A stretch of DNA of 52,547 nt from positions 1 through 52,547 of IMG/VR virus record IMGVR_UViG_3300021405_000017; one strand, written 5' to 3'. This document shows, one piece after another, positions 1 through 52,547 of this stretch. How positions within the stretch are numbered: the first letter of the stretch is position 1; each line of letters opens with the position of its first letter. The notes below the pieces were generated by a model, which was not told the DNA's origin, made no database searches, and saw only the letters and a program-made list of their open reading frames with translations. The DNA is from a virus (taxonomy: Duplodnaviria > Caudoviricetes). A program made the position numbers and the translations under genes.

Positions 1-282
1 GGCATAACCTTCGCCACCGGCTGGCTTCAGAGTTGCACGTCGCGAGGCAACGGCGGCGTGGGCCTCTATTGCGACAACGGTTCCGGCATCGCTTCCTGGT
101 GGGGCACGGCGCTACAGAACGGCACCGATGTCACGGCGCAGATCGGCGCGACGATCACGTTCATCACGGAACCGGACGCCCAAGGCAACCCTATTCCCGG
201 CTTTGTGACCTGCTCGCCCCCGCCTAACACGGTCGGCAATCTCAACTCCATGGTCGCCACGGTCGCAATCGCCAGCTCTTAA
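1..282 (+). CDS. Tail fibre/tailspike protein, C-terminal fragment (5' end outside window)
   Basis: Frame 1 is open from base 1 (GITFATGWLQSCTSRGNGGVGLYCDNGS...) to TAA at 280-282. G/N/S-rich, beta-helix-like composition, upstream of other tail genes. Confidence 0.6.
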   Translation, partial: GITFATGWLQSCTSRGNGGVGLYCDNGSGIASWWGTALQNGTDVTAQIGATITFITEPDAQGNPIPGFVTCSPPPNTVGNLNSMVATVAIASS

Positions 283-299
283 AGGGACCGGATTACGAC

Positions 300-758
300 A
301 TGCAAGTCTTCATCAACCGAGCCGAATTGGCGTTCCGTGACCGGCCTATGAGGGTGCTCGGCTATCACGAGGATGGCCAGGCCATTGAGGTTTCGGCCTA
401 TGGGGCTCAAGCGACAGTTCTGTCGCTGCGCTCATCGGCGATTACCAACACGCAAACCGGGCCGGCGCTTATGCCCGGATGGCGGGAGGCCAACCGGGAG
501 CAGGTCGTACGCGGCGAGGCGGCGCGGCGCATTCTCGCGGTCTTTCCCGAACATGCGCAACGCAATGCCGCCTTGGAGCTTGGGCTCATGGCGGCCGGAG
601 GGGCGAAGGATTCGGCAAAGCGTAAGGCGGAGATCGAGCGTGCTTGGACCTATGTCAACGCCGTCCGGCAAGCCGCCAAGGCGATGGTTGGCGCACTGCC
701 GGCCGACCCGACCTCGGATAGCCATTGGCCGCCCCGCGCCGCTCCCTTCCAGGGCTGA
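300..758 (+). CDS. Putative tail fibre assembly/tail-associated protein
   Basis: 152 aa. C-terminal EAARRILAVFPEHAQRN...W..VNAVRQAA...DPTSDSHWP pattern resembles phage tail-fibre-adjacent proteins. Confidence 0.5.
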   Translation: MQVFINRAELAFRDRPMRVLGYHEDGQAIEVSAYGAQATVLSLRSSAITNTQTGPALMPGWREANREQVVRGEAARRILAVFPEHAQRNAALELGLMAAGGAKDSAKRKAEIERAWTYVNAVRQAAKAMVGALPADPTSDSHWPPRAAPFQG

Positions 759-766
759 ATGCTCTC

Positions 767-1174
767 ATGGCGATGCCGACCAATGTTCTCGCCCTGCCGC
801 TGGCGCACCTCGTCATAGAGGTTGCGAACAACGAGGATTGGATCGACACGCTTGTCTTTTTGGTCGCCGACAGCCAGCCGACGCCGCCTTACGACCAACT
901 CGATTTGCGCGGCATCAGCTTCGAAATGCACCTCAGGCGGCGACCGGAGATTCACGAGATCGTGCTCGCCGCCTCGACCGTCGAGCGGTCGCTTCTGATC
1001 GGCTCGCCGCCGAATTTCGGCTATCTGATCTTCTACGTGCCCGAGGAAACGATGCGAACGCTCTGGGCCGGCCGCTACGTCGGTGACATCGTCGCTCGCG
1101 ACGCCAGCTTTCGAGGCGGCCGAGTCGTGCTCACAATCGACCTAGAGGTCATCGAAGGGATTACACGCTCGTGA
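767..1174 (+). CDS. Phage structural hypothetical protein (BppU-like adaptor domain)
   Basis: [11 protein letters not shown]...[14 protein letters not shown]...GRYVGDIVA...EGITR; stop overlaps start of the next tail gene. Confidence 0.5.
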
Positions 1175-2817
1175 CCATCAAGCAAGTCATCCCCGGCGCT
1201 CTCTCGCCTCCCGGCGCCGAAATCTTCGCTGCGCCTTATGCGCCGATGGGCCCAATAATCGCCGGCACCAGCGCGACCGAGATCGACGTGCCCTCGCCGC
1301 CGACGTTCGTCCCTTTCCTGTTCGTTATGGATCAGTTCAACCTCGGCTTTCAGTCGGGGATGCGGCTTCGGGCCGCTGATACGTCCGACACTTCGAACCT
1401 CGCCGGCATCGAAGGCCACTGCCTCTCCTATAACCCAACGAGCAATGAGCTTGTGATTCTCGCCGACCTCGTCGCCGGGGCGGGCGCGCATGACGAGTGG
1501 TTTATCACCGTCGCCGGTGTTCAGGGGCCGCCGGGGCCGGAAGGGCCAGAAGGGCCGCCCGGTCCGCCGGGCGGCCCACAAGGTCCGCCTGGCAACAACG
1601 GTCCGCCCGGTCAGAACGGGATGCTGGTCGGCGACTTCGGTGACGTGGCCGACCCAACCATGCTGCCGATCGACGGTCTTCTCCCGATCGACTTCGACGG
1701 ACCGGGCAAGCCGTCTGCGCCGATCCAAATGCTCCCTGGCATGGGTCTCCTCTACACCGTCGATGGACATCAATGGACGTTCGTCTCGGATACGGTGGCG
1801 ACCGCCGGCTGGCTCGACGGCGGACAGATCCAAGGTCCGCAGGGCGAGAAGGGCGATAGGGGCGATGAGGGCGGGCCGCCTGGCCCGGAAGGCCCGATCG
1901 GCCCTCAAGGGCCGCAGGGCGACGAAGGGCCGCAGGGGCTTACCGGCCCGCCTGGGCCTCAAGGGCCGGTCGGTCCGCAAGGGCCAGATAACGGCGTCGT
2001 TAGCTTCAACACCCGCGTTGGCGCGGTGAACCTGTTGCCGCCGGATATTACCGGCGCGGGCGGGGCGTTGCTCCTGTCTCCGAACTTCATCGGAAATCCT
2101 CAAGCGCCAACTCAATTACCGGGCGATAGTTCGCAGCGCCTCGCGACGACAGAATTTGTGGGTACGGCGACCGGTCGCTTCCTGCCGCTGATCGGCGGTC
2201 AACTGACCGGACCGCTCCTGGGAACCAGCGCGAATTTTTCGGTCGGGGTGACGGTGCCGCCAGTTCTTGTCTCAGGAGCGAGCCTGATGATCGACGGCCC
2301 CGCGCCGCCATTCAGCCGTAACATCGGCGCCCAAGTCAACGGCTTGCTTCGCTGGATACTCTCGCTTGGCGATAACACAGCCGAGACCGGCTCGAATGCT
2401 GGGTCTGATCTCGTTATCTCTTGCCAGGACGATAACGGCCTGGCCCTTTATAACCCGGTGCTAAGGCTCGTTCGCGCCAGCGGCCGAGCGCTATTGCCTC
2501 GTGGGCTCAGCGTAACTGGGGGAATAGAGCTTACCTCTGGCGGCGTATCGTATCAGGATTTTTATCCGACTGGAGGTGCGTTTAGTTTTGGCTTTGCCGA
2601 CCTCGGCATTGGCGCCGGCGTCTTAGTTCGGATTGGCACTACGGTGCTTCCGGGGTACATGCAGTTTGGCCCGACCCCCAACACGCTTGCTGACTTGATC
2701 GATGAGGTCGAAGCGTTGCGAGCGCAAGCGGAAACACTACCCACCCTAACCAGGACGTTGCAAGAGGCGATGGCGCGCATCGCCTCCCTCGAGGCGCAAG
2801 TCACACCCCACCACTGA
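1171..2817 (+). CDS. Collagen-repeat tail fibre protein
   Basis: Two Gly-X-Y tracts, [11 protein letters not shown] and [18 protein letters not shown] fibre motifs, C-terminal coiled coil. Confidence 0.8.
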
Positions 2818-2918
2818 ACAGAACGGCCCTTACGCAAGCCGTTCTGCTCGACCGGCCGGATTGGCCTGTCCTCCCGCAGCCTGTCCGGTCGGCCGAGGCC
2901 TCTCGAAAGGAGCAAGTC

Positions 2919-3371
2919 ATGGCGACTCAACTCACGCCCCATTTCACGCTTGAGGAAATGACCGACTCGCAGACGGCGGCGCGCAAGGGCCTTAACAACG
3001 TGCCGCCGGCGAACAGCCAGGAGCGGCGGAACCTGGAGCGCACCGCCGAAGTCATGGAGCAGGTGCGCGGCCTTCTCGGCGAGAAGCCGATCTTAATCAG
3101 TTCCGGCTACCGCAGCCCGCAAGTCAACGCGGCGGTCGGCGGCAGCAAAAGCAGCGCCCACATGAGCGGGCTGGCCGCCGACTTTTCATGTCCTGGCTTT
3201 GGCACGCCCAAAGCCATCTGCAAGAAGCTAGAGCCGCACATGAAGACCCTCGGCGTCGACCAGTTGATCCATGAATATGACACTTGGGTCCATCTTGGCC
3301 TGAGCGCCGGCGCGCCGCGTCACATGGCGATGACCATCAACAATTCCGGCACACAGACCGGCTTTGTTTAG
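2919..3371 (+). CDS. Endolysin, peptidase M15A (D-Ala-D-Ala carboxypeptidase-like) family
   Basis: ISSGYRSPQVNAAVGGSKSSAHMSGLAADF and WVHL Zn-binding motifs; AGGAG RBS. Confidence 0.9.
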   Translation: MATQLTPHFTLEEMTDSQTAARKGLNNVPPANSQERRNLERTAEVMEQVRGLLGEKPILISSGYRSPQVNAAVGGSKSSAHMSGLAADFSCPGFGTPKAICKKLEPHMKTLGVDQLIHEYDTWVHLGLSAGAPRHMAMTINNSGTQTGFV

Positions 3372-3372
3372 G

Positions 3373-3672
3373 ATGACCCTCGCCGAGCTTCCACCAGTTC
3401 CGAAGATCCTCGACTATCCGAGCTTGGCTTCGGTGGTCGCGGTCGTGGCGGGGACGACTGTTATGCTGATCGTCACCAAGCATTTTGACCCGACCGGCGG
3501 GCCGCTGGCCATTTCAATGATCGTGGTCTTATCGATGGTCGGCGTGATCGCCTTCTCGCTCTTGTTCAACATCCCATCCGACGACGAGGTCACCCCGGCG
3601 GTTGTCGGCGGCCTGGTCGCGGCGTTCGGCGGGGTGGTCGCCTATTGGCTCGGGCGAGGCGGGCAAAAATAA
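3373..3672 (+). CDS. Putative holin (3 transmembrane helices)
   Basis: Three hydrophobic segments; directly follows the endolysin. Confidence 0.6.
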   Translation: MTLAELPPVPKILDYPSLASVVAVVAGTTVMLIVTKHFDPTGGPLAISMIVVLSMVGVIAFSLLFNIPSDDEVTPAVVGGLVAAFGGVVAYWLGRGGQK

Positions 3673-3748
3673 AAGAGCCCGCTATAGCGCAATCGTCATA
3701 GGAATCGCATAAGTTGCTTCTCCGCCAACCCCTCAAAAGGAGGAAACA

Positions 3749-4264
3749 ATGCCGAGAGTAAAAGGCTTTCTACGAATCATTGGTCGTCGCGGCCACCGGC
3801 CCGACCAGGGCTTGCCTGGCGAGGAAGACCTCACCGACCCGGATTATGGCATTGATGAAGGCGAACTTCCCGAAGTAGAGCCGCCCGATCCACCGGCCGG
3901 CATCTGGCCGCCGTTGACGCCAGAGCATCCGTGGCGACCTATCCCATCATGGCCGGAACGTCCGGGGCATGGACTGCCGCCCGGCTCTCCCCCTGCTGGC
4001 GGCGTCGGAGGGCGTCCGCCGGACCGTCCCGTTCCCGGCGAACCCGATGAGGAACTGCCGCCCGGAAGCATCTGGCCGCCCCTGCCGCCCGGCGTCCACG
4101 GCAAGTTCCTCGCATTGGTGCTGATCGGAGGCGGCGGACGCGGCGCGCACTACCGCTACGTCGTCATCGACGCCGACGCACTCCCCGCGCCGCCAGCCGG
4201 CGGCATTGGCGGCCGGCCGCCGGAGAGGCCAGGCCCCGGGCCAGGGCCGACGCCGAAGCTGTAA
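3749..4264 (+). CDS. Proline-rich hypothetical protein with duplicated PPxxIWPPL and GGxGGRPP motifs
   Basis: Strong AGGAGG RBS, internal repeats, followed by a terminator. Confidence 0.7.
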   Translation: MPRVKGFLRIIGRRGHRPDQGLPGEEDLTDPDYGIDEGELPEVEPPDPPAGIWPPLTPEHPWRPIPSWPERPGHGLPPGSPPAGGVGGRPPDRPVPGEPDEELPPGSIWPPLPPGVHGKFLALVLIGGGGRGAHYRYVVIDADALPAPPAGGIGGRPPERPGPGPGPTPKL

Positions 4265-4317
4265 AAAAGGACCGTCCCACGGTCCCGAGAGCCGCTGGTT
4301 CGCCAGCGGCTTTTTTT
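4263..4317. terminator. Back-to-back intrinsic terminators between convergent operons
   Basis: A-tract + GGACCGT-ccc-ACGGTCC (minus-strand terminator), then AGCCGCTGG-TTCG-CCAGCGGCT + T-tract (plus-strand terminator). Confidence 0.85.
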
Positions 4318-4903
4318 ATGCGCTCGATCCAGTCTTCTTGACGAACATTTTATTGCCGCAGCGATTGCACGTGACCTCGCTGAATTCGCTCACCGGCAAC
4401 GAGGCGGTCGCCCGTACGTCGGCATCGCTGATAAAGGGCCTCCCGTCCTCGCCTCCGCCTTGCCCTTCACCCGCCGCGGCCGGCTCGCCCGTTACATCCG
4501 GCGCCCGGCGGCGATTGTCGGCAAGCTGAAAATCGAGCGTCCCGAGATCAAAGGCGAAGTCCAGGTTGAGGCTCGCCAGCTCACCCCCTAACAGCTCCTG
4601 ATCCCAGGTCGAGAACTCCTGCACCTTGTTGTCGGCGAGGCGATCGAACTTGACCGTCTCCGGGTCCGCGTCGGTGTAGACGCAGGGGATCTCCGCCATC
4701 TTGAGCCGCACCGCCGCTTTCCAGCGGGTGTGTCCCTTGACGATCACGTTATCGCGGTCGAGCACCAGCGGCACGTTGAAGCCGACCTTAGGGATCAGCT
4801 CGACCAGCTTGCCGACCGTGACGTCATTGTTGCGGACGTTGCGATGGTACGGCTTGATCTTCCGCGTCTCGACCATCACCAATTGGCTGACTGTATCTAC
4901 CAC
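4316..4903 (-). CDS. ParB/Srx N-terminal domain protein
   Basis: IKPYHRNVR...GFNVPLVLD...IVKGHTRWKAA...RLADNK ParB motifs; C-terminal CxxC. Confidence 0.85.
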   Translation of the reverse strand: MVDTVSQLVMVETRKIKPYHRNVRNNDVTVGKLVELIPKVGFNVPLVLDRDNVIVKGHTRWKAAVRLKMAEIPCVYTDADPETVKFDRLADNKVQEFSTWDQELLGGELASLNLDFAFDLGTLDFQLADNRRRAPDVTGEPAAAGEGQGGGEDGRPFISDADVRATASLPVSEFSEVTCNRCGNKMFVKKTGSSA

Positions 4904-5451
4904 GGGCGCGGCCCTTTACGGATAATGCAGTAGGCGAGCATCGGGATGTGCTCGATCAGCTTGGGAAGCTCGACCTCGACGTCCGGATAGTCGGCCCGGT
5001 CGAAGCCGACCAGGAGCTTGTTGGGGCCGGTCTGAGGGAGGCGGAGATCGCGTGCGACCTGGTGCGGCGACCAGGTGTCGAGGATGATCGCCAGGCCTGG
5101 CCGGAAGAGCGGCATCTCAGCCAGGTCATCCTCGAGGCCGTGGACGATGAAGCCGTCATTGTGCAACTGGATTTGCAGCGCGTAACGGGTGGCGCCGGGA
5201 TCAGTGTGCATCGGATAGCCGCCGCGCGTGCACAGGAAATGCGGGCTGGTCCCTTCCTTCCCGGCCTTGTGCCCGAAGGTCTTGAGGCGCGTCGAGGCGC
5301 GCTGGTCGCCCCAAAAATCGTAGAACCATTCCGGATTGAGCGCGGGCAGGGCGACGACATCGCCGTAGCCCAGCTCCTCGAGCGCGCCGTGCCACAAGAT
5401 CGGATGGCCGGTCTGATCGCCGCTGAGCGCCGCGCCCTTCTTCCAATCCAT
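4897..5451 (-). CDS. Putative Fe(II)/2-oxoglutarate dioxygenase-fold protein
   Basis: YPMHTD (HxD) and a distal H in ILDTWSPHQV, spaced like a double-stranded beta-helix metal site. Inference from motifs only. Confidence 0.45.
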   Translation of the reverse strand: MDWKKGAALSGDQTGHPILWHGALEELGYGDVVALPALNPEWFYDFWGDQRASTRLKTFGHKAGKEGTSPHFLCTRGGYPMHTDPGATRYALQIQLHNDGFIVHGLEDDLAEMPLFRPGLAIILDTWSPHQVARDLRLPQTGPNKLLVGFDRADYPDVEVELPKLIEHIPMLAYCIIRKGPRPW

Positions 5452-5456
5452 CGCCG

Positions 5457-6059
5457 CTACTCCTCGCCCTTAGCCGCCTCTCCCTCGTATTTGAGCCGCT
5501 CTTCGATCTGGCGGTTGGTCTCCATCGCCGGCGAATAATCGCCGCCTTGGAAGAACTTCGCGTAGCCGGTGATATGCTTGAGCCGGATCAGCTCCTGCTT
5601 TTCCAGGCCCAGCTCTTCGCACACCCGCTGATCGCTCCAGCCGTTCGCCAGCATCTCGACCACCAGCGCGCTCATGCCGTCGATCGAATGTTTGCCGCGC
5701 GCCCGGTTGTGGCGAATCGTACTCGCCATGCGGTCATTGACGCCCTTGTCGATGACGACGATCGGCAGGAGGCCGTGGTTCTTCTCGTAAATGTCCGGAT
5801 AGCGCTTCATCACGCTGTAGCGGTGGAAGCCGTCTACGATCACGTAGCGATCGCGCTTCGGGTCATAAACCGTGACCACGGGCTGGGTGTAACCATCGTG
5901 CTTGATCGAGACATAAAGAAGCTGCATCTCCATCAGCGCGACGCTGTTCGGATTATAGTCGTTGGCGTAGACCTTTTCGATCGGCGCCCACAGCACGCGG
6001 CTGACCGGATTGTGGGACATGTCGAACGCCGAGGTCGCCAGGACTTGCTCATCGGTCAT
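5457..6059 (-). CDS. ibrB: IbrB/YbdM-like ParB-domain protein
   Basis: ANDYNPN, DGYTQP, IVDGFHR and RMASTIRHNRARGKH signature motifs. Confidence 0.9.
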   Translation of the reverse strand: MTDEQVLATSAFDMSHNPVSRVLWAPIEKVYANDYNPNSVALMEMQLLYVSIKHDGYTQPVVTVYDPKRDRYVIVDGFHRYSVMKRYPDIYEKNHGLLPIVVIDKGVNDRMASTIRHNRARGKHSIDGMSALVVEMLANGWSDQRVCEELGLEKQELIRLKHITGYAKFFQGGDYSPAMETNRQIEERLKYEGEAAKGEE

Positions 6060-6255
6060 GATCGAATTCGCCTTCCTTGGCTCGCCTCGCTAGATCGTCA
6101 TGGCCCGCGGCTTCCAGCTCCCTGACGAGCTGGATCATGGGGAAGGTGAACGGCGAAGCGAAATCCGAATAAGCGCCGGCCTCGGCCGCCTTGGCCATAT
6201 CCTCGAGGCCGGCCTCGCGCAGCGCCTCGAGCAGCGCCTGTTTGCCGTCAGACAT
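6049..6255 (-). CDS. Hypothetical protein
   Basis: Short ORF overlapping neighbouring genes in the operon. Confidence 0.6.
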   Translation of the reverse strand: MSDGKQALLEALREAGLEDMAKAAEAGAYSDFASPFTFPMIQLVRELEAAGHDDLARRAKEGEFDHDR

Positions 6256-7390
6256 GGCCATCCGGGGCGTCGGCCGCGAGCCGGCGCGCCTCTTTGCGCT
6301 GCTCGTACAGGCCGCCGGGGACGCGCCGGTCCTCCATCTTGAAGCGGGTCCGGGCGTTCTGGTTCAGCGTCCCGTCCAGGTCGTTGATCAGGATCTCCTT
6401 GACGTGCACCCGATGCCAACGGTCCTGGTCTTGGTTCGCCCATCGGTTGCGGAAGCGCTGGCGGTGCTCGGGCTCGGTCAGGTTCTCCAACAGGTAATCG
6501 CGATAGTCGCGCCAGTTGGCGAAATGCGCCGGCAGCTTATCCGGCATGATCTGGCGCTCAAAGTGGTTGAAGCAATTCACCCCTTCGACCCGCCCGAGAT
6601 AGCGGTTGTACATCTCGGGCTCCGTCTCCTGCAGCTGCTCGATCGAGTGCCAAGCGGTTTCGTGGATCAGCGCTGAAACCCGCATCTCCCGGCCGGTCTT
6701 GCCGAACTTGTAGAAGGCGTCATAAACCCGATTGTAGGGCCAGCCGTGGTTGGCGATCGCCGTCCAGATATCGCGGTCGAGCCAGTCATAGATCGGCCAG
6801 AAGACGCGCGTGTTCGCGAGCGTCTTCCGGCACCAAGTGATCCCTTTGAAGTGGGGTTTCTTCTCGGTCATGGTCAGCCGCCGGACCGAGCTTTCCATCG
6901 CCCGCATGCCGACCAGCACGGCTACGTGTTGCTTGCCAACACAATCGCATTGCGAGGGCAGGCGCTCGATCAGATCATGAAACCGATCGTAGGCCGGGAT
7001 CGGGTTCACCTTGATCGAGATCGGGTCTTGCTCGCGAATCCATTTCTCCCGGTCGGCCTCCGCCCAGCAGCTGAGAAAGTTGTTGCTGAATGACAGGCTG
7101 TTCGACAGCCGGAACGGGATTTGAAACCAGAAAGGCCGGACGTCGGGCTCGCGCATGACCGCGGCCATGTAAGTCCCGGTCGCCTTCCACTCGGCCTCCT
7201 GATCGAGCCAGAACACTTTCACCGGCAGCCGGCCGCGCTCGGCGGCGATGACTCGAGTGAGCTCGAACAGGACAGTCGAATCCTTGCCGCCGCTCATGGA
7301 GACGACGACGTCGTCGCAATTGTCGTAGATGAAGCGGATGCGTTCCTGCGCCGCCTCAAAGACCGATTTCGTCGAGAAGTTTTGTGTCAT
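6248..7390 (-). CDS. ibrA: IbrA/YbdN-like PAPS reductase family (PP-loop) protein
   Basis: SMSGGKDS PP-loop, LDQEAEW, VGMRAMES, PIYDW, MRVSALIHE. Confidence 0.9.
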   Translation of the reverse strand: MTQNFSTKSVFEAAQERIRFIYDNCDDVVVSMSGGKDSTVLFELTRVIAAERGRLPVKVFWLDQEAEWKATGTYMAAVMREPDVRPFWFQIPFRLSNSLSFSNNFLSCWAEADREKWIREQDPISIKVNPIPAYDRFHDLIERLPSQCDCVGKQHVAVLVGMRAMESSVRRLTMTEKKPHFKGITWCRKTLANTRVFWPIYDWLDRDIWTAIANHGWPYNRVYDAFYKFGKTGREMRVSALIHETAWHSIEQLQETEPEMYNRYLGRVEGVNCFNHFERQIMPDKLPAHFANWRDYRDYLLENLTEPEHRQRFRNRWANQDQDRWHRVHVKEILINDLDGTLNQNARTRFKMEDRRVPGGLYEQRKEARRLAADAPDGHV

Positions 7391-7646
7391 CGTCGACCTT
7401 GGCCCGATTGATGATCTGGCACCTGGGCAGGTCGTCGGGCATCGCCCAGTATTTAAAGCCGTCGCCGGCGTACCAGTAGCGAAAGGTCCGCCGGCCCCAC
7501 CGTTCGTCTAGGCCGTTTTGCCTGATGGTGTGAAACAGCGCGACGAAATCCGCCTCGTTCTCCGCCGTCCGCACCGTATAGAAGTGCGGAATCTGCGGCA
7601 TGGTCTTGGCGAACTTAAAGGTCAGTCGGTCGAGGAAGTCCGTCAT
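7356..7646 (-). CDS. Conserved hypothetical protein in the ibrAB cluster
   Basis: FAKTMPQIPHFY...YWYAGDGFKYWAM...IINR; overlaps ibrA. Confidence 0.7.
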   Translation of the reverse strand: MTDFLDRLTFKFAKTMPQIPHFYTVRTAENEADFVALFHTIRQNGLDERWGRRTFRYWYAGDGFKYWAMPDDLPRCQIINRAKVDDDTKLLDEIGL

Positions 7647-8169
7647 GGCGCGGTAGGTTTACACAGGTTTGGCGCGGCCTGGCAAAGTAGCCAAATCGCC
7701 GGCGCGCCGTCCCGAAGGTCAGGTAGCACAAAGGGGTTAACGAGTGTCGCCTCGTCGACCGTTGGGGCGGGCGCCGCGGGCGGCGGCGGAGGGATTTCAG
7801 AGTCGTTTCGACTCTGATTATCGGCGACGCGTCGGACGGCCGGCGGGCGAAACCGCGGCAGCCGGCTCACCGGTCGGACATAGGCCTGCGCCAGCGCCGA
7901 TCGCGCGCTCACGCACTCGTCGAGGCGGACGCGCCAGATCTCACCGAAAGCACAGTGGGCGGCCGTCGCCGGCGCCGGGGCGAGCGCCGTCATAAACGCA
8001 CACAGAGGCCCCAGGACAGGCCTCGCCCGTTTTGGGCTATGGCAGCGCCCGGCCAGGCCCCGGCCCGGATCTGCGGCCCGCGCCGCCCCGACAAATTCCA
8101 ATTCGGCCCGGCGGGGGCAATGTTCCCACAGGAAGCCGCAGGGGCAACGCTCAGAGCGGAAGGGCCGGG

Positions 8170-8862
8170 TCATGCCGCGGCGCCCTCGGGAGGCGGCTGA
8201 TAGGGAACGCCGTCGACGCTCCAGGCGCCGCCGAGCTGGTGGATCCTATTAACCAGGACCGCCAGCCGCGCCGGATTCAACTCGACGCCGCAGAACGGCC
8301 GGCCGGCCTGATAGGCGGCGATCCCCACGGCGCCGCGGCCCATGCACAGGTCGGCGATCGTCGCGTAACGCTCGCGCTGACAGATCTGGACGATGATGTC
8401 TTGCTCGTCCAAGCCGCTATAGTCGGCCGGCGACGGCTCAGCCCCGCCGCGCACGACAAAGCAGGGGTTCCGCTTGTAGTAGGTCGCCGGATAGGTGTCG
8501 ACGAAGGCGAACCGCGCGCGCAGCTCGCCGGTGACCTCTTGAACATGTTGCTTGCCGATTTCGACATAGCAGGTCGCCGGCGCAATCCGGTCGATGCGGG
8601 CGAACAGCGCATGGAGGAACTTGTCGAAGCCGTGGGGATTACGCGCCAGGTTGGCCTTCGAGCGAAAGCCGTTTTCGAGCGCCGCGTTGTAGGGCGGATC
8701 GACGAACACGCAATCAGCTTCCGTCATGAAGTCCGGCAACCCGTCATAAAGATCGTTGACCATCACCCGGCCGAGCCCGCACGCCCACAGCTGACCGGGC
8801 TTGAGCGGAAAGCGGTCGACGCTGCCGTCGTATCTCCAGGCCGCCTTGATGCGCTCAGACAT
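8170..8862 (-). CDS. DNA methyltransferase-like protein (N6-adenine/N4-cytosine, beta-type motif order)
   Basis: FVDPPY catalytic motif precedes the IADLCMGRG...GVELNP SAM-binding motif. Confidence 0.8.
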   Translation of the reverse strand: MSERIKAAWRYDGSVDRFPLKPGQLWACGLGRVMVNDLYDGLPDFMTEADCVFVDPPYNAALENGFRSKANLARNPHGFDKFLHALFARIDRIAPATCYVEIGKQHVQEVTGELRARFAFVDTYPATYYKRNPCFVVRGGAEPSPADYSGLDEQDIIVQICQRERYATIADLCMGRGAVGIAAYQAGRPFCGVELNPARLAVLVNRIHQLGGAWSVDGVPYQPPPEGAAA

Positions 8863-9076
8863 TCGCTTCTCGCCCTCTCGCGTCGAAGCCCCACCAGTCT
8901 ACCATGCAGCGGTCGCAAAACCGCGCCCCTGAGCCGTCCTCTTTCCAGATCATCAGCGGCACGTCGCCCTCGCTGATCTGCACGTGGCAATAGGCGCAGA
9001 ACGGCCGCGGCGGGCTGTCCGGCCGGCCCCACGACACCCGGCCCCAATCGAAGTCCGGCCGCGGCTCTAATGTCAT
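8855..9076 (-). CDS. Small zinc-finger hypothetical protein
   Basis: CAYC...CDRC pairs; coupled start/stop. Confidence 0.55.
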   Translation of the reverse strand: MTLEPRPDFDWGRVSWGRPDSPPRPFCAYCHVQISEGDVPLMIWKEDGSGARFCDRCMVDWWGFDARGREANV

Positions 9077-9399
9077 TCCTCGGTCCCCGGCGTCAGGCCG
9101 CGAACGATCTCGAAAATCTTTCGGATTGCGGCGCCGTCCTGGGCGGAGCATGTCCTGCGGCCGAGCCGAGCCCGGTGGCGGGCGACTGTTTCGATCACGT
9201 CCGCAAGCGCCGCGTCGACATCGCGCTGGCGCTGCGCCTCCGCCTCCGCCTTCTGGCGGGCCACGTCCTCGAGCCGGCGCGCGTCCGGCTCGTGAATCGC
9301 GAGCGCGGTCTGCACCGCCGCCGTTCCGATCGCGTCGGCGAGCGAGTCGATCTCCGCCAGGTCAGCGGCGGACATCGCGTGTCTGAGTTGGTCGTTCAT
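9073..9399 (-). CDS. Hypothetical protein
   Basis: ATG with GGAGG RBS; helical Ala-rich ORF. Confidence 0.55.
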   Translation of the reverse strand: MNDQLRHAMSAADLAEIDSLADAIGTAAVQTALAIHEPDARRLEDVARQKAEAEAQRQRDVDAALADVIETVARHRARLGRRTCSAQDGAAIRKIFEIVRGLTPGTEE

Positions 9400-9427
9400 T
9401 GGGTTCGCCTCCTCCTGGCCATCGTTT

Positions 9428-9479
9428 AAAAAAACCGCCGCCGGACTGGGCTGGGGGGCAGTTATCCGTCCGGCGGCGG
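9428..9479 (-). terminator. Intra-operon intrinsic terminator/attenuator
   Basis: 12-bp perfect stem CCGCCGCCGGAC/GTCCGGCGGCGG followed by a U-tract on the minus strand. Confidence 0.7.
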
Positions 9480-9505
9480 CTTCCCCGAGCACGGGGGGAA
9501 GCTCG

Positions 9506-9796
9506 TTAAATCCAACTCTCCACAACCTGCGGCTGGTCGCCTTCCTGCCGGCAGATGTTGGTCAGGCCGGCGCGCCGGAAAACCTCGCGCAGCTCCTCGA
9601 GGTCGCCGATCAGCGAATGATCGGTGGCGATCGTCTCACCGCCGCCGACTTCGAACCGGCGGGCGATGTGTCCATGCGGATAGTCAGTCGGCCGATCGTA
9701 GATCGTCCAGATGGTCAGGTTGCCGCGCTTGATCGCATTACTCTGAACCATCAAGACGCCGTAGGCCGCGTCTTCCATGGAGTGCCCTTCGATCAT
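9506..9796 (-). CDS. Conserved phage hypothetical protein
   Basis: WTIYDRPTDYPHGHIARRF...DQPQVVESWI. Confidence 0.7.
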   Translation of the reverse strand: MIEGHSMEDAAYGVLMVQSNAIKRGNLTIWTIYDRPTDYPHGHIARRFEVGGGETIATDHSLIGDLEELREVFRRAGLTNICRQEGDQPQVVESWI

Positions 9797-10083
9797 TTGG
9801 CCTTTCCCTTGCCGAAGCGTTGAAATGCGGTGCTGAATGCGACGGCGTCGAGCATGCGCTTGTCGCCGGCGATCACCTTGAGCGTCTCGTCGGAAGGCTC
9901 AGCCAGCCGTTCGCCGGTCCATTCCATGACGTGCGAGCAGTAGGCGCATACTAAGACGTCGCCCGGCTCAGGCACGCGGTCGGCGTAAAGCGAGCCCGCG
10001 CCGGTCAGCGGTTTGCCGCAATTCAGGCATGCGCCCTGATCGATGCGCGCGGACTGATAACCGGGGCCGATGCGGTGGGTCAT
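9793..10083 (-). CDS. Zinc-finger hypothetical protein
   Basis: CLNC...CAYC; ATGA overlap with neighbour. Confidence 0.6.
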   Translation of the reverse strand: MTHRIGPGYQSARIDQGACLNCGKPLTGAGSLYADRVPEPGDVLVCAYCSHVMEWTGERLAEPSDETLKVIAGDKRMLDAVAFSTAFQRFGKGKAK

Positions 10084-10379
10084 AGCGGGTCGATATTCTC
10101 GTCGAGGGCGATGTCGAGCCATCGGCTGATCGCCGGGCGCGTAGTCAGGCGGTCGATCCCGGCCCTGAGCGCGTCGATCTGCGGGCCAACCCAGACGGGC
10201 GCCATGATCCACTGCCTGAGATACGCGCGCATAGCGGCGATCATCTCGTCGGTCATTGGCTCCTGCGTAAGATAGGCCTCGACCGCCGGCCGAAGCACGC
10301 CGCTCGTCTCAGACATCCAATAGCCAGGCCCCTCGCCGTGGCGGGCGATCTGCGGCGCCGGCCTTCGCTTCTCCTTCAT
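10080..10379 (-). CDS. Hypothetical protein
   Basis: ATGA-coupled ORF in the operon. Confidence 0.6.
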   Translation of the reverse strand: MKEKRRPAPQIARHGEGPGYWMSETSGVLRPAVEAYLTQEPMTDEMIAAMRAYLRQWIMAPVWVGPQIDALRAGIDRLTTRPAISRWLDIALDENIDPL

Positions 10380-10603
10380 CGGAATCCTTCGATCCATCCG
10401 CGGACCTTTGCGGCGTCGTCATCCATGACCGCCCTGATCATGCTCAGGTGAGCGCCCGCGTCGAGATCGAGACGGGTCTCGGGATGCTTGCCGAGATCAC
10501 TGGTCATGCTGGTGACGGCCTGGGCGAGGTCGCCGTGATCGAGATATTCGAGCGCTCGGGCTTTGCACCAGGCCAGATGTTCATCGCGAGTCTCGTCAGC
10601 CAT
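10376..10603 (-). CDS. Conserved phage hypothetical protein
   Basis: TRDEHLAWCKARALEYLD...SDLGKHPET...WIEGF. Confidence 0.7.
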   Translation of the reverse strand: MADETRDEHLAWCKARALEYLDHGDLAQAVTSMTSDLGKHPETRLDLDAGAHLSMIRAVMDDDAAKVRGWIEGFR

Positions 10604-10783
10604 TGCCACCCTCGATCATGGTCGCCGTCGCCAGGATCTTTTTCACCATCCGGTCGGCGAACTCTTCGGGCGTCATGTCACACGCCGCCTTGCCGGGGTT
10701 GGCGGCCTGATACTCGATGATGACCGCTTCGACGTCGGCCTCGCGCATTTCAAGCTCAACGAGCATTGGCTTTTCTTTCGTCA

Positions 10784-11002
10784 TCACCATCCCTGATCGC
10801 CGACGCGCTGACCGACGCGCCATTCATCGCCCTCAAGATGGGCCTCGAAATACCCCTTGGCGTCGCCGCCCAGCGCCGCGATGACGTCCGCCGGCATTTT
10901 CGACGTCGGGACATAGGTCGTGAAACGCCTGCCCTGCGCGTAGAGGAGGAAGGGCGCGTCGGGGATGTTCGACGATAGGGGCCGCTGGACCTTGAGCAGC
11001 AT
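10784..11002 (-). CDS. Hypothetical protein
   Basis: MLLKVQRPL...KGYFEA...DQGW, coupled ORF. Confidence 0.55.
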   Translation of the reverse strand: MLLKVQRPLSSNIPDAPFLLYAQGRRFTTYVPTSKMPADVIAALGGDAKGYFEAHLEGDEWRVGQRVGDQGW

Positions 11003-11004
11003 GA

Positions 11005-11673
11005 TCACTCCGCCGGCAGGAGCTTGAAGGCGGCGAGGGTCAAGCGGCCGAGCTCGTCGACCGCCTCCTGCCCATCCTTCATGGCTTGACCGAGCAGCAG
11101 CGGATGGCCGCTGTCGATCGAGGCCATGATCTCCGCCCGCGTCGCTGTTCGCCCCTCCGCCCACCAATCGACGCGATCCGGATGACCGAGCCGGATCAGC
11201 CAGCCGCCTCTACCGTCGCTGAACTTGGTCGCTGAGGCCGTCTCATAAAGGGCCGTGACGCCGGGGTTACGCTCGATCATTGTGCCGGCGACCTGGCGCG
11301 GCTCGTCCTCCGTCATCGGCAGGCGCCGCATCCGAGGTTTCACAAGAAACGGGCAGGCCTTGACGGCGAACTCGGCGCACTCGCGATGGCTGGCTGGCTC
11401 CGAGGTCGTGCGGTTGATTACGCACATTGGACCTATGGCATACACTCGGTGCACGCCGAGCCGGTCGCCGCAAATCCAGCACAAGCCCTGCTTGAAGGCC
11501 TGAGCACGAAAATGGGCCCGAGCGTAGCGAAAGTCGGGAGAGGCTCCGGGATAGGCGCGGGCCACCGGATGGCCGTCTTGCATCCATTCGACGAAAAAGG
11601 GCACCGGGTATCCGCGGTCGTCCTTGGGCAGCCGGGCGATGCGGGGCGGAAGCTCTGGTAGGACGATCGTCAT
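11005..11673 (-). CDS. Conserved phage hypothetical protein (Cys/His, probable Zn-binding)
   Basis: RGYPVPFFV, CWICG, HRECA...CPFL; first gene after the promoter at 11.7 kb. Confidence 0.7.
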   Translation of the reverse strand: MTIVLPELPPRIARLPKDDRGYPVPFFVEWMQDGHPVARAYPGASPDFRYARAHFRAQAFKQGLCWICGDRLGVHRVYAIGPMCVINRTTSEPASHRECAEFAVKACPFLVKPRMRRLPMTEDEPRQVAGTMIERNPGVTALYETASATKFSDGRGGWLIRLGHPDRVDWWAEGRTATRAEIMASIDSGHPLLLGQAMKDGQEAVDELGRLTLAAFKLLPAE

Positions 11674-11695
11674 GCGCTGGGTTCTCCCCCCTGAC

Positions 11696-11726
11696 GATGG
11701 TTGGCTACAAAGCAACTTTTTGTCAA
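11696..11726 (-). promoter_or_regulatory. Sigma70-type promoter overlapped by repressor operator GTTGGCTACAAAGCAAC
   Basis: -35 TTGACA at 11726-11721; 17-bp operator at 11700-11716, identical to 22387-22403. Confidence 0.75.
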
Positions 11727-11729
11727 GAG

Positions 11730-11764
11730 AGGGCGCGCGAGGCCTCTTTTTCGCGCGCCCTTTT
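11730..11764. terminator. Hairpin terminator downstream of the attP tRNA fragment
   Basis: 11-bp stem AGGGCGCGCGA/TCGCGCGCCCT plus T-run. Confidence 0.6.
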
Positions 11765-11771
11765 GGGGCGA

Positions 11772-11974
11772 GTTTTCTAAACCGTTTTCTAAACCGCCCC
11801 GACGGTTTAAAATAAACCGCCCTAAGTTATTGAAAAGATTGGCTGGGGGACCTGGATTCGAACCAAGATTGACGGAGTCAGAGGCCGTTGTTCTTCCTTG
11901 ATTTTATTGGGAAAGGTTTTTTAAACCGCGATTTTTGGCCCTAAAGAGATCAATGGGTTGCGCTCGGTTTAGAA
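11772..11974. mobile_element. attP: core = 3' half of tRNA-Gln(CTG) (11840-11884, minus strand) with arm-type repeats
   Basis: Minus strand CTCTGAC-TCCGT-CAATCTTGGTTCGAATCCAGGTCCCCCAGCCA gives anticodon loop CTG, T-arm and CCA end. TAAACCG-containing repeats at 11772, 11784, 11803(rc), 11917 and 11965(rc); adjacent to the integrase. Confidence 0.9.
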
Positions 11975-13070
11975 TACGATTTTCGCCCGCCTCGTAGACT
12001 TCAAATTTAGCCATCGCTGCGCGCGCGACGCTCAGGTCAAGGTTCACATAACCAGCGAGCGAAGAGCGCTTTGTGCCGCTCTCCAAACCATGCCCGGTAA
12101 TGCTGGCGATCTCGATCGTGGTGCAGCCGGCGCGTCCCATGCGTGACGCGGCGGTCCCTCGTAGATCATGGAACGTGACGCCGCCTTTCCGGCTGCTTGG
12201 CACGCCCGCCTTGATACAGGTCTTACGCCACATGACCCGAAAGCCATCCGGCGTCCACGGCTCGCCGCTCTGGTTGACCAGCATGAGCTCATCTTTGCGG
12301 GGTGTCGCGTCGAGGATCGCCCTCAGCGGCGCCGCCACCGGGACGACGATATCGACGTCGGTCTTGCCTTGAGTCAGCGCGATCACGTCGCCGTCGTATG
12401 CGGTCCATGGCAGCCGGAGGAGATCGCCTTGTCGCTGCAAGGTCCAGAATGCGAGGGCCATCGCCAGCGACAATTCCGGCGAGGCGGCTGCCCTGAACGC
12501 CGCCATTTGGCCCTCGGTCCAGACCTTGTGTTTCCGACTCGTGCTGTAGAGTTTCTCGACGCCCGAGCGAGCGCAAGGATTGAACTCGATCTCGCCCCGC
12601 GTCGTCGCGAAATTCAAAACGATATTCAGGACGACCCAGGCATAGTCGGCCTGCCGGTCTGATTTCTTAGCGAGCTGATCGCGCCAGCGGAGGAAAATCC
12701 CTCGCGCCCGATTCTTGACCCCCAGGGCGATGATCGGCATCTGGCGATGTTCGGTGGGAACGGCGGCCAGGAGCTTGCGATAGTCGCGCTGTGTCCGCTC
12801 TTTCCGCTTCCGAAATTCGGGGCTGTCGAGATAAAGGTCAATCAGCCATTCGAGCGTCTTGCCGGCGGTCGCGCGCGGCTCGTTGGAGTTGGCGATCGGA
12901 CCCGCCGCCTTGATTGCCAGCGCCTCCGCCAGCGCGCGCCTGAACTCAGGCGAGCCTTCCGGCCCAGGTAGCTTCGGGCCGCCCTGCCACGCGTAGAGGT
13001 AGAGAACGGTCGTTCCATCGGCGAGTTTTTTGGGGACGCGGTGAATCCCCCCTTTACTTGGACGTCCCAT
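11904..13070 (-). CDS. int: Tyrosine recombinase (phage integrase)
   Basis: Catalytic R (LQRQGD), K (QGKT), HDLR, GH and Y (AGYV); next to attP. Confidence 0.95.
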   Translation of the reverse strand: MGRPSKGGIHRVPKKLADGTTVLYLYAWQGGPKLPGPEGSPEFRRALAEALAIKAAGPIANSNEPRATAGKTLEWLIDLYLDSPEFRKRKERTQRDYRKLLAAVPTEHRQMPIIALGVKNRARGIFLRWRDQLAKKSDRQADYAWVVLNIVLNFATTRGEIEFNPCARSGVEKLYSTSRKHKVWTEGQMAAFRAAASPELSLAMALAFWTLQRQGDLLRLPWTAYDGDVIALTQGKTDVDIVVPVAAPLRAILDATPRKDELMLVNQSGEPWTPDGFRVMWRKTCIKAGVPSSRKGGVTFHDLRGTAASRMGRAGCTTIEIASITGHGLESGTKRSSLAGYVNLDLSVARAAMAKFEVYEAGENRILNRAQPIDLFRAKNRGLKNLSQ

Positions 13071-13266
13071 AATATTTCGCTTCCCAATCCGCTAAGGCCC
13101 GCTCGGCGCTGGCTGCCGGCGTTGTCTGGATGCTCACTTCGCCGCTCACGATTGTGATCTTGCCGGCGCTGTCGATTTCGCAGCGCGTGACATGGAGCCC
13201 GGCCGCCTTGGCCGCGCGGAGCGCGCGAGTGACGTCGCTTTGACGGAAGGATGACGGACGTTTCAC
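13054..13266 (-). CDS. Putative excisionase/recombination directionality factor
   Basis: RPSSFRQSDVTRALRAAKAAG...EIDSAGKI; small basic protein overlapping the int start. Confidence 0.6.
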   Translation of the reverse strand: MKRPSSFRQSDVTRALRAAKAAGLHVTRCEIDSAGKITIVSGEVSIQTTPAASAERALADWEAKYYGTSK

Positions 13267-13481
13267 CGTCGCTCGCCCTTCCCCGTCGCGGAATCGGCCC
13301 TTTCGCTTATGGCGGGAAGCCCCGCCGGGCGACGCGCCCCCGGGCGCGGTGTCTCACACTTCGCCCGAGCGGTCCGCGAAGACAAGAGGGCGCCGCGCAC
13401 AATTTGCGCTCCGTCCACGGGAATAGGCGCGGCCTGGTCCGATTCAATTCTCATCACCACGCCGCGCCTCCTTCCGTCTCA

Positions 13482-13977
13482 GCCGGCCCAGCCCCGCCTC
13501 GCCTTGCCAGATCAAGCCTAGTCACACCGCGCCTGGTCCAGCCTCGCCGGCCCCGCAAGCCGCGCCATGCCAGGCCACGCCTTGCCTCGCCAGGCCTCAC
13601 CATTCCGGCCGCGCCGAGCCCGGCCTTGCCTAGCCACGCCACGCCGCGCCAGACCCCGCCGCGCCGGCCTTGCCTTGCCTCGCCGGGCCTAGTCGCGCCC
13701 GGCCGCACCGAGCCTGGCCGAGCCCGGCCGTGCCGCGCCCCGCCGAGCCCTGCCTGCCTCGCCCCACCTCGCCAGGTCCAGCCTTGCCAGGCCTTGCCCC
13801 ACGCCGCACCTGCCTTGCCCTGCCTCGCCAAGTCGCGCCCGGCCTCGCCGGACCCAGCCCAGCCTGGCCACGCCTGCCTTGCCACGCCCAGCCTCACCGG
13901 GGCCGGCCGCGCCTTGTCTAGCCTAGCCATGCCTGGTCCGGCCGCGCCGTGCCGCGCCTGCCTTGCCTCGCCTCGTC
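13482..13977 (-). ncRNA. GGY-NN pentamer array 1 (about 7 putative guide units)
   Basis: Strict 5-nt periodicity (plus strand RCCNN, minus strand GGYNN) with 4-nt steps at 13482, 13546, 13604, 13663, 13752, 13808, 13872 and 13956. Intergenic, starting at the upstream gene's stop codon. RNA status inferred. Confidence 0.8.
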
Positions 13978-14280
13978 TCATACGGGCGAATCGAGCCGTT
14001 TGAACTCGCCTCGCCGTAGCTCGATGGCCGGGACACTCCGGATCTCGCTGCGCCGCGCCTTGATGACGAATTCGCGCCATTCTCGCCGCTGCTCCCGCTC
14101 TAAGCCGCGTACTAGGTCAGCCTGATATTTCTCCGACAACGCGCGCTTCACCCAAGCGTCGAACGGCAGCCGAGCCGCAGCTGCCGCCTCCTCGAACGCC
14201 TGCATGATCGGCGAGGCAAGGCGAATGTGGAGCGTCTTGCCGCCCACCTCGTCGTCATTGTCATTGATGGGTTCGTTCAT
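13978..14280 (-). CDS. Small hypothetical protein (possible RHH/HicB-like DNA-binding) between arrays 1 and 2
   Basis: AAGGAG RBS; TLHIRL...AAAAARLPFDAWVKRAL. Confidence 0.6.
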   Translation of the reverse strand: MNEPINDNDDEVGGKTLHIRLASPIMQAFEEAAAAARLPFDAWVKRALSEKYQADLVRGLEREQRREWREFVIKARRSEIRSVPAIELRRGEFKRLDSPV

Positions 14281-14301
14281 GACCCTCTCCTTTTCACTTT
14301 T

Positions 14302-15777
14302 GCCCGCCTTGCCTGCCTTGCCTTGCCGAGCCTTGTCGGACCCAGCCGGGACACGCCAAGCCTCGCCATGCAACGTCCCGCCGCGCCTGCCTTGCCATGT
14401 CGGGCCTAGCCGGGTCGGATCTTGCCGAACCCCGCCAAGCCTCGCCTCGCCCGGCCCGGTCAAGCCACGCCTGCCTTTGCCTTGCCATGCCTGGCCTTGC
14501 CCAGCCGCACCGTGCCGAACCCGGTCGGACCCGGCCAAGCCTGCCATGCCAGACCTCGCCTCGCCGCGCCTTGCCAAGCCTCGCCAAACCCGGCCATGTC
14601 GCATCCGGCCGCGCCTGCCTCGCCCCGCCTTGCCTCGCCGCGCCCTGCCCAGCCCGGCCAGGCCGAATCGTACCGGGTCTAGTCATGCCCCGCCGGCCTC
14701 GCCTTGCCCCGCCAGGCCCAGTCTCGGCTCGTCCTGCCTCGCCTAGTCCCGCCCAGTCGCGCCCGACCATGTCAGGCCGTGCCCGGTCCCGTCTTGCCGT
14801 GCCGCGCCTTGCCAGGCCTGCCTCGCCATGCCTCGCCAAGTCGCGCCTTGCCTCACCGCGTCTGGCCCGGCCTTGCCGCGCCAGGTCTCGCCGTGTCGCG
14901 CCTGCCTTGCCTTGCCTTGCCCGGCCCCGCCTCGCCGGGTCCCGCCATGCCTGCCTCGCCTCACCCCATCGTGCCGGGCCAAGGCGTGTCCCGACATGCC
15001 TCGGCATGCCAGGCCCGGCCCGGCCGGACCTCGCCTGCCTAGCCTCGCCCGGTCGCGCCGAGTCGAGCCTAGCCTCGCCGCGCCCCGCCGTACCGTGCCC
15101 GGCCGGGTCATGCCTGCCTCGCCCCGCCGCGCCAGCGCCATGCCAAGCCTTGCCGAGTCGCGCCTGGTCGTGCCTGGCCCGGCCAGGCCCAGCCTGGCCA
15201 TGCCTGCGTTGCCTTGCCTCATCAGGTCAGGCCATGCCTCGCCTCGCCCAGCCTCGCCTCGCCTCGCCTGTCTGGCCATGCTTCGCCTCGTCACATCATG
15301 CCGCGCCGGATCAAGCCTCGCCCGGTCCCGCCGTGCCGTGCCTGACCCCGCCTCATCAGGTCTGGCCATGCCTGCCTCGCCTCGCTGCGCCGGGGCTCGC
15401 CCGGCCAAGCCGGGTCGAGTCCCGCCTGGCCCCGCCTAGCCTGCCTTGCCGTGTCAGGCCTCGTCACGCCTCGCCGTGTCCGGCCCAGCCTAGTCTGGCC
15501 ATGCCTGCCGTGTCCGGCCCAAACCAAGCCTCGCCTTGCCGCGCCTTGCCTCGCCACGCCTGCCTTGCCCGGCCAGGCCAAGCCTTGTCACGTCGCACTG
15601 CATCCCGCCTCGCCTGCCTTGCCTGGCCTCGCCAGGTCTCGCCGCCCTTGTCCTGCCCAGCCTCGCCTGCCTTGTCAGGCCACGCCTAGCCGGACCGGGC
15701 CGGGCCTAGCCTTGCCTCGCCGCATCTGGCCCGGCTCTGTCATGCCAAGCCTGGCCTTGCCTGCCTTGCCGTGTCAG
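14302..15777 (-). ncRNA. GGY-NN pentamer array 2 (about 19 putative guide units)
   Basis: About 1.47 kb of pentamers. GGCAGGC-type junctions at 14311, 14385, 14469, 14539, 14613, 14692, 14816, 14900, 14949, 15033, 15112, 15202, 15266, 15370, 15439, 15503, 15558, 15612, 15665 and 15759. Confidence 0.8.
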
Positions 15778-16316
15778 GCGGCGGTTCGTGAGCCGCCGCC
15801 CTTGCCTTTGCCGCCTTTGCCGCCGCCGGCCTTGCCCGCACCTTTGCTCGCAGCCTTGGCGGCGCGGGCTCGTTCGGCGATGGTTTCGAGGTTGAGCAAC
15901 ATGGTGTCCAAGTCTGGACCGACGCCCAGGACGAGGGCGACCTTTCGCGCCCGCTCTATAGCGGCGGCGATGCGGTCAACCTCGTCCTCGAGGACTCGCA
16001 GCGCCCGCGCGCGCTGACCTTTGAACGAGGTCAATTCGCAAGAGGTCTGCGTTTTCGGCGCTCGATCGGGATCGACAATGTAGTAGGGCACTACGATGGT
16101 TTCGGTCTCCGTGATGACCTCAAACCGGACGTAACGGATCAGGGTGCGGGCCTGCTCGATCCAATGCTGTTGCGCCGCCTTTTTTACGTCCCATTCGAAG
16201 TCTTCATGGATTGGAGAGCCGGGAGGCCGAGCCGCTTCGACCACCTTCTCAGGCTCAAGACGCCCGCTGGAGTCTTCCAGCGAGCGAATAAAGGCGGCCT
16301 TGGCCGCCGACATCAT
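15774..16316 (-). CDS. Partner protein of the RAMP-like gene (function unknown)
   Basis: LEPEKVVEAARPPGSPIHEDFEWD..AAQQHWIEQARTLIR motif; ATGA-coupled to the RAMP-like gene; array 2 begins at its stop codon. Confidence 0.75.
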   Translation of the reverse strand: MMSAAKAAFIRSLEDSSGRLEPEKVVEAARPPGSPIHEDFEWDVKKAAQQHWIEQARTLIRYVRFEVITETETIVVPYYIVDPDRAPKTQTSCELTSFKGQRARALRVLEDEVDRIAAAIERARKVALVLGVGPDLDTMLLNLETIAERARAAKAASKGAGKAGGGKGGKGKGGGSRTAA

Positions 16317-17197
16317 TGCGACAGCCCCACCTCGTCGCCGCCGCCATTGCTCTTAGGCGGGCGCTTGCCGTTTGCGGCTTTCGGCGTCTTGCCCTTTGAC
16401 GCCTTGCCGCCCTCGCGCTGAGAGCTAGCCTCGCGCCGGATGATCTCGCTCTCGTACCACACCCACAATTCTTCGCTGTCGATATCGCTCGCCTCCGGGT
16501 TATCGTAGGCCGCCTGTTGCACCTTACGGCCGCCGTTCTTGACGATATCGAGCCAGCGCGGGTCACGCGCATCGACGACCTCCCAGCCGCCGTTGTTGAA
16601 GGTGCCCTTCTCTGTTCGCCCGTCGCCGATGCCGGTCACATCGCCGGCGTTCGACATCAAGTTGACGATCGCCCGCTCGGTCGTCAGCGTCTTGATGAAT
16701 TGGACGGTGAGTTTCACCGCCCATGTTTTGAACATCGCGCGGGTTCGAATGTCGGGCACGCGCTTCATGCCCTCAAGGCGGACCCAATCCATGTAGAGGT
16801 AGGGCTTGCCATAGACGTGGACCGTCTGGTCGACCACCTGCACCAGACAGCCGATCTCAGTCTTCGTTGCACCTGGCGTGCGGAGCGCCGCGGAACCGAG
16901 CGCCTTTTTGAAAGCGCCGGTAGGGAAGTGAAAAAGCGTAGGCGCGCTATCGTCGCGGCACCGATACATTGTGTCGCGGAATTCAGCGAGCGGGTCATGT
17001 TTCAAAATGACCTGCTTCTCGGCGTTGTTTTTAGCGCGCGACGGAAGCAACAGCTGCTGCTTCGCTTTCGCGCTCGGCCGATTCATCACCAGGGGCGCCG
17101 TGCCCAGAAGATGGAAGACAACGTAGCCTCGCTCGAAGCGCTTAAGCTCCGAGACCATCTCGGTGGTGTCGCGTGTTTTACTGGGTTTGGTAGCCAT
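16313..17197 (-). CDS. Stand-alone RAMP/Cas7(Csm3)-like RNA-binding protein (Vipr-like)
   Basis: N-terminal LLGTAPLVM (cf. RAMP TxSPLxIG), FHFPTGAFKKAL (cf. YIPGSSLKGAL) and C-terminal Gly-rich loop GIGDGRTEKGTFNNGGWEV. Flanked by pentamer arrays; AGGAGG RBS. Confidence 0.75.
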   Translation of the reverse strand: MATKPSKTRDTTEMVSELKRFERGYVVFHLLGTAPLVMNRPSAKAKQQLLLPSRAKNNAEKQVILKHDPLAEFRDTMYRCRDDSAPTLFHFPTGAFKKALGSAALRTPGATKTEIGCLVQVVDQTVHVYGKPYLYMDWVRLEGMKRVPDIRTRAMFKTWAVKLTVQFIKTLTTERAIVNLMSNAGDVTGIGDGRTEKGTFNNGGWEVVDARDPRWLDIVKNGGRKVQQAAYDNPEASDIDSEELWVWYESEIIRREASSQREGGKASKGKTPKAANGKRPPKSNGGGDEVGLSQ

Positions 17198-17252
17198 TCT
17201 CGTCTATGCTCCTCCTTTCGGAAAACGGCCTATCCGCTTTCCGTCGTCGCTT

Positions 17253-17279
17253 GGCCCGGGCGTCGTGAGCGCCCGGGCC
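17253..17279 (-). other. 10-bp perfect hairpin at the 3' end of array 3
   Basis: GGCCCGGGCG-7 nt-CGCCCGGGCC. Confidence 0.7.
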
Positions 17280-17299
17280 TTGCGTTTCGTTCGCGCTCA

Positions 17300-17939
17300 G
17301 CCTGCCGGCCGAGCCTTGCTTTGCCTCGCCATGCCGGGCCGTGCCACGCCGGGCCTGACCAGACCCAGCCCTGCCGAGCTGCGCCACGCCAAGTCGCGCC
17401 TGCCTCGCCCAGCCGGGCCGTGTCGGGCCTAGCCGCACCTCGCCCGGCCTCGCCAGGTCCGGCCGCGCCAAGCCTTGCCTGCGTCGCCGCGCCGTATCGC
17501 GCCGGACCGGGCCACGCCCCGCCAAGCCTCGGCCAGACAAGCCTCGCCAGGCCGCGCCTGCCTTGCCTCGCCATGCTGAGCCCAACCCCGCCAAGCCCCG
17601 CCGCGCCAGGTTCAGCCAGGTCCGGCCTCGCCTGCCTCGCCTTGCTCCGCCCCACCTCGCCGTGCCCCGTCACGCGTTGCCCGGTCGCGCCCAGCCGTGC
17701 CCCGTCTCGTCTAGCCATGCCTGCCTTGCCCCGCCGAGCCGGGTCTGGCCTTGCCCCGCCAAACCGCGCCACGCCAAGCCTGGCCTGACCCCGCCTGCGT
17801 CGCCTTGCCTCGCCTCGCCCGGCCAAGCCGCGCCCGGCCTCGCCATGTCGGGCTCAGCCCGGCCAGGCCTCGCCGGTCATGCCGCCCCTTATCGAGCCCA
17901 ACCCCGCCATGTCTGGCCAAACCGCGCCTGCCTTGCCTC
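17300..17939 (-). ncRNA. GGY-NN pentamer array 3 (about 8 putative guide units)
   Basis: Junctions at 17300, 17398, 17477, 17556, 17630, 17719, 17793, 17872 and 17926; spacings mostly 5n+4 (54-98 nt). Confidence 0.8.
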
Positions 17940-18966
17940 AAAGGAGGTTCTCCTCTGATTTGGCCGCAGAGGAGCGGCGAGGCGGTTCACCACCGTCCTC
18001 TGCGGCCGCATCCGGCGCGGGTGGTTGTGGCCCGGCGGGAGGGGGATTCTCCGCCGTTTGAGCCGCGCCGGAATCTAAGTTCGGGGATAGGTCAGTAGCG
18101 CCGGCTGCCCCGGCGAGCGCGTTCAGCTTCGAGGACAGGCCTTTCAGGGCAGGGCCTCGGTCGGCTTTCGGTTCTGGAAACAGCGTCTCGACTGTCGACT
18201 CGCCAGACTTGATCGCCTGCCGCATCGCGGTCAGCGTAATCAGATCGTCGAGGCCGACGTCCTCGATCCCCGGAACCTCAAGCGCGTTGAAGACGCGCTC
18301 GGGGGTAACGCCCCAGGCCGCGAAAGACCTGACCGCTACGTCCCGGCGCTCAGAGAGCGTCTTGACGTCGCCGGCGATCACCCGCTCGACCGACTGATAG
18401 GCTCGCCGCCAGATCGCCTTGGGCACGCCGCGCATGATCGCGTTGCGAAGCGCGATCGAACACGCGGCCTGGCCGGTCACCATGATTAAATCGTCGTCGT
18501 AAATCCGGCCATGCTTGTCGAAGATACGCCGGCGCACCCGTGACGTGGTGACGCGGCCCGTCTCCAAATCGTGGAAGACGCCCTCGGCCTCGACGAACTT
18601 TTCAATCCGATCGATGTGGATGACGCGGGAGGCGTCGCGGCAATTGCCCCATTGCGAGGCGACGATCTCGGCGAAACGTATGGACGGACCGCGAATCGCC
18701 TTTTTGCCGCGAGGCAGCGCATAGACGCATTCTTCCGCGGTCTCGTCGTCGAGCGTCGCCAGGCCCAGGATGTCGCTCATCACCTTCTTTTGCGATCGTG
18801 GATAGGCGTGCGCGGTATTGACCTGCTGATCGACCTCGGCGCGGCTGAGCGCGATCGCCAGGCTCATTTGGCTTTGCGCCGGACCGGCGTCGATCGTCGC
18901 CAGCGGGCCGAAGTCGTCCGTCTGTTCGAGATCCGTTTCGACGGGCTTAGCCATTGGCTTTTTCAT
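17938..18966 (-). CDS. Putative single-strand annealing/recombination protein
   Basis: DQQVNTAHAYPRS...YALPRG...GPSIRFAE..ASQWGN; adjacent to the YqaJ exonuclease. Function inferred from context. Confidence 0.6.
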   Translation of the reverse strand: MKKPMAKPVETDLEQTDDFGPLATIDAGPAQSQMSLAIALSRAEVDQQVNTAHAYPRSQKKVMSDILGLATLDDETAEECVYALPRGKKAIRGPSIRFAEIVASQWGNCRDASRVIHIDRIEKFVEAEGVFHDLETGRVTTSRVRRRIFDKHGRIYDDDLIMVTGQAACSIALRNAIMRGVPKAIWRRAYQSVERVIAGDVKTLSERRDVAVRSFAAWGVTPERVFNALEVPGIEDVGLDDLITLTAMRQAIKSGESTVETLFPEPKADRGPALKGLSSKLNALAGAAGATDLSPNLDSGAAQTAENPPPAGPQPPAPDAAAEDGGEPPRRSSAAKSEENLL

Positions 18967-19912
18967 GTTGCGCTGCCTTGATTGAGACTTGTCGCCAGAT
19001 GGACGCCTTCACCTGGTAGGCGCCGCGGCGGCGGGTCGGGGCGACGATCAGGCGCCCGTCAGGCAGCCGGCCGCGCTCGGCGAGCCCGAGCTTGGCGACA
19101 ATTTCCGTGTCGATGATTTTGCGCTCTTTGGCCGCCGCGGCTCCGTCATCCTCGCGCGCCTTGAACGCCTCGCGTTGCGTAACAAGGTCGAGGATGCGGT
19201 TGTCGGCGCGTAGGTCGACTTCGGTGTCTTCCGCCTCAGCGTAGAGGCGCGCGATTACATCGGCGTCGTCAGCGTAATGGGGTGGATAGGAATCGCCCTC
19301 CGCGACGCGGCGCCAGAAGTCGGCGGTGAGCTCGCGTAGTTTCACCATGATCGCTGACTCGATCGGTATCTCCTCGACGTGGGCCGTCCACTCCGACATT
19401 TCCAATACCGCCACCGCGGCCCATGTGGCGCCGGTCAGAGAGGCCTCAACAATCGCCTGGACGGCGATCCAAAGCGGGACTTCAATTTCGCCACCCGCCT
19501 GCCAAGTGCGGCGGAAGGCCTCGCCCGCGGTTTTCACCTGCAGAACGCCCAACCCTTCGATGTCAGGACAGGTGACGAAGGCGTCGGGCGTGGCGCCGAT
19601 CCGGGCCACTGGATCGCGGTAGTAATGATCGCCAGGAACGATCGTCCAATCAGGGTAGGTTTCCGCGACCATGTTGAGGACGACGTGCTCGAGGTCGCGC
19701 CCGCGCCGCATCGCCGGCGTCTCATGGACGCGCTCTTCGACGCGCCCGCTCTTAACGGCCCACAACTCGAAGGCGGATTTGTAGGGATGGATCGCATCGG
19801 CGAGCAAAGCCGCGATTTCAGATGCGGTGACATCCTGCCGACGCCATTTGAGCCACTCGGCGTGATCGGTGATCGGCCGCTTTTCGATTGTCTGCTCGGC
19901 GAACGCGTTCAT
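18947..19912 (-). CDS. YqaJ/lambda-exonuclease family viral recombinase nuclease
   Basis: EWLKWRR..VTASE, RGRDLE, IGATPDA, VLQVKT, AVQ motifs. Confidence 0.85.
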   Translation of the reverse strand: MNAFAEQTIEKRPITDHAEWLKWRRQDVTASEIAALLADAIHPYKSAFELWAVKSGRVEERVHETPAMRRGRDLEHVVLNMVAETYPDWTIVPGDHYYRDPVARIGATPDAFVTCPDIEGLGVLQVKTAGEAFRRTWQAGGEIEVPLWIAVQAIVEASLTGATWAAVAVLEMSEWTAHVEEIPIESAIMVKLRELTADFWRRVAEGDSYPPHYADDADVIARLYAEAEDTEVDLRADNRILDLVTQREAFKAREDDGAAAAKERKIIDTEIVAKLGLAERGRLPDGRLIVAPTRRRGAYQVKASIWRQVSIKAAQHEKANG

Positions 19913-20178
19913 GCGTTCCCCGTCTGGTCAGGCTGGCCTTCGAACCGCGCGATTTGCTCCTTGAGCATCGTCACGATGTCCGCGCGGCTGGCGCCGTTGC
20001 TGATGTAATTCACGCGCCCGTCATCGGCGCCGAAAGGAAAGACCATCAAGATGAAGCCGACCTTGCGCTCCTTGCCCTTAGCTACGCCGTTGAACGCCTC
20101 GTCAAGCGCGCCGGCGACCGCGTTCATCGTATCGCGGTAGGTCTCCTCGATCGGCGCGTCGCCCAGCCGCTCAGTCAT
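19909..20178 (-). CDS. Conserved phage hypothetical protein
   Basis: GFILMVFPFG..GRVNYISNG.RADIV.MLKE. Confidence 0.7.
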   Translation of the reverse strand: MTERLGDAPIEETYRDTMNAVAGALDEAFNGVAKGKERKVGFILMVFPFGADDGRVNYISNGASRADIVTMLKEQIARFEGQPDQTGNA

Positions 20179-20366
20179 GGCGTCCTCGCCAAGGTGATAG
20201 GCGCCTTGCGCCGGGTGCGATGGTGCAGCACGCGCGGGTGCTTCCACGGATTGTCGTCGCGGCGCCTGTTCGACAACGTGCACGCGCAAGCCCGACACAT
20301 GCCCGTCTTGCCGGTTCCCTTGGTCGGCCTTTCGCAGCGTGGACATCTCAGCTCAAGTTCGGTCAT
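20175..20366 (-). CDS. Small zinc-finger protein
   Basis: CPRC...CRAC; ATGA overlaps. Confidence 0.5.
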   Translation of the reverse strand: MTELELRCPRCERPTKGTGKTGMCRACACTLSNRRRDDNPWKHPRVLHHRTRRKAPITLARTP

Positions 20367-20704
20367 GGCGCCCGTTCTCGTTCGCTGTCCGTTCCGATCC
20401 GCGAATCGTCGGCGCGCCCATGGCCCGCGTCATCCGGCAAGGGCGCCCGGGCCTTGTCCCCCGGATTGTTTGCCTCAGCCCCGTTCGGCTGCCGGCGCTG
20501 AATGTTGCGCATCTCGTTGACGAACATCCGGAACGTCTCGGCGAGTTCAGGATCCGCGCCGGATTGCGCCGCCTGAATCTGGGCCGCGGTCAGGCCAACG
20601 AGCGCCTCGCCGGACGTCTTGCGCTCATGCGCGCGACACTGCGTTGCGGTTGGGAAGTCGCGGCCATCGCGGGCGACATAGACAGTGCGTTGCTCGGCCT
20701 TCAT
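20363..20704 (-). CDS. Hypothetical protein
   Basis: YVARDGRDFPT...CRAHE; ATGA overlaps. Confidence 0.6.
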   Translation of the reverse strand: MKAEQRTVYVARDGRDFPTATQCRAHERKTSGEALVGLTAAQIQAAQSGADPELAETFRMFVNEMRNIQRRQPNGAEANNPGDKARAPLPDDAGHGRADDSRIGTDSERERAP

Positions 20705-20919
20705 CGGACCAGCGTCGCTCCCTTCAACTGCCGGCCTACGTCGTCACTCATGAGGTCGATCGACCGGGCGGTTTCGCGGTGCGCCTCAGCGATACGAAGG
20801 CTTGCTTCCTCAATCGTGTTCGCAAGCTCCATCAACGCCTCACAAATCGTAACGTCGCGGCTATCGGTGCCCTTCATGACTTCGCGCCTGGCTTCCTGCG
20901 CTTCGCTCAGTGTCCGCAT
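20701..20919 (-). CDS. Hypothetical protein
   Basis: AGGAGG RBS. Confidence 0.6.
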   Translation of the reverse strand: MRTLSEAQEARREVMKGTDSRDVTICEALMELANTIEEASLRIAEAHRETARSIDLMSDDVGRQLKGATLVR

Positions 20920-20940
20920 TGGTTCCTCCTAGAAGTGCTT

Positions 20941-21028
20941 GCCGGTCCGGCCGCGCCACGTCCCGCCGCGCCATACCCAGCCGGATCAGACCGAGCCTCG
21001 CCGCGCCTCGCCGGCCTTACCTCGCCAT
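20941..21028 (-). ncRNA. Solo GGY-NN unit (array 4)
   Basis: 13 pentamers between 4-nt steps at 20941 and 21010; intergenic. Confidence 0.75.
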
Positions 21029-21034
21029 AGTTCT

Positions 21035-21385
21035 TCATGACCAAACGATGCGCTCGAACAGCACCGCCGGGCCGGCAATCCAGGGCAACGTTTCCGCGAT
21101 CTTGACGTTCTGGTAGAGCAGCGCGTTGCGCCGGTAGATGATGGTAGCGGCCTCGTTACGCGGCAGGCCCCTGTCATGGCCCATCTCGTCGACGAACATG
21201 TCCGCCCTCTTGAAGGCGAGGCCGCCATTGAAGTCAGCGAGCACACTGACGTGCTCGCAGTGCTCGCAGCCGATCAGGAGCTGCATCAGCCCGTTGATCT
21301 CGCGATAGGCCGGCCGCTCCGGCAGTTCGAACGTCCGCGTCTCGCTCGACTCGTCGGGCTTTAGGACGAGAAGCTTAGTTTCCAT
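21035..21385 (-). CDS. DUF3846-like hypothetical protein
   Basis: MFVDEMG...LPRNEAAT.IY...IAGPAVLF. Confidence 0.65.
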   Translation of the reverse strand: METKLLVLKPDESSETRTFELPERPAYREINGLMQLLIGCEHCEHVSVLADFNGGLAFKRADMFVDEMGHDRGLPRNEAATIIYRRNALLYQNVKIAETLPWIAGPAVLFERIVWS

Positions 21386-21575
21386 CGGCGGGCGCCTCTT
21401 GCTCAATGATGTCGAAGCGCTCGAACAGTTCGACCGCGACGTCCTGCACGTCGATGACCAGCGGTCCTGAGCCGCCGGATGGGACGACAAACGTGTTGCC
21501 CTCGCGCTCGCCGCCGTCGCCGAGGGCCTCGAAGATCGCGTCCATGAGGGCCTTCATGCTTGCCGGCTGTTTCAT
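21375..21575 (-). CDS. Hypothetical protein
   Basis: Coupled ORF in the early left operon. Confidence 0.5.
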   Translation of the reverse strand: MKQPASMKALMDAIFEALGDGGEREGNTFVVPSGGSGPLVIDVQDVAVELFERFDIIEQEAPADGN

Positions 21576-21751
21576 GCGGCGCTCACCCGCCCGATCGTCA
21601 TCGCCGCAAACCATGGCTCGCCGTCAGGGCCGGTGAATGTCGCCTTCCACTGAAACGGAACCGGGATGCTTCCATCCTGGATCGCGAGATTGATCTCGAA
21701 TTCAAGCTCGGCGAGCGCCGCTTCCATGTCGGCCTTGCGTTCCTCGCTCAT
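21572..21751 (-). CDS. Hypothetical protein (59 aa, below ORF-track cutoff)
   Basis: MSEERKADMEAALAELEFEINLAIQDG...; ATGA overlaps on both sides. Confidence 0.55.
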   Translation of the reverse strand: MSEERKADMEAALAELEFEINLAIQDGSIPVPFQWKATFTGPDGEPWFAAMTIGRVSAA

Positions 21752-22362
21752 GCCCGCACCCGGGTGGAGAGCGCTGCTTTTTCAACCGCGGTCAAATCCC
21801 ACTGGCAGACCACCAGCCACAAATCGCCCTGGCCGATGCGGCGCAGGAGCAACGGATCGTTCGGCGGCGCCTTGGTCCACTCGGCTTCCCACAAAGTGCA
21901 ATAGTTCTGCAGGCCGCGCTTCGGCCGCAGATGCAAGGGCGGCGTTGGAACGAGCGCGGTCGCGCCCCACGGGCGCCGGCCGGCGAGAACCGGGAACGAG
22001 CCGGCCGGCCAAGAGATGACCGAGCGCGATTCCATCGGCGTCCAGGACGGGCGGCGATAGCGTACCGAAGCGTTATCGGCGGCCATCGTCGCCGCGCCGT
22101 CATGATTGAAGCGCAGCACGCAAGCGACCGCGTCGGCGCGGCATAGCGCCAGCTTCGGAAAGCCGACGCCTGGGCCCTCGGTGAAGACGCCGGCTTGCTG
22201 GACGGATGCCAGCGCCTGAATGACCATCCTGCCCGCGGCGATGAGTTGGTACGTTCGGCGCACTTCCCAATCGATGGGCTTCGACCAGTGGGCGTGTTTC
22301 TTGTATTCCCGGTAGAGCTGCCGGGCCTTGCTGCGGTCGAGTTCGACGGATAAGGTTTGCAT
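21748..22362 (-). CDS. Conserved phage hypothetical protein
   Basis: ALVPTPP..RP....Y.TLWEAEW..APP.DPLLLRR...W.V..QWDLT; first gene of the leftward early operon. Confidence 0.7.
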   Translation of the reverse strand: MQTLSVELDRSKARQLYREYKKHAHWSKPIDWEVRRTYQLIAAGRMVIQALASVQQAGVFTEGPGVGFPKLALCRADAVACVLRFNHDGAATMAADNASVRYRRPSWTPMESRSVISWPAGSFPVLAGRRPWGATALVPTPPLHLRPKRGLQNYCTLWEAEWTKAPPNDPLLLRRIGQGDLWLVVCQWDLTAVEKAALSTRVRA

Positions 22363-22382
22363 GGAGACCACCCTCCACGCTC

Positions 22383-22412
22383 ATTAGTTGGCTACAAAGC
22401 AACCTTTGTCAA
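22383..22412 (-). promoter_or_regulatory. P_L-like promoter with operator
   Basis: TTGACA-N18-ACTAAT; operator GTTGGCTACAAAGCAAC at 22387-22403. Confidence 0.75.
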
Positions 22413-22454
22413 TGGGCGCCGAGGCCAGATTGATCCGCACTTGTTTTTTTACGC

Positions 22455-22832
22455 CTAGGGCGCCTTGGCGCCGACCAGCGCTTCGAGCGCCGTGAAATAA
22501 CGCTCGCGTTCTTCGGGCGACAGGCCGGCGAGCAGAGCGTCGGCGGACCTTGCTTCCGGCGGGGTAAAGAATTGCGCCGGGGTAATATTGAGCGCCCGCA
22601 TCAATCGGAATTGAACTAGTAGACTTAGGGTTCGCTCGCCGCGTTCATAGCGGGAGACCTCGCCTTTGCTTGTCTTGAGCGCTTCGGCGAGATCTTCTTG
22701 CGTCATACCGCGTTTCTGTCGCCATTCCTTCAAATAATGACGAAAGATCTCGATCTTCTCGGCCTCACCCGAGGACGAGCCGATATAGACCTTGGTCCGC
22801 CGACGTGGCTTGCGCGGTTTTGAGGTTGCCAT
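22455..22832 (-). CDS. CI-like XRE helix-turn-helix repressor
   Basis: LKEWRQKRGMTQEDLAEAL..SKGEVSRYERGER; divergent from the Cro-like gene; operator GTTGCCATAAAGGCAAC (22825-22841) overlaps its start. Confidence 0.85.
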   Translation of the reverse strand: MATSKPRKPRRRTKVYIGSSSGEAEKIEIFRHYLKEWRQKRGMTQEDLAEALKTSKGEVSRYERGERTLSLLVQFRLMRALNITPAQFFTPPEARSADALLAGLSPEERERYFTALEALVGAKAP

Positions 22833-22945
22833 AAAGGCAACTTTACCACGAGTCGCAGCCAGTAGTTAAGCCACCTAGGCCTGTAAAAACCCGACAAAGT
22901 TGTCTAGGTGAAATTACCCAGAAGCGGCGCGGGGCCCATTGCCCC

Positions 22946-22980
22946 TTGACGGCTTGTTGCCTCTAAAGCAACCTAGGATA
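22946..22980 (+). promoter_or_regulatory. P_R-like promoter with operator; probably leaderless mRNA
   Basis: TTGACG-N17-CAACCT then ATG at 22980; operator GTTGCCTCTAAAGCAAC at 22956-22972; no SD sequence. Confidence 0.6.
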
Positions 22981-23234
22981 TGGCCAAGTTTCATCGCGCT
23001 GAGCTTAAGGACGCCCGCGTTCAGGCTGGCCTCACTCAAAGCCAGCTCGCGTTGCACATCGGCATGACCAAGAACTTCGTCACGGAAGTCGAGAACGGCC
23101 ATCGCAATCCTGGCTATCGCACCATGATCGCGTGGACGCGGGCGCTCGGGAAGTATGGCTCGCTTGAATTGTTCAGGCAGATCAGCCCGAAAACCGCATC
23201 CGGAAAGAAAGCCTCAGCCGCCGGGGTGGCCTGA
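22980..23234 (+). CDS. Cro-like XRE HTH regulator
   Basis: LKDARVQAGLTQSQLA..IGMTKNFVTEVENG..NP. Confidence 0.85.
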   Translation: MAKFHRAELKDARVQAGLTQSQLALHIGMTKNFVTEVENGHRNPGYRTMIAWTRALGKYGSLELFRQISPKTASGKKASAAGVA

Positions 23235-23235
23235 A

Positions 23236-23658
23236 ATGCCGCGCCCGGCGCTCGCCTTAGGCCAACGCGATCTGTTTACGCGGCGCGTGCGCAAGCCGCC
23301 GCCGGCGCCAGAGTTCGCCCTTCACTGCATGGTCGCCGATATTCTCAACCGGTGGATCATGCCCGGCTGGCGGTTCTCGCATTTCCCGGCCGGCGAACTC
23401 CGCAACAAGGTCACCGCCGGCCGGCTCAAGCGCATGGGCCTCGCCCGCGGCTGGGCCGATTTGATCCTGCTTTCGCCGGCCGCGCTCGCGCATTTCTTGG
23501 AGCTCAAACGGCGCGGCGAGACGCTATCCGACGATCAGGAGGACTTCGAAAGCTACTGCCTGGCGCATGGCTATCCGCACGCTTGGACCGACAGCTTCGA
23601 CGTGGCCCTCGCCATCCTCAAGCGCTGGGGCGCGCTGAGAACGGGGATCAGCGCATGA
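23236..23658 (+). CDS. VRR-NUC domain nuclease
   Basis: LKRMG..RGWADL...FLELKRRG..LSDDQ. Confidence 0.8.
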   Translation: MPRPALALGQRDLFTRRVRKPPPAPEFALHCMVADILNRWIMPGWRFSHFPAGELRNKVTAGRLKRMGLARGWADLILLSPAALAHFLELKRRGETLSDDQEDFESYCLAHGYPHAWTDSFDVALAILKRWGALRTGISA

Positions 23659-24053
23659 GCTTTGATCTCCTCGAGGCGCTCACCGAACAGGCGGCCAAGC
23701 GCGAGGGCGTGCCGCGGGCCGAAGCCCGGCCGGCGGTCGAAGAGGCCGCGGAGGTTCTGGAATGGCGGATAGGCCGCGAGCCGCCGCGAGGCCGCGTGTT
23801 GCGATTGGCGGCGCTCCTGATCCATCCGCACGCGCGCCGCAAGTACCGCAACGTCCTGGTTGAGATCGACGAGATCGAGCTCGACGGCGATGACGGCGGC
23901 AAGATCCCGAGCATCGCCGTCACCTGCACCAAGTGCCGCGAAAGCGTCGAGATTTACGGCCGGCACGAGGCCTCGATCATCCGCGGCTGCGCCACTCTGG
24001 CCGACGACTGCGGCGAGTGGAATTTCTACGTCTACGACGAGGCGGTCGCGTGA
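23655..24053 (+). CDS. Hypothetical protein (Cys-containing)
   Basis: ATGA-coupled; CTKC...C...C. Confidence 0.55.
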   Translation: MSFDLLEALTEQAAKREGVPRAEARPAVEEAAEVLEWRIGREPPRGRVLRLAALLIHPHARRKYRNVLVEIDEIELDGDDGGKIPSIAVTCTKCRESVEIYGRHEASIIRGCATLADDCGEWNFYVYDEAVA

Positions 24054-25054
24054 CGGATGAACCCGAGTCCGACGACAAGCGCCAGAGAGGAAACGTCATG
24101 CCATTCGTCAGACCTAAGGAGGACGCGCGTTCATTCGAAACCACGCAGATGGAGACCAAGCTCTTAAGCCTTGGTGAAATGTACTCTTGGACCTTGCCGG
24201 CGTTTCAGCGCGATGAAGTGCAGACGAAAAAGGTCATTGAGTTTGCCGAGGAACTCAGAACCAACGGCGGCGTAGTGGCCGGCGTGATCCTGCTCGGGAT
24301 GCTGCGAGCGGCCGAGGAGTCTGTTGTTTATCTGGTTGACGGACAGCAGCGCCGCAATGCGTGTCAAATATCCGGTCTGTCCGAATTCATCGCTGACGTC
24401 TGCCTCAAACGCTACGACTCGATGGCGGACATGGCGGAAGATTTCAAGCGCGTGAACGCCCGGCTCGTTCCCTTCAAGCCGGACGATTTACTACGCGCCT
24501 GCGAGCTGTCGCATCAGTTTCTAAAGGAGTTGCGCGACCGTTGTCCCTTCATCGGATACGGCAACATTCGCCGATATGAGGATCGGTCGCCGACCTTGAG
24601 CGTCTCGATCGCGCTCAAATGCTGGTTCGGATCAGGCCAACCGACTCCAGGCGCGCAAGGTCAGGCCGTCGGGCTCCTCGATCAGCTCGACGACATTCAA
24701 TCCCAGAATCTGTCGGTCTTTCTGATCATGGCGCACAAAGCATGGGGAAGCGATCGGCAATACGGCCGCCTGTGGGCGAACCTCAATCTGACGATGTGCA
24801 TGTACTTGTATCGCAAGCTGGTGCTCGACCCGAGCAATCGGCGCGCGCCTTTGCCGAAGGAGATGTTCGGCAAAGCTCTCATGTCGGTTTCCGCCAACGG
24901 CCCTTATATCGACTGGCTGTCAGGCCGCAGCATTAGCGAGCGCGATCGTTCGCCCTGCTACAAGCGCTTGAAGAGCATCTTCGTTGAGCGGCTGACGCAG
25001 GAATACAACGGCAAGCTCTTTAAGCTGCCAAGTCCGGATTGGGCATCCAGTTGA
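24050..25054 (+). CDS. ParB-superfamily DGQQR/DUF262-like domain protein
   Basis: LPAFQR and YLVDGQQR motifs. Confidence 0.7.
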   Translation: MTDEPESDDKRQRGNVMPFVRPKEDARSFETTQMETKLLSLGEMYSWTLPAFQRDEVQTKKVIEFAEELRTNGGVVAGVILLGMLRAAEESVVYLVDGQQRRNACQISGLSEFIADVCLKRYDSMADMAEDFKRVNARLVPFKPDDLLRACELSHQFLKELRDRCPFIGYGNIRRYEDRSPTLSVSIALKCWFGSGQPTPGAQGQAVGLLDQLDDIQSQNLSVFLIMAHKAWGSDRQYGRLWANLNLTMCMYLYRKLVLDPSNRRAPLPKEMFGKALMSVSANGPYIDWLSGRSISERDRSPCYKRLKSIFVERLTQEYNGKLFKLPSPDWASS

Positions 25055-25800
25055 GCGCCGATCCCGCCCAGCCGCCGCGATCGCGAGGCGTTGGAAAAAC
25101 CGATCATTCGTGGATCAAGCACGGGATGGCCGCAAGCGCCGTCGGCGCTCAGGTCGCCGCATTCCGCCGGCTTTTTCCGGATGCGCGGATGGCGCTTATC
25201 GACGGCAACGCCGGCGACGGCGTCGGCGTCGAAACCGGGCAGGCCGATCTGTTCGACGGCGTGCGGCAGTCGCGGCCGACGCCGCGCTTACTGGCTGATC
25301 TGGCGAGAAAGCATAACGCGACGCTGTGTCTGTGCGAGTGCGATCGAGTCAAGCGGAAGATGCTGATCGAAGGATTTCCCGCCGCGACCGTCGTTTCGAG
25401 CCATCGCGAGGCGGCGGCTTTCGCCCTCAAGGGCTTCAATTATGCGCTGTGGCTCTCCGATCCGTGCGGTTATGCCGGGCATGGCGTCGAGCACATGCGC
25501 ACGGTCGCTGACATTTTTCACAGCGACTTCATCATCATTTTGAATGAGCTGGCTTTGGAGCGCGTTCGCGGCGCGAGGGGTTCGCCGCATTGGCTTCCGC
25601 ATCAGAAGTACACTCCGATGTTACAGCCTTCGTGGTGGCTGCAACAGCTCCCGAAGCGCTATCTCGCGCGCTCGCCGCTGATCAACCAATCTCCCGGATT
25701 TCACTTCCGATTGTTGGTCGCCAGCAACTTCCTGACCGATGGCGTCAAGCGGATGCGCAAGGTCGAAATCATCACGCGACAACAGGAGGGGCGAAGATAA
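25051..25800 (+). CDS. TcmP-like (three-Cys-motif partner) SAM-dependent methyltransferase-fold protein
   Basis: IDGNAGDG, LCECD, WLSDPCG; directly upstream of a DUF5131 gene. Confidence 0.6.
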   Translation: MSADPAQPPRSRGVGKTDHSWIKHGMAASAVGAQVAAFRRLFPDARMALIDGNAGDGVGVETGQADLFDGVRQSRPTPRLLADLARKHNATLCLCECDRVKRKMLIEGFPAATVVSSHREAAAFALKGFNYALWLSDPCGYAGHGVEHMRTVADIFHSDFIIILNELALERVRGARGSPHWLPHQKYTPMLQPSWWLQQLPKRYLARSPLINQSPGFHFRLLVASNFLTDGVKRMRKVEIITRQQEGRR

Positions 25801-27132
25801 ATGACCGAACTGACTCGCTACCAGGTTACCGAGCGCGCGCTGGCGTCCGCCAAGACGATCAATGAAGTGAGCGAAGTGTGCAGCTATTACGACGGCATCG
25901 CTAAAGCAGCGCGCGGCCTTGAAGACCGGGAGGCCGAGATCGAGGCGGCCGAGCTTTCCATCCGGGCAAAACGCAAGCTCGGTCAATTGATCATCGCCGC
26001 GGGCAAGGCGGGCGCGCTGGCGAAGGGAGGCGGCGATCAGCGGCCAAACCACCGGGTTAAAAATAACCCAGTGACGCCGACCCTTGCCAGCGCTCACGTC
26101 GACAAGAACCTCGCCAACAGCGCGCGTAAGCTCGGCAAGCTTGAGCCTGAGGAATTCGATCGCGGGTTTGAGGCATGGCGCAAATCGATCAACGGCGGCG
26201 GCGAGCGCATTTCAGCCAAGCTGCCAGAGGTTCCGCGGGAAGCGCGCGGACCATCTAAGCGACGCGCCGATAACATCTCGCTTAAGACCTGGGAGCAGAT
26301 GAGCGCGGAAGAGCGGCGCGAGTGCCTCGACCCGGCGAACTATCCCAGCGATGCTCCCATGAATAAGCAAGACGGCCCTGGCATCGAGTGGGCGCAGAAA
26401 AGCTGGAACCCGATTGTCGGCTGCAAGCATGACTGCCCCTATTGCTACGCGCGCGATATCGCGACCCGCTATCCCGACGCGTTCCCGCACGGCTTTGAGC
26501 CTGCGTTCCGCCCTTACATGCTCAACGCCCCGCGCAACACGCCGCTCCCGAAGGAAGCGATGTTCGACGCGCGGTTCAGCCATGTCTTCGCGGGGTCGAT
26601 GACGGATTGGTTTGGAAGGTGGGTGCCGCCCGAGTGGATCGAGGCGGTGCTCGCGACCATGCGCGACAATCAGATTTGGCAATTTCTATGCTTGACGAAA
26701 TTCCCGAAGCGCATGGCTGAATTTGATCTGCCGCCGAACATGTGGGCGGGCACCACGGTCGATCTCCAGGCGCGCGTCGCCAACGCAGAAGCGGCCTTTG
26801 CAAAGCTCGCGGCGAAAAACCCAACCGGCGTTCGCTGGCTTTCGATCGAGCCCCTACTCGAACCGCTCAAGTTCAAACAGCTTGATCTATTCAAGTGGGT
26901 GGTCATCGGCGGCGCTTCCAAATCCAGCAAGACGCCAGCGTTCCAGCCGCCGTTTCCGTGGATCATTGATATCTACGCCCAAGCCAAGGCTGCGGGCTGT
27001 CAAGTCTACATGAAGACGAATCTCCTCGGCAATCGGGTGCTCGAATTGCCCTTCGACGCGCCGATCAAGAAAGACCCGACAGAAGCGGAGAATGTCTTTC
27101 ATTATCTGGGGAGGGCCAAAGATGCCGAGTAG
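25801..27132 (+). CDS. DUF5131 (Gp37/Gp68) radical-SAM-like protein with N-terminal extension
   Basis: IEWAQKSWNPIVGCKHDCPYCYA, SMTDWF, LTKFP, LSIEPLL, WVVIGGAS. Confidence 0.85.
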   Translation: MTELTRYQVTERALASAKTINEVSEVCSYYDGIAKAARGLEDREAEIEAAELSIRAKRKLGQLIIAAGKAGALAKGGGDQRPNHRVKNNPVTPTLASAHVDKNLANSARKLGKLEPEEFDRGFEAWRKSINGGGERISAKLPEVPREARGPSKRRADNISLKTWEQMSAEERRECLDPANYPSDAPMNKQDGPGIEWAQKSWNPIVGCKHDCPYCYARDIATRYPDAFPHGFEPAFRPYMLNAPRNTPLPKEAMFDARFSHVFAGSMTDWFGRWVPPEWIEAVLATMRDNQIWQFLCLTKFPKRMAEFDLPPNMWAGTTVDLQARVANAEAAFAKLAAKNPTGVRWLSIEPLLEPLKFKQLDLFKWVVIGGASKSSKTPAFQPPFPWIIDIYAQAKAAGCQVYMKTNLLGNRVLELPFDAPIKKDPTEAENVFHYLGRAKDAE

Positions 27133-27514
27133 CGTTAGGGCCGGTCTAACCCGCAGCGGCATCGTTCCTGTCAGGGCTCTCCCTAGACTTCGTGACGAGG
27201 CCAAGAAAGGCGACGACACCGCGACCGCGGTCGTCAACTTAGTCGCGACCTGGTGGCACTGGGCGGAGCTCGCGATGGATGCCGGCGCCATTGTGGGTTG
27301 CGCTGGCTGCGCCAAGGTTCTGAATGAAAAGAAGGTCGGCGGGTTTGCCGTCTTGCTGCCGCACCCGCTGGTGCGAGGCAGCGAGCCGATGGGGGGACAC
27401 TGCGCCGCGTTTTGCCTCCGTTGCATCTCTCGCCGCCCCTCTCAAGAGCTTCGTGACGCATTTGCAAAAACGCTCGAATCCGAGGGCTTCGGATCGCTGA
27501 GTCGACTCGCATGA
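27122..27514 (+). CDS. Hypothetical protein (CxxC pairs)
   Basis: Coupled ORF. Confidence 0.5.
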   Translation: MPSSVRAGLTRSGIVPVRALPRLRDEAKKGDDTATAVVNLVATWWHWAELAMDAGAIVGCAGCAKVLNEKKVGGFAVLLPHPLVRGSEPMGGHCAAFCLRCISRRPSQELRDAFAKTLESEGFGSLSRLA

Positions 27515-28056
27515 GCCAGCGCGCCTCGGGCTACGCCCGCCGTCCTGACGAGGTCTATCCGACCCCGCCGTGGGTGACGCTCCTGCTCGCGCCTTATCTC
27601 AAGCGGCGAAATATTACGGACGTCTGGGAGCCGGCCGCCGGCAACGGTTTGTTGGCGTCCGTCCTTCGAGGCGAAGGCTTCCGTGTGGTCGAGACGCGCG
27701 ACAATTTTTTCTCGCTCAACGAGCCGCCAAAAGACACCGACGCCATCGTCACCAATCCGCCCTATGGTGACGATCGCCGCGGCGCGATGGCTCGCGATTT
27801 CATCCGTCACGCCTTGGCGTTCGAAACGCGCATTGTCGCGATGCTGCTTCGGGTCGACTTCGATTCGGGCAAGACCCGCACCGATCTGTTCCGCGACAAT
27901 CCGCACTTCGCCGGCAAAATTACGCTACTCGACCGGATCAAATGGTTCCCGGGCGACAGCGGCCCGTCCGACAATCACGCTTGGTTCATTTGGAATAGCC
28001 GCCACAGCGGCCAGCCGTGGCTCGCCTATGCCCATCGAAAAACGGTGGGCCCATGA
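27511..28056 (+). CDS. Small DNA adenine methyltransferase-like protein
   Basis: YPTP.W, WEPAAGNG, IVTNPPY, HAWFIW. Confidence 0.85.
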   Translation: MSQRASGYARRPDEVYPTPPWVTLLLAPYLKRRNITDVWEPAAGNGLLASVLRGEGFRVVETRDNFFSLNEPPKDTDAIVTNPPYGDDRRGAMARDFIRHALAFETRIVAMLLRVDFDSGKTRTDLFRDNPHFAGKITLLDRIKWFPGDSGPSDNHAWFIWNSRHSGQPWLAYAHRKTVGP

Positions 28057-28352
28057 GCGACCGTGAAGGCGACATGGGGCGCTGCCGGGCCTGCGGCGCG
28101 AAGATCGAATTTATCAGCGATTGGCGCAGCCGCGTGATCGCGCTCGATCCCAAACCGGCAGCGCTGCGCCGGCCGACCTTCGTCGAGGTCGAGATGGGCG
28201 AGTTCGTCGAGGTCCATCGCCACGAGTGCGAGCCGAAGCCGGATCCGCCGCCGCCCTACGACGGCCGCGAGGTGCGGCCGAAGGTCGAGGCGCGCAGGCC
28301 TACGCCGGCGCCGGAACCGCAATTGGAGTTGTTCAAGACGCCAGCATTTTGA
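28053..28352 (+). CDS. Hypothetical protein (CxxC/His)
   Basis: CRACGAKI...H.HEC; ATGA overlap. Confidence 0.55.
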   Translation: MSDREGDMGRCRACGAKIEFISDWRSRVIALDPKPAALRRPTFVEVEMGEFVEVHRHECEPKPDPPPPYDGREVRPKVEARRPTPAPEPQLELFKTPAF

Positions 28353-28421
28353 GGCCGCCATGACCGTCTCGCCTGCAACCCGGACCGTAGCAGTTGACGT
28401 GATCGAATAAGGGCGCGCCCG

Positions 28422-28658
28422 ATGGCGGACGGCCCTGTTGCACGTGAAACGACGCTCGCCGACGCGCTTGACGTCGTACGGCTGGACGAGCTCGCCCGCA
28501 CGGCGGAGCTGGCGGCGTCCTACTGGCACAGTGTCGCCCTGGCCGCCGATCGCGGCGACGTTCACACCCTCATCCTCCATTGTCACCAGCTCGCCCAGGT
28601 CACCCGCGAGGCCTTCGCCCTGGCGCGCGCGCTCGGCTCGTCGGAGGCCGAGCGATGA
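28422..28658 (+). CDS. Hypothetical protein
   Basis: Coupled to the next ORF. Confidence 0.5.
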   Translation: MADGPVARETTLADALDVVRLDELARTAELAASYWHSVALAADRGDVHTLILHCHQLAQVTREAFALARALGSSEAER

Positions 28659-28867
28659 CCGAGCCAGACCAGGAACGGCCGAGCGTGGCCGAGGAGCGCG
28701 AGCGACTCTTCCGCGCCTATCCGGAGGAGTACAACGACGGCGCCCGACGCGGCTATACCGGCAACAAGCGCTATCCGCGCGGCTTCCACGATTGGCCGCT
28801 CGAGCGACGGAACGCATGGTTCGCCGGCTGGAATGTCGGCTACTGCGACCGTATGGCGGGGCGCTGA
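28655..28867 (+). CDS. Hypothetical protein (RMF-like Y..G...GY...W..GW pattern)
   Basis: EYNDGARRGY...RNAWFAGWNVG. Confidence 0.5.
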   Translation: MTEPDQERPSVAEERERLFRAYPEEYNDGARRGYTGNKRYPRGFHDWPLERRNAWFAGWNVGYCDRMAGR

Positions 28868-30300
28868 TGCCAGAGCGACCGCCCTATTTCACCGAGGCTC
28901 AATGGCAGGAGCACCTCCGCCGGACAGGACAGGCGCCGGCCGGCGAGGAGCAGAAGCCGCCGCCGCCCGACAACGGCCAGCCTCCGGGCGGCTTCAATGA
29001 GAGGGTGGTCCAATTCGACCAGGCTCGAAAGCGCAAGCCCAAGCCGCCGCCGACGCCGCCGCCGGGCGGCTGGCCCGAATGGGTGGGACGTCTACGGCGC
29101 GACGATCGCGGCCGAGTCATCCCCGACCTCGCCAACGTCCTGATCGCCCTGCGCGGCGAGGACAAGCTCGCCGAGGCCTGCGGCTTCGACGAGATGCTAC
29201 AGCACTCGATGGTGTTGAAGGAATGGCCGCGCCTGCCCGACGCCAAGCCGATCAAGCCGCCGCCGCACGAGACCGATGATGATGACATTAGCCGGATCCA
29301 GGAGTGGTTGCAGCGCATGGGCCTGCCCCGGATCGGGCGCGAGATCGTCGGCCAGGCGGTCGAGGTCTTCGCCCGCGAGCGCAGCTTTCACCCGGTGCGC
29401 GATTGGCTCAACGGCCTCAGCTGGGACGGCGTACGCCGAATCGACCGCTGGCTGTTCGTCTATTTCGGCGCGGAAGCCGAGGATGATGACGCGATTGAAT
29501 ACGTCAGCGCGATCGGCAAGATGTTCCTCATCGCCATGGTGGCGCGGGTGTTTCGACCCGGCTGCCAAGCCGATTACATGCTCGTGCTCGAGGGCGACCA
29601 GGGCATCCTCAAATCAAGCGCCTGCCGCGCGCTCGCCGGCCAATGGTTCTCGGACAGCTTGCCGGATGACATTCAGGGCAAGGACGCCCGCCAGCACTTG
29701 CGCGGCAAATGGCTGATTGAAGTCTCCGAGCTTGCCGCCTTTTCCAAGGCCGAGACCGAGGCGCTGAAAGCCTTCATCACCCGGCGCGAGGAACGCTACC
29801 GTCCGCCCTTCGGCCGGCATGACGTGGTCGAAAAGCGGCAATGCCTGTTCATCGGCACCACCAACGAGGAGAGCTACATCAAGGACCAGACCGGCGGGCG
29901 CCGCTATTGGCCGGTCAAATGCCTGTCGATCGACGTCGAGGGCCTCGCCGGCGTCCGCGACCAGTTATTCGCCGAGGCCTTGATCCGGTTCCGCATGGGT
30001 GACCGCTGGTGGCCGACCGCCGCGGACGAGGCCAGGTTCTTCAAGCCGCAACAGGAGAGACGGGAGGAAGATGATCCGTGGGTTCCGCCCGTGGCGACCT
30101 GGCAGCAGGGCTTCCCATCGGACAAGGTGACGGTGTCGCAAGTTGCCCGCGAATGTTTGGGGTTTGACGGCAATTCCCGCATTGACCCGCGAGTACAGCA
30201 GCGGATCGCTAAGATACTCAAGAGGTTAGGTTGGGCGCAACTGCCGAGGACGATGCACGGCCGCTTTTACGCCCGGCCGCGAGGCGACGACGACGCATGA
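28867..30300 (+). CDS. VirE/VapE-family SF3 helicase (replication)
   Basis: FHPVRDWL, Walker A LEGDQGILKSS, Walker B LIEVSEL, FIGTTN, DQTGGRRYWPV. Confidence 0.9.
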   Translation: MPERPPYFTEAQWQEHLRRTGQAPAGEEQKPPPPDNGQPPGGFNERVVQFDQARKRKPKPPPTPPPGGWPEWVGRLRRDDRGRVIPDLANVLIALRGEDKLAEACGFDEMLQHSMVLKEWPRLPDAKPIKPPPHETDDDDISRIQEWLQRMGLPRIGREIVGQAVEVFARERSFHPVRDWLNGLSWDGVRRIDRWLFVYFGAEAEDDDAIEYVSAIGKMFLIAMVARVFRPGCQADYMLVLEGDQGILKSSACRALAGQWFSDSLPDDIQGKDARQHLRGKWLIEVSELAAFSKAETEALKAFITRREERYRPPFGRHDVVEKRQCLFIGTTNEESYIKDQTGGRRYWPVKCLSIDVEGLAGVRDQLFAEALIRFRMGDRWWPTAADEARFFKPQQERREEDDPWVPPVATWQQGFPSDKVTVSQVARECLGFDGNSRIDPRVQQRIAKILKRLGWAQLPRTMHGRFYARPRGDDDA

Positions 30301-30421
30301 CGCGTATGACGCATAATGACACGAGTCCCTATAGAGTCTCTGTAATGCGCGCGCGGCCATGCGAAAGGCTATATAGGGGGGGCTCTATAGGGGTTCGTGT
30401 CATCACGTGTCATAGCGTCAT
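30297..30421. other. Putative replication origin with inverted iteron-like repeats
   Basis: ATGAC(G/A)C x3 (30297, 30306, 30316) faces G(T/C)GTCAT x3 (30397, 30407, 30415). 19/21 inverted repeat 30316-30336 vs 30383-30403, directly after VirE. Confidence 0.6.
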
Positions 30422-30792
30422 CGCCTCCCTCCCGCCGTCCTCCAGCCCTAACCCCGGCTAAACCCCCGGCGATCGGCGGCTCACCGGCCGTCAACATCAC
30501 CGCTCCGCCGCGCACCGCCGCCTCAATCAGAACCCCCGTTTTTACATTGGCCACCCGCGTTACTTGCAGCCGCCACACTGGTTTCACATCGACCCCCCGC
30601 GTACTTGCAGCCGTTGAGGTGAGAGTGAACCCGCGCCGGCGCCTATGGTGGCCCCTTTGTTTTTCCATCGCCCCCCCCGGCCTAAGGGCGCGTACTTGGA
30701 GGGCGGGCGGGCGCTATGCGGGCTGCGATCCCGGCATCCCCCGGGTCACGCCGGGTTTGACGGGATAGGGCATAATGTCTATATTTGGCGTT

Positions 30793-31026
30793 ATGACCGC
30801 GGCCGAAGATGAAGACAATCAACTCAAACGGGAGCTTCTGATGGCGGACCTACAGCTGAGGCGGAAGCAAGTGGTGTGGGAGACGCCGCGTAATATCGGC
30901 ATTCTTGCCGCCGCAATCGCGGCGATCGCCGGCGTCCTGTTCGGCACGCTTGGCTATAAGATCGGTCAGCAGCCGGCCCCGCCTCCGGTCATTATCAACC
31001 TACCGCCGGCCGCGCCCGCCAAATGA
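30793..31026 (+). CDS. Small membrane protein
   Basis: Single hydrophobic helix; Pro-rich tail. Confidence 0.55.
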   Translation: MTAAEDEDNQLKRELLMADLQLRRKQVVWETPRNIGILAAAIAAIAGVLFGTLGYKIGQQPAPPPVIINLPPAAPAK

Positions 31027-31238
31027 CTCCCGCCGAGTTCAAGGCTGCGCGTGAACGGCTCGGGCTGACACAGGTCGAGTTCGCCCGAGTGTTCAAGGTT
31101 GACCTGCGCACCGTCGGCGGCTGGGAGCAGGGCGTGCGCAACGGCAAGGAGGCCGCCATCCCTTTGCCGGTGGCGCAGCTGGTCAAAGCCGCGCTCAAGC
31201 ATCCGGACGTTCGACGCGAGCTTGGCATCAACTCGTGA
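31023..31238 (+). CDS. XRE HTH DNA-binding protein
   Basis: MTPAEFKAARERLGLTQVEFA...RTVGGWEQG. Confidence 0.8.
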   Translation: MTPAEFKAARERLGLTQVEFARVFKVDLRTVGGWEQGVRNGKEAAIPLPVAQLVKAALKHPDVRRELGINS

Positions 31239-31573
31239 ACGCGCCGAGGCTCGGCCGTTACATCCTCGTCAACCGTGAGCCGGTGGAGGAGCCTGATCTC
31301 CTGACCTGGGCCACGTGGCTCGAAACGGCCGATCTGCACGTGCGCCTGTCCGAGCAGGGCGACGTGCGCGTCTCGACGGTGTTCATGGGCCTCGACCACA
31401 ATTATTGGGGCGAGGGGCCGCCGATCTTGTTCGAAACCATGGCGTTCGTCGGCGACCAGACCGTTGGGCAAGAGCGCTATGCGACCTGGGCCGAGGCCGA
31501 AGAGGGGCACGCGCGCTGGGTCGATCAGGTGTTCAAGCCGACGCCGATCCTGTCGCTGCCGGTGAAGACATGA
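31235..31573 (+). CDS. Conserved phage hypothetical protein
   Basis: VSTVFMGLDH...PILFETM...RYATWAEAEEGH. Confidence 0.7.
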   Translation: MNAPRLGRYILVNREPVEEPDLLTWATWLETADLHVRLSEQGDVRVSTVFMGLDHNYWGEGPPILFETMAFVGDQTVGQERYATWAEAEEGHARWVDQVFKPTPILSLPVKT

Positions 31574-31941
31574 TTTGCGAGACCTGCGAGGGCGAGGGCT
31601 ACGTGCGCGGCGTCGACACGGCAAACCCGGGCGCGCTCGTCATGCTGCCCTGTCTCGAGTGCAACGGCTCGGGCGTGGCGAGCTGTTGCGACGTGGCCGG
31701 CTCGAGCGCGCCGCCGTCCTGGGCCGAGCAGCAGCTCGCCGAGGCGAAGGCTTGGCGTGAGGAGATGGCCGCGCTTTATCACGTCCCGGTGGACGCCCTG
31801 TTTGCCGAGCCGCACAGCTCCTCGAGGCGCTCGTTTGTCTGCCCGCGCTGCGGCGCCGAGAGCTTCAACACGCACGACATCATCTATCGCTACTGCGGCC
31901 GTTGTCACGCCTTCGTGGACGATCCGCCGGGGCCGAGCTGA
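31570..31941 (+). CDS. Zinc-finger protein
   Basis: CETC.G.G...CLECNG.G and CPRC...YCGRCH. Confidence 0.6.
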   Translation: MICETCEGEGYVRGVDTANPGALVMLPCLECNGSGVASCCDVAGSSAPPSWAEQQLAEAKAWREEMAALYHVPVDALFAEPHSSSRRSFVCPRCGAESFNTHDIIYRYCGRCHAFVDDPPGPS

Positions 31942-32252
31942 TCGATGAAGGCGAGCAATTCGTCGGCGCCCAATTCGCGCCAGGCTGGCTCATTCCAGGC
32001 GTGCAGGGTGAAGGCGGCCTTGGCGTAATCGAGGTCAGCCGCGCCGGCGACGCAGAGCGGCCACAGGATCTTGAGGTCGATCGCCCTCTGCCGAGCTCGC
32101 CACCAGGTCCGGATCAGCGCCCAAGCCGCCATCGGTCCCTCCTGCGCCAGATTTATGCAATTTATGCCGCGCCTAGGAGGTTGGCTCTAGCGCAACTTCC
32201 CGGCGTAAGGTATCTCTATCCCGTCGTGGATTTTCTCCAACGGGGCTCAATC

Positions 32253-32822
32253 ATGAAAAGGCTATTGATCGCAACGGCGCTGCTCGCCGCGGTTGGCTCG
32301 ACGCCAACAAGGGCGGCGAATCAAATCACGGTCGAGGACATCGGCTCGGTCTTCAACCAGTCTCTCGCGCTACCGGCTCAGGACACGCCCGGCAGCGGCA
32401 TCGGCTTCGAGCAGTTCTTCGAATTCACGCTGCCTACCAGGGAGACGGTCACGGTGTCGATGAGCGACAGCGCGATCGGCCTTCAACGGATCACCGGCGG
32501 CCTGCTTTCGCTCAACGATTTCACCTCGAGCGCGCCGACCTCGCCATTCCAGCCAATCGGGGCGCTGATCGAATCGTCGGCGGTCGTGAATGTGACCGGC
32601 GGTCAGGAGGCGACGGTTAATCCGGACATCTTGAACGCGGGCGCGTATTTCGCTGAGCTGTCCGGCGTAAGCGGCCTCTCGCCGATCCACATCGCCATCG
32701 ACGGCACGATTACGGCGGTGTCGACGCCTGAGCCCTCGACCTGGGCGATGCTGGCGCTCGGCTTCGGGTTCCTTGGATTTACCGCGTTCCGGCGTAGGAC
32801 GCGTCGTAGCCTCGCGATCTGA
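32253..32822 (+). CDS. Secreted PEP-CTERM (PEPxxWA-CTERM) sorting-domain protein
   Basis: Signal peptide MKRLLIATALLAA; C-terminal TPEPSTWAMLALGFGFLGFTAFRRR. Confidence 0.9.
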   Translation: MKRLLIATALLAAVGSTPTRAANQITVEDIGSVFNQSLALPAQDTPGSGIGFEQFFEFTLPTRETVTVSMSDSAIGLQRITGGLLSLNDFTSSAPTSPFQPIGALIESSAVVNVTGGQEATVNPDILNAGAYFAELSGVSGLSPIHIAIDGTITAVSTPEPSTWAMLALGFGFLGFTAFRRRTRRSLAI

Positions 32823-32835
32823 ATGCCGTCGCCCC

Positions 32836-33006
32836 ATGAGTGCGCTCGGCGTCGTTCTGATCGTGATCCTGGTCCTGATCCTGGTCGGCGGCGTCGGGGC
32901 CATCCCCTCCGTGCCCTATGGCTATGGCTACGGGCATGGGCTCAACGGCGGCGTCGGCCTCCTCCTGGTGGTCGTGCTGATCCTCGTGCTGCTACGGTAC
33001 ATCTGA
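32836..33006 (+). CDS. DUF3309-like small membrane protein
   Basis: LGVVLIVILVLILVGG...GYGYG...GGVGLLLVVVLILVLL. Confidence 0.75.
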   Translation: MSALGVVLIVILVLILVGGVGAIPSVPYGYGYGHGLNGGVGLLLVVVLILVLLRYI

Positions 33007-33112
33007 ACGTGGCGTAGCGCGCCGCGTAACCCGCCGCCGGCTGAGCCTCTCTCCAGGGCCTATGCCGGCGGCGGCCCACAGATGGCCCAGGACGGGCCTT
33101 TCCCGTCTTAGG

Positions 33113-33703
33113 CTATGGGAGCGCCCGGCGAGGGCCGGCGGCCTGTCCTGGCCCGCCTGGCGCGAACCTGATCTCCATTTTCCCCAGGACCGCGATCTTC
33201 TCCTCGACGCTGTGACCCTTGGTCCGCATACTGCTGTCCTTCTCGTGCCACTGGCGATCGGCGCTGAGGGCGGGCGGGAAGAGCGCGATGGCGTCCAGGT
33301 CATTCCACCGCACCAGGCCGATGATGTTGTCCTGGGCGCGGCGCTCAAGATAGGCGCGCAAGGCCGGATCGCGGTGCGCGTCGGGGTGCTTGGGGTCGAC
33401 CCAAATCTGCACGACCTGAATGTGCTGTAGCTCGCCGGTCGCGTCGTCGCGCAGAGAGACGAAGTCCGGCATCAGGTCGATCACGTAATGCGACCGGTCC
33501 GGCCGCGACAGATCTGCGGCGTCATCGTTGACAAGCCACCTGCAGCTCCACAAGCGGCACTCCGGCGAGACGGATTCCAGGCGGGCGTAAACCTTGCAGC
33601 CGCGGGCGTGGCTCTGATGCTGGCAGCGCTCGCCGGCGCCCTTGTTCAGCGAGCGGACCGGGAGAAGCTTGCAGCACAACGTACACTCGCCGCACGCCCT
33701 CAC
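33113..33703 (-). CDS. YkgJ-like CxxCxxCC cysteine-cluster protein
   Basis: RACGECTLCCK...C.H...GC.VY...C..W.C.W. Confidence 0.75.
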   Translation of the reverse strand: MRACGECTLCCKLLPVRSLNKGAGERCQHQSHARGCKVYARLESVSPECRLWSCRWLVNDDAADLSRPDRSHYVIDLMPDFVSLRDDATGELQHIQVVQIWVDPKHPDAHRDPALRAYLERRAQDNIIGLVRWNDLDAIALFPPALSADRQWHEKDSSMRTKGHSVEEKIAVLGKMEIRFAPGGPGQAAGPRRALP

Positions 33704-33963
33704 GACTCCAACACTTCCATGACCGCGATCGGCGAGATCTTGGCGCGGTGCAGATAGCGCAGGAAGCGCTCGACCGGGGCCGGCACCGGCGCCTCGCCTG
33801 ACCACCATCGCCGCACCGTGCGTTCGTTGACGCCCACGAGGCGCGCGGCCGCGGCGGTCGATAGTTCGAGCTTGCGGAGGGTGCGTTGGAATTCCTCCTC
33901 GGTCATCGCGTCAGCGCGGGGCGGCGGGTCGGCCGGCGTCAGAGCGGCGGTGAATTTGGTCAT
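33700..33963 (-). CDS. HTH DNA-binding protein
   Basis: MTEEEFQRTL..L.LSTAAAARLVGVNERTVRRW.SG..PVP. Confidence 0.7.
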   Translation of the reverse strand: MTKFTAALTPADPPPRADAMTEEEFQRTLRKLELSTAAAARLVGVNERTVRRWWSGEAPVPAPVERFLRYLHRAKISPIAVMEVLES

Positions 33964-34232
33964 GACTCGGCGTCCTCTACCTTGCGCAAGCGATGCTCGA
34001 TGTGAGCGATAGATTGAGCGAGGCCCCGCACTTCGATGACGAGCCCGGCGAGCGAGCCGTCATGGCGCATCGCCATGCCCGTCAAGACCGTGATTTGATC
34101 TTCAATCGCGCCCAGCCGATCGAGCACCCGTTCGAGCTGGCGAGAGACGAATTAAATCGAGACATCATCGGCCATCGGTCATCCTTCGTTCCTGTACATA
34201 GGGCGCGCCGCCCGCGGTCGGCAAGGGCTGGC

Positions 34233-34436
34233 TCACGGGCTGAAAATCCGCACGGTGAGGGTCGAGCCGTCCTCAAACAGGACGACCGGATTGTCGGCGT
34301 CGGAGACATCGACGAACTCGATCCTGAGCCAGACCTCGCCGGCAGGACGGGCCTCGCCGTCGTCATTCAGAAGCTGCATGCTGCGGCCCTCGATCATGTC
34401 GCGGATCATTAGGCCTAGGCATTGCGTGCGGGTCAT
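34233..34436 (-). CDS. Hypothetical protein
   Basis: ATGA-coupled ORF. Confidence 0.5.
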   Translation of the reverse strand: MTRTQCLGLMIRDMIEGRSMQLLNDDGEARPAGEVWLRIEFVDVSDADNPVVLFEDGSTLTVRIFSP

Positions 34437-34651
34437 AGCTCGGCCTCCGGCAAAGGTTCGTAAGCGTCAGGGTGCGGGACGATCTCAGGCAGGCCGTTGG
34501 CCTTGCGCCGCGGATTGGCGAGATCGACGCACGCGCGACAAATCGGCTGGCGCTCGCCCGCGATTGTGATCGACGGGACGTGGTGCGGGTTAAAGCCGAA
34601 GGGCCGGCCGCAACCGGCGCAAGGCCCGTAGGCGATGACGTAGCCGGTCAT
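34433..34651 (-). CDS. Zinc-finger hypothetical protein
   Basis: CAGC..F.FNP..VPS...PICRAC. Confidence 0.6.
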   Translation of the reverse strand: MTGYVIAYGPCAGCGRPFGFNPHHVPSITIAGERQPICRACVDLANPRRKANGLPEIVPHPDAYEPLPEAEL

Positions 34652-35040
34652 TGCTTCACCCTCAGCGCGAATTCAGCCAGCGCGCCGCCGCCGTCCTCGA
34701 AATGGCCGCGGCGGTTTAGCTCCGCCTCGATCGTGGCGACCTCGTCATCCTCGAATTTGTTCGAGGCGCAAAAGTCGGCGAATCGGCCCTCCCACTCGCC
34801 GTCATTGAGGATGACGATCGTGTCATTCGTGATCGGCGTCCGCTCGAGGAGATAGGCGAGCGCCCCGCACATTGGGCATTCGCCGGCGGGCGTGATCTCG
34901 CCCGGCGCGACGCGCTGCTCATAATCGGAGATGCCCTCAAGATCGCATGCGGCGCCCTTCCAATCGCAGTCGCCGCATTCGACGGGCGTTTCATCGTCGC
35001 CGCCGTATTCGCGGCGCTCGTAAAAGAACACTTGGCTCAT
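34648..35040 (-). CDS. Zinc-finger hypothetical protein
   Basis: CGDC...RVAPGEITPAGECPMCGALA. Confidence 0.6.
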   Translation of the reverse strand: MSQVFFYERREYGGDDETPVECGDCDWKGAACDLEGISDYEQRVAPGEITPAGECPMCGALAYLLERTPITNDTIVILNDGEWEGRFADFCASNKFEDDEVATIEAELNRRGHFEDGGGALAEFALRVKQ

Positions 35041-35274
35041 TGTCGCACCTGCTGGATCAGAACGCGGTGAATGTCATAGGGGCCGTTGCAGCCGACGCCG
35101 GGCTTGCCGTAGATCGCGGCGCCGCGGGTGAGCTTGATGAAGGTGTCCTGGTTGGCGACGTTCCAGGCCTCGGCGTATTCGCACTCGACGCGCCCCTCGG
35201 TCGTCCAGGTCTGACCGTTGGCGGCCGAGCCGTTGATCACGTAGTCGAACTGCTTGCGCATCAATGGTCCTCCG

Positions 35275-36192
35275 TCACAGCTCAAACATCTCTCGGCAGA
35301 TGGGCCCGATGCCCAACTCAACGCTCTTGGCGTTGGTCAATTCCCGGCCGCAGCAGGAGCACTGGCCGGTCCTGCGGCCGAAGGCGACCGCCGCCGCCAA
35401 AGGGTCAGCCATGGCCGCCACGACGGCCGCCTGTTGCTCCTCAGTGGCCTCGAACGAGGCGACGAACTTGCCGCCGGCGATCTTGCCAAGGAACTGGTCG
35501 CCGGCCCGGAGATAGACTGCGCCGGCGTTTCGGCCGGTGGCCGGCGCGAGGCTGGCGACGAAGCCGTCGAAGCGCAGCTTCGGCTGCTTGGCGCCCGCGC
35601 GCACCGCCGCCTCGAAGGCGGTCATCAAGCGATCAGTCGTAACGACCGGCGCGTTCTCGACTCGCGCCGTCCTGGCCGCCGCGCGCTGCGCGTCCTGCGC
35701 CATCAGCTTGCGCAGGGCCTCAAGCTGGCGCTCGGTCAGGTCGCCCCAATCCTCGATCGCGCGCAGCATGTCGTCCGGATAGGTGAAGGTCGGCCGGCCG
35801 GAATGCGCCAGCATCCACGCCCACTCGGCCGGGTGCGCGGCTGCGAACGCCTCGCGGCGCTCGGTCTTCACGTTGGCTTTGCGTTGGGCCGCGCCCTCAC
35901 GCCGGCGCTGACGCTCGGCCGGGCTGGTGAGGCGCTCGAAATGGCCGACGCCCTTGCAGGCGAAGCACTGGCCAAAATCGCGGCCCCGATAGCCGATGAA
36001 CCGGCCGCGGCCGTTGCACTTCTTGCACGTCTCGCGGAAGGTCGCGCCCCGCGCCGGCGGGGTGACGAAGTCTTCCGGCGCCGGCTCGGCGTCGACCTGC
36101 GGCGGATGGTCGCCCGCGGCGGGAGCGCCGCCGTCGAAATCATCGAGCAGGTCGGCGAATGGGTCACGGGCTTGGATTGCAGACCTGTTCAT
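35275..36192 (-). CDS. DUF6011-domain protein with CxxCxGxG zinc motifs
   Basis: C-terminal CSCCGRELT...S...GIGPIC; N-terminal CKKCNGRG...CFACKGVG. Confidence 0.8.
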   Translation of the reverse strand: MNRSAIQARDPFADLLDDFDGGAPAAGDHPPQVDAEPAPEDFVTPPARGATFRETCKKCNGRGRFIGYRGRDFGQCFACKGVGHFERLTSPAERQRRREGAAQRKANVKTERREAFAAAHPAEWAWMLAHSGRPTFTYPDDMLRAIEDWGDLTERQLEALRKLMAQDAQRAAARTARVENAPVVTTDRLMTAFEAAVRAGAKQPKLRFDGFVASLAPATGRNAGAVYLRAGDQFLGKIAGGKFVASFEATEEQQAAVVAAMADPLAAAVAFGRRTGQCSCCGRELTNAKSVELGIGPICREMFEL

Positions 36193-36238
36193 CGGGGCCT
36201 CCTTGCGGCCGGACGGGATTGCCCTTGCCGCCTCTGGC

Positions 36239-36269
36239 ATATGGGCATTATGCCCTAGGGCGTCAAGGC
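36239..36269 (-). promoter_or_regulatory. Repeated promoter/operator cassette, copy 1 (TTGACG-N17-CATATG, palindrome GGGCATAATGCCC)
   Basis: 31 bp identical to 39510-39540; near-copy at 40175-40203. Confidence 0.75.
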
Positions 36270-36278
36270 GCGGGCGCT

Positions 36279-36607
36279 TCAATATTCCTCCGCCAGCATG
36301 ATGGTCAGGATGCGCGTGGTGACGGTCGGATCGCTGGGGTCCGGTGACGCGTATTCGAGGCTGAGATCGTAGTAGTCGATCTTCCAGAACAGCTTGCGCC
36401 CGAGCAGTTCAAAGCTGCCGAAGTCGTGCTCGCCGGCGGGTCATTGCCGGTGTCGAACTTGTCGAACACCCGCACCAGGCCGAGCGCCAAGTGCGAGAAC
36501 TCGACGCCGAGATTGCTGACCCCGGCGGTGAACACGACTCGTCCGAGTGACGGCGTGCGCTCGGGCGCGCGGCGGAAGGCGTCGTTAAGGGCGGCGATGG
36601 CGCTCAT
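36279..36607 (-). pseudogene. DUF3768 protein with a 1-nt frameshift
   Basis: IAALNDAFR...NDP in one frame; GEHDFG...FWKIDYYD...SPDPSDP.VT.RILTIMLAEEY in another. One base is missing near 36436. Confidence 0.8.
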
Positions 36608-36746
36608 TGGCCCGCCTCCCAAAACATCACCTTGCGTCGGTTCTCTAACCGGCGGATGCGTTTTTCCAGCAGATAGTTGGCGACCATGTTGGCGAGGCCG
36701 CCAAAGCTAAGCACCAGAATGCAGGCCGCATGGAAATGGAGCTCGG

Positions 36747-37586
36747 TCATCGGCCCGCCTCCTGATGCAGGCGGTAGAGCCCGGAGAGCAGCGGCGCGAC
36801 GACCGCGTGCAAATAAGGGCTGTTGAGGGCGGCCCAAGCCAGGTCCGCCCGCGCGCCGCGGCGCGTATCCCGGCGCGCCGAGGGATGCGGCAGGGTGGCG
36901 GCGATGGTGTTGAGGCTCGGTATCCGGACGCCGGTTTCGCCCAGCACCTCAATGTCGGGGAACGCCGCCCGCAGCATCTCCGCTGCTGTGTTCCCCTGAA
37001 CGACCAGGATGGTCGGGCGCAGGATCTGCACGGTGGCGCGCAGATGCCGAACGCAATTGCGCTTCATCTCGCTCGTCGACCTGCCGTTTTTCCCGGTTTC
37101 GCCCGGCGTCGCCGAGCAACTAAGCGCGTTGATCAGAGCGAACGTGTCGTAAATGTGCCGGTATTCGCCGTTGACGAGAATCAGGTCGTCGCGCGAGTCC
37201 AGGCTCAGAGGCCGGCCGTACAGGAGACGCAAGGCGTTGGTCGTCCCTTGCATGTGCGGGTTGCGCGCGGCGAACGGGGTGACGCGGCCCTTGGCCGACG
37301 TGATCGGCGAGCGTTCGGCGATCGAGCGTGGCCCTGTCTGCGCGCGGCCGACCTCCTGGCCGCAGACGGCGATCCGCCAGGAGCGGCCATTACCGCTCAG
37401 GTCATAGGCGGCGCCGACATGCGGGAGCTGCGCCGCGTTGAAGCACAGGCCCTTCCGTGCGGCCGAGAGACGGCAGGAGGCGAGATGATCGCAGCCGACC
37501 ACTTCCGCCCGGAAGTAGGCGTCCAATTGCTCGATGATCCGCTTGGAGCCGGAGGCGCTCGCCTCGAAGGTGCGCATCGGCGTCAT
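36747..37586 (-). CDS. Uracil-DNA glycosylase-like family protein
   Basis: IAVCGQE, LINALSCS, ILRPTILVVQG and LPHPSAR motifs. Confidence 0.7.
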   Translation of the reverse strand: MTPMRTFEASASGSKRIIEQLDAYFRAEVVGCDHLASCRLSAARKGLCFNAAQLPHVGAAYDLSGNGRSWRIAVCGQEVGRAQTGPRSIAERSPITSAKGRVTPFAARNPHMQGTTNALRLLYGRPLSLDSRDDLILVNGEYRHIYDTFALINALSCSATPGETGKNGRSTSEMKRNCVRHLRATVQILRPTILVVQGNTAAEMLRAAFPDIEVLGETGVRIPSLNTIAATLPHPSARRDTRRGARADLAWAALNSPYLHAVVAPLLSGLYRLHQEAGR

Positions 37587-37885
37587 CGGCCCGCCTCCCG
37601 ATTGATGACCGGCAGCGCCGCCTTCATCGCGTCGATCCAGGCGTTGAGATCAGCCTGGGCCTGGGCGAGCTGCGTGCGCTTGTACGGCTTGCCAGTGATC
37701 CGGCTCGCCGCGGCCAGCATCACCGTCGGCGTGTAGGCGCGGTTCACCTTCATCTTGGTTTTCAGGTAGAAGCGGATCGCCTCGCGCAGCGTGGTCGCGG
37801 CGAACAGAGCGGTTGCGTCGGGTCCGACAAAGGTGATGGCGCCTTTGCCGACCTCGACGAAGCTGTCGTCAGCGGGGCTTTTCAT
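37583..37885 (-). CDS. Hypothetical protein
   Basis: Coupled ORF. Confidence 0.55.
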   Translation of the reverse strand: MKSPADDSFVEVGKGAITFVGPDATALFAATTLREAIRFYLKTKMKVNRAYTPTVMLAAASRITGKPYKRTQLAQAQADLNAWIDAMKAALPVINREAGR

Positions 37886-38409
37886 AGTCCCGCCTCCCGC
37901 TGCGCTGCGCGATAGTAGAAGCTGGCGGTCGCGTGCGGCCCGTTCATCTCCTTCATGAGGCGCTCGGCTTCGGCCTCGGCCGAAGCCTTGTCAGGGAACG
38001 ACTTGGCGCGGCCCTTGTCGTCTTTGAGCCACCCCGAGCGCGAGCCCGTGACGCCTCCGCACACGGTGCAGAACACGCCCCACGCGCCGGCTGCCTTCAA
38101 CGGCTCGAAGCCGAACGAGGCGACGACGAACGCCTTGCCGTCGACCACGGCCACGTCGCCGACCGACATCGACGTGTGGCCGAGCCCCTTGCGCTCGATC
38201 AGCGCCCGGGCCTCGCCGTTCGGCGACCAGACCTCGGCTTGGAAGTGCAGGAAGACGTCCTCGAGCGCGTGGTCGATCGGCTGGCCTTCCTGAGCCTCGA
38301 AAGTGGTCAGGAAGACATGGGTGGCGGCGAGGTTGGCGGGATCGGGCTTGGCGCCCATGATCCCGTCCCGGAACCATTCCGGCTTCATGTAGTGGATGGC
38401 GAGCGTCAC
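37882..38409 (-). CDS. YodL-like domain protein
   Basis: LEDVFLHFQ...HTSMSVGDVAVVDG. Confidence 0.55.
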   Translation of the reverse strand: MTLAIHYMKPEWFRDGIMGAKPDPANLAATHVFLTTFEAQEGQPIDHALEDVFLHFQAEVWSPNGEARALIERKGLGHTSMSVGDVAVVDGKAFVVASFGFEPLKAAGAWGVFCTVCGGVTGSRSGWLKDDKGRAKSFPDKASAEAEAERLMKEMNGPHATASFYYRAAQREAGL

Positions 38410-39164
38410 CGGCCCGCCCCCTGCGCAAGGGCCACGCCGGCGGCGGTGACGCGGGCGGAGAACTTGCCGCCCTTGTCGGCGCGGGTTTCGATCAGGCCCC
38501 GGCGCTGCAAGCCGGCGAGGAAGCCCGAGACTGCGCGACCAACGAGGCCGTGCGGGATTTCCTTCTGATCAACCCAGCCGTCAGCGGCGACCTTGAACGC
38601 GGCGAGGAGAACCTTCTCCGCGTCCGGCGAGATGCCGCCGGCAGCGACCTTCGGCGCCGCCTTGGGAGCCCGCAGACCGGCGACCTTGCGGCCACGCTTC
38701 GGCGCGTCGCGCTTGGCCTCGATTTCGGCCCGGCGTTCGACCGCATAATCCGCCATCACGCCGGCGCCGATCGTGACCTTGGGATCGGCGAGCAGCTCCT
38801 GACGGAGCACCTGCAGTTCCTCGGTGGCGCTGGCGTTGTCGGCGAGGACCGATTCGCGGATCGTCTCGGCGTTCGCGTCGGCGCGCAGCCGGGCGAGGCC
38901 CGGAGGGACGGCGGTCGGCTCGGGCACGCTGGTGAACGCCTCGGTCGAGTCGATCACGTCCTCGTCCTCGTTGACCGGCTCAAAGCCTGTCGTCGAAGAA
39001 CCGGAGGTCGGCGCCTGAGTGACGGCCGGGACGATGCGGAAGCCGCCGCTGAGGCTGACCACCGTGAATTCGCCGAGCGCGGCTTCGCCCTTCTTGACGG
39101 CCTTGCGCACGTCAGCCTGGGCGTTGGACTTTTGCGAGTAAGTCTTGGTGAGATTGAGAGCCAT
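38406..39164 (-). CDS. Hypothetical protein with C-terminal winged-helix-like segment
   Basis: GRAVSGFLAGLQRRGLIET...ARVTAAG. Confidence 0.55.
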   Translation of the reverse strand: MALNLTKTYSQKSNAQADVRKAVKKGEAALGEFTVVSLSGGFRIVPAVTQAPTSGSSTTGFEPVNEDEDVIDSTEAFTSVPEPTAVPPGLARLRADANAETIRESVLADNASATEELQVLRQELLADPKVTIGAGVMADYAVERRAEIEAKRDAPKRGRKVAGLRAPKAAPKVAAGGISPDAEKVLLAAFKVAADGWVDQKEIPHGLVGRAVSGFLAGLQRRGLIETRADKGGKFSARVTAAGVALAQGAGR

Positions 39165-39248
39165 GATCGTTCTTTCGGGTTCCTTTGGGTTATCGAGCGG
39201 AAGCCGCCCGCGACCGCCCAGCCGGTGGCTGGGCGCGCGCTGGGGTTT

Positions 39249-39461
39249 TCACGCGACGCGATAGAGATCGCCGTGCCGGGTGAGCTTGCCGGCCTGCACG
39301 AGGCCGGCCATGAGCTGCTCGTATTGGGCGAGCGTGCAGCCCTGCGCCATCAGCGCGGCGTAGATCACGCCGCCGGGTGCGCCGAGCGGGCCGGCGGCCT
39401 TGACGCTGTCGATGATCGCGTCGGCGATCATGCGGAGCAGCTTGATTTGCGCCTGGGTCAT
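39249..39461 (-). CDS. Hypothetical protein
   Basis: AGGAGG RBS; leader duplicated with that of the gene starting at 36192. Confidence 0.65.
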   Translation of the reverse strand: MTQAQIKLLRMIADAIIDSVKAAGPLGAPGGVIYAALMAQGCTLAQYEQLMAGLVQAGKLTRHGDLYRVA

Positions 39462-39509
39462 CGGGACCTCCTTGCGGCTGGGGCGGGATTGCCCCTGCTC
39501 GCCCTGCCA

Positions 39510-39540
39510 ATATGGGCATTATGCCCTAGGGCGTCAAGGC
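39510..39540 (-). promoter_or_regulatory. Repeated promoter/operator cassette, copy 2
   Basis: Identical to 36239-36269. Confidence 0.75.
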
Positions 39541-39618
39541 ACGGAAGGCATTATTTGCATAATTATTTCAGGTGCTTGACCTGTCAGTGCGTTACGGGTC
39601 GAAGCTCTCGAACTGAGC

Positions 39619-39641
39619 AAAAAAAAGGGCCTCGGAGGCCC
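39619..39641 (-). terminator. Intrinsic terminator
   Basis: GGGCCT-ccg-AGGCCC hairpin followed by U8 on the minus strand. Confidence 0.75.
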
Positions 39642-40174
39642 CCGTTTTGCTCATTCCGGCTTGACCTTCCGGAGCAGCTTGGTGAGGAGATCGCGCTCGC
39701 GGCGGCTGAGCGTGTGCGGCCGGCGTTGAAGCTGCTCGAGCTTGGCCCGCTCAGCCTCGGTGAGGCCCCGGCTCGCGCCGGGTACCTTGTCAGTGGGCCA
39801 GCGCGCGATCACTTGCTGGTTTTCTCGTAGCGGCCGACGATCCTAAAGCTGTGGCGGCCAGCAGTAGGGTTCGCATCGTTCAGTTCTCCTTTCGCGTTGC
39901 TGACCTCGTCAGCCACCGCCTTACGGTGGGACCGGGCGCGCCCGGTTTCGGTCTTCAAAACGTGTCCTCGACGCCCAGCGTCATGTCCCGGGCGATCAGG
40001 AGCGCCGCCAGCTTGGCGAGGTCCGTGATCCACCCGAGGTCTTCGACGGCGATCACTTCGCGGGCGATCAGCCAGCGCGCGACGAGCCACATGGCGTTCT
40101 CCTTTCCAAGGCATAATGCCTACTTCGCGGACGCAAAGAGGCCTTTGAGCCGGATTGCTCGCGTCCGCCCAGCA

Positions 40175-40203
40175 ATATGGGCATAATGCCCTAGGGCGGC
40201 AAG
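40175..40203 (-). promoter_or_regulatory. Repeated promoter/operator cassette, copy 3
   Basis: TTGCCG-N17-CATATT with GGGCATTATGCCC; additional GGCATAATGCC site near 40110. Confidence 0.7.
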
Positions 40204-41016
40204 CCCGCAAGGGCCGCATCACTCGATCTTTGCGGCCAAAGCTTTGACAGTTGGGGCCAGGCGTTAGACGTGCAGGTGTGGCGCCGCTGCGGCCGCGCAG
40301 CAGGCGTCGTGCGCCGCATCGGTCGGCCGCGGCGCAAACGACAGCATCCCGCGAACCACGCGGCAAGCCGCGTAGGCGGCCAAGGCGTCGTCGGGAGTGC
40401 GGAAGAGCGTCCGCGCCTCAACCCCGTGCTTTGTCACCTTAAGGGTGAGCTTGACGCTTTTCCCCAGCGCCATCCCCATGTCGGTGAACAGCTTGAGGAC
40501 GTAATCCCGTTCGGCGATCGCCTCGTCGCGCTCGGCGGCTATTTCGCCCAGGCGGGAAAGCAAGGCGCGGATCCCCTCGTCTTGTCCGACGACGGGGTCA
40601 TCGCTTTCGGCGTTGGCCGCATTCGCGCCGACGACATGACTAGAGCGAAGCATTTCGCGCAGCCTCCCCTGATTGTCCTTTGGGCTCATATGAACGCCCG
40701 AAAAAGCTGTGACGTGGGCGTGACAACTCAGCTTGGTGTACGAGTTTTCCCGCGTCAAGATGCCCGCAAACCCCTCTAAACTGAGACTAAATCCGGTTTC
40801 GCTAGAGTTCCTCGGTGTCAACATGCCGATATGGGGAGGGCCGAAATCTGGGGATATCGATCACATCGGCGTTGACTTAGGGGCGGGCCGCCGCGGGCGA
40901 ATCGAGTCAAACACCCGAACCTCCCCAATTATGCGGAGGATGCGGTCGACATACCCGGCATACTCGGCATACTCGTGACATTTACTGCCTGTTTGACCGC
41001 GGTCACAATTGCCGCC

Positions 41017-41193
41017 ATGCCCGCCAAACCCGATGAGCCTCAGCGCATCATTGTGCCCATGCGCCGAGACCTCCTCGAGCGGATCGACGACTTCCGCTAC
41101 GACCACCGCGTCCCGAGCCGCGCCGAGGCGATCAGACAGCTGATCGACGCGGGCCTACGGGCAAAACGGTCCAAGCCGCACAAGCCGCCTTAG
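41017..41193 (+). CDS. Ribbon-helix-helix DNA-binding protein
   Basis: RIIVPM..DLLERIDDFR...PSRAEAIRQLIDAGL. Confidence 0.8.
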   Translation: MPAKPDEPQRIIVPMRRDLLERIDDFRYDHRVPSRAEAIRQLIDAGLRAKRSKPHKPP

Positions 41194-41420
41194 CTAGACG
41201 GCTCGGCCCCGGCGGCCCGCCTCGGCCAAGCGCGCCTTGAGGGCCTGATCGGCCTCGGCCCGCGTCCTGTGCGCCGAGATCACGCCGAGGCCCTCGACCA
41301 CCGCCCAGATCTTGCCGAACGGCTTTACCTGCATCGGGTCGTGCGCATGCGGGTTCGGCCCCGGCGGCATCGTTTCCTTTCGAGCCGGCATGTTTGTGAC
41401 CCCGATATGATGCGCCGTAG

Positions 41421-41873
41421 CTATCGCGCGCCGGCAAGCCGCCCGGGTGGCAGCTCCACCGTCATCTGCCGGCCGAGCAGATTGATCAGGACGAGCTCAC
41501 GCTCGCGCGCGCTCATCCCGTTATAAACGCCGGCGAGAGCGCCGACCTGAACCCGATCGCCCTGACGTAAGACCGGCGGCGGCGGCGGCTCCGGCAGCCG
41601 CACCAGGCCGAGCGAATCCATCTGGCTCCGCCACAACGCGATCTCCCGGTCAGGACATTTCGCCGGCGCCTCGCCGAACTTGATCAGCCCGAGCACGCCC
41701 AGCGTCCGATCGACGATCCGCCAGCGGTCATGAATGTGGACGAACAGATAGCCGGGAAACAGCGGCCCGCCGCTGGTTTTGGGAACGAAGATCTCGAAGC
41801 CGGCCGTCTCCAGGCGCTCGCCGGCGAAGCTCTCTCGCCTGGTCAAGGTGCGCGCCACGGCCCAATAGGACAT
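41421..41873 (-). CDS. NusG-family transcription antiterminator
   Basis: YWAVART...E..A...L...GFEIFVP...PLFPGYLFV...GV.G; C-terminal KOW-like GDRVQV...LLGR. Confidence 0.85.
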   Translation of the reverse strand: MSYWAVARTLTRRESFAGERLETAGFEIFVPKTSGGPLFPGYLFVHIHDRWRIVDRTLGVLGLIKFGEAPAKCPDREIALWRSQMDSLGLVRLPEPPPPPVLRQGDRVQVGALAGVYNGMSARERELVLINLLGRQMTVELPPGRLAGAR

Positions 41874-42529
41874 GGGCGCAGGAAACAAGCGATGAAACCC
41901 TCAAATGTCAATGGCTTAGGGCGGCGCGCCCTCGGGCGTGAACGCGGCTTTAGCGCCCGCGCTCCCTTTGTTCGAGCGCCTCGAGCCGATTGATCATTAT
42001 GGCGACTTGCTTGCTCAGGCGCTCGTTGTCCCGGAGGACCGTCCACAAGCCTGCTTTGACGAGGCGCCCCACCATCCACACCGCGTAAATCAAGACGCCG
42101 TTCATCGCCACCAGCGCTACGGTCTGCACTACGTCGAGAAAACTGTTCGGCGTCCAGTTCATTTCCCCTCCCAGGAGCGCTGCGGCCAATAGCGCAGCGC
42201 GGCCTCAACGTGCTCACGTTGGCGCCGGTTCCACCCGATCATCTCCGAGGCTGAGGTCTTGACGCTAGGACGTCCCGCCCTATGGCGTCAACGGTCAGAA
42301 ATGAGGAGAGCGACTCGCCACGGGAGACGAGCCGCCTTCACCCTCTTGGAACGCTGGACACGTCTTGAGGACGCTATCGCCAGCCTACCGGCGGAACATC
42401 GGTCAAAGTTGGGCCTTGAGCAACTCCAAAAACACTAGAATTTGACGACTCTGCCGGGGCAGCGCTACACATCGCGCCCGGAAGTTGGCGGAGGAAGCAT
42501 CTTTTCCCCGATGCGCGGAGCGTTTCCCG

Positions 42530-42964
42530 ATGGCGGCGCCCCTCTCTGATCCCGCGCAAACCCACCATTGGAGGTTGTGGTACGGCCTTCAACGCTGGAA
42601 GAAGCGCGCTCACCATCAGCTCAGAACCGAGCCGCTGTGCGCTCAGTGCCTCGCTCAAGGTCGCGTCACCGCAGCCACCATCGCGGATCATAACCCGCCT
42701 CACCAAGGCGTCTGGAATGATTTCCGCCTCGGCCCCCTGCAATCGCTGTGCGCCGATTGCCACAAGCGCAAATGGGCCGATGACCGCCACGGCTATCATT
42801 GCGACATCGGCGACGACGGCTTCCCGCTCGATCCGCGTCACCCTTTCAACAGTAAGCGGACCTCTGACGGCGGACCGGCAGCAGGCGAGCTTAGGGAGAG
42901 GCAACCCGGTCCGCCTTCGGCGAGCCTCTCCCACCCGCTCAACCGCGTAAGGGAGCAGACATGA
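42530..42964 (+). CDS. Terminase-associated HNH endonuclease
   Basis: EPLCAQC...ATIADH.PPH.G...LQSLCADCH. Confidence 0.85.
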   Translation: MAAPLSDPAQTHHWRLWYGLQRWKKRAHHQLRTEPLCAQCLAQGRVTAATIADHNPPHQGVWNDFRLGPLQSLCADCHKRKWADDRHGYHCDIGDDGFPLDPRHPFNSKRTSDGGPAAGELRERQPGPPSASLSHPLNRVREQT

Positions 42965-43191
42965 AACCCATCGCCCTCGCGATCGCCCTCGGCCTCATCG
43001 TCGGCGCTAGCACTGAGGCCAACGCTGTTGTCTGTGCTCGCGGCGTCTATCACGCGGGCTGCGCCGGTCCTCGAGGCGCGGTCGGCGTCCACGGCGCTGC
43101 GGTGCGCCCCTATGGCGCGGTCGCTCGGCCCGTCGCTCGGCCCTACGGCGCCGCCTGCGTCTGGCGCGCCGGCGTCCGCATCTGCCGATGA
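42961..43191 (+). CDS. Small secreted Cys-containing protein
   Basis: Signal peptide; VCARGVYHAGCAGPRG. Confidence 0.65.
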   Translation: MKPIALAIALGLIVGASTEANAVVCARGVYHAGCAGPRGAVGVHGAAVRPYGAVARPVARPYGAACVWRAGVRICR

Positions 43192-43451
43192 CAGCCGATC
43201 CCCATTCTCCGCCGGCCCCTAGCCTAGCCGGCGTTCGCAAGGCCGAAATCGACGTCGGTCCTGAGTTCTTCCGGGCGACTCTCCAGACTGTGACGCCGCC
43301 CAACACGCTGACGATGGCGGCCTCGACCGGCGCCGCGAAGATCGTCATCCATCTCGACACTGGCGAGGTTGACCTTCTCGGGCTTGAGCCAAGCGAGGGC
43401 GCCCGGCTCTTTTGGAAGATCGTCGAGGAGCAATTCGGGAAACGAGGATGA
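43188..43451 (+). CDS. Hypothetical protein
   Basis: ATGA-coupled on both sides. Confidence 0.55.
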   Translation: MTADPHSPPAPSLAGVRKAEIDVGPEFFRATLQTVTPPNTLTMAASTGAAKIVIHLDTGEVDLLGLEPSEGARLFWKIVEEQFGKRG

Positions 43452-43948
43452 GAAAAGGCCCGGCGCCGCTTCCGACCCATCTCAAGCTGTTGCGCGGCAA
43501 CCCGGGGCAGCGGGCGCTCAGCAAGGGCGAGCCGATGCCGATGCAGCCGCCCGACCCGCCCGACCCGCCGGGCGATCTGACCGGCTACGCCAGGGAGGAA
43601 TGGAACCGGATCATCGTCGAGGTCTTTCGGCTTCGGCTGGTGACCAGCATCGATATCCAGGTCCTGGCCGCCTATTGCGACGCCTACGCCCGCTGGCGCA
43701 ACGCGCGTGAGACCTTAGCCGCGATGGCCGAGCGCGATCCCATAACCCGCGGCCAGATCGTCAAGACCCAATCCGGTGGGGCCGCGCCTAATCCGTTGGT
43801 GTTCATGGCCGCCGCCGCAGCCCGAGACATGGTCCGCTTTGCCGCTGAGTTTGGATTATCCCCCGCCGCCCGTACCCGCATTAACGCGATTGACGCCATC
43901 GGCGGCACGCCGAGCAAGTTCGCGGGGCTCCTCGCCGGAGTTGATTAG
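43448..43948 (+). CDS. terS: Terminase small subunit, P27 family
   Basis: P.PTHLKLLRGNPG.R, LAAYC..Y, NP.V, EFGLSPAAR. Confidence 0.9.
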   Translation: MRKGPAPLPTHLKLLRGNPGQRALSKGEPMPMQPPDPPDPPGDLTGYAREEWNRIIVEVFRLRLVTSIDIQVLAAYCDAYARWRNARETLAAMAERDPITRGQIVKTQSGGAAPNPLVFMAAAAARDMVRFAAEFGLSPAARTRINAIDAIGGTPSKFAGLLAGVD

Positions 43949-45512
43949 ACGCAGCGCGCGCGGGAAGCTTCGCGCGGACGAAGTCATCCGGTTCATCGAG
44001 GCTTTAACCGTTCCCAAGGGGCACGGGCAGGGCCACCCGTTCGTGCTGATGCCGTGGGAGAAGCGGTTCATCCGCGACGTCTATGAGCCGCATTGGAACA
44101 AGAACGACAAGCGGGTGGTGCGCCGGGCCATCCTGTCGATCGCCCGCAAGAACGGCAAGAGCGCACTGACCGCGGCCTTGTGCCTCACCCACCTGATTGG
44201 GCCGGAAGCGATCCCCAACGGCGAGGTGTATAGCGCCGCCAATGATCTCGACCAGGCGGCGATCATCTTCCGGTTCGCCCAACAGATGGTGGAGCTCGAG
44301 CCGGACCTGGCGCAGAAGATCGACCTGGTTCCGTCGACCAAGACGATGGTCGCCCGGCCGACCGGCTCAGTGTTCCGCGCCGTCTCGCGCGAGTCTTCGA
44401 CCAAGCACGGCTATTCGCCGTCGATGGTAGTCTATGACGAGCTGGCGCAGGCCAAGAGCCGCGCCCTCTATGACGTGTTCGACACCGCCTTCGGCGCTCG
44501 CGAGGAGCCGCTGTTCGTCGCCATCTCGACGCAGAGCAACGATCCCGAGCACGTCTTGTCGAAGCTGATCGACGACGGGATCGCCGGCGCCGATCCCTCG
44601 ATCATCTGCCATTTGTACGCCGCCGATGAGGGCTGCGACCTGGCTGACGAAAGCCAATGGCGAGCGGCCAATCCGGCGCTCGGCGTGTTCCGCGACCGCG
44701 AAGACCTGGCGACGGCGATCCGCAAGGCGCAGCGGATGCCGGCGGAAGAGCCGAAGGTTCGCAATTTGTTCCTCAATCAGCGGGTGTCGCCGTTGGCCCC
44801 CTTGATCTCCCGCGCCGAGTGGTTGGATTGCGTCGGCCCGGCCGAGCTGACCCCCGGCGAGGAGGTCTATCTCGGCCTTGACCTCGCGAGCGTGGTCGAC
44901 CTGGCGGCGCTGGTCATGGTCTCGGCCATCGATCCGGCCCGGGTCGCGCCGCTATTCTGGAAACCCCGCGAGCTGCTCGCCGATCAATCCCGGCGCGATT
45001 TCGGCGCCGGGAATAATCGTTACCAAGAGTGGGCCGACGCCGGCCTCCTGCGCTTAAGCCCGGGGCGCTCGATTGATCCGGCGGTGATCGCGATGGCGAT
45101 CGGCGAGCTGGATCAGCGCTACCGCATCCGCGGCCTCGCCTATGACCGCTGGCGCATCAACGACCTCTTGCGAGCGTTCGATAATATCGGGCTGCGCGCG
45201 TTCAAAGACGGGGATAAGGGCGACGGCCTGCGCCTGGTGCCTTGGGGCCAGGGGTTTAAGGACATGGGCCCGGCGATCGACGCCCTCGAGGTGGCGATCT
45301 TCGAGCATCGGCTCATTCACCCGAGCCATCCGATCCTGAATTGGAACATGGCGAACGCCATCGCGACCATGGACCCGAGCGGCAATCGGAAATTAGACAA
45401 GAACGCAGCCCGATTTAGAATTGACGGCAGCGTCGCGCTCGCGATGGCGATGGGGCTTCGCTCGCGCGACCGCACCAAGCCGCCGATCGATGTTTTCGCG
45501 CTGATCGGATGA
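43941..45512 (+). CDS. terL: Terminase large subunit
   Basis: Walker A SIARKNGKS, VVYDEL, ISTQ, YLGLDLA, AYDRW, RIDGSVA. Start codon uncertain. Confidence 0.95.
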   Translation: MIRRSARGKLRADEVIRFIEALTVPKGHGQGHPFVLMPWEKRFIRDVYEPHWNKNDKRVVRRAILSIARKNGKSALTAALCLTHLIGPEAIPNGEVYSAANDLDQAAIIFRFAQQMVELEPDLAQKIDLVPSTKTMVARPTGSVFRAVSRESSTKHGYSPSMVVYDELAQAKSRALYDVFDTAFGAREEPLFVAISTQSNDPEHVLSKLIDDGIAGADPSIICHLYAADEGCDLADESQWRAANPALGVFRDREDLATAIRKAQRMPAEEPKVRNLFLNQRVSPLAPLISRAEWLDCVGPAELTPGEEVYLGLDLASVVDLAALVMVSAIDPARVAPLFWKPRELLADQSRRDFGAGNNRYQEWADAGLLRLSPGRSIDPAVIAMAIGELDQRYRIRGLAYDRWRINDLLRAFDNIGLRAFKDGDKGDGLRLVPWGQGFKDMGPAIDALEVAIFEHRLIHPSHPILNWNMANAIATMDPSGNRKLDKNAARFRIDGSVALAMAMGLRSRDRTKPPIDVFALIG

Positions 45513-45630
45513 AAGATGACGACGGCGAGGACTTCCCGCCCACGCAACACCCGGTTCGAGAATTCATAACAGCCAGCCTTTTCGTTCTCGGCATCGTCGC
45601 CTTCGTTTGTTGGCTGCTTTGGAGGTGGAT

Positions 45631-45861
45631 ATGAGCCTCGCTGGAATCCTTTTAGGCCTCATCAATGTCGCGATCGTCGTCGCGATCTTGATGCTGATCG
45701 GCGCGATCGTCGTTTGGTTCCTTCAGTGGATCTTCAGCGTCGCCGTGCCGGCCAACGTGCAGAAGCTCTACATCGGCATCGTCGCGCTGATCGCCCTCTA
45801 CATGATCGTGGCGCTCTTGCTCGGCTTGCCGGTCGTCCACCTGATCGGCCGATACGACTAA
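45631..45861 (+). CDS. Small membrane protein (2 TM)
   Basis: GGAGG RBS; hydrophobic. Confidence 0.7.
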   Translation: MSLAGILLGLINVAIVVAILMLIGAIVVWFLQWIFSVAVPANVQKLYIGIVALIALYMIVALLLGLPVVHLIGRYD

Positions 45862-45866
45862 AGGTC

Positions 45867-45983
45867 GGCGGCGGCCCGCGCTAAACGGACCGCCGCCCCT
45901 TGCCTTGCCCAGCCCTGCCGCGCCTGGCCCCACCGGACCGGGCCGAGCCGTGCCTTACCACGCAACGCCAAGCTTGCTTGGCG
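45867..45983 (-). ncRNA. Solo GGY-NN unit (array 5) with its own promoter and 3' hairpin
   Basis: 14 pentamers at 45902-45971. Upstream TTGAGC-N18-TAGGTT (46020-45991); downstream hairpin 45867-45897. Confidence 0.75.
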
Positions 45984-46034
45984 CGCCCTTAACCTAGTTC
46001 GATCAGCCATCTTAGCTCAAGCCAAGAGTCCCGA

Positions 46035-46385
46035 ATGCTACCGGCGACGTACAATCTCGATCTGTATAGAGGCGACACGCTAAGGTTACAGGTAAAGTTG
46101 TGGAACAACGAGGAGCGTGATGATCCGGCCGATTTGGATGGCGTGATCGCAGCGAGCCAGTTTCGTGTACGGCCCGACGCTGAGCCGATGGTCGAGATGG
46201 CGTGCGCGATAACTTTGCCGAACGTCGTCGATCTAACCCTCAGTTCAGACGCGAGCCGGATGTTACCAAAAAAGGGCGTGTGGGATCTGGAATTGCGTTT
46301 CCCAGGCGGGGACGTATTTACACCGCTAGCCGGGAAAATGACGCTGAAACCTGACGTAACGCTACCGCCAGGCGCCGCGCCCTGA
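46035..46385 (+). CDS. BppU-like structural adaptor domain protein
   Basis: [10 protein letters not shown]...DL.G..AASQ.R...GVWDLEL...T.LAG...PDVT. Confidence 0.7.
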
Positions 46386-47239
46386 TGGACGCGCGCGCTG
46401 ACCGGCCCGCCATCCTCGCCGTCGACATCGTCGAGCATCGCGTCGACCTGGCGATCTCGATCGGCCCCGCCGGCCCGCCGGGCGCGCAGGGGCCGCCAGG
46501 GGCAGACGGAATCGACGGCGCGCTAGGTCCGCCGGGGCCTCAGGGCGATCCCGGCCCACAGGGCGGCGCTGGGCCGCCAGGCCAGGATGGCGCGATCGGC
46601 CCCCAAGGGCCGCAAGGCCTTCAGGGCGATCAAGGCCCGATCGGCCCGATCGGTGCGACCGGCCCGCAGGGCGATCCGGGGCCGGCGGGCGGACAAGGGC
46701 CGCAAGGCGGGGTCGGTCCACAAGGGCCGCCAGGTCAGGACGGCGCGCAGGGGCCGGCGGGTGGACAAGGACCGCCGGGCGCGAACGGAGCGGACGGCGT
46801 TGACGGCGCGATCGGCCCGCCTGGCCCTGGCGTGGCGACCGGCGGCGCGGTCGGCGATGTCCTGGTTAAGACGGGCGCGCCCGATTTCGCGACTGGCTGG
46901 CAGGCGCAAATCGGGCCGTGGCAAACGCCGGGTGTCGTTGGCGGCACCGATAGCGGCGTGGAATATCGCATGGAGCCTGGCCGCGTCGTGCGGCTGCGCG
47001 GCGTCTTCATTCCCATAAACGGTGATGATGGCAGCGCCCGCCTTACCGGGATGCCGCCGGGCACATCGGCGCAGGAATTTGTCAGCGCAGCGGGCTTCAA
47101 TATCGCCAACAGCACGCCGACCGCCTGGATGATCATTGTCCAACAAGACGGTCAGCTCTTGTTCTACCGCATCGTCCCGGCGCCGGACGGCAGCGGCGGG
47201 CGCGTCGGCCTGGAAGGCGTGACCTACACCACGACATGA
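46385..47239 (+). CDS. Collagen-repeat fibre protein
   Basis: Long Gly-X-Y tract; [10 protein letters not shown]...W motif. Confidence 0.8.
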
Positions 47240-50064
47240 ACGTTCAAACAAAACCTCCGAACCCGTTTAAAAGGCGCAAGCCCTCGCCGATCGCCGCCCA
47301 GGCGACGGGAAGCCAGGAGACGTTTGTCCGCTACGTCGTCGTCAAGGCGGCGGCTCAGTTGCGCCGCGGCGACGAGATGGCGATCGCCAACGCCCGCTTC
47401 CCCGGCGACGCCCGCCTTCGCACCGTCATTCGCGCCACCGCCGAGCCGCCGACCGATCTCAGCAACACGCCGGCGCTCGCGGTTATGGGCGTCGATTACG
47501 TCGAAAGCCTCCAGCCGATCTCGGCTGCGGCGCAGGTGTTCCGCGCCAGCCGTCTCATGCTGAGCTTCGATCGCTACGCCAGCATCTCGATCCCTGACCT
47601 GGTGGGCCTCGACGAGGGGCCGCCGGCCTGGGTCGCATCCGGCCAGCCGGCGCCGGTCGGCGAGCTAACCGGTCAAGCGACAATCCTCGAACCGCGCAAG
47701 CTCGAGTTTATCATCACCATCAGTAGAGAAATGCTTCTCGGTTCGAACGCCGAGAAGCTGATCGGCGACGCGCTGCGCGCCAAGATCGCCTTCGATCTCG
47801 ACAAGTCCTTGTTCGACGCCTTGCCGGTGAGCGCGGCGCGGCCCGCGGGCCTGAGATCTTTCAACACCCGGCTGCCCGAATCGACGGCGACCAGCAGCAA
47901 CGACACGGCGATGATGCAGGACGTGGGCACGCTCCTTCGGGCCGCCGAGCACATCGCCGGCGGTGAGCCGATCTACTTCATCGCCCGCTCTCGCCGCATC
48001 GCCGCGATGCGGCAAATGTATCATGGCCGCCCGCCATCCAATTTCGTCTTGCTGCCGAGCGCCGCCAGCCTCGCCTTGCCGGAGAGCGTGTTGCTCTGCG
48101 TTATCCCGCGCGCCGTCCCGTCGGCCATCGGCTTGCCTGAGGTTGAGCTCGTGGAGAGCGCGGCCGTCGAGATGGATGACGCGCCGGGTTCGCCGGACGT
48201 CATGCAGGCGCAGAATGTGCGCTCGTTCTTTCAGTCCGACACTTTCGGCCTCAAAGTACGCCTTCCGGCCTCTTGGAGCTTACGCCATCCGGACGGGGCC
48301 AACTGGATCACGTGTCTTTGGCCGGCGGACATTGGCGCCGGCGGCGGCGGTATGCCAGACGCGCCGGCCGACCAGTTCACCTATGGCCGGCATCAAGGCG
48401 CATGGGCGCCGGTAGCCGAGGAAGTACCGGCGACGCCGCCCGCGACCGGTTTTGCCCGAACCAATGTCTCGACATCGCCCTGGGTGCCGATCGAGAATTT
48501 GACGGCGCATCTGGCGCCGCTCGACTCGCCGGTGTTTACTGGCGCGCCGGCCGCGCCGCACCCGCCGCCAGGTGACGCCAGTACCCGGGTCGCCACGACG
48601 CAATTCGTTCGCGACGCTGGCGGCCTTGAGGAAGTCCCGGTCACGCCCAACGGGGCTTACGCGCGCGTCAGGGCCGGCGCCAATACGGATTGGCGCAACT
48701 TGGTTGAACTCGGCGTCGCGCCGCTCGATTCGCCTATCTTCATCGGCGCGCCGCGCTCGCCGACGCCGCCGCCGGGCACCGCCAATGACACCATCGCCAC
48801 GACTCAGTTCGTCCGCGACAATGCACCGGCCGGCGGCGTCGAGGATGTGCCAACTACCCCGAGCGGGGCCTATGCGCGCACGCGCTTTGCAGGCGATCCT
48901 GCGGGTTGGACGACGCTTGCCGACCTTGGCGTGGCCTCGCTCACCTCGCCCGTATTCATCGGCAACATAACGGTTCCGAACGGCACGCTCGGTTTCCCCG
49001 GTATCCAATTCACCGACAACCAGGTTGGCGTCTATCGGAGCGCCAATCTCATGGTCCTGGTCGCCGCCGGCGCCGCCGCGGCCCAGTTCTCCCCGACGCT
49101 GTCGGCGATCTTCTCGCCGCTGTTCCTGAGCGGCAACCGCATCCAACAGGTCGGCGACGCGACCGCGGCTACTGACGCGCTCAATCAGCAAACCGCCGAC
49201 GGCCGCTATGTCCGGCCGGGCGGCCCGGCGTTGACGGACACGCTGACCACCAAGGCCGGCACCGGGATCAACGATCTAGGTCTTGCGGTTGGGGACGGCG
49301 CGACGGGTTTCTACCGCGACGCCGCGGGCACGGGCGCCGGCCTCAGCACGATGGTCGGCGGCTTTCCGCTGTTCATGCTGTTGGCCTCTCGCGAGGCCGT
49401 CATCAACGGCCCTTTGAGCGTGGGCGGCAACCGCGTCATGGCGGTCGCCAACCCGGCGGCTGGCTCTGACGCGCTCAATCTTCAAACTGGCGACGCCCGC
49501 TACCTGACGCTCCAGCAGGGCGGCATCGTCAGCGGCGCGGTGCAGTTCCTGTTCAATCCGGTCCTGCCCACCGACGCGGTGACGAAAGGCTATGTCGACG
49601 GCCTTGTCACCGGGCCGCGCGCACCCGCTCTCGTCTTCGATCTCCCGGCGGACGTCACGATTCCCCCTAACGAGAATTGGACCGATCTCGCCACCGTGCC
49701 GTACACGATTCCACTGCGTCCCGGCGTCGCGTCGTTAGTCCGATTGAGTATGTCTGGCAACCTCGCCGATTTGAGTAACGTTGCAATGCTCGCCGTCCGC
49801 ATTGGCTCCGGCCTAGGGAACAGCAGCACTTTCCCGGAGCGCCGCGTCTTCGCCTACGGTAGTTCTACGGGCGCGGTTACAAGCAGCGGCTTTGTCGTCG
49901 ATTTCTTTGCCGAGCCGGCCCCTGGCGCGACGACGATGAGCCTCCCGCTTCAGATCAAGCAGTTCAACGTCGGCGCGCCGATGACCCCGATGCGGGTCCT
50001 CGGCGGCGGCCCGACCACGGGCGAGCGCTCGCAAATCTGCGTCACCGACCTCGGCCCGGTCTAA
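47236..50064 (+). CDS. Major-capsid-like (HK97-fold) N-terminal domain fused to fibre repeats
   Basis: The first ~360 aa parallel the capsid protein at the window end ([38 protein letters not shown]). Then LAPLDSP.F.G.P..P.PP.G....ATTQFV repeats and DA.T/NK..D motifs. Confidence 0.75.
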
Positions 50065-50129
50065 CGCCGGCCGTCCGCTAGCAACTCACCATCATCGACC
50101 TCCGCCCTGTCACCTAAGGGAGCCTCGCC

Positions 50130-52547
50130 ATGCCGATCTCACCCGGCGCTGACGAATCGCAATCCGATTGGATGAGCCGTTGCGTGCCTGAAATGATGGG
50201 CCCGCCTGGGCCGGACCAGCGCGACAACGACCAGGCGGTCGCGATTTGCTTGGACATTTGGCGCGAGGAGCACCCGAACGCCGCGGCCTATCGAGCCCGC
50301 CAGAAGCGCATGAAGCAGACCGGCAAGCAGATCGGGCCGGACGATGGCGAGAGCTATACAGAGTGGCTCGATCGCTGCGTCGATGAAACCGGCGATCCTG
50401 ATTTTTGCCAATGGCTATGGGAGGAGATGCGGGGCGGCGACGACACGCTCCACGCCCGCCCGCCCGCCTACAAGGGCGGTAAGCCGCAATGGCGCCGCCA
50501 AGCGCCATCGCCCAATGCGGACGAAGATCACGACTCGTTCATGAACCGCTGCATCGTCGCCGTGCAGGAGGATGATGATACGCTCAGCGAAGATGACGCC
50601 GAGCAGATGTGCGAGGTCGCCTGGAGCAACGGCGAAGCGCACGCGCGGCCGGCGATCATCAAGAGCACGGCCAAGCCGGTCCACAATTTCGAATACACGA
50701 TGAGCGATGAAACGCCGGATCGTTACGGCGACATCGTCGCTCATGACGGCTGGGTGCTCGACCACTTCCGCAACAACCCGGTCGCGCTATTCGGCCATAA
50801 CCACGACTTCCCGATCGGCCGATGGCTTGATGTCCACATCGACAAAGAGGTCAAAGCCCTCCGCGGCCGGCTCGACATCCCCAAGGGCGTCTCACCCCGA
50901 ATCGATGAAATCCGCCTCCTGGTTGACGCCGGCTATCTCCCCGCCGTCTCGGTCGGCTTCCGCTCGCTGACGCGTCCGAAGCAGATCAAAAACGAGGCCG
51001 GAGATGACACCGGCGGCCTGCACTTCCTCAGGCACGAATTGCTCGAGTGCAGCGTCGTGCCGGTTCCAGCCAATCCCTCAGCCTTGGCGATCGCCAAGTC
51101 GCTGCGCATTTCGCCCGACACCCTCAAGCTTGCGTTCGCCGAGCCCGGCGATCGACGCCAGCTTGTTCGGCGTCGGGTTTTAACCGGCGAGCCCGCCGCA
51201 CGCCCTCACGGGGCAAGGCACAAAGCCATGTCTACCATCAGTGAACGAATCGAAGTCGAACGGAGTGTCATCAACGACCTGCGCGATCGCCAGGCCGAAC
51301 ACCTGCGTAACATTGACGACGCCAACCCCAACGAAGCGGAAGACGCGATCACGGTGAACCTCAGCCGGCAGATCGGTCAGCACGTCCGGCACCTGCAGAG
51401 CCTCGAGGAGGCGGAGCGGGCGCAAATGCCGGTCAGCATGGGTGAGCGTATCGGCGAGATCCTGCCGCCTGAGCGGGATCCGGACGAGCCGGGTTCGAAC
51501 GGGCGCCGCACGCCGGTGCGCGGGCGGCAGCTCATGCTCGCGCCGAGCCCGATCGCCTTCCAGCGCGCCGACGGCGGGATCAAGTATCGGTTCCCGCCCG
51601 CGATCATCAAGCGGCGCAAGGAACTCGACTCAGTCGACTACCTCATCCGCAACGGCGTGATCACGCTGTTCGCGCATCGGCTGAAGAAGAATCCCGATGA
51701 GATTCGGACGATGCTCTACGGCGATGACGAGCGGACCAAGGCCTGCTTCCAGTACATCCAGAAGGCGGTCTCAGCCCCGGCGATGACCGACGTGCCGACC
51801 TGGGCGGAGGAACTGGTCATCCAGGTCCAGGGCGACTTTATGGCGCCCCTGATGCCGACGGCGATCTTTCCGCAGCTTGCGGCGCTCGGCCTGTCGCTCG
51901 ACTTCGGCCGCGCCGGGCGCATCGCCATTCCGACACGCTTGAGGACCCGCACCATCGCCGGCGCGTTCATCGGCGAGGGTCAGCCGATCCCCGTCAAGCA
52001 GGGCGTGTTTTCGCCTCAGATCGTCACCCCGAAGAAGCTCGGCGTCATCACGGTAATGACCCGCGAGATCGAGGAACACTCGATCCCGGCGATCGAGGCG
52101 TTGTTGCGCGACGCGATCTCGGAGGACACCGGGCAGTCGATTGACGACGTGCTGCTTGACGCCAATCCGGCGACCGTCGTTCGGCCGCCTGGCCTCCGTA
52201 ACTACGCTCCTACCCCGCTTCCCCCGACACAAGCGGGGGCCGAGCCTATCCTGTTCAATCGGATGGTTCGCGACCTCCGCCGGCTGAGGGCGGAGCTGAT
52301 CAGCATGACCAACGGCAACGTCCGCGCGCCGTGCTGGATCATGAACCCGATCCGGACCGACGGGATTGCATTGAACGTCGCGCCGGGAACCGACCCGTTC
52401 CCGTTCCGCGCCGAAGTCTATGCCGGATCGCTGATGGGCTGGCCGCTGTTCGAATCGACCACGGTCAATCCCAACCAGATCCTCGCGGTCGATGCGGCGG
52501 ACTTCGTCACGGCGGGGCAAGGTGCGCCGACGTTCGGGGGCAGTTAT
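50130..52547 (+). CDS. HK97-type prohead protease fused to major capsid protein (3' end outside window)
   Basis: Single open frame from ATG 50130 (absent from the ORF track because it has no stop). DETPDRYGDIV, NPVALFGHNH, SVGF and ECSVVPVPANP, then capsid motifs FIGEGQPIPV, PKKLGVI and RPPGL. Confidence 0.9.
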   Translation, partial: MPISPGADESQSDWMSRCVPEMMGPPGPDQRDNDQAVAICLDIWREEHPNAAAYRARQKRMKQTGKQIGPDDGESYTEWLDRCVDETGDPDFCQWLWEEMRGGDDTLHARPPAYKGGKPQWRRQAPSPNADEDHDSFMNRCIVAVQEDDDTLSEDDAEQMCEVAWSNGEAHARPAIIKSTAKPVHNFEYTMSDETPDRYGDIVAHDGWVLDHFRNNPVALFGHNHDFPIGRWLDVHIDKEVKALRGRLDIPKGVSPRIDEIRLLVDAGYLPAVSVGFRSLTRPKQIKNEAGDDTGGLHFLRHELLECSVVPVPANPSALAIAKSLRISPDTLKLAFAEPGDRRQLVRRRVLTGEPAARPHGARHKAMSTISERIEVERSVINDLRDRQAEHLRNIDDANPNEAEDAITVNLSRQIGQHVRHLQSLEEAERAQMPVSMGERIGEILPPERDPDEPGSNGRRTPVRGRQLMLAPSPIAFQRADGGIKYRFPPAIIKRRKELDSVDYLIRNGVITLFAHRLKKNPDEIRTMLYGDDERTKACFQYIQKAVSAPAMTDVPTWAEELVIQVQGDFMAPLMPTAIFPQLAALGLSLDFGRAGRIAIPTRLRTRTIAGAFIGEGQPIPVKQGVFSPQIVTPKKLGVITVMTREIEEHSIPAIEALLRDAISEDTGQSIDDVLLDANPATVVRPPGLRNYAPTPLPPTQAGAEPILFNRMVRDLRRLRAELISMTNGNVRAPCWIMNPIRTDGIALNVAPGTDPFPFRAEVYAGSLMGWPLFESTTVNPNQILAVDAADFVTAGQGAPTFGGSY

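What the first reader, a model, noticed from the sequence alone, without database searches (positions are those of the whole stretch)
13482..21028. NN dinucleotides spell a gapped code (2 paired, 1 skipped) in phase with codons
Concatenating NN with one skipped base (NNxNNx...) gives codon positions 1-2 of recognisable phage protein motifs in at least 9 of ~36 hand-parsed units (detailed in separate findings). The skipped base falls on the wobble position, so third-position synonymous changes would not escape targeting. Units match both sense and antisense to the gene, which implies a dsDNA rather than mRNA target. Caveat: each NN allows up to two amino acids and I read both strands, so single decodes are soft. 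The number and length of motif hits is the evidence.
Basis: partly seen in the sequence, partly recalled or inferred. Interest (0 to 1): 0.95.

Follow-up and report, generated by a model that had tools for sequence, protein, structure and literature searches.

The report
Phage VIPR guide-RNA arrays, gapped code
This soil prophage carries a recently described VIPR system, a CRISPR-like protein plus long arrays of 5-base repeats whose two variable bases spell codon positions 1-2 of rival phages' genes, so it is a real but already published kind of element.

Summary
The repeat is real. There are 2.7 kb of GGY-NN pentamers on the minus (gene) strand, forming 34 units of 8-24 pentamers separated by 1-nt-overlap steps (GGCA|GGC). 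They flank a two-gene operon. One gene (16313-17197) folds as a Cas7/Csm3-like RAMP. Its partner (15774-16316) sits beside it in 84 of 110 related loci.

This is a VIPR system, described in three 2026 bioRxiv preprints: Vipr protein, vrRNA, 1-nt-skip code, wobble skipping, "staggered arrays" and solo vrRNAs.

I tested the gapped code here. Against 2.56 Mb of related phage DNA, 5 of 34 units beat all 40 NN-order shuffles at skip 1. The counts for skips 0, 2 and 3 were 1, 0 and 0. The supported hits lie in frame, with the skipped base at wobble. They fall in VapE helicase (3 units), a RecT-region gene of a sibling phage (1), an ATPase (1) and homologues of the gene next to the solo unit (11/13 residues).

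All supported hits are coding-sense. I found no perfect natural target.

The scan's first-stage notes had already flagged this same DNA. Verdict: new member of a known kind.

The parts
13482..13978 (-). vrRNA array A: 7 units of >=8 GGY-NN pentamers. Includes units 13557 and 13815, which match the VapE helicase.
13978..14283 (-). 101-aa ORF between arrays A and B. Not conserved in related loci, so probably not a core part.
   Evidence: no family; 0 of 110 loci
14300..15775 (-). vrRNA array B: 18 units, staggered with 1-nt-overlap junctions GGCA|GGC. Includes units 15273 and 15672.
15774..16316 (-). vap-like accessory gene, 180 aa. Helical/beta N-domain plus a long helical hairpin and a K/G-rich tail.
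   Evidence: homologue on the vipr strand in 84 of 110 loci; abutting vipr, -33 to +78 nt, in 55 of the 60 placements printed, upstream in 5; pLDDT 84; only weak winged-helix-type matches, E 0.7-0.9
16313..17197 (-). vipr: RAMP (Cas7/Csm3-like) protein, 294 aa, with G-loop GIGDGRTEKG.
17300..17945 (-). vrRNA array C: 8 units. Includes unit 17879.
20940..21028 (-). Solo vrRNA unit (13 NN) directly downstream of gene 21035-21382.
21062..21100 (-). Resident allele of the solo unit's target site. It is compatible with the guide at 9/13 residues; relatives reach 11/13.
29125..29151 (+). Resident VapE helicase site with a 16/18 NN match to unit 13557 (a near-self match).
45890..45969 (-). Possible further solo unit (16 pentamers, two degenerate). 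No target found.

Best explanation
The region is a VIPR (Viral Interference Programmable Repeat) locus of a temperate phage.

Proposed mechanism. The minus strand is transcribed into long precursor RNAs made of GGY-NN pentamers. These are cut, or read, into units at 1-nt-overlap junctions (GGCA|GGC), the 'staggered array' layout. One Vipr protomer (gene 16313-17197, a RAMP fold) binds each pentamer. It hides the GGY bases and presents the NN pair. The presented dinucleotides pair with DNA that reads NNxNNx..., skipping every third base. Because the guides copy codon positions 1-2 of the coding strand, the skipped base is the wobble base, so synonymous mutation does not give escape. Binding to the template strand of rival phages' replication and recombination genes would silence those genes. 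The targets seen are the VapE helicase, a homologue of the 17938-18966 gene, and homologues of gene 21035-21382.

Shown here: array anatomy, RAMP fold, conserved vipr-vap pair, strand-specific linkage between arrays and vipr, the skip-1/codon-phase/coding-sense signal, and the prophage context.

Inferred from the preprints on E. coli phage SUSP1 and a P. fulva prophage: transcription, processing, filament formation, dsDNA binding and silencing.
For: Anatomy
- 462 pentamers in 34 units, 96% with RYC on the + strand.
- 20 junctions are exact 1-nt overlaps.

Protein
- AF2 model pLDDT 83.6.
- All 18 Foldseek PDB hits at E<=0.001 are type III/VII Csm/Cmr/Cas7 effector-complex chains. Best E is 9e-5 and probability 1.0.
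- The G-loop motif GD[GFW]R is conserved. It corresponds to D177-W178-R179, which contact GGY in SUSP1 Vipr (paper passage).

Linkage
- 64 of 80 IMG/VR loci with a vipr homologue have >=6-pentamer GRY chains on the vipr strand. Only 1 of 80 has them on the other strand.
- A vap homologue is present in 84 of 110 loci, always on the same strand.
- The same holds in the cultured phages UmaThurman and Saal.

Code, DNA level
- 2.56 Mb, 40 shuffles: units beating all shuffles were 5/34 at skip 1 and 1/34, 0/34, 0/34 at skips 0, 2, 3.
- 537 kb of helicase loci, 30 shuffles: 3/34 against 0, 0, 1.
- 400 shuffles: unit 13557 scored 17/18 (z 3.8, 1/400); 13815 scored 21/24 (z 5.5, 0/400); 15672 scored 27/36 (z 5.6, 0/400). 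At the other skips these units had z<=0.6.
- Unit 17879 scored 18/20 (z 3.9, 1/150). Unit 15273 scored 30/40 (z 5.5, 0/150).

Code, protein level
- 3 of 34 sense decodes reached p<=0.005 against 107 VapE proteins, one of them 9/9.
- Unit 20948 matched 11/13 against 120 homologues of the neighbouring gene, with 0 of 500 shuffles reaching 11.
- All five DNA hits are in frame, NN on codon positions 1-2, on the coding strand.

Composition
- RNA-sense NN usage fits codon positions 1-2 (sense) best of six phase/strand models. In the window logL is -1132.7, against -1156.2 for uniform and -1166.1 for the next model. In 73 other loci it is -9781, against -9854 for uniform and -9984 for antisense.

Context
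- Integrase, YqaJ/RecE exonuclease, helicase-primase and terminase are present.
Against: - No perfect natural target was found. Exact skip-1 IMG/VR scans of 4 units gave 0, 0, 0 and 1 hit. The single hit lies in a 33% GC contig in a doubtful ORF, so it is probably chance.
- A scan with <=3 mismatches for unit 13815 in 401 genomes of one order found nothing.
- The best matches are 75-94% of NN bases.
- 28 of 34 units have no identified target.
- The all-against-all test of 493 guides against 1.13 Mb showed no skip preference.
- Unit 20948 is not significant at DNA level in IMG/VR loci: skip 1 gave 20/26 (91/400 shuffles as good), while skip 0 gave 21/26 (7/400).
- Unit 15273 also scores z 3.2 at skip 2.
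- Unit 14318's skip-1 hit lies in a stretch with stop codons.
- 150 representatives of the 17938-18966 protein family gave 0 of 34 significant decodes.
- tblastn of the Vipr candidate against 50,697 phage records hit 33 records, none from Escherichia. Direct sequence homology to the experimentally studied Vipr is therefore not shown.
- There is no RNA evidence.
Confidence: 0.9

Rival explanations
1. The arrays are Vipr-bound RNAs, but the NN do not guide DNA recognition in this clade. They could be, for example, a scaffold or sponge RNA. On this view the motif matches reflect where the NN were copied from, not what they target.
For: No perfect target was found. 28 of 34 units are unexplained. 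Unit 13557 nearly matches the phage's own helicase gene at 16/18.
Against: Skip-1, in-frame, coding-sense matches to rival alleles score better than matches to resident alleles. Unit 20948: 11/13 against 9/13. Unit 17879: 10/10 residues against 4/10. Guidance by NN has been shown experimentally for other VIPR types (paper).
Confidence: 0.05
2. The guides act on mRNA as antisense RNAs, not on DNA.
For: None from my calls.
Against: The RNA strand is fixed by GGY and by the vipr orientation. It carries the same sense as the target coding strands in all five in-frame hits and in the composition test. It therefore cannot pair with those mRNAs.
Confidence: 0.02
3. A functionless pentanucleotide satellite produced by slippage, or a repeat-protein gene. 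Long + strand ORFs of 250-430 aa run through the arrays.
For: TRF reports imperfect periods of 5 to 44. + strand ORFs 14397-15689 and 16517-17788 are open.
Against: Three bases are conserved while the two NN are hypervariable. 0 five-NN words are shared with 1199 chains from other loci. The 4-nt steps break any reading frame. The arrays are linked, strand-specifically, to a RAMP gene in 64 of 80 loci. There is a codon-phase signal toward other genes.
Confidence: 0.02

Closest known systems
VIPR systems with 'staggered vrRNA arrays' (bioRxiv 10.64898/2026.04.26.720920; Fig. S18 legend read)
   Same: GGY-NN pentamer RNA. A RAMP-like Vipr gene plus one accessory gene. Proviral context. Units joined by a 1-nt overlap (20 junctions). 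Skip-1, wobble-phased matches to other phages' genes.
   Different: I could not assign the type (I-VII) because the supplements are closed. The arrays are large, with 34 units in 2.7 kb. The second repeat base is A in 74 of 462 pentamers, so the motif is GRY rather than strict GGY. The supported hits are all coding-sense, whereas the paper reports targets on both strands.
Type II VIPR of E. coli phage SUSP1 and a P. fulva prophage (same preprint; cryo-EM in 10.64898/2026.04.26.720927)
   Same: One protomer per 5-nt repeat is the inferred mode. The G-loop D-x-R motif is shared. There is a vipr-vap operon. Solo vrRNAs exist (10.64898/2026.10.15.759431, section 8).
   Different: There is no invariant ~40-nt 3' tail or pseudoknot after each unit. 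SUSP1 has 4 vrRNAs, not 34. tblastn gave no detectable sequence similarity to Escherichia phage records. The residue equivalent to W178 is Gly in the window protein.
Class 1 CRISPR Cas7 backbone (Csm3/Cmr4; type III and VII)
   Same: RAMP fold. A periodic break in the guide-target duplex.
   Different: There are no CRISPR repeats or spacers; TRF found none. No Pfam cas-family match among the 10 neighbouring proteins scanned. The period is 5 nt with 2 paired bases, not 6 nt with 5 paired. The system is phage-borne.
TRAP-type proteins binding (G/U)AG-NN repeats (recalled from memory, not from any call)
   Same: A conserved triplet plus a 2-nt spacer, repeated about 11 times, with one protein subunit bound per repeat.
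   Different: In TRAP the spacers carry no information, the protein is not a RAMP, and its function is attenuation.

Membership tests
VIPR | Tandem YNNGG / GGY-NN repeats (>=4) with a conserved triplet and hypervariable NN | tested here: met
   462 pentamers, 96% RYC on the + strand. All 16 NN are used. No NN words are shared with other loci.
VIPR | Vipr protein with a RAMP fold (RRM core, G-loop, thumb) | tested here: met
   AF2 pLDDT 83.6. All 18 Foldseek hits at E<=0.001 are Csm/Cmr/type VII Cas7 complex chains. G-loop GIGDGRTEKG, with invariant G185, G191, D192, R194 and G198, and near-invariant G189 (>=90%).
VIPR | Arrays adjacent to vipr on the same strand, without cas genes or a CRISPR array | tested here: met
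   The arrays flank vipr-vap on both sides. 64 of 80 related loci have same-strand arrays, against 1 of 80 on the other strand. TRF found no CRISPR-like repeat. Neighbouring proteins have no cas families.
VIPR | Accessory vap gene in an operon with vipr | tested here: met
   Gene 15774-16316 overlaps the vipr stop. Homologue present in 84 of 110 loci, always on the vipr strand. Which of vap1-6 it is could not be tested because the supplements are closed.
VIPR | Natural targets follow the 1-nt skip rule, with skip bases at wobble | tested here: met
   Skip 1 gave 5/34 units above all shuffles, against 1, 0, 0 for the other skips. Five in-frame hits. No perfect match was found.
VIPR | Viral or proviral location | tested here: met
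   Integrase, RecE-like exonuclease, helicase-primase and terminase are present. The tools treat the window as a virus record.
VIPR | vrRNAs expressed, processed and bound by Vipr; dsDNA binding and silencing | not testable with these tools
   No RNA run was listed (noted under Tried and rejected only).
VIPR | Sequence homology to an experimentally characterised Vipr (SUSP1, P. fulva) | tested here: inconclusive
   tblastn against phage records gave 33 hits (Mycobacterium, Gordonia, one cyanophage) and none from Escherichia. The paper states that RAMPs share little sequence similarity.
CRISPR-Cas class 1 | Repeat-spacer array plus a multi-gene cas operon | tested here: not met
   No direct repeats of CRISPR type. 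Only vipr and vap are conserved.

The most novel reading that the evidence does not exclude
In this clade the guides are almost exclusively coding-sense, in-frame copies of conserved motifs from replication and recombination genes of sibling phages. These include alleles of the phage's own genes that differ at only 1-4 NN positions.

If so, three things would follow. First, guide origin or selection is strand-specific: guides are copied from transcripts, or selected for template-strand binding. Second, self versus rival is told apart by a handful of NN mismatches, giving 'allelic exclusion' between sibling prophages. Third, multi-kb staggered arrays act as a heritable catalogue of rivals.

None of this is described in what I read of the three preprints.
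Probability: 0.3. Interest if true: 0.6.

Novelty: new member of a known kind. Interest (0 to 1): 0.35.

Why it matters
This is an independent, purely computational confirmation of the VIPR 1-nt-skip, wobble-phased code. It comes from a clade far from the E. coli and Pseudomonas systems where the code was established, and it is backed by explicit skip and shuffle controls.

It also gives concrete handles for follow-up:
- 34 candidate guides.
- Five guide-gene assignments.
- A possible coding-strand bias.
- Cultured, safe model phages (Mycobacterium phage Saal, Gordonia phage UmaThurman) that carry the same vipr family and staggered arrays. In UmaThurman the array is currently annotated as a protein gene.

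For annotation, such arrays generate long false ORFs. They also appear to break metagenome assemblies.

Tried and rejected
- Self-targeting in the window showed no signal for any skip.
- All-against-all test of 493 guides against 1.13 Mb of vipr loci showed no signal.
- L111, a 22-kb stretch of a close relative: whole-set mean excess was about 0. Units 13557 and 15672 just exceeded 50 shuffles at skip 1.
- Exact IMG/VR pattern scans of four units gave 0, 0, 0 and 1 hit; the single hit looks like chance.
- A single-protein metagenome look-up of the 21035-21490 gene gave one 1.5-kb locus, which was not informative.
- The pattern of unit 13815 with <=3 mismatches found nothing in 5 genomes or in 401 genomes of the order of G001.
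- On 30 integrase loci from five genomes, unit 15135 scored 18/28, p=0.79. Its top hit does fall on box II, so the integrase reading is unproven but not excluded.
- 150 representatives of the 17938-18966 family gave 0 of 34 significant decodes. Unit 17879's match is to a divergent allele type seen in L113 only.
- Rfam on 12500-22000 found nothing relevant and no hammerhead.
- The vap fold search gave no significant match.
- Megablast of 23900-32900 against phage records gave no match.
- No tRNA was found.
- Sequencing runs: no RNA holder listed; only one DNA run, which may be the source sample.
- I first considered a TRAP/CsrA-like protein-sponge RNA, a G-quadruplex, a primase-site array or a centromere. 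I dropped these once the RAMP fold and the preprints were in hand.
- Supplements of the preprints were closed. The VIPR type, the vap class and whether this contig or its relatives are in the authors' 664 loci could not be checked.


Full report
**What is there.** On the + strand the span 13482-21028 holds four blocks of pentamers NN-RYC. Of 41 chains of >=5 in-phase RYC triplets in the whole 52.5-kb window, 40 lie in this span and one lies at 45902-45959. A dynamic-programming parse gives 34 units of >=8 pentamers: 7 in 13482-13978, 18 in 14300-15775, 8 in 17300-17945 and 1 at 20948-21012. They hold 462 pentamers. The triplet is GCC in 335, GTC in 60, ACC in 34, ATC in 14 and something else in 19. 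All 16 dinucleotides occur at NN. Read on the minus strand, which carries all neighbouring genes, the units are GGY-NN, or more exactly GRY-NN. Units are separated by 4-nt steps. In RNA sense, 20 junctions are exact 1-nt overlaps of the form GGCA|GGC. The 3' end of most units carries GA or AA before that step.

**Context.** The window is a virus record, and the 'genome' held for it is the window alone. It encodes a tyrosine integrase (11904-13070), a YqaJ/RecE-like exonuclease (18947-19912), a VapE-type helicase-primase (28438-30300), a DNA methyltransferase, a large terminase and tail-fibre-like proteins. The arrays sit in the leftward early operon next to the integrase.

**The proteins between the arrays.** Gene 16313-17197 (294 aa) has no Pfam family but has 87 homologues. 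Its AlphaFold model has pLDDT 83.6. All 18 Foldseek PDB hits at E<=0.001 are chains of type III Csm/Cmr or type VII effector complexes. The best E is 9e-5 with probability 1.0, and the target-normalised TM-score reaches 0.55. Its glycine-rich loop, GIGDGRTEKG, is the most conserved stretch. In the family it reads GD[GFW]R.

Gene 15774-16316 (180 aa) overlaps the stop of the first gene. It has a homologue on the same strand in 84 of 110 loci that carry the RAMP gene. In 55 of the 60 placements printed it abuts that gene (-33 to +78 nt), and in 5 it lies upstream. Its model (pLDDT 84) has no significant structural match. The top weak rows are forkhead and PadR winged-helix DNA-binding domains at E 0.7-0.9.

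**Linkage of protein and arrays.** The RAMP family has at least 500 relatives in IMG/VR. Of the 80 loci kept, 64 have chains of >=6 GRY-period-5 pentamers on the strand of the RAMP gene, mostly within 2 kb of it. Only 1 of 80 has such a chain on the opposite strand. In species genomes the family occurs mainly in Alphaproteobacteria (30 loci). Distant homologues (27-33% identity) occur in 33 cultured-phage records. In the two records I opened, Gordonia phage UmaThurman and Mycobacterium phage Saal, the same staggered GGC-NN arrays ending in GGCAG lie next to the gene.

**Literature.** A full-text search led to bioRxiv 10.64898/2026.04.26.720920. I read its results and several methods sections. 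It describes VIPR systems:
- a phage-borne RAMP protein (Vipr), an accessory vap gene, and vrRNAs of 9-16 GGY-NN repeats;
- skip bases at wobble, targets on both strands, and dsDNA binding with transcriptional silencing;
- seven types;
- 'staggered arrays' whose vrRNAs overlap by 1 nt.

The companion cryo-EM preprint 10.64898/2026.04.26.720927 (outline and sections 5-6) shows one protomer per repeat. In that structure, G-loop residues D177, W178 and R179 and thumb residue R138 hold the GGY bases.

A third preprint, 10.64898/2026.10.15.759431 (outline and section 8), states that codon-periodic targeting blocks mutational escape, and it describes solo vrRNAs.

Searches found no other papers on the subject. 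The kind is therefore in print. Whether this contig is among the authors' loci I could not see, because the supplements are closed.

**Testing the code on this locus: the nulls.**
- Against the window itself there is no signal. Mean best NN fraction is 0.668 for real units and 0.663 for shuffled ones at skip 1, and the other skips are similar.
- At protein level only two units stand out in the window: 13557 (8/9, inside the helicase frame) and 20948 (9/13, in the neighbouring gene). Each has p=0.01.
Its methyltransferase site is not the best hit of its unit.
- An all-against-all test of 493 guides from 81 loci against 1.13 Mb gave no skip preference.

**Testing the code: the positives, using homologues of the two candidate genes.**
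- Unit 20948 decodes in RNA sense to a 13-residue pattern. It fits 11/13 residues at the C-terminus of two homologues (P0089, P0112) of the adjacent gene, against 9/13 in the resident copy. None of 500 shuffles exceeded 8.
- Against 107 VapE proteins, 3 of 34 sense decodes reached p<=0.005: unit 13557 at 9/9, unit 13815 at 9/12 and unit 15672 at 12/18. 0 of 34 opposite-strand decodes did so.
- At DNA level on 987 kb of IMG/VR relatives with 400 shuffles, the same three units score 17/18, 21/24 and 27/36 at skip 1 (z 3.8, 5.5, 5.6). At skips 0, 2 and 3 they score 14/18, 17/24 and 22-23/36 (z<=0.6).
- On 2.56 Mb (221 loci plus the window, arrays masked), the units beating all 40 shuffles number 5 of 34 at skip 1, against 1, 0 and 0 at skips 0, 2 and 3. 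About 0.8 is expected by chance.
- The two additional units are 17879 and 15273. Unit 17879 scores 18/20 bases and 10/10 residues in the homologue of gene 17938-18966 on a sibling-phage contig; the resident allele fits 4/10. Unit 15273 scores 30/40 in an AAA-ATPase ORF beside another vipr locus.
- On the two closest relatives' contigs, 3 and 2 units reach p<=0.01 at skip 1, against 0-1 at the other skips.
- All five hits start on a codon boundary of an open frame and lie on the coding strand.

**Composition as an independent check.** The usage of the 16 NN in RNA sense is best explained by the dinucleotide frequencies of codon positions 1-2 in sense orientation. This was compared with five other phase/strand models, a uniform model and a genome-wide dinucleotide model. 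It holds in the window (417 NN: logL -1132.7, against -1156.2 for uniform and -1166.1 for the next model). It also holds in 73 other loci (3554 NN: -9781, against -9854 for uniform and -9984 for antisense). Among the 61 loci with >=20 NN, the sense model is best in 36 and the antisense model in 15.

**What does not fit or remains open.**
- No perfect target was found.
- 28 of 34 units are unassigned.
- Unit 20948 is not significant at DNA level in IMG/VR loci, and one skip-0 score there is nominally better.
- Unit 15273 has a secondary skip-2 signal.
- Unit 14318's hit is in non-coding-looking sequence.
- The integrase unit is not significant.
- The 150 nearest representatives of the 17938-18966 family give nothing.
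- Unit 13557 matches the phage's own helicase at 16/18. That is above the 80% threshold the authors use to call targets, and they report no self-hits at that level.

The strand result nevertheless supports a DNA target, because an mRNA-sense guide cannot pair with the mRNA.

**Mechanism and status.** I conclude, at about 0.9, that this is a VIPR locus of the staggered-array kind. Shown here: array anatomy, RAMP fold, the conserved vipr-vap pair, strand-specific linkage, the skip-1/wobble/coding-sense signal toward rival phage genes, and the proviral setting. Inferred from the preprints: transcription and processing, one protomer per pentamer, gapped pairing with the template strand, and silencing.

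One speculative point follows from the family motif and the cryo-EM passage. The residue that stacks on the second G in SUSP1 Vipr (W178) is Gly in this protein. That might relate to the 16% of repeats that have A at that position.

**Novelty and score.** This is a new member of a known kind. The concept, the skip rule, the wobble logic, staggered arrays and solo guides are all in print. What is added is an independent confirmation in a distant clade with explicit controls, five guide-gene assignments, a possible strand bias, and cultured model phages of the same clade. Interest is 0.35.

Noticed in passing
L223 (NC_031249.1, Gordonia phage UmaThurman) 3075-3370; L224 (NC_023580.1, Mycobacterium phage Saal) 2122-2344: These cultured phages carry a distant homologue of the Vipr gene with staggered GGC-NN arrays beside it. 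In UmaThurman the array lies under the annotated 'hypothetical protein' gp40, so that CDS is probably spurious. In Saal the array fills the gap between gp50 and gp51.
   Followed up: partly
window 29125-29151 (+): Unit 13557 (9 NN) matches the phage's own VapE helicase gene at 16/18 NN bases, in frame. This is above the 80% level used in the preprint to call targets. It could reflect tolerance of two mismatches, autoregulation or a decayed unit.
   Followed up: partly
window 45890-45969 (-): An isolated run of 16 pentamers (two degenerate) lies between the terminase gene and the next ORF. In RNA sense it ends in AA AA like the array units. It may be a further solo vrRNA. No target was found.
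   Followed up: partly
window arrays, all units: In RNA sense, NN = AG is nearly absent inside units (plus-strand CT occurs in 6 of 462), apart from the junction GGCAG. This fits the rarity of AGN codons in GC-rich genes, but it could also be a processing constraint.
   Followed up: no
proteins P0002-P0005: The closest Vipr relatives (76-89% identity) all sit on contigs of 1.4-2.0 kb, about the size of the vipr-vap block between arrays. This suggests the arrays break metagenome assemblies and that VIPR loci are under-assembled.
   Followed up: no
window 13251-14003, 14397-15689, 16517-17788 (+): Long open frames of 250-430 aa run through the arrays on the strand opposite the genes, because the repeats rarely create stop codons. 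They are likely false gene calls.
   Followed up: no
window 15774-16316 and 16313-17197 (-): Both the vap-like and the Vipr proteins end in low-confidence Lys/Gly-rich tails (pLDDT <50), which may be nucleic-acid-binding extensions.
   Followed up: no
L090 and L095 (same contig JAMHVU010000035.1, a Sphingobium MAG): Two separate vipr-family genes lie about 34 kb apart on one bacterial contig. This could be two VIPR-bearing prophages, or one element with two systems.
   Followed up: no
window 13978-14283 (-): A 101-aa ORF lies between arrays A and B. It has no family hit and no homologue in 110 vipr loci. Whether its sequence looks like a small ribbon-helix-helix-type regulator is only my impression and was not tested.
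   Followed up: no

What the first reader, a model, noticed from the sequence alone, without database searches (positions are those of the whole stretch)
13672..13751. Guide unit decodes to a P27 terminase small subunit: LSGYARAEWERVAPEL
Plus-strand NN tt tc gg ta gc cg gc ga tg ga cg gt gc cc ga ct aligns to this phage's terS at 43577-43624 (LTGYAREEWNRIIVEV) at 21/32. The decoded version looks closer to the family consensus (W.RV.PEL) than the resident allele. This suggests it targets a relative's packaging gene. The guide is antisense to the coding strand.
Basis: partly seen in the sequence, partly recalled or inferred. Interest (0 to 1): 0.85.

Follow-up and report, generated by a model that had tools for sequence, protein, structure and literature searches.

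The report
Phage VIPR guide aimed at terminase
This stretch is one guide in a phage-borne VIPR system, a recently described RNA-guided DNA-silencing system that reads two of every five bases, and the guide spells a conserved site in the small terminase gene of rival phages rather than the phage's own copy.

Summary
At 13672-13751 the + strand is 16 GCC+NN pentamers with exactly the listed dinucleotides, and they match the resident terS at 43577-43623 at 21/32.

That DNA match alone is noise, because other window sites reach 20/32. As codon positions 1-2, however, the unit reads [FL][FL]SGYARA[DE]W[DE]RVAP[DE]L. This fits the P27/Terminase_4 consensus FLxGYARxEWxRVAxEL at 13 of 13 defined positions and gives z=6.7 in a six-frame scan of the window.

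In 157 terS loci from other genomes and viral contigs, 97 match the 17-NN guide better than the resident allele. The best reach 28/34, against a maximum of 25 in 200 shuffled guides. No perfect target was found.

The context is a VIPR locus as described in 2026 bioRxiv preprints. It has a RAMP protein (Foldseek: Csm3/Cas7; profile hit to the PDB chain named SUSP1 Vipr), a conserved partner gene, and about 2.8 kb of staggered GGY-NN arrays.

This is a new member of a known kind. Expression, RNA processing and binding are untested.

The parts
13667..13755 (-). The guide unit: 17 GGY-NN pentamers on the minus strand, between two 4-nt phase steps. On the + strand the NN read TT TT TC GG TA GC CG GC GA TG GA CG GT GC CC GA CT, which decodes to [FL][FL]SGYARA[DE]W[DE]RVAP[DE]L.
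   Evidence: Viterbi phase parse; NN extraction; decoding.
13672..13751 (-). The finding's own coordinates: 16 of the 17 pentamers.
13461..13980 (-). Array A of GGY-NN pentamers (9 phase blocks). It contains the guide unit and lies downstream of a 101-aa gene in the minus-strand operon.
   Evidence: Lag-5 autocorrelation 0.5-0.63 against about 0.28 at other lags; 72 of 92 G[CT]C spacings are 5 nt and 7 are 4 nt; parse.
14290..15790 (-). Array B, the largest (25 phase blocks, about 1.5 kb), directly downstream of the vap-like gene.
17240..17945 (-). Array C (12 phase blocks), directly upstream of the vipr-like gene.
45890..45975 (-). Solo unit D (17 pentamers) in the late region.
16313..17197 (-). 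vipr-like gene: a 294-aa RAMP protein.
   Evidence: AF2 model from a 50-sequence alignment, pLDDT 85.2. Foldseek against PDB gave 34 hits at E<=1e-3; the rows listed are Csm3, type VII complex chains, Cmr6 and gRAMP. The family profile hits PDB 36pp_D 'SUSP1 Vipr protein' at E=1e-6 over the GvGD.R loop. 40 of 80 IMG/VR relatives carry >=100 nt of GGYNN runs on the gene's strand, against 1 of 80 on the other strand.
15774..16316 (-). vap-like partner gene, 180 aa, no Pfam family (phrog_15946, unknown function).
   Evidence: A homologue lies just downstream of vipr on the same strand in 73 of 80 relatives' loci, median gap 42 nt.
43448..43948 (+). Resident small terminase gene (Terminase_4 / P27 family). 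The homologous, poorly matched site is 43574-43624.

Best explanation
The unit at 13667-13755 is one guide of a phage-encoded VIPR system. The minus strand is probably transcribed with the early-left operon (inferred). The RNA would be cut or used in units bounded by 4-nt GGCA/GGCC steps, a 'staggered' array (inferred from sequence and a preprint figure legend). Protomers of the 294-aa RAMP protein would bind each GGY and present the two following bases (mechanism taken from the preprints, not tested here). The 16-17 presented dinucleotides pair with codon positions 1-2 of the sense strand of a P27-family small terminase gene, skipping each wobble base. The site encodes the conserved FLxGYARxEWxRVAxEL motif at the start of the Terminase_4 domain. 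The guide fits terS alleles of other temperate phages of soil Alphaproteobacteria far better than the phage's own allele. It most likely silences the packaging gene of competing phages while sparing its carrier.
For: Shown here: (1) NNGCC pentamers with conserved GCC and variable NN, 49 perfect GGYNN x>=4 runs (1510 nt) on the vipr strand against 1 run on the other strand. (2) The array ORFs lack the codon-position GC pattern of real genes, about 0.75/0.73/0.75 against about 0.65/0.45/0.8. (3) The 294-aa protein has a RAMP fold and a profile hit to SUSP1 Vipr. (4) vipr, the 180-aa gene and staggered GGYNN arrays are conserved in IMG/VR relatives. (5) The decoded peptide fits the terS consensus at 13/13 defined positions. 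The best homologue fits 14/17, and 0 of 300 shuffles exceed 9. (6) An unanchored scan of 157 terS loci gave a best of 28/34; all 25 top hits were in frame at the homologous site on the gene strand, and 0 of 200 shuffled guides exceeded 25. The same result held in a 237-locus set, with a shuffle maximum of 23 in 12. (7) L278 reaches 29/34, and L137, L080, L162 and L278 are all Terminase_4. (8) The self match of 21/34 (62%) is below the preprints' 80% criterion. (9) Guides with resident-gene similarity occur in both orientations, 1 forward and 3 reverse-complement at z>=3, which fits DNA rather than mRNA targeting. From the preprints: the 1-nt skip rule, wobble alignment, targeting of competing phages, and staggered arrays with 1-nt overlap.
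Against: No perfect or near-perfect target was found. There were 0 exact matches in IMG/VR for the 16-NN pattern or either 12-NN half, and 0 of 401 genomes of the order of a Bradyrhizobium genome matched 15 NN with <=3 mismatches. The preprint says most top matches of its guides were perfect. The 29/34 hit came from a scan that already required 18 of the 34 bases. In that scan an unrelated cellular ORF (L252, which reads like a 6-phosphogluconate dehydrogenase; not tested) reached 27/34. There is no expression or processing evidence. This array type has no 3' tail or pseudoknot like the tested SUSP1 vrRNAs, and the preprint text says only the ribozyme-array and single-vrRNA architectures were confirmed by sRNA-seq. 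29 of the 33 units showed no above-noise match in the sets I scanned. Whether 16, 17 or 18 pentamers are used is unknown.
Confidence: 0.8

Rival explanations
1. The guide acts on the phage's own terS, as autoregulation of late or packaging genes through partial pairing, for example to hold packaging off during lysogeny.
For: The resident terS site is the best-scoring site in the window for the 16-NN guide (21/32), and it is in frame at the homologous position.
Against: 21/34 (62%) equals the background: two unrelated sites tie it and several score 20. The preprints report no self hit at >=80% and loss of silencing when NN pairing is perturbed. 97 of 157 foreign terS loci match better.
Confidence: 0.05
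2. The resemblance to terS is a chance product of GC-rich dinucleotides decoded into common residues (A, R, G, E).
For: The nucleotide match to the resident allele is at noise level. Anchored scans find non-terS ORFs at 27/34.
Against: Shuffling the same 17 dinucleotides gives at most 9/17 peptide fits in 300 trials against 14/17 observed. It gives at most 25/34 in 200 trials against 28/34 observed. All 25 top hits fall on the same in-frame terS site. z=6.7 in the window scan.
Confidence: 0.02
3. The unit is a decayed or orphaned guide. It once matched a terS allele but is no longer processed or loaded, or its target lineage is gone.
For: No target above 85% was found. Its 3' boundary step is GGCC rather than the usual GGCA. 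One pentamer has GAC and one GGT in place of GGC.
Against: 15 of 17 GGY triplets are canonical and phase is unbroken over 89 nt.
Confidence: 0.1
4. The RNA targets terS mRNA as an antisense rather than DNA.
For: This guide is complementary to the sense strand, so it could pair with the mRNA.
Against: Other units resemble genes in the opposite orientation: 3 of the 4 hits at z>=3 and the L293 hit. The preprints show dsDNA binding and targets on both strands.
Confidence: 0.03

Closest known systems
VIPR (Viral Interference Programmable Repeat) systems, with type II SUSP1 and P. fulva as the tested examples (bioRxiv 10.64898/2026.04.26.720920, 10.64898/2026.04.26.720927, 10.64898/2026.10.15.759431)
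   Same: A phage-borne two-gene module of a small RAMP and an accessory gene. GGY/NN pentamer RNA arrays lie on the same strand. NN decode under a 1-nt skip with the skip at the wobble position. The inferred target is a gene of other phages, and there is no self match at >=80%. The protein family's profile hits the SUSP1 Vipr chain in the PDB.
   Different: The protein is 294 aa, against about 20 kDa (202-aa chain) for SUSP1. There is no invariant 3' tail or pseudoknot. Guides abut each other and are separated only by 4-nt steps. There are 33 units of >=40 nt in about 2.8 kb, against four vrRNAs in SUSP1. The target class here is a small terminase, which is not mentioned in the text of the first preprint (0 occurrences) and appears in the third only as a prophage hallmark. 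The host range is soil Alphaproteobacteria-like.
Staggered vrRNA arrays (fig. S18 legend of 10.64898/2026.04.26.720920; legend read, figure not held)
   Same: Adjacent vrRNAs overlap by 1 nt, so that one ends where the next begins. This corresponds to the 4-nt GGCA|GGC steps seen here and in relatives.
   Different: The main text does not list this architecture among those confirmed by sRNA-seq.
Class 1 CRISPR Cas7/Csm3 backbone filaments
   Same: RAMP fold: the top Foldseek hits are Csm3 chains of Csm complexes. A thumb periodically interrupts guide-target pairing (from the preprint).
   Different: There are no CRISPR repeats or spacers. The period is 5 nt on the guide and 3 nt on the target, instead of 6/6. 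No cas genes appeared among the ten neighbouring proteins scanned.
Phage-borne mini-CRISPR arrays used against related phages (recalled from the literature, not looked up here)
   Same: A virus carries guides against conserved genes of its relatives while sparing itself.
   Different: A different guide architecture, and it depends on host Cas proteins.

Membership tests
VIPR system | A Vipr protein: a small stand-alone RAMP (RRM core, G-rich loop, thumb) related to SUSP1 Vipr | tested here: met
   AF2 pLDDT 85.2. 34 PDB hits at E<=1e-3; the listed rows are Csm3, type VII complex chains, Cmr6 and gRAMP. The profile of 50 homologues hits 36pp_D 'SUSP1 Vipr protein' at E=1e-6 across the conserved aG..GvGD.R..G loop. 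The thumb was not inspected separately.
VIPR system | Tandem GGY/NN (YNNGG) pentamer repeats, >=4 units, flanking vipr on its strand, with conserved GGY and hypervariable NN | tested here: met
   1510 nt of perfect runs on the vipr strand against 20 nt on the other. The same holds in 40 of 80 relatives, against 1 of 80 on the opposite strand.
VIPR system | An adjacent accessory (vap) gene | tested here: met
   The 180-aa gene overlaps the vipr stop. A homologue lies just downstream in 73 of 80 relatives. Its function is unknown, with no Pfam family, so which of vap1-6 it is cannot be said.
VIPR system | NN decode under the 1-nt skip rule to a target in another mobile element at >=80% NN match, with the skip at the wobble | tested here: met
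   28/34 in L137, L080 and L162, and 29/34 in L278. All are in frame in Terminase_4 genes. The shuffle maximum was 25/34. No perfect match was found.
VIPR system | No self target at >=80% NN | tested here: met
   For this guide the best self match is 21/34. Among all 33 units only a 9-NN unit reaches 16/18, which equals its shuffle maximum.
VIPR system | vrRNA is expressed, processed and bound by Vipr, and the complex binds dsDNA | not testable with these tools
   No RNA run was listed for this DNA. The phage comes from a soil metagenome.
VIPR type II (SUSP1-like) | An invariant structured 3' tail (pseudoknot) after each repeat tract | tested here: not met
   Units abut with only a 4-nt step. 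There were no Rfam hits. So this is not type II-like; it fits the 'staggered array' architecture instead.
Terminase_4 / P27-family small terminase (the target) | A match to Pfam PF05119 above the gathering score | tested here: met
   Resident gene E=2.8e-24. L278, L137, L080 and L162 give E from 1e-21 to 7e-26. The guide site lies at the first residues of the domain.

The most novel reading that the evidence does not exclude
The guide is not tuned to one rival phage. It is tuned to the amino-acid consensus of a whole terS clade, fitting 13/13 consensus positions with no exact DNA match anywhere searched. If this RAMP filament tolerates about 15% NN mismatches, one guide would then act as a broad-spectrum block on packaging by many related temperate phages. 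In the same reading, the tail-less 'staggered' arrays are punctuated only by a semi-constant GGC-RA-GGCA step, which would serve as the processing or assembly signal in place of a structured handle.
Probability: 0.25. Interest if true: 0.6.

Novelty: new member of a known kind. Interest (0 to 1): 0.45.

Why it matters
The unit gives an independent example of the VIPR non-contiguous code outside the enterobacterial and Pseudomonas systems tested so far. It comes from a GC-rich soil phage and uses the tail-less staggered array form, which the first preprint's main text does not list among the forms confirmed by sRNA-seq. It adds a conserved packaging gene (small terminase) to the inferred target classes. 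It also offers a clean assay pair: the decoded consensus site against the resident 62% site. The locus holds 33 candidate guides, so it could help establish how mismatch-tolerant the code is and how such arrays are processed.

Tried and rejected
My reading before the literature search was that the pentamers were a protein-binding DNA scaffold (centromere-like, near the RHH-like gene), a G-rich structured RNA, or coding repeats. I rejected coding because the codon-position GC is flat and there are phase steps. I rejected a link to the RHH-like gene because that gene is absent from 80 of 80 relatives' loci.

A single-sequence AF2 model was useless (pLDDT 30.9). An alignment-based model replaced it.

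Exact-pattern scans of IMG/VR for the 16-NN guide and both 12-NN halves found nothing. Shorter patterns found 5 and 8 loci with a best of 28/34. None of the 8 loci from the 5'-half pattern reached 24/34.

A third protein search, restricted to a region of P0144, returned only the query.

The genome search found 0 of 5 and 0 of 401 genomes matching 15 NN with <=3 mismatches.

Rfam gave 0 matches. The scan of 13000-18300 gave 0 promoter-like sites and 5 terminator-like sites, against 3.6+/-2.0 in shuffles.

No RNA holder was listed for 13300-17300; two soil-metagenome DNA runs were listed, one of them possibly the source.

The protein atlas gave only unnamed viral clusters.

I could not assign the VIPR type (I-VII) or check whether this clade is in the authors' tables, because supplements are closed.

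Full report
WHAT IS THERE. The window is a complete 52.5-kb virus record of 65% GC. In its minus-strand early operon the order is: integrase 11904-13070, two small ORFs, array A, a 101-aa gene, array B, a 180-aa gene, a 294-aa gene, array C, a phrog_3657 gene and a YqaJ/RecE-like exonuclease. Three long tracts lie in this operon (13461-13980, 14290-15790, 17240-17945), and one short tract lies at 45890-45975. All are built of + strand NNGCC pentamers, which read GGYNN on the minus strand.

Autocorrelation at lag 5 is 0.5-0.65, against about 0.28 at other lags. Most G[CT]C spacings are 5 nt, with a minority of 4 nt. ORFs across the tracts have flat codon-position GC and are not genes. A Viterbi phase parse cuts the tracts into blocks separated mostly by 4-nt steps (+ strand 'GCC t GCC tY GCC', RNA strand 'GGC RA GGC A GGC'). 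33 blocks are 40 nt or longer.

THE OBSERVATION. The phase block runs 13667-13755 and has 17 pentamers, with one more 'tt' at the start. The resident terS (43448-43948, Pfam Terminase_4 E=2.8e-24, phrog_83) encodes DLTGYAREEWNRIIVEV at 43574-43624.

Under NNx spacing the 16 NN match 43577-43623 at 21/32. That is the best site in the window, but three other sites reach 20/32. For 17 NN, two unrelated sites tie terS at 21/34. So the DNA match to the resident allele is not significant by itself.

I then scored each of the 33 units, in both orientations, as degenerate peptides against the six-frame translation of the window with arrays masked. In that scan the terS hit is the strongest of 66 tests: score 51 against a shuffle maximum of 41 in 60 shuffles, z=6.7.

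WHAT THE UNIT SPELLS. As codon positions 1-2 the 17 NN give [FL][FL]SGYARA[DE]W[DE]RVAP[DE]L. An alignment of 40 terS proteins has the consensus FLxGYARxEWxRVAxEL at this place. The decoded string fits all 13 defined positions.

Among the 120 listed terS homologues (of 230 found), the best fit 14/17 (P0144, P0205). The resident fits 9/17, and 71 of 120 exceed the resident. In 300 shuffles of the dinucleotide order the best fit never exceeded 9/17.

The resident's RIIVEV is shared by its nearest clade (RIIxEL in P0113, P0118, P0123, P0130). The guide therefore addresses a different terS clade. The resident allele need not be an escape mutant.

DNA-LEVEL TARGETS. I fetched 77 terS loci from species-representative genomes, among them Bradyrhizobium species, Rhodobacteraceae and many MAGs. 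I also fetched 80 from IMG/VR, the best 80 of at least 553 relatives.

An unanchored scan of all 157 loci (356 kb, both strands) gave a best of 28/34 (82%) in L137 and L080. All 25 top hits were on the gene strand, in frame and at the homologous site. 200 shuffled guides reached at most 25/34. 97 of 157 loci beat the resident's 21/34, and 2 of 157 reach 80% or more.

Pattern scans of IMG/VR added L162 at 28/34. It gave L278 at 29/34, or 29/32 for the 16 NN. L278, L137, L080 and L162 are all Terminase_4 genes.

Against this: no exact match exists in IMG/VR for the 16-NN or either 12-NN pattern. None of 401 genomes of the order of a Bradyrhizobium genome matched 15 NN with 3 or fewer mismatches. 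In the anchored scan an unrelated cellular ORF reached 27/34. The anchored 29/34 is therefore weaker evidence than the unanchored 28/34.

THE SYSTEM AROUND IT. The 294-aa protein has 87 homologues, nearly all metagenomic and unnamed. With a 50-sequence alignment AlphaFold2 gives pLDDT 85.2. Foldseek against the PDB gives 34 hits at E<=1e-3, and the listed rows are Csm3 chains of Csm complexes, type VII complex chains, Cmr6 and gRAMP. A profile of the family hits one PDB sequence below E=1e-3: 36pp_D, deposited as 'SUSP1 Vipr protein' (E=1e-6), aligned over a conserved aG..GvGD.R..G loop.

IMG/VR holds 464 relatives. In the best 80 loci, 40 carry at least 100 nt of perfect GGYNN runs on the gene's strand, against 1 on the opposite strand. 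Three arrays I read use the same GGCA steps. A homologue of the 180-aa gene follows vipr on the same strand in 73 of 80 loci, with a median gap of 42 nt. The 101-aa gene, the phrog_3657 gene and the two small ORFs are in 0 of 80.

COMPARISON WITH WHAT IS KNOWN. A full-text search for 'pentanucleotide repeat' and 'prophage' found bioRxiv 10.64898/2026.04.26.720920. I read its Results, Discussion, four Methods sections and figure legends. It describes VIPR systems as follows:
- They consist of a stand-alone RAMP (Vipr), an accessory vap gene and vrRNAs of 9-16 GGY/NN repeats.
- The NN pair with dsDNA, skipping every third base, usually the codon wobble.
- Natural targets are called at 80% or more NN match and lie in competing phages and satellites.
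- No self hit reaches 80%.
- Seven types exist, including 'staggered arrays' in which adjacent vrRNAs overlap by 1 nt.

A companion structural preprint (10.64898/2026.04.26.720927; abstract and one section read) shows that the thumb displaces GGY on the guide and one base on the target. A third preprint (10.64898/2026.10.15.759431; abstract, one Methods section and passages read) uses the same identity score, shuffled-guide nulls and 0.8 threshold.

The locus here meets each sequence-testable criterion. It differs from the tested type II systems in three ways: a longer protein, no 3' tail, and abutting guides. 'Terminase' does not occur in the first preprint's text. In the third it occurs only as a prophage hallmark.

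MECHANISM, WITH STATUS. Shown: the array anatomy, the RAMP fold and Vipr homology, the conserved gene-array linkage, the decoding to terS, a better fit to foreign alleles than to self, and in-frame wobble skipping. Inferred from the preprints: filament assembly on GGY, NN presentation, dsDNA binding and transcriptional silencing. Inferred from sequence only: transcription from the minus strand with the early operon, unit boundaries at the 4-nt steps, and use of 16-18 pentamers. Untested: expression, processing, binding and any effect on a rival phage.

VERDICT. The thing is a new member of a recently described kind (VIPR, staggered-array form), with a new inferred target class. I set interest at 0.45. 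It is a useful independent instance and a testable guide-target pair, but no longer categorically new. The first-stage notes on this window proposed the same system-level reading; I tested their claims here rather than relying on them.

Noticed in passing
window 15270-15373; L293 2715-2773: This 20-NN unit, read as reverse complement, fits an AAA-ATPase-like ORF (337 aa, Walker A motif) about 2.3 kb upstream of vipr in the closest IMG/VR relative. It scores 30/40 NN, against a shuffle maximum of 26 in 12 shuffles. The window has no homologue of that site. This is a second candidate guide-target pair, on the opposite strand sense to the terS guide.
   Followed up: partly
window 13556-13603 and 15669-15762, against 29125-29151 and 29767-29820: Two units resemble the resident 620-aa gene at 28438-30300 (z=3.6 and 3.0 at peptide level; 16/18 and 24/36 NN). 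The 9-NN unit's 16/18 (89%) self match equals its shuffle maximum, so it is not clearly self-targeting.
   Followed up: partly
phage records H1-H25: Relatives of the RAMP protein at about 30% identity sit in 27 Mycobacterium, 5 Gordonia and 1 cyanophage records, and those listed are annotated as hypothetical proteins. I did not inspect their flanks for GGYNN arrays.
   Followed up: no
window 13978-14283 (-): A 101-aa gene with no family hit sits between arrays A and B. It is absent from 80 of 80 relatives' vipr loci, so it looks like an insertion into the array region rather than part of the system.
   Followed up: partly
L297 5840-6310: A relative's array contains long internal duplications of several consecutive units. 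This suggests arrays grow by block duplication followed by NN change.
   Followed up: no
window 17253-17279 and 15777-15800: GC-rich hairpins sit exactly at the junctions between array C and vipr and between vap and array B. Terminator-like sites are not enriched overall (5 against 3.6+/-2.0 in shuffles).
   Followed up: no
window arrays, unit boundaries: On the RNA strand nearly every unit ends with GGC-(A/G)A-GGC-A. The last NN is therefore semi-constant (+ strand TT/TC). It may be a boundary signal rather than guide, or it may bias targets towards sites that begin with TY.
   Followed up: partly

What the first reader, a model, noticed from the sequence alone, without database searches (positions are those of the whole stretch)
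13550..15758. Three independent guide units decode to VirE helicase motifs
Unit 13550-13603 reads DL(D/E)NVLIAL vs resident DLANVLIALR (29125-29154, 17/20). Unit 13812-13871 reads QWWPDRAFE vs RWWPTAADE (30001-30030, 12/20). Unit 15669-15758 reads KQFISRQAEKYxPPY vs KAFITRREERYRPPF (29767-29814, 22/32). Three in-frame hits to one replication gene family are unlikely by chance and point to competitor replication as a preferred target.
Basis: partly seen in the sequence, partly recalled or inferred. Interest (0 to 1): 0.85.

Follow-up and report, generated by a model that had tools for sequence, protein, structure and literature searches.

The report
VIPR guide RNAs aimed at VapE helicases
A soil phage carries a recently described CRISPR-like silencing system (VIPR), and at least two of its roughly 31 gapped guide RNAs spell conserved motifs of the VapE replication helicase of rival phages; this is a new example of a known kind.

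Summary
The counts are right: 17/20, 12/20 and 22/32. The "decoding" is the published 1-nt-skip rule of VIPR systems (bioRxiv 10.64898/2026.04.26.720920).

The locus is a VIPR system:
- a RAMP-fold Vipr gene at 16313-17197 (Foldseek hits to Csm3/Cas7; its family profile finds the phage SUSP1 vipr gene, E=3.9e-9);
- an adjacent accessory gene at 15774-16316;
- three staggered GGY-NN arrays holding about 31 guides.

Against the resident VapE gene alone the evidence is mixed. Unit 3 and unit 1 beat permutations (0 and 4 of 2000). Unit 2 does not. Window-wide nothing survives correction.

Against 160 VapE genes from other phages and alphaproteobacterial genomes:
- Unit 2 reaches 21/24, and at least 20/24 in 8 loci. 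All hits are in frame at the WWPD.AFE motif. Two of 4000 shuffles do as well.
- Unit 3 reaches 27/36. One of 3000 shuffles does as well.
- Unit 1 is not significant.

The resident allele is unusually poor at the unit 2 site (13/24; 126 of 138 homologues score higher). No perfect target was found, and "preferred target" is not shown. The scan has met VIPR loci before on other DNA (23 notes).

The parts
13480..13980 (-). vrRNA array A: about 100 pentamers reading G-R-Y-N-N on the minus strand, with 7 parsed guides.
   Evidence: Lag-5 identity is 0.585 against 0.271 in a control stretch. The parse gives 92 five-mers, 8 four-mers and 1 six-mer. Layout.
13978..14280 (-). 100-aa ORF between arrays A and B, of unknown function.
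   Evidence: ORF. No Pfam or PHROG family. It is listed because it lies inside the locus; membership is not shown.
14300..15780 (-). vrRNA array B: about 300 pentamers with 16 parsed guides.
   Evidence: Lag-5 identity 0.576. The parse gives 277 five-mers, 21 four-mers and 2 six-mers. Layout.
15774..16316 (-). vap-like accessory gene (180 aa, phrog_15946). Its start overlaps the stop of vipr.
   Evidence: phrog_15946, E=5.4e-12. 48% identity over 50 aa to Saal gp52. Its profile is found on the vipr strand in 77 of 80 related loci, and in 73 of those it starts -10 to +685 nt after the Vipr match. The fold search was inconclusive.
16313..17197 (-). vipr: a 294-aa RAMP-fold (Cas7-like) protein.
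   Evidence: AF2 model with pLDDT 81.9. The listed top Foldseek PDB hits are chains of CRISPR type III (Csm/Cmr), III-D/III-E and type VII effector complexes, best E=7e-5, 33 hits at E<=0.001. The family profile hits the 201-aa gene between the GGY arrays of phage SUSP1, E=3.9e-9. phrog_4652.
17311..17940 (-). vrRNA array C, upstream of vipr, with 8 parsed guides.
   Evidence: Lag-5 excess over 17201-17801. Sequence. Parse.
13562..13606 (-).
   Evidence: 15/18 against resident VapE at 29122-29147, and against L002. 8 of 9 residues fit PDLDNVLIA alleles. Not significant at DNA level. 18/18 in Hcp genes.
13815..13874 (-).
   Evidence: 21/24 in L241, and 20/24 or better in 8 of 160 VapE loci, all in frame. 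Two of 4000 shuffles reach 21. The resident site scores only 13/24.
15672..15761 (-).
   Evidence: 24/36 against the resident, reached by 0 of 2000 shuffles. 27/36 in L235, L132 and L122. 24/36 or better in 57 of 160 loci. One of 3000 shuffles reaches 27.
17726..17795 (-). Guide C17795: 14 pentamers, a possible fourth guide against the same gene family.
   Evidence: 22/28 at GQQFVGFGIHPETK in the N-terminal part of a 731-aa ORF that carries the VapE domain (L198). 15 of 3000 shuffles reach it.
28867..30300 (+). Resident VapE/VirE-type helicase gene (477-aa form). Sites homologous to the guides: 29122-29148 (PDLANVLIA), 29767-29820 (KAFITRREERYRPPFGRH) and 30001-30036 (DRWWPTAADEAR).
   Evidence: PF05272, E=1.7e-73. 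PHROG DNA helicase/primase families. The cluster representative is 477 aa, starting MPERPP. Site coordinates.

Best explanation
The stretch 13480-17940 (minus strand) is a VIPR system of a temperate soil phage. It comprises a Vipr protein (a minimal Cas7-like RAMP), an accessory Vap-like protein, and three 'staggered' arrays that encode about 31 vrRNAs.

Mechanism, taken from the published work on phage SUSP1 and inferred here. One Vipr protomer binds each GGY-NN pentamer and hides the GGY. The NN pairs are presented to double-stranded DNA and pair with two bases out of every three. The skipped base usually falls on the codon wobble position. Binding silences transcription.

Shown here by sequence statistics. 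They do so in frame and in coding sense.

Inferred. These guides let the phage, probably as a prophage expressing its integrase-proximal operon, silence the replication helicase of rival phages or prophages of Alphaproteobacteria. Its own allele has drifted away at the unit 2 site and so is spared. Unit 1 (13562-13606) may belong to the same set, but it is too short to call.
For: System identity:
- 5-nt periodicity in three arrays.
- RAMP fold of the 294-aa protein.
- Profile homology to the SUSP1 vipr gene, which sits between GGY arrays as the paper describes.
- A vap-like gene next to vipr in 77 of 80 related IMG/VR loci.
- 56 of 80 loci had a stretch of 200 bp or more with 5-nt periodicity (my count from the table). 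54 have both an array with at least 20 GGY triplets on the gene's strand and a vap hit.
- The same array plus two-gene module occurs in Mycobacterium phage Saal.
- 25 of 40 phase steps are GGCA, usually after GGCAA or GGCGA. This fits the 1-nt-overlapping 'staggered arrays' of the paper's fig. S18 legend.

Targeting:
They are reached by 0, 0 and 1 of 300 shuffles; every other guide has p>0.13.
- At DNA level, against 160 VapE loci (651 kb, all frames, both strands), A13874 scores 21/24 (2 of 4000 shuffles), B15761 27/36 (1 of 3000) and C17795 22/28 (15 of 3000).
- Every top hit of units 2 and 3 lies at the homologous site, in frame, with the skipped base at the wobble position.
- By my arithmetic, the z-scores are 5.9, 5.9 and 4.1. 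Among 170 foreign guides used as decoys, one reaches 7.9 and the next best is 3.4.
- The resident allele at the unit 2 site scores 13/24, and 126 of 138 homologues score higher.
- The targeted columns are near-invariant in the family: W 0.87, W 0.99, P 1.0, E 0.98; K 1.0, F 0.97, R 0.97, E 0.99.
Against: - No perfect or near-perfect target was found anywhere. The best matches are 87.5% (unit 2), 75% (unit 3) and 83% (unit 1). The VIPR paper reports that most top matches were perfect and uses a cut-off of 80%.
- Unit 3 disagrees with near-invariant residues: guide CC where the family has Arg, GT where it has Gly, and CT where it has Arg. No known allele can match it well.
- Exact-pattern scans found no VapE hit in IMG/VR. 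Only 1 of 19 hits in JGI metagenomes was in a VapE gene, at 19/24.
- In 401 alphaproteobacterial genomes, a search allowing 3 or fewer mismatches to unit 2 gave 1 non-VapE hit, and the backwards control also gave 1.
- The gene family was chosen after looking at the data. For unit 3, the family test is not independent of its resemblance to the resident gene.
- The resident allele is not diverged at the unit 3 site (24/36; 87 of 140 loci score lower), nor at the unit 1 site (15/18, the top value). The self-sparing argument therefore holds for unit 2 only.
- Unit 1 matches its own contig at 83%, whereas the paper saw no self-target at 80% or more.
- Transcription and processing of the arrays were not observed.
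Confidence: 0.75

Rival explanations
1. The locus is a VIPR system, but the resemblance of these three units to VapE motifs is chance. It was picked out of 31 guides times about 70 genes by a reader looking for familiar motifs. The real targets are elsewhere and unknown.
For: Window-wide tests are null. The 12/20 and 17/20 matches to the resident gene are ordinary. 80% on a 9-pentamer guide is expected by chance: 910 of 2000 shuffles reach 15/18 against the VapE set. No target above 87.5% was found. Unit 1 matches Hcp genes perfectly, which shows how easily short guides find motifs.
Against: After correction for 31 guides, by my arithmetic, units 2 and 3 stay near p=0.02 each, and together they are far less likely. 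Hits are in frame at near-invariant codons. Foreign guides used as decoys do not behave this way.
Confidence: 0.13
2. The guides act on the phage's own VapE gene. They would hold its replication module down during lysogeny, rather than acting on competitors.
For: Unit 1 matches the resident-type allele best: 15/18, with no homologue higher among 64 sites. Unit 3 matches the resident better than 87 of 140 homologues. The arrays sit in the integrase-proximal operon of a temperate phage.
Against: Unit 2, the best-supported guide, matches the resident allele worse than 126 of 138 homologues. Unit 3 reaches only 67% on the resident. The published systems showed no self-targets at 80% or more. The mismatch tolerance of this Vipr is unknown.
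Confidence: 0.07
3. The VapE-like units are decayed relics. They once matched a VapE allele, but have drifted, or their target has died out, and they no longer silence anything.
For: Unit 3 mismatches invariant Arg and Gly codons. Unit 1 lies in a degenerate part of array A, without the usual GGCGA-GGCAA-GGCA end. No target at 90% or better was found in any collection searched.
Against: The GGY scaffold of units 2 and 3 is intact. Unit 2 passes the published 80% cut-off on 8 natural loci. The collections searched hold few phages of this host range: only 3 of the 160 loci exceed 65% VapE identity.
Confidence: 0.15

Closest known systems
VIPR systems with staggered vrRNA arrays (bioRxiv 10.64898/2026.04.26.720920; main text, methods and figure legends read, figures and supplements not seen)
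   Same: A lone RAMP protein plus an adjacent accessory gene. GGY-NN pentamer arrays sit on the same strand on both sides. Guides are 9-18 pentamers long and are separated by a 4-nt step, which fits the '1 nt overlapping' units of the fig. S18 legend. The NN read by the 1-nt-skip rule falls on codon positions 1-2. The system is phage-borne and the inferred targets are other phages.
   Different: The arrays are very large, about 550 pentamers and at least 31 guides in 2.7 kb, against 4 vrRNAs in SUSP1. No conserved 3' tail or pseudoknot was seen. The inferred target is a VapE-type replication helicase, which the main texts I read do not name as a target. I could not assign the VIPR type (I-VII) because the type tables are in supplements that were closed.
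Type II VIPR of Escherichia phage SUSP1 (experimentally characterised; also 10.64898/2026.04.26.720927 and 10.64898/2026.10.15.759431, of which I read the abstracts, outlines and some sections)
   Same: The Vipr family profile of this window finds the SUSP1 gene (E=3.9e-9). That gene is flanked by GGY arrays on its own strand. Both aim at near-invariant codon positions of an essential gene of a rival element.
   Different: SUSP1 Vipr has a 201-aa frame, against 294 aa here. The match covers only profile positions 151-199. SUSP1 is a virulent coliphage whose guides hit a satellite's excision recombinase. This is a temperate phage, apparently of Alphaproteobacteria.
Class 1 CRISPR-Cas backbone subunits (Csm3/Cmr4/Cas7)
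   Same: RAMP fold (Foldseek probability 1.0, target-normalised TM up to 0.54). A periodic grip on a guide RNA.
   Different: There is no CRISPR repeat-spacer array: only 5-nt-based periods were found. No other cas genes lie among the neighbours. The period is 5 nt with a gapped code, rather than 6 nt with contiguous spacers.
Mycobacterium phage Saal gp51/gp52 locus (Cheoctovirus; annotated as hypothetical proteins)
   Same: A roughly 240-bp GGY-NN array with a similar junction motif, followed by phrog_4652 and phrog_15946 genes. It lies next to the immunity/excision region of a temperate phage.
   Different: One short array. 30% protein identity. Actinobacterial host.

Membership tests
VIPR system | A Vipr protein with the RAMP (RRM core, thumb, glycine-rich loop) fold | tested here: met
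   AF2 model with pLDDT 81.9 and pTM 0.75. The listed Foldseek PDB top hits are chains of CRISPR type III and type VII effector complexes (Csm3/Cas7-like), with 33 hits at E<=0.001. A glycine-rich block is invariant in 38 homologues: G185, G191, D192, R194, G198, G203. Calling this block the G-loop is my inference.
VIPR system | Sequence relationship to an experimentally characterised Vipr | tested here: met
   The profile of alignment A1 gives a single hit in the phage SUSP1 record, E=3.9e-9, in a 201-aa frame. That frame lies between same-strand GGY arrays: 26 pattern matches against 0.01 expected. This is the published layout of one vrRNA upstream and three downstream. The accession of the SUSP1 record was recalled by me and confirmed by the record's own title.
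VIPR system | vrRNA genes made of tandem GGY/NN pentamers, conserved GGY and hypervariable NN, beside vipr on its strand | tested here: met
   Of 503 five-mers, the core is GGC in 354, GAC in 66, GGT in 32 and GAT in 13. All 16 NN dinucleotides occur. The A at core position 2 (79 units) departs from strict GGY; the paper allows 'a related consensus'.
VIPR system | An adjacent vap accessory gene | tested here: met
   The 180-aa gene overlaps the vipr stop. A homologue lies on the vipr strand in 77 of 80 related loci. Which of vap1-6 it is could not be tested, because the supplements were closed. The fold search was inconclusive.
VIPR system | Guides of about 9-16 repeats with defined ends | tested here: inconclusive
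   The parse gives 31 runs of 9-30 pentamers between phase steps. The ends are inferred from sequence only. Three runs (20, 24 and 30 pentamers) probably hold two guides each.
VIPR system | vrRNAs are expressed and bound by Vipr | not testable with these tools
   Needs small-RNA sequencing or a pull-down.
VIPR system | Natural targets under the 1-nt-skip rule at 80% NN identity or more, with the skip at the wobble position | tested here: met
   Unit 2 (A13874) scores 20-21 of 24 in 8 of 160 VapE loci, all in frame, and 2 of 4000 shuffles do as well. Unit 3 reaches only 75%.
Class 1 CRISPR-Cas | A repeat-spacer array (repeats of about 23-47 bp) and further cas genes | tested here: not met
   Tandem Repeats Finder reports only periods built on the 5-nt unit. 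Pfam and PHROGs on the neighbouring ORFs show integrase, YqaJ exonuclease and an HTH repressor, and no cas family.

The most novel reading that the evidence does not exclude
This temperate alphaproteobacterial phage uses several guides of one VIPR array to silence the conserved motifs of the VapE-type helicase of rival prophages. Its own VapE allele has been driven away from the family consensus at the best-targeted motif (WWPD.AFE has become WWPTAADE). That would be a linked 'weapon plus resistant allele' pair: the first natural case of VIPR aimed at a replication gene, and of a self-sparing allele.
Probability: 0.4. Interest if true: 0.6.

Novelty: new member of a known kind. Interest (0 to 1): 0.5.

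Why it matters
VIPR was described only in 2026. Its natural targets are known for coliphage SUSP1 (a satellite's recombinase) and a Pseudomonas prophage clade (lysis-lysogeny regulators).

This locus adds three things:
- A very large staggered array in a soil phage of Alphaproteobacteria.
- A statistically supported target class that the main texts do not mention: conserved motifs of a VapE-type replication helicase.
- A hint that the carrier's own allele has diverged at one target site.

If that hint holds, guide sets could be read as a record of which rival genes a phage fights. Weapon-linked resistant alleles could then be looked for in other VIPR phages.

There is also a methodological point. 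A permutation test against the resident gene alone would have wrongly dismissed the best guide. Guides must be tested against the gene family.

Tried and rejected
Early ideas. Before the literature search I considered a protein-binding (centromere-like) array, G-quadruplex or R-loop DNA, and a TRAP-like RNA-binding array. I dropped them once the array was found linked to a RAMP gene across phyla and the VIPR papers were found.

Other searches:
- Rfam: nothing but a sub-threshold isrL match, E=0.2.
- RNA evidence: no RNA holder listed.
- The 'genome' held for the window is the window itself. No other prophages of the same host could be scanned.

Scans for targets that led nowhere:
- Own guides against the own contig and L002 at 78% or more: only A13606 on VapE.
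- 171 guides of related loci against the window: 8 hits at 80% or more, against 1-7 in 20 shuffles.
- All guides against 1.4 Mb of fetched loci at 85% or more: 39 hits, of which 29 are the circular A13606 pattern loci. The other 10 fall in the null range of 7-16.
- Exact gapped patterns in IMG/VR. Unit 1 core: 30 loci, none VapE by tblastn, 9 of them in one Hcp-like family. Unit 3 halves: 6 and 0 loci, none VapE, and none extend beyond 22/36. Unit 2: 3 loci, out of frame. Unit 2 core without the first pentamer: 0 loci.
- The same unit 2 core in JGI metagenomes: 19 loci, 1 in a VapE gene at 19/24.
- 401 alphaproteobacterial genomes, 3 or fewer mismatches to the full unit 2 pattern: 1 hit, not VapE; the backwards control also gave 1. 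The same search in 5 genomes gave 0 hits.

Other dead ends:
- Vap fold: best Foldseek E=0.29, to forkhead/winged-helix domains. This is too weak to use.
- VapE as a single protein found nothing in genome contigs, and only one relative in IMG/VR. Alignment A2 was needed.
- Supplements of the three preprints were closed. Their type tables and target lists may already cover this clade or VapE targets.
- Not used: the search of protein representatives, the protein-atlas search, complex prediction, read laying.
Full report
What is there. The finding lies inside three stretches with a strict 5-nt period: 13480-13980, 14300-15780 and 17200-17940. Identity at lag 5 is 0.585 and 0.576, against 0.271 in a control stretch. 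Read on the minus strand, the unit is G-R-Y-N-N. Of 503 five-mers the core is GGC in 354, GAC in 66, GGT in 32 and GAT in 13, and all 16 NN dinucleotides occur. About 40 four-nucleotide steps break the phase. Twenty-five of them are GGCA, usually after GGCAA or GGCGA. Cutting at the steps gives 31 runs of 9-30 pentamers.

The arrays lie in a minus-strand operon next to an integrase gene (11904-13070). They share it with a YqaJ-type exonuclease and a cI-like repressor further up. Between the arrays lie a 294-aa gene (16313-17197), a 180-aa gene overlapping its stop (15774-16316), and a 100-aa ORF (13978-14280).

What it is. A low-stringency blastn of the arrays hit 240-bp arrays of the same kind in Mycobacterium and Gordonia phages. 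In phage Saal the array is followed by homologues of both window genes: phrog_4652 (30% identity, E=5e-16) and phrog_15946. A literature search then found three 2026 preprints on VIPR systems. For 10.64898/2026.04.26.720920 I read the results, discussion, methods and figure legends. For 10.64898/2026.04.26.720927 I read the abstract and one results section. For 10.64898/2026.10.15.759431 I read the abstract, one methods section and some passages.

According to these papers, VIPR consists of a Vipr protein (a minimal RAMP), an accessory vap gene, and vrRNAs of 9-16 GGY/NN repeats. The NN pairs read double-stranded DNA while skipping every third base, usually the codon wobble base. Natural targets were called at 80% NN identity or more, and 'staggered' arrays with 1-nt overlapping units are described.

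Membership was tested in four ways:
- The 294-aa protein folds with confidence (pLDDT 81.9). Its listed Foldseek PDB top hits are chains of CRISPR type III and type VII effector complexes (Csm3/Cas7-like).
- Its family profile finds exactly one place in the SUSP1 genome: a 201-aa frame, E=3.9e-9, flanked by same-strand GGY arrays.
- In 80 IMG/VR loci with a homologue, kept from at least 502 confirmed, 77 also have the vap-like gene on the same strand.
- Fifty-six of those 80 loci show a stretch of 200 bp or more with 5-nt periodicity (my count).

The scan has met VIPR loci before on other DNA (23 notes).

The observation. The three counts are correct.

Whether they exceed chance depends on the test. 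Against the resident gene, scanning all phases, shuffled arrays do as well: 17/20 in 93 of 200 shuffles, and 22/32 or better in 182 of 200. In the NN phase only, 17/20 is reached in 8 and 4 of 300 shuffles, and 22/32 in 15 and 20 of 300. With whole guides read in frame, unit 3 (24/36) is reached by 0 of 2000 shuffles and unit 1 (15/18) by 4 of 2000. Unit 2 is at chance.

The gene was chosen after the fact, however. Over six frames of the whole window, real and shuffled arrays give the same tail. Over 72 called genes, the per-guide p-values are 0.007 and 0.05, and only 1 of 31 guides falls below 0.05. One point remains: the two best guides both have their window-wide best hit in VapE, which makes up 4.4% of the codons. 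At this stage I held the finding to be probably chance.

The turn. The hypothesis is that the guides aim at other phages' alleles, so the family is the proper target set.
- Unit 2 fits 10 of 12 residues (EQWWPDRAFEQK in P0172). The family consensus is ERWWPDAAFERE, and the resident DRWWPTAADEAR fits 5 of 12.
- Unit 3 fits 11 of 18 residues; the resident fits 8.
- Unit 1 fits 8 of 9 residues (PDLDNVLIA); the resident fits 7.

These scores are reached by 0, 0 and 1 of 300 shuffles. All 28 other guides have p>0.13.

I then fetched 160 VapE loci as DNA. Eighty came from GTDB genomes, all Alphaproteobacteria by their titles where named (Acetobacteraceae, Methylobacterium, Bradyrhizobium, Methylocella, Ancylobacter and others). 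Eighty came from IMG/VR. All 31 guides were scanned over both strands and all frames.
- Unit 2 reaches 21/24 (L241). It scores 20/24 or better in 8 loci and 19/24 or better in 21 loci. Two of 4000 shuffles reach 21.
- Unit 3 reaches 27/36 (L235, L132, L122) and 24/36 or better in 57 loci. One of 3000 shuffles reaches 27.
- A fourth guide, C17795, reaches 22/28 in the N-terminal part of a 731-aa ORF that carries the VapE domain. Fifteen of 3000 shuffles reach it.
- Unit 1 (15/18) is reached by 910 of 2000 shuffles.

All top hits of units 2 and 3 are at the homologous motif, in frame, with the skipped base at the wobble position. As decoys I used 170 guides from 43 related VIPR loci. Two beat all 80 shuffles, where 2.1 are expected. 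One of them looks real (26/30, z=7.9, upstream of the VapE match in L122), and the next best has z=3.4. The window's guides have z=5.9, 5.9 and 4.1, by my arithmetic.

Limits.
- No perfect target was found. Exact-pattern scans of IMG/VR and JGI metagenomes, and a search of 401 alphaproteobacterial genomes allowing 3 or fewer mismatches, gave nothing better.
- Unit 3 stays below the published 80% line and disagrees with near-invariant Arg and Gly codons.
- Unit 1 is too short to assign. Its nine pentamers match 18/18 in five loci that the 16-base pattern scan itself had fetched. Two of these (L006, L029) belong to a recurrent Hcp-like family. L006 was confirmed as PF05638; the rest I judged by peptide similarity.
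- The self-sparing argument holds for unit 2 only. There the resident scores 13/24, and 126 of 138 homologues score higher. At the unit 3 and unit 1 sites the resident is average or top.
- 'Preferred target' is not established. Three or four of 31 guides point to this family, and related VIPR loci show no such aim.
- Expression was not observed.

Verdict. The thing itself is a new member of a known, very recent kind (VIPR). Two points go beyond the main texts I read, which name no helicase, primase or VapE gene as a target; paper 1 does not use the word replication at all, and paper 3 uses it only in other contexts. The first is a replication-helicase family as a natural target. The second is a resident allele that is diverged at the best-targeted site. 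The supplements, which I could not see, may bear on both.

Noticed in passing
window 17726-17795 (minus strand): Guide C17795 decodes to G-Q-Q-F-V-A-F-G-x-x-P-S-G-x. It matches 22/28 at GQQFVGFGIHPETK in the N-terminal part of a 731-aa ORF whose C-terminal part is the VapE domain (L198 487-2682). Fifteen of 3000 shuffles do as well. The window itself has no evident counterpart of that N-terminal part.
   Followed up: partly
L001 3001-3236 (Mycobacterium phage Saal) and 31 further phage records: Cultured Mycobacterium (27 records) and Gordonia (5 records) phages carry homologues of the Vipr-like gene. Saal has a 240-bp GGY-NN array followed by phrog_4652 and phrog_15946 genes, all annotated as hypothetical proteins. 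These are tractable hosts for testing this VIPR clade.
   Followed up: partly
L037 about 11327 versus L034/L035 10256-10290 and L064 6328-6362: A 12-pentamer guide of one IMG/VR VIPR locus matches 21/24 inside the vipr genes of three other loci. The preprint reports vrRNAs that target other VIPR systems, and this fits. No shuffle test was run for this guide.
   Followed up: no
L083 about 4346 versus L122 about 134: A 15-pentamer guide of another VIPR phage matches 26/30 (z=7.9, reached by 0 of 80 shuffles), in frame, in a gene just upstream of the VapE gene of an alphaproteobacterial MAG. This is a likely natural target, and it works as a positive control for the scoring method.
   Followed up: no
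L006 6621-6646, L029 3832-3857 and 7 further IMG/VR loci: The nine pentamers of unit 1 match 17-18 of 18 at the ELENVLIA motif of a 163-aa protein in high-GC contigs. L006 was confirmed as T6SS Hcp (PF05638, E=3e-39); the others I judged by peptide similarity. This may be a chance effect of an abundant conserved family, or an alternative target.
   Followed up: partly
window 13978-14280 (minus strand): A 100-aa ORF with a good ribosome-binding site sits between arrays A and B. It has no Pfam or PHROG family. I did not check whether it belongs to the VIPR locus.
   Followed up: no
window 28438-30300: The 620-aa ORF from the TTG start is over-extended. The database form of the VapE protein is 477 aa, starting MPERPP at about 28867.
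   Followed up: partly
window 23933-27132: Upstream of the VapE gene lie ORFs with a weak GmrSD_N match (E=2.4e-6, below the Pfam cut-off) and a DUF5131 match (E=4.9e-35). I did not pursue them.
   Followed up: no

Follow-up and report, generated by a model that had tools for sequence, protein, structure and literature searches.

A predicted VIPR guide system in a temperate soil phage: putative targets in other phages and a lone guide beside a mismatched resident allele

The 52,547-nucleotide stretch of viral DNA analysed here (the window) is likely to come from a temperate phage of soil. The phage would carry an RNA-guided silencing system of the VIPR (Viral Interference Programmable Repeat) kind with guides against other phages, and this explanation takes in a lone guide, A4, which lies beside a gene that it matches in part. 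VIPR was described in 2026 in two preprints (bioRxiv 10.64898/2026.04.26.720920, 10.64898/2026.04.26.720927), both of which report formation of a ribonucleoprotein and silencing. According to the available text, a Vipr protein works with vrRNAs of GGY/NN repeats, guide bases are periodically excluded from pairing, targets are read by a 1-nt-skip rule with wobble alignment, arrays can be staggered, and types I-VII are distinguished. The mode is transcriptional repression, for which either strand is effective. The first preprint reports that silencing was abolished when NN pairing was disturbed; the structural mechanism is given in the second, whose available text makes no statement on mismatch tolerance (the word "mismatch" occurs 0 times). 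In the published study no guide matched its own contig at an NN match of at least 80%.

The window holds ~560 degenerate pentamer units in four arrays, which read NNGCC on the plus strand and GGYNN on the minus strand (Table 1). Parsing of A1-A3 together with their flanks gave 545 units, of which 353 are exact NNGCC, and R-Y-C is kept in most variants. One-base slips (4-mers) interrupt the arrays every 8-20 units. Splitting at these irregular 4-mers defined 36 runs with 490 units in all, and 32 of the 36 runs have at least 8 units. The conserved end between guides is short (GGCGA GGCAA GGCA). From the DNA we infer the transcription, the processing sites and the strand of the vrRNAs; the arrays would be of the staggered kind, with ~32 guides of 8-30 units that are linked by one-base overlaps (GGCA/GGC). 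They flank vipr and the candidate vap gene on both sides, and A4 sits 28 kb from the main arrays. A promoter-like site was sought near A4 and none was found. In the window Rfam gave 0 matches at gathering scores and ARAGORN 0 tRNAs. The small gene between A1 and A2 has a ribbon-helix-helix-like look, judged by eye. A search for relatives with the YqaJ exonuclease as the sole query gene found none; in two soil DNA runs the same phage is present, as contigs only.

Table 1. Features of the window that are discussed in the text.
Feature	Position	Strand	Description
vrRNA array A1	13470-13985	-	GGYNN pentamers; 7 runs of 8-17 units each, separated by 4-mers; presumed RNA sense is the minus strand
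Small gene, 100 aa, between A1 and A2	13978-14280	-	no family match
vrRNA array A2	14290-15775	-	~300 units, 19 runs; contains guide 15273-15372 (AAA_24)
Candidate vipr-accessory gene (vap), 180 aa, phrog_15946	15774-16316	-	adjoins vipr in several other array loci (e.g. L017, L063)
vipr, Cas7-like RAMP protein, 294 aa	16313-17197	-	glycine-rich loop near residues 185-203, conserved
vrRNA array A3	17260-17935	-	9 runs: 8 of 10-19 units and a 4-unit run at the array edge
Resident helicase motif DLANVLIA	29125-29147	+	matched at 15/16 by run 13562-13601, which reads DL[D/E]NVLIA
Resident helicase site homologous to the external match of guide 15672-15761	29767-29819	+	resident match 24/36
Resident helicase site homologous to the external target of guide 13815-13874	30001-30036	+	resident match 13/24
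terS site (…YAREEWNRII…)	43570-43614	+	score-11 partial match to guide 14699-14818; chance level
Lone vrRNA gene A4	45866-45975	-	~14 guide units (45900-45975), then GC-rich hairpin (45866-45896) in the presumed RNA sense
A4-matched site in gene 46035-46385 (phrog_1084)	46287-46324	+	seven perfect units 46302-46321; mismatched codons ELRF 46290-46301

The AlphaFold model of Vipr reached a pLDDT of 83.4 and a pTM of 0.77, with segments of lower confidence at residues ~41-70 and 141-150. In Foldseek the best match had an E of 1.3e-4 and a probability of 1.00, Csm3/Cas7 chains stood on top, and among the matches listed with E <=0.001 all were CRISPR RAMP-containing complexes (Csm3, Cas7, gRAMP). 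VIA-align gave Z scores of 9.3-8.0 to Cmr, Csm3 and Cas7 chains over residues ~20-211. In an alignment of 25 sequences G185, G189, R194 and G203 are invariant. The candidate vap gene overlaps the vipr stop; its model had no Foldseek match at E <=0.001 and gave only weak winged-helix-like rows (E >0.5). An eight-unit GCCNN pattern matched at least 120 IMG/VR contigs, and among the 120 array loci listed the 294-aa protein has relatives in 36 and the 180-aa protein in 22, several of the latter directly beside the vipr relative. The published Vipr proteins include those of SUSP1 and X1U2U4. A tblastn search with Vipr against 50,697 phage records returned 33 records (Mycobacterium, Gordonia and one cyanophage), and SUSP1 was absent among the matches listed.

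By repeat pattern and modelled fold the locus is a new member of the already described VIPR system, as the two-gene vipr and vap layout, the RAMP core and the GGY/NN repeats are all present. As far as the preprints' available text describes that system, the two also share flanking pentamer arrays around a phage-borne RAMP protein that adjoins a small accessory gene, a 1-nt-skip reading that passes over the wobble position, target genes that lie in other phages, the lack of a strong self-match, and one-base overlaps between successive guides (compare the legend of preprint Fig. S18). The same text points to differences. Here ~32 putative guides lie in 2.7 kb, compared to four vrRNAs in the SUSP1 locus; a short conserved end stands between guides and no long invariant structured tail; the distant vrRNA A4 is additional and lies beside a gene whose rival allele is predicted to fit it; and the predicted targets are replication genes (AAA_24 ATPase, VirE-type helicase), whereas lysis-lysogeny regulators are targeted there. 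Loci like the present one may already figure in the supplementary data of the preprints.

Phage-encoded CRISPR arrays and mini-arrays target competing phages, and the likeness is that of a mobile element with RNA guides against rivals and not of host defence; guide chemistry and protein differ. With the Cas7-family backbone proteins of class 1 CRISPR-Cas (Csm3, Cmr4, type I and IV Cas7) the Vipr model shares the single RRM-based RAMP fold and the glycine-rich loop, and the preprint describes a periodic exclusion of guide bases that is common to both. However, guides here repeat every 5 bases, of which 2 are read, and there every 6, of which 5 are read, and the present system is phage-encoded. 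No CRISPR repeat-spacer array appeared in the tandem-repeat output for the window, and the ~33 window proteins scanned include no further cas gene.

The guides were compared with coding sequences of other phages under different skips. In 50 helicase-centred loci the skip-1 maximum was 23, against 14-15 for other skips and 13-17 in 40 shuffles. In 102 further loci four guides scored at least 16 under skip 1, against a mean of 0.17 in 60 shuffles. For three locus sets the skip-1 maxima were 23, 21 and 29, compared to 13-18 for skips 0, 2 and 3 and likewise 13-18 for shuffles. At the external matches NN falls on codon positions 1-2 and the skipped base on the wobble position. Guide 15273-15372 scores 33/40 on AAA_24 ATPase genes found in other phages and 35/40 on the one in locus L303, and the window has no such gene; guide 13815-13874 matches the VirE-type helicase of an Agrobacterium prophage at 22/24. 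The reading of the arrays as wobble-skipping guides, which the earlier note had proposed, is thus borne out, and as putative guides against coding sequences of other phages they are supported. No guide had a perfect target in the loci searched (best 35/40), and guide 15273-15372 mismatches one Lys codon in 6/6 AAA_24 targets shown, a Lys that is invariant in a six-sequence alignment; therefore some guides may be decayed. Candidate targets were found for only ~4-5 of the 32 guides in ~430 loci, and where matches can fall is biased, since homology to helicase, AAA_24 or phrog_1084 decided which loci were included.

To the three closest sibling phages (G001-G003, 133 kb) the guides matched with a maximum of 14, which is not above chance (shuffles 12-17). 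In the other direction, 301 guide runs of 105 other loci, the array of G001 included, reached a skip-1 maximum of 14 in the window, and other skips 14-15, which amounts to no match. The arms race among sibling phages that had been proposed fits the pattern of A4 (see below); neither the matches to siblings nor the foreign guides speak for it.

The self-search was exhaustive and ungapped: with the arrays masked, every run was aligned by the 1-nt-skip rule along each strand of the window. It gave no full-length self-target, so the perfect self-targets that the earlier note had named as counter-evidence do not occur in this search. The best NN identity per run was 0.50-0.75 in 31 of the 32 runs. 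The sole exception is the 8-unit run 13562-13601, which fits the resident helicase at 15/16 in the phase that leaves out the wobble base and contradicts the earlier claim that all seven matches carry three or more mismatches. That every match is imperfect at codon positions 1-2 is true, but by construction only, because a wobble-skipping guide reads only these positions. By local score (+1/-2) the observed maximum was 14, with 6 matches of at least 11; among 100 shuffles of unit order the maximum was at least 14 in 29, and matches of at least 11 averaged 9.3 (sd 3.7). Skips 0, 2 and 3 gave a maximum of 12 each and 6, 7 and 7 matches. The mean best full-length identity was 0.653, compared to 0.646 (sd 0.006) in 30 shuffles. 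As a set, the near-matches inside the window are indistinguishable from chance by score. The terS match (IIVEV), cited before as a case of a non-consensus residue, is probably the chance-level match in Table 1. The absence of perfect self-matches is no evidence of avoidance either, because chance alone would produce no more than ~1e-8 perfect 12-unit matches in the window (our own arithmetic, uniform base composition assumed).

The resident is matched at the helicase sites about as well as its homologues usually are, or toward the low end of their range. Among 120 homologues examined the motif was found in 45, of which 6 read DLDNVLIA, and run 13562-13601 reaches 16/16 in 0/125 nucleotide homologues.

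A4 differs from the other guides. It lies about 300-330 bases upstream of a site in gene 46035-46385 that it matches with seven consecutive perfect units (14/14), and with 19/32 over its full length; no other guide of the window has such a neighbour match. The mismatched resident codons are GAA TTG CGT TTC (ELRF): Leu is TTG where the guide reads CT, and the Glu is non-consensus, most homologues having Q. A homologue with 74-75% identity, P0124, reads QLAW, and A4 is predicted to fit at least 7 of 8 positions of this allele, which is known as protein; random 4-unit guides fit QLAW that well in 47/20000 cases. Predicted from the protein and not from codons such as CTN or TTG for Leu, A4 would match the P0124 allele at 23-25/26, against 19/26 for the resident, a level that shuffled A4 cores reached in 0/5000 trials. 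In 78 homologue loci the three best skip-1 matches among all guides are A4 at the homologous site. IMG/VR holds no close homologue (>55% identity) of gene 46035-46385. A4 looks like a guide for allele-specific exclusion of close relatives, with the target allele predicted at the DNA level.

Three other readings were weighed against this one. Pure chance would make all near-matches coincidental, A4 and the 15/16 helicase match included; guides of foreign origin would simply miss, with no avoidance pressure. The equality of the window's score distributions with those of shuffled guides agrees with this, as do the helicase data, where the correcting residue D is the second commonest at the variable position (6/45) and not one homologue gives 16/16. 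However, random 16-unit guides scored at least 14 anywhere in the window in 12/1500 cases and within 1 kb of A4 in 0/1500 (the criterion "adjacent" was chosen post hoc), whereas the A4 match lies ~330 bases away; A4 also picks the homologous site in distant homologues, and an existing allele puts right exactly the four codons that mismatch. As an account of everything, chance is unlikely. We give rather less credence to autoregulation, in which the seven-unit match would let Vipr-A4 bind gene 46035-46385 weakly and tune its expression, the imperfection being the designed state. The adjacency of guide and site, the 14 contiguous matched bases and the repression on either strand described in the preprint would suit it, but A4 is predicted to fit another allele far better than the resident one, disturbed NN pairing abolished silencing according to the preprint, and such a neighbour match is confined to this guide. 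That the arrays are not guides at all, but a protein-coding or structural repeat (such as pentapeptide-like ORFs that stay open in every frame) or a DNA lattice to which protein binds, is very improbable: long ORFs do run through them on both strands and their strong period of 5 bp could set the phase for a DNA-binding protein, but the 4-mer slips break any reading frame, so that the coding reading was dropped, the arrays adjoin a RAMP gene, and significant foreign matches appear only under skip-1 NN reading.

In the VIPR explanation, which we prefer, Vipr would coat the transcripts of the minus-strand arrays and hold each GGY triplet. Of the double-stranded DNA, two bases would be read by each NN pair and every third base skipped. 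The guides would target other phages, above all conserved protein motifs in replication genes. The resident would be spared in two ways, as some targets are absent (AAA_24 ATPase) and others differ at the read positions (VirE-type helicase), and A4 would adjoin a gene whose rival allele (QLAW) it fits and whose resident allele (ELRF) it does not. With guides aimed elsewhere and a resident that lacks the target or has a differing version, most near-matches in the window would therefore be chance or an echo of conserved motifs. A further step is tentative, and we consider it possible but somewhat less probable than its opposite: A4 and the adjacent gene would form a linked cassette of guide plus immune allele, so that relatives with QLAW are silenced and the own allele, with its TTG Leu and non-consensus Glu, escapes. 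VIPR would then be an allele-specific sibling-exclusion device, and the three large arrays a wide-ranging stock of guides for attacking the replication modules of unrelated phages that share its hosts.

The self-avoidance suggested earlier is partly supported, in kind. The resident has no AAA_24 gene, its helicase versions are mismatched and so is the A4 site; but the near-matches lie at shuffle level, and a lack of perfect ones is uninformative. Escape by a first-position Leu swap together with a non-consensus residue would fit the A4 site (TTG against CT, E against Q). The strong form fails because there is no local excess divergence at matched sites, which the earlier note itself had named as refuting: resident and P0124 differ in 3/13 target codons, which equals their rate of difference across the protein as a whole, and the helicase sites are typical or low. 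Any selection for avoidance is inferred.

VIPR entered the literature only in 2026, and detailed accounts of natural loci are few. To these the window contributes a staggered array of very large size (~32 guides) and, as natural targets, replication genes in prophages of alphaproteobacteria. A clear negative comes with it: where guides nearly match genes of their own carrier, this is mostly chance and not readable as avoidance. It also adds one testable case, a guide beside a resistant allele of its own target. If the A4 case is true, it would provide a simple system to measure what number and kind of NN mismatches protect a genome from its own guides, first-position synonymous changes such as CTN/TTG included.

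The window carries a new member of VIPR, a phage RNA-guided silencing system. Of the two 2026 preprints on VIPR (bioRxiv 10.64898/2026.04.26.720920 and 10.64898/2026.04.26.720927), the first describes a phage-encoded RAMP protein (Vipr) and guide RNAs (vrRNAs) of alternating GGY/NN, whose NN pairs read double-stranded DNA and skip one base, as a rule that at the wobble position, and names competing phages as targets; the second, on the structural mechanism, describes a Vipr filament together with a triplex R-loop. We assign the 294-aa protein (phrog_4652) as Vipr because its relatives occur in 36 of the 120 array-selected loci listed, a glycine-rich loop is invariant in a 25-sequence alignment, and its model (pLDDT 83.4) matches almost exclusively Csm3, Cmr4 and Cas7 chains (best Foldseek E 1.3e-4; highest VIA-align Z 9.3). 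Relatives of the neighboring 180-aa protein (phrog_15946) were found in 22 of the 120 loci, in several beside the 294-aa relative; a fold search with it gave no significant match. Vipr relatives annotated as hypothetical are also present in cultured actinophages, with Mycobacterium phage Saal (NC_023580.1, gene 51) and Gordonia phage UmaThurman (NC_031249.1, gene 39) among 33 records (tblastn, 27-33% identity, E 1e-5 to 4e-15).

Four vrRNA arrays, A1 to A4, are found in the window. Most variant units retain purine-pyrimidine-C, and the irregular units are mainly 4-mers. The genes neighboring the three large arrays (integrase, 100-aa, 180-aa, 294-aa and phrog_3657 genes, YqaJ/RecE-type exonuclease) are all encoded on the minus strand, and therefore the transcribed array sense would be GGYNN. 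In this RNA sense the arrays divide into 36 runs, mostly of 8-20 units (32 with at least 8), which tend to finish GGCGA GGCAA and meet as GGCA then GGC, a one-base overlap. This layout fits the "staggered arrays" named in the legend of fig. S18 of the VIPR preprint, and the window's staggered arrays are unusually large for VIPR. Searching for GCCNN x8 returned at least 120 IMG/VR contigs, low-GC phages with conspicuous arrays among them. Two loci of other phages (L002:652-1200 and L120:6243-6743) show pentamer guide blocks of 12-14 units alternating with a conserved 25-55 nt element in a repeat-spacer-like manner, which may correspond to the ribozyme-interspersed or the tailed arrays that the VIPR preprint names.

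Arrays and selected genes of the window (unit counts from a dynamic-programming parse with flanks counted in; arrays consist of degenerate NNGCC pentamers on the + strand)
Feature	Coordinates	Strand or guide sense	Units parsed	Exact NNGCC	Irregular 4-mers
Integrase	11904-13070	minus			
Array A1	13470-13985	guide sense minus	105	71	8
Array A2	14290-15775	guide sense minus	302	194	21
Array A3	17260-17935	guide sense minus	138	88	8
Repressor/Cro-like pair	22455-23234				
Array A4 (short)	~45897-45975		19	11	1

The earlier note had proposed that the guides avoid their own genome, with every in-window match carrying at least three mismatches. Every run was compared with both window strands on all ungapped diagonals, arrays masked, under the skip-1 rule, in which each NN pair reads two target bases and the third is passed over. 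The best local score (+1/-2) was 14, a value reached by 29 of 100 unit-order shuffles, and six matches scored at least 11 versus 9.3 (sd 3.7) in shuffles. Skipping 0, 2 or 3 bases gave maxima of 12 and 6, 7 and 7 matches of at least 11. The mean best full-length NN identity of 32 runs was 0.653 versus 0.646 (sd 0.006) in 30 shuffles, and +1/-1 scoring gave the same picture. Judged by score, the in-window matches are at chance level. Full-length self-matches stay below 80% in every run but one, a run of 8 units that matches 15/16 NN bases on the resident helicase (DLANVLIA, 29125-29147). Nothing perfect was thus found, but this run breaks the claimed minimum of three mismatches. By our own arithmetic chance alone would give about 1e-8 perfect matches, and the lack of any therefore cannot show avoidance; the VIPR preprint gives the same negative control for its loci. 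As a general claim, self-avoidance is without statistical support and partly tautological. The motif was found in 45 of 120 helicase protein homologues, 6 of which read DLDNVLIA, and a sibling-directed guide facing a mismatched resident allele is plausible, if unproven, for this 8-unit segment.

As a positive control for the guide reading, relatives were fetched from IMG/VR, metagenomes and genomes with the helicase as bait. In 50 IMG/VR loci (745 kb) skip-1 scores reached 23, 21 and 21, versus 14-15 for the other rules and 13-17 in 40 shuffles; in 102 more loci (868 kb) four guides scored at least 16, versus a mean of 0.17 in 60 shuffles and at most 14 with other skips. Guide 15273-15372 matches 33/40 on the conserved AAA_24 ATPase motif IQLEGQKxGRELPGIVD, with NN on codon positions 1-2, and 35/40 in L303, among 80 additional AAA_24 homologue loci; the window lacks a homologue of the ATPase gene. 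This guide has AC where all six displayed targets (L303, L281, L294, L347, L282, L133) carry an AA codon for Lys, a residue that does not vary in the six-sequence alignment A3; it also has GC opposite GG (Gly) of most of them. None of the AAA_24 genes examined is a perfect target, which may mean a decayed guide or tolerance of some mismatches. Guide 13815-13874 matches 22/24 on an Agrobacterium larrymoorei prophage helicase versus 13/24 at the resident homologous site. For guide 15672-15761, with 27/36 on L259, the homologous resident site (24/36) is its best in-window match; some in-window "matches" therefore echo conserved motifs. By organism title the genome matches (Bradyrhizobium, Agrobacterium, Rhizobium, Acetobacteraceae, Roseiarcus) point to Alphaproteobacteria.

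Outside the arrays and VIPR locus the window, a complete linear IMG/VR record of 52,547 bases (CheckV completeness estimate 52%), is a temperate phage with a VirE-type helicase, methyltransferase, terS, terL, tail fibre and head genes. In a single long ORF running off the window end (50130-52547), families of head-maturation proteases and of major head proteins (phrog_80, phrog_617) occur together. Lying in the early rightward operon, after the Cro-like gene and before the methyltransferase, are a protein with a weak match to GmrSD_N (E 2.4e-6, short of the Pfam threshold) and a DUF5131 protein (23933-25054 and 25801-27132). The sibling G002 (92% complete) is 70-85% identical to the window across much of the genome and lacks Vipr and the entire 11.7-19.9 kb block of integrase, VIPR locus and recombination genes. 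It directly joins homologues of 11010-11676 and 19906-20168, which makes the absent 8.2 kb (11676-19906: integrase, small gene 13054-13266, VIPR locus, phrog_3657 gene, YqaJ exonuclease) an accessory module. At 11772-11796 lie two copies of a 12-bp direct repeat, GTTTTCTAAACC, and about 55 bp at 11840-11894 show contig depths of 308 and 132 versus ~10 in two soil runs, with many divergent continuations. This could be an attP core common to the phage and a conserved host gene, for example the end of a tRNA gene, although ARAGORN detected no tRNA.

The start of a second sibling, G001, falls within an array similar to those of the window. The window guides gave no match above chance in the three closest siblings (G001-G003), and guides of G001 and 104 other loci gave none in the window. 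The earlier note's picture of guides aimed at siblings, with the resident allele mismatched, is supported for one guide, the lone array A4, which ends in a GC-rich hairpin (RNA sense). It gives the top in-window match: in the adjacent gene 46035-46385 (phrog_1084), seven consecutive units match perfectly in wobble-skipping phase at 46302-46321. Of 1500 random 16-unit guides, 12 scored at least 14 anywhere in the window and none within 1 kb of A4, a "nearby" criterion set after the match was seen. Neither G001 nor G002 has a nucleotide counterpart of 45862-47470, a variable region that comprises A4, this gene and the beginning of a collagen-like tail fibre gene.

Just before the seven perfect units lie four mismatched codons, GAA TTG CGT TTC (ELRF), where A4 decodes as Q-L-A-W. 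Among 48 non-self protein homologues searched, P0124 (74-75% identical) has QLAW at these codons and P0122 has QLAF. Over 13 units the fit predicted from protein is 23-25/26 for P0124 and 22-24/26 for P0122, versus an actual 19/26 for the resident; none of 5000 shuffled A4 guide cores reached 23, and 47 of 20000 random four-unit guides reached as good a fit to QLAW. The local excess divergence expected under self-avoidance did not appear, with 3/13 codons differing between resident and P0124 versus ~25% over the whole protein. In 78 distant IMG/VR homologue loci (at most 55% identity) the three best skip-1 matches of all guides were those of A4 at the homologous site (up to 22/32). The random-guide, shuffle and homologue comparisons support a match of A4 to its adjacent gene that is not due to chance, with the better fit to the putative target allele predicted from protein sequence.

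What the first reader, a model, noticed from the sequence alone, without database searches (positions are those of the whole stretch)
15116..15201. Guide unit decodes to a tyrosine-integrase catalytic box: HWLRHTHAS(N/K)LIAAG
Minus-strand NN at ca tg ct cg ca ac ca gc tc aa tt at gc gc gg reads I-H-(W/C)-L-R-H-T-H-A-S-(N/K)-L-I-A-A-G, with one 6-nt pentamer irregularity. This is the canonical HxLRHT box II. The resident integrase has HDLRGTAAS instead, so the target would be a different temperate element.
Basis: partly seen in the sequence, partly recalled or inferred. Interest (0 to 1): 0.8.

Follow-up and report, generated by a model that had tools for sequence, protein, structure and literature searches.

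The report
VIPR guide RNA aimed at integrase
The stretch is one guide in a phage's VIPR guide-RNA array (a recently described CRISPR-like system that reads two of every three target bases), and its code spells the catalytic box of a tyrosine integrase from some other mobile element.

Summary
On the minus strand, 15115-15204 is a run of GGY+NN pentamers whose NN series is AT CA TG CT CG CA AC CA GC TC AA TT AT GC(T) GC GG GA.

The locus is a VIPR system, described in 2026 preprints. It has a Vipr RAMP protein (16313-17197), an accessory gene, and three co-oriented GGYNN arrays holding 32 guides of 9 or more repeats.

The published rule is NN pairs, every third target base skipped, usually the wobble base.

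The box II reading is not chance:
- The motif occurs once, against 5e-5 expected per shuffle.
- Natural integrases carry IHDLRHTHASKLIAAGW, compatible at 15 of 17 positions, against a shuffle maximum of 10.

The resident integrase matches only 8 of 17, so there is no self-targeting.

No DNA target reaching the published 80% NN threshold was found. The best is 13 of 17, in a 66% GC viral contig.

Verdict: a new member of a known kind.

The parts
15115..15204 (-). The vrRNA guide unit of the finding. It has 17 GGY+NN repeats (15 GGC, 2 GAC, one of the GGC repeats 6 letters long) plus the terminal four-letter GGCA unit. The NN code spells [IM]H[CW]LRHTHAS[KN][FL][IM]AAG[DE].
15134..15139 (-). The single 6-letter repeat (GGCGCT on the minus strand) inside the guide. 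The match to the integrase family continues in register across it.
14300..15773 (-). vrRNA array 2, downstream of vipr-vap. It has about 299 units, with 22 four-letter punctuation units (mostly GGCA on the minus strand).
17297..17938 (-). vrRNA array 3, directly upstream of vipr. It has about 130 units.
13480..13978 (-). vrRNA array 1. It has about 101 units.
16313..17197 (-). vipr gene: a 294-aa RAMP (Cas7/Csm3-like) protein homologous to SUSP1 Vipr.
15774..16316 (-). Putative vap (vipr-accessory) gene, 180 aa, helical. It keeps its place directly after vipr in relatives.
11904..13070 (-). Resident tyrosine integrase. Its box II (FHDLRGTAASRMGRAGC, about 12123-12173) matches the guide at only 8 of 17 NN.
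13978..14280 (-). 100-aa ORF between arrays 1 and 2. It has no family match, and whether it belongs to the system is unknown.

Best explanation
The window is a temperate phage genome carrying a VIPR (Viral Interference Programmable Repeat) locus.

Inferred from the published systems: the minus strand is transcribed through three arrays of GGY+NN pentamers. One-letter register slips (GGCA followed by GGC) mark where one guide ends and the next begins, as in the 'staggered arrays' of the discovery paper. Vipr protomers (16313-17197) polymerise along each guide, one per pentamer. They bury GGY and present NN. The NN pairs bind double-stranded DNA while every third target base is skipped, and the bound filament blocks transcription.

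Shown by the sequence: the guide at 15115-15204 is wobble-aligned to the box II catalytic motif (HxLRHTHAS..LIAAG, holding the catalytic Arg and His) of a tyrosine integrase family that is not the phage's own.

Inferred function: it silences the integrase of a competing prophage, satellite or integrative element in the same host. The competitor cannot escape by synonymous changes.
For: Shown here:
1. The 294-aa protein folds as a RAMP. The model has pLDDT 84.4. All listed Foldseek PDB matches with E<=1e-3 (24 in total) are chains of CRISPR effector complexes, mostly type III Csm and type VII.
2. Its family profile hits PDB 36pp 'SUSP1 Vipr protein' at E=6.5e-7. Nothing else scores below E=0.5.
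3. In the pairwise alignment, D192, R194 and R153 align with SUSP1 D177, R179 and R138. The cryo-EM paper names these as GGY-binding residues. D192 and R194 are invariant and R153 nearly invariant in 37 homologs.
4. GGY+NN arrays occur in 70 of 111 related loci. Of 94 arrays, 92 lie on the gene's strand. One of the other two is L001, where the gene is also on the minus strand.
5. The same gene-plus-array pairing is present in Cheoctovirus mycobacteriophages.
6. A vap-like gene follows vipr, with 91 ORF hits among the 110 loci.
7. Guide decode.
8. Natural integrases: 8 of 85 are compatible at 15 of 17 positions and 13 at 14 of 17. Among 32 guides in two orientations, only this one beats its shuffles (15 against a maximum of 10 in 200 shuffles).
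9. Best DNA match: L147, GC 0.66, 13 of 17 NN, sense strand, with skips on codon position 3.
10. Self match is 8 of 17, and that is the best anywhere in the window.

From the papers: the 1-nt skip rule, wobble alignment, absence of a PAM, transcriptional silencing and competitor targets; a recombinase active site as a natural target.
Against: - No target reaching the paper's 80% NN threshold was found.
  - IMG/VR exact-seed scans gave at best 13 of 17.
  - There were 0 hits with up to 3 mismatches in 5, 401 and 251 genomes.
  - There was no excess of gapped matches in 1.1 Mb of related phage DNA.
- The integrase set was reached through a seed taken from the guide, so that comparison is partly circular. 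Only 8 positions were unforced, and 6 of them agree.
- The box II decode does not recur in 5657 units of 94 arrays from relatives.
- The unit has one 6-letter repeat and two GAC repeats, and its 17-18 repeats exceed the published 9-16.
- There is no RNA evidence for transcription or processing in this phage.
- The equation of the four-letter units with the paper's 'staggered arrays' rests on a figure legend only.
Confidence: 0.75

Rival explanations
1. The locus is VIPR, but the integrase-like reading of this one unit is a coincidence. The guide's real target is something else, or it has none.
For: - The motif was recognised after the fact, among 32 guides read on two strands.
- No DNA target at 80% NN or more was found.
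- The decode does not recur in relatives' arrays.
- The first two NN (AT CA) belong to a recurring unit start, GGCAT GGCCA, seen in 4 units of array 2.
Against: - Shuffles give 5e-5 for the motif.
- Beyond the catalytic residues, the less conserved tail K-L-I-A-A-G and the preceding I also agree with a natural family.
- The compatibility of 15 of 17 compares with a shuffle maximum of 10.
- The best gapped hit in the phage's own genome is its own integrase box II.
Confidence: 0.08
2. The unit is a decayed or inactive guide: a relic of a former integrase-directed guide that no longer assembles or binds.
For: - It has a 6-letter repeat at 15134-15139 and two GAC repeats.
- The best natural DNA match is only 76%.
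- It is longer than the published 9-16 repeats.
Against: - GAC repeats make up 64 of 493 pentamers across all three arrays, so they are normal here.
- The paper itself notes frequent internal degeneracy of vrRNAs.
- The unit is identical in a second soil metagenome.
- The match to the integrase family stays in register across the 6-letter repeat.
Confidence: 0.1
3. The arrays are not guides. They are structural repeat DNA, protein-coding pentapeptide repeats, or a sponge for an RNA-binding protein in which NN are mere spacers (as in TRAP-type binding sites).
For: - Long ORFs cross the arrays (for example 14397-15689 +, 430 aa).
- This was my own working idea before the fold result.
Against: - Stops in these frames need TA or TGA in the NN positions, so long ORFs are expected.
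- Register slips occur every 10-20 units.
- The adjacent protein is a Vipr homolog.
- The published biochemistry and structures show that NN specify the target.
Confidence: 0.02

Closest known systems
VIPR systems (Vipr + vrRNA), type II of Escherichia phage SUSP1 and the P. fulva prophage (bioRxiv 10.64898/2026.04.26.720920 and 10.64898/2026.04.26.720927)
   Same: - A phage-encoded minimal RAMP with a G-loop and thumb. D192, R194 and R153 align with SUSP1 D177, R179 and R138.
- An adjacent accessory gene.
- Intergenic GGY/NN pentamer repeats on the gene's strand, both upstream and downstream of the genes.
- An NNx, wobble-aligned reading of a coding target.
- No self-target.
   Different: - The protein is 294 aa against 202 aa, and only about 70 residues align by sequence.
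- SUSP1 W178 is G193 here, and 13% of repeats are GAC.
- There is no 3' tail or pseudoknot between guides. Guides abut, with a one-letter slip between them.
- There are 32 guides of 9 or more repeats in three arrays, against four vrRNAs in SUSP1.
- The median guide length is 14 repeats.
'Staggered vrRNA arrays' of the VIPR discovery paper (legend of fig. S18)
   Same: The legend says that individual vrRNAs come from positions overlapping by 1 nt, and that the end of one marks the start of the next. Here GGCA followed by GGC can be read as GGCA[G]GCNN, two pentamers sharing one G. The same punctuation occurs in 92 of 94 arrays of relatives.
   Different: I could not see the figure or the supplementary tables, so the identity of the architecture and the VIPR type of this clade are inferred.
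SUSP1 vrRNA4 against the excision recombinase of F5 satellites (bioRxiv 10.64898/2026.10.15.759431; passages read)
   Same: A guide wobble-aligned on active-site codons of a competitor's recombinase, so that escape would require breaking the enzyme.
   Different: - There, the target gene, its 119 satellite variants and the phenotype are known. The protein-level matches reported for that recombinase are a P2 DNA invertase and a PICI-like integrase.
- Here the motif is tyrosine-recombinase box II, and the target element is not identified.
Class 1 CRISPR Cas7/Csm3 backbone filaments
   Same: The RRM/RAMP fold, one protomer per fixed-length RNA segment, and thumb-induced base flipping.
   Different: The period is 5 nt with only 2 pairing bases, against 6 nt with 5 pairing bases. 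There is no CRISPR repeat-spacer array, and no cas genes appear among the window proteins I scanned.

Membership tests
VIPR system | Vipr protein: a minimal RAMP (RRM core, G-loop, thumb) related to the characterised Vipr | tested here: met
   - Foldseek: the matches with E<=1e-3 are chains of CRISPR effector complexes, mostly type III Csm and type VII.
- The family profile hits PDB 36pp SUSP1 Vipr at E=6.5e-7.
- GGY-contacting residues are conserved.
VIPR system | Tandem GGY/NN (YNNGG) pentamer repeats in the intergenic regions flanking vipr, on the same strand | tested here: met
   - 493 pentamers in three arrays. The constant part is GCC in 351, GTC in 64 and ACC in 32 on the + strand.
- All neighbouring genes are on the minus strand.
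- In relatives, 92 of 94 arrays are co-oriented with the gene.
VIPR system | An adjacent vipr-accessory (vap) gene | tested here: inconclusive
   A conserved 180-aa gene follows vipr, with 91 ORF hits in the 110 loci. Its fold has no PDB match. I could not compare it with vap1-6 because the supplements are closed.
VIPR system | vrRNAs are expressed, processed and bound by Vipr | not testable with these tools
   This needs small-RNA sequencing and pull-down of Vipr-bound RNA from a strain that expresses the locus. No tool here can measure either.
VIPR system | Guides have natural NNx targets (at least 80% NN) in competing mobile elements and none in the guide's own genome | tested here: inconclusive
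   - Own genome: the best match is 8 of 17, and there are 0 hits with up to 3 mismatches.
- Foreign: the best match is 13 of 17, or 76%.
- Only this guide was searched in public collections, and only by exact seeds.
Tyrosine recombinase box II (as the guide's coded motif) | H-x-L-R-H-[TS]-x-A-[ST] with the catalytic Arg and His, followed by a hydrophobic stretch ending in G (consensus recalled) | tested here: met
   The decode is given. Pfam-annotated integrases (PF00589) read IHDLRHTHASKLIAAGW at the aligned place.

The most novel reading that the evidence does not exclude
The guide is aimed at the most constrained codons of a whole integrase family, not at one element. One vrRNA could then silence integration and excision of many unrelated competitors that share HxLRHTHAS..LIAAG. 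That would be family-level, amino-acid-level targeting. This clade's relaxed repeat (GRY, with Gly in place of SUSP1 Trp178) and long abutting guides of 14-18 repeats would define a distinct VIPR variant with its own assembly and mismatch rules.
Probability: 0.25. Interest if true: 0.6.

Novelty: new member of a known kind. Interest (0 to 1): 0.4.

Why it matters
The finding shows that the VIPR logic published in 2026 can be read straight from raw sequence in an uncultured soil phage. It also gives a concrete, testable example in which a noncontiguous guide is aligned on the catalytic box of tyrosine integrases. That extends the one published case of recombinase active-site targeting.

The locus is rich material for asking how staggered arrays are processed, how much mismatch a long guide tolerates, and what a temperate phage chooses to silence. 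It has 32 guides of 9 or more repeats, abutting without tails, with GRY repeats.

It does not reveal a new kind of system.

Tried and rejected
- Early ideas dropped after the fold result and the papers: coding pentapeptide repeats, G-quadruplex or i-motif DNA, an iteron or centromere array bound by the small RHH-looking protein, and a TRAP-like RNA sponge.
- Literature searches on 'mycobacteriophage + pentanucleotide' and 'Cas7-like + phage + tandem repeats' found nothing relevant. 'Cas7 / prophage / repeat RNA / filament' found VIPR.
- The VIA-align libraries were not available.
- The metagenome-contig scan gave no answer three times.
- No RNA holder was listed for the stretch. Only two soil DNA metagenomes hold it.
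- Rfam gave only a sub-threshold isrL hit (16.4 bits against a gathering score of 35).
- Host assignment failed. TerL is at most 44% identical to Burkholderia and Ralstonia phages. The closest cultured-phage relatives of the matching integrase family are below 30% identical.
- The vap-like protein has no PDB fold match, and the ESM Atlas gave only unnamed viral clusters.
- The other 31 guides show no significant wobble-aligned match to the integrase family.
- A first version of the gapped-match script timed out.

Full report
**What is in the sequence**

The window is a whole 52.5-kb virus record. It carries a large terminase, a VapE-like primase, a RecE/YqaJ exonuclease and a tyrosine integrase.

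Between minus-strand genes lie three blocks of NN[GA][CT]C pentamers on the + strand:
- about 13480-13978
- about 14300-15773
- about 17297-17938

No other part of the window has them. Of 493 five-letter units, the constant part is GCC in 351, GTC in 64 and ACC in 32. On the minus strand this reads GGY (or GAY) followed by two free letters.

The blocks are punctuated by 39 four-letter units, mostly TGCC, followed by T[TC]GCC. These fall typically every 13-17 pentamers (median 14).

The unit of the finding lies between the four-letter units at 15115 and 15205.

**What the locus is**

The 294-aa protein at 16313-17197 has 87 homologs without any Pfam family. Its AlphaFold model has pLDDT 84.4 and pTM 0.77. 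All listed Foldseek matches in the PDB with E<=1e-3 (24 in total) are chains of CRISPR effector complexes, mostly type III Csm and type VII. TM-scores are 0.2-0.55 and identity is about 10%.

A literature search then turned up the VIPR preprints. A profile of the family hits PDB 36pp, 'SUSP1 Vipr protein', at E=6.5e-7, with nothing else below 0.5.

In the pairwise alignment, D192, R194 and R153 align with SUSP1 D177, R179 and R138. The cryo-EM paper says these three contact G1, Y3 and G2 of the repeat (Results read). D192 and R194 are invariant and R153 nearly invariant in 37 homologs. SUSP1 W178, which stacks on G2, is G193 here.

Evidence from relatives:
- Arrays of the same kind occur in 70 of 111 related loci. 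Of 94 arrays, 92 are on the gene's strand. One of the other two is L001, where the gene is also on the minus strand.
- A conserved 180-aa gene follows vipr, with 91 ORF hits among 110 loci. Its model is helical and has no PDB match.
- The pairing also exists in Cheoctovirus mycobacteriophages such as Mattes, BobaPhett, DRBy19, Quico and Donkeykong.

**How it works, according to the papers**

I read the following:
- Discovery paper (10.64898/2026.04.26.720920): outline, Results, Methods sections 20 and 27, and passages.
- Structure paper (10.64898/2026.04.26.720927): outline and the first part of Results.
- Two further preprints (10.64898/2026.10.15.759431 and 10.64898/2026.10.21.760802): passages only.

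They report these points:
- vrRNAs of 9-16 YNNGG repeats.
- One Vipr protomer per repeat, with GGY buried and NN presented.
- A target read as NNx with every third base skipped, mostly the codon wobble base.
- No PAM.
- Transcriptional silencing.
- Natural targets in competing phages and satellites, defined as at least 80% NN match, with no self-targets.

A figure legend describes 'staggered' arrays in which neighbouring vrRNAs overlap by 1 nt. The GGCA-then-GGC slip here fits that if read as GGCA[G]GCNN. I could not see the figure, so this is an inference. In relatives, 92 of 94 arrays have such slips. The free letter is A in 383 of 574, and the slips most often fall 9-11 repeats apart.

**Is the integrase reading real?**

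- *Shuffles.* The recalled box II motif occurs once. In 20,000 shuffles its mean count was 5e-5. This is a post hoc motif, so I looked for independent support.
- *Own genome.* The best gapped match of the guide anywhere in the phage's own genome is its own integrase box II, at 8 of 17 NN. That is far below 80%, and there is no hit with up to 3 mismatches.
- *First IMG/VR seed.* An exact seed over NN 2-10 found 14 loci. Thirteen are integrases reading [FM]HCLRHTHAS[MI]L.., from phages of 43-47% GC, at 12-13 of 17.
- *Second IMG/VR seed.* A seed allowing any residue at x found 17 loci: 12 low-GC integrases at 12 of 17, four non-integrase frames at 9 of 17, and L147.
- *L147.* This is a 4.2-kb viral contig of 66% GC. 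Its integrase reads PHDLRHTHASKLIAAGW and matches 13 of 17 NN, on the sense strand, with skips on codon position 3.
- *L147 relatives in IMG/VR.* Five relatives match at 11 of 17.
- *Other seeds.* Three further seeds found only a chance hit, only L147, or nothing.
- *Protein level.* Among 85 homologs of this integrase family, 8 read IHDLRHTHASKLIAAGW (compatible at 15 of 17) and 13 are compatible at 14 of 17. One of the latter, P0162, has W at the x position.
- *Comparison with other guides.* Against these 85 proteins, the guide scores 15 while 200 shuffles reach at most 10. None of the other 31 guides, in either orientation, stands out.

The family was reached through a seed from the guide, so nine positions were forced. 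Of the eight unforced positions, six agree (I, L, I, A, A, G). The match also stays in register across the 6-letter repeat.

**Results against the reading**

- No DNA target reaches 80% NN.
- There are 0 hits with up to 3 mismatches in 5, 401 and 251 sampled genomes.
- There is no excess of gapped matches in 1.1 Mb of related phage DNA, at spacing 3 or at the control spacings.
- The box II decode does not recur in 5657 units from relatives' arrays.
- The metagenome scan failed, and the host is unknown.
- Expression could not be examined.

**Conclusion**

The finding is a correct reading of one guide in a VIPR staggered array.

The most likely function is silencing the tyrosine integrase of a competing integrative element through its catalytic-box codons. 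This parallels the published SUSP1 guide against a satellite recombinase active site.

It is a new member of a known kind. The target element remains to be found.

Noticed in passing
L001 2986-3268 (Mycobacterium phage Mattes 36721-36974); L126-L129: Cheoctovirus (cluster F-like) mycobacteriophages carry a vipr homolog (Mattes gp52) with a GGYNN array just upstream.

In BobaPhett, DRBy19 and Donkeykong, 'hypothetical protein' CDSs are annotated on top of the array.

The flanks, first units and last units are nearly identical between the phages. The internal units differ in number and NN content, which looks like unit-level turnover.

'Mycobacteri' does not occur in the main text of the two VIPR papers I searched for it.
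   Followed up: partly
window 16313-17197 (residue G193) and all three arrays: SUSP1 Trp178, said to stack on G2 of the repeat, is Gly here. The family has G, F or W at this place. In this phage, 64 of 493 repeats have A at the second position (GAC). This may be a relaxed GRY specificity.
   Followed up: no
window 15040-15110 versus L147 3827-3871: The neighbouring guide has its best match (9 of 15 NN, shuffle p about 0.003 in 38 kb) in the same L147 integrase gene. The match lies over the codons for IETVLRTYAHQWDAAR, the catalytic Tyr region. However, it is antisense, with skips on codon position 2, so it is not wobble-aligned. It may be chance.
   Followed up: partly
window 11840-11894: Just downstream of the integrase gene, contig depth jumps to 485 and 209 in the two soil runs, and many short contigs diverge at 11883-11894. 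ARAGORN finds no tRNA in the window. This could be a widely shared short sequence, possibly the attP core or a piece of a host tRNA-like gene.
   Followed up: no
window 13480-17938: Guides here are longer (median 14 repeats between slips, up to 24) than in relatives (most often 9-11) and than the published 9-16. The phage carries 32 guides of 9 or more repeats, against four vrRNAs in SUSP1.
   Followed up: partly
window 13978-14280 and 17938-19912: A 100-aa ORF with no family match sits between arrays 1 and 2. Upstream of array 3 lie a 342-aa phrog_3657 protein and a RecE/YqaJ exonuclease. Whether any of these works with VIPR is unknown.
   Followed up: no
window 14397-15689 (+) and other ORFs across the arrays: ORFs of 200-430 aa run through the arrays on both strands. 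They are artefacts of the repeat: stops need TA or TGA in the NN positions. Gene callers may annotate them.
   Followed up: partly
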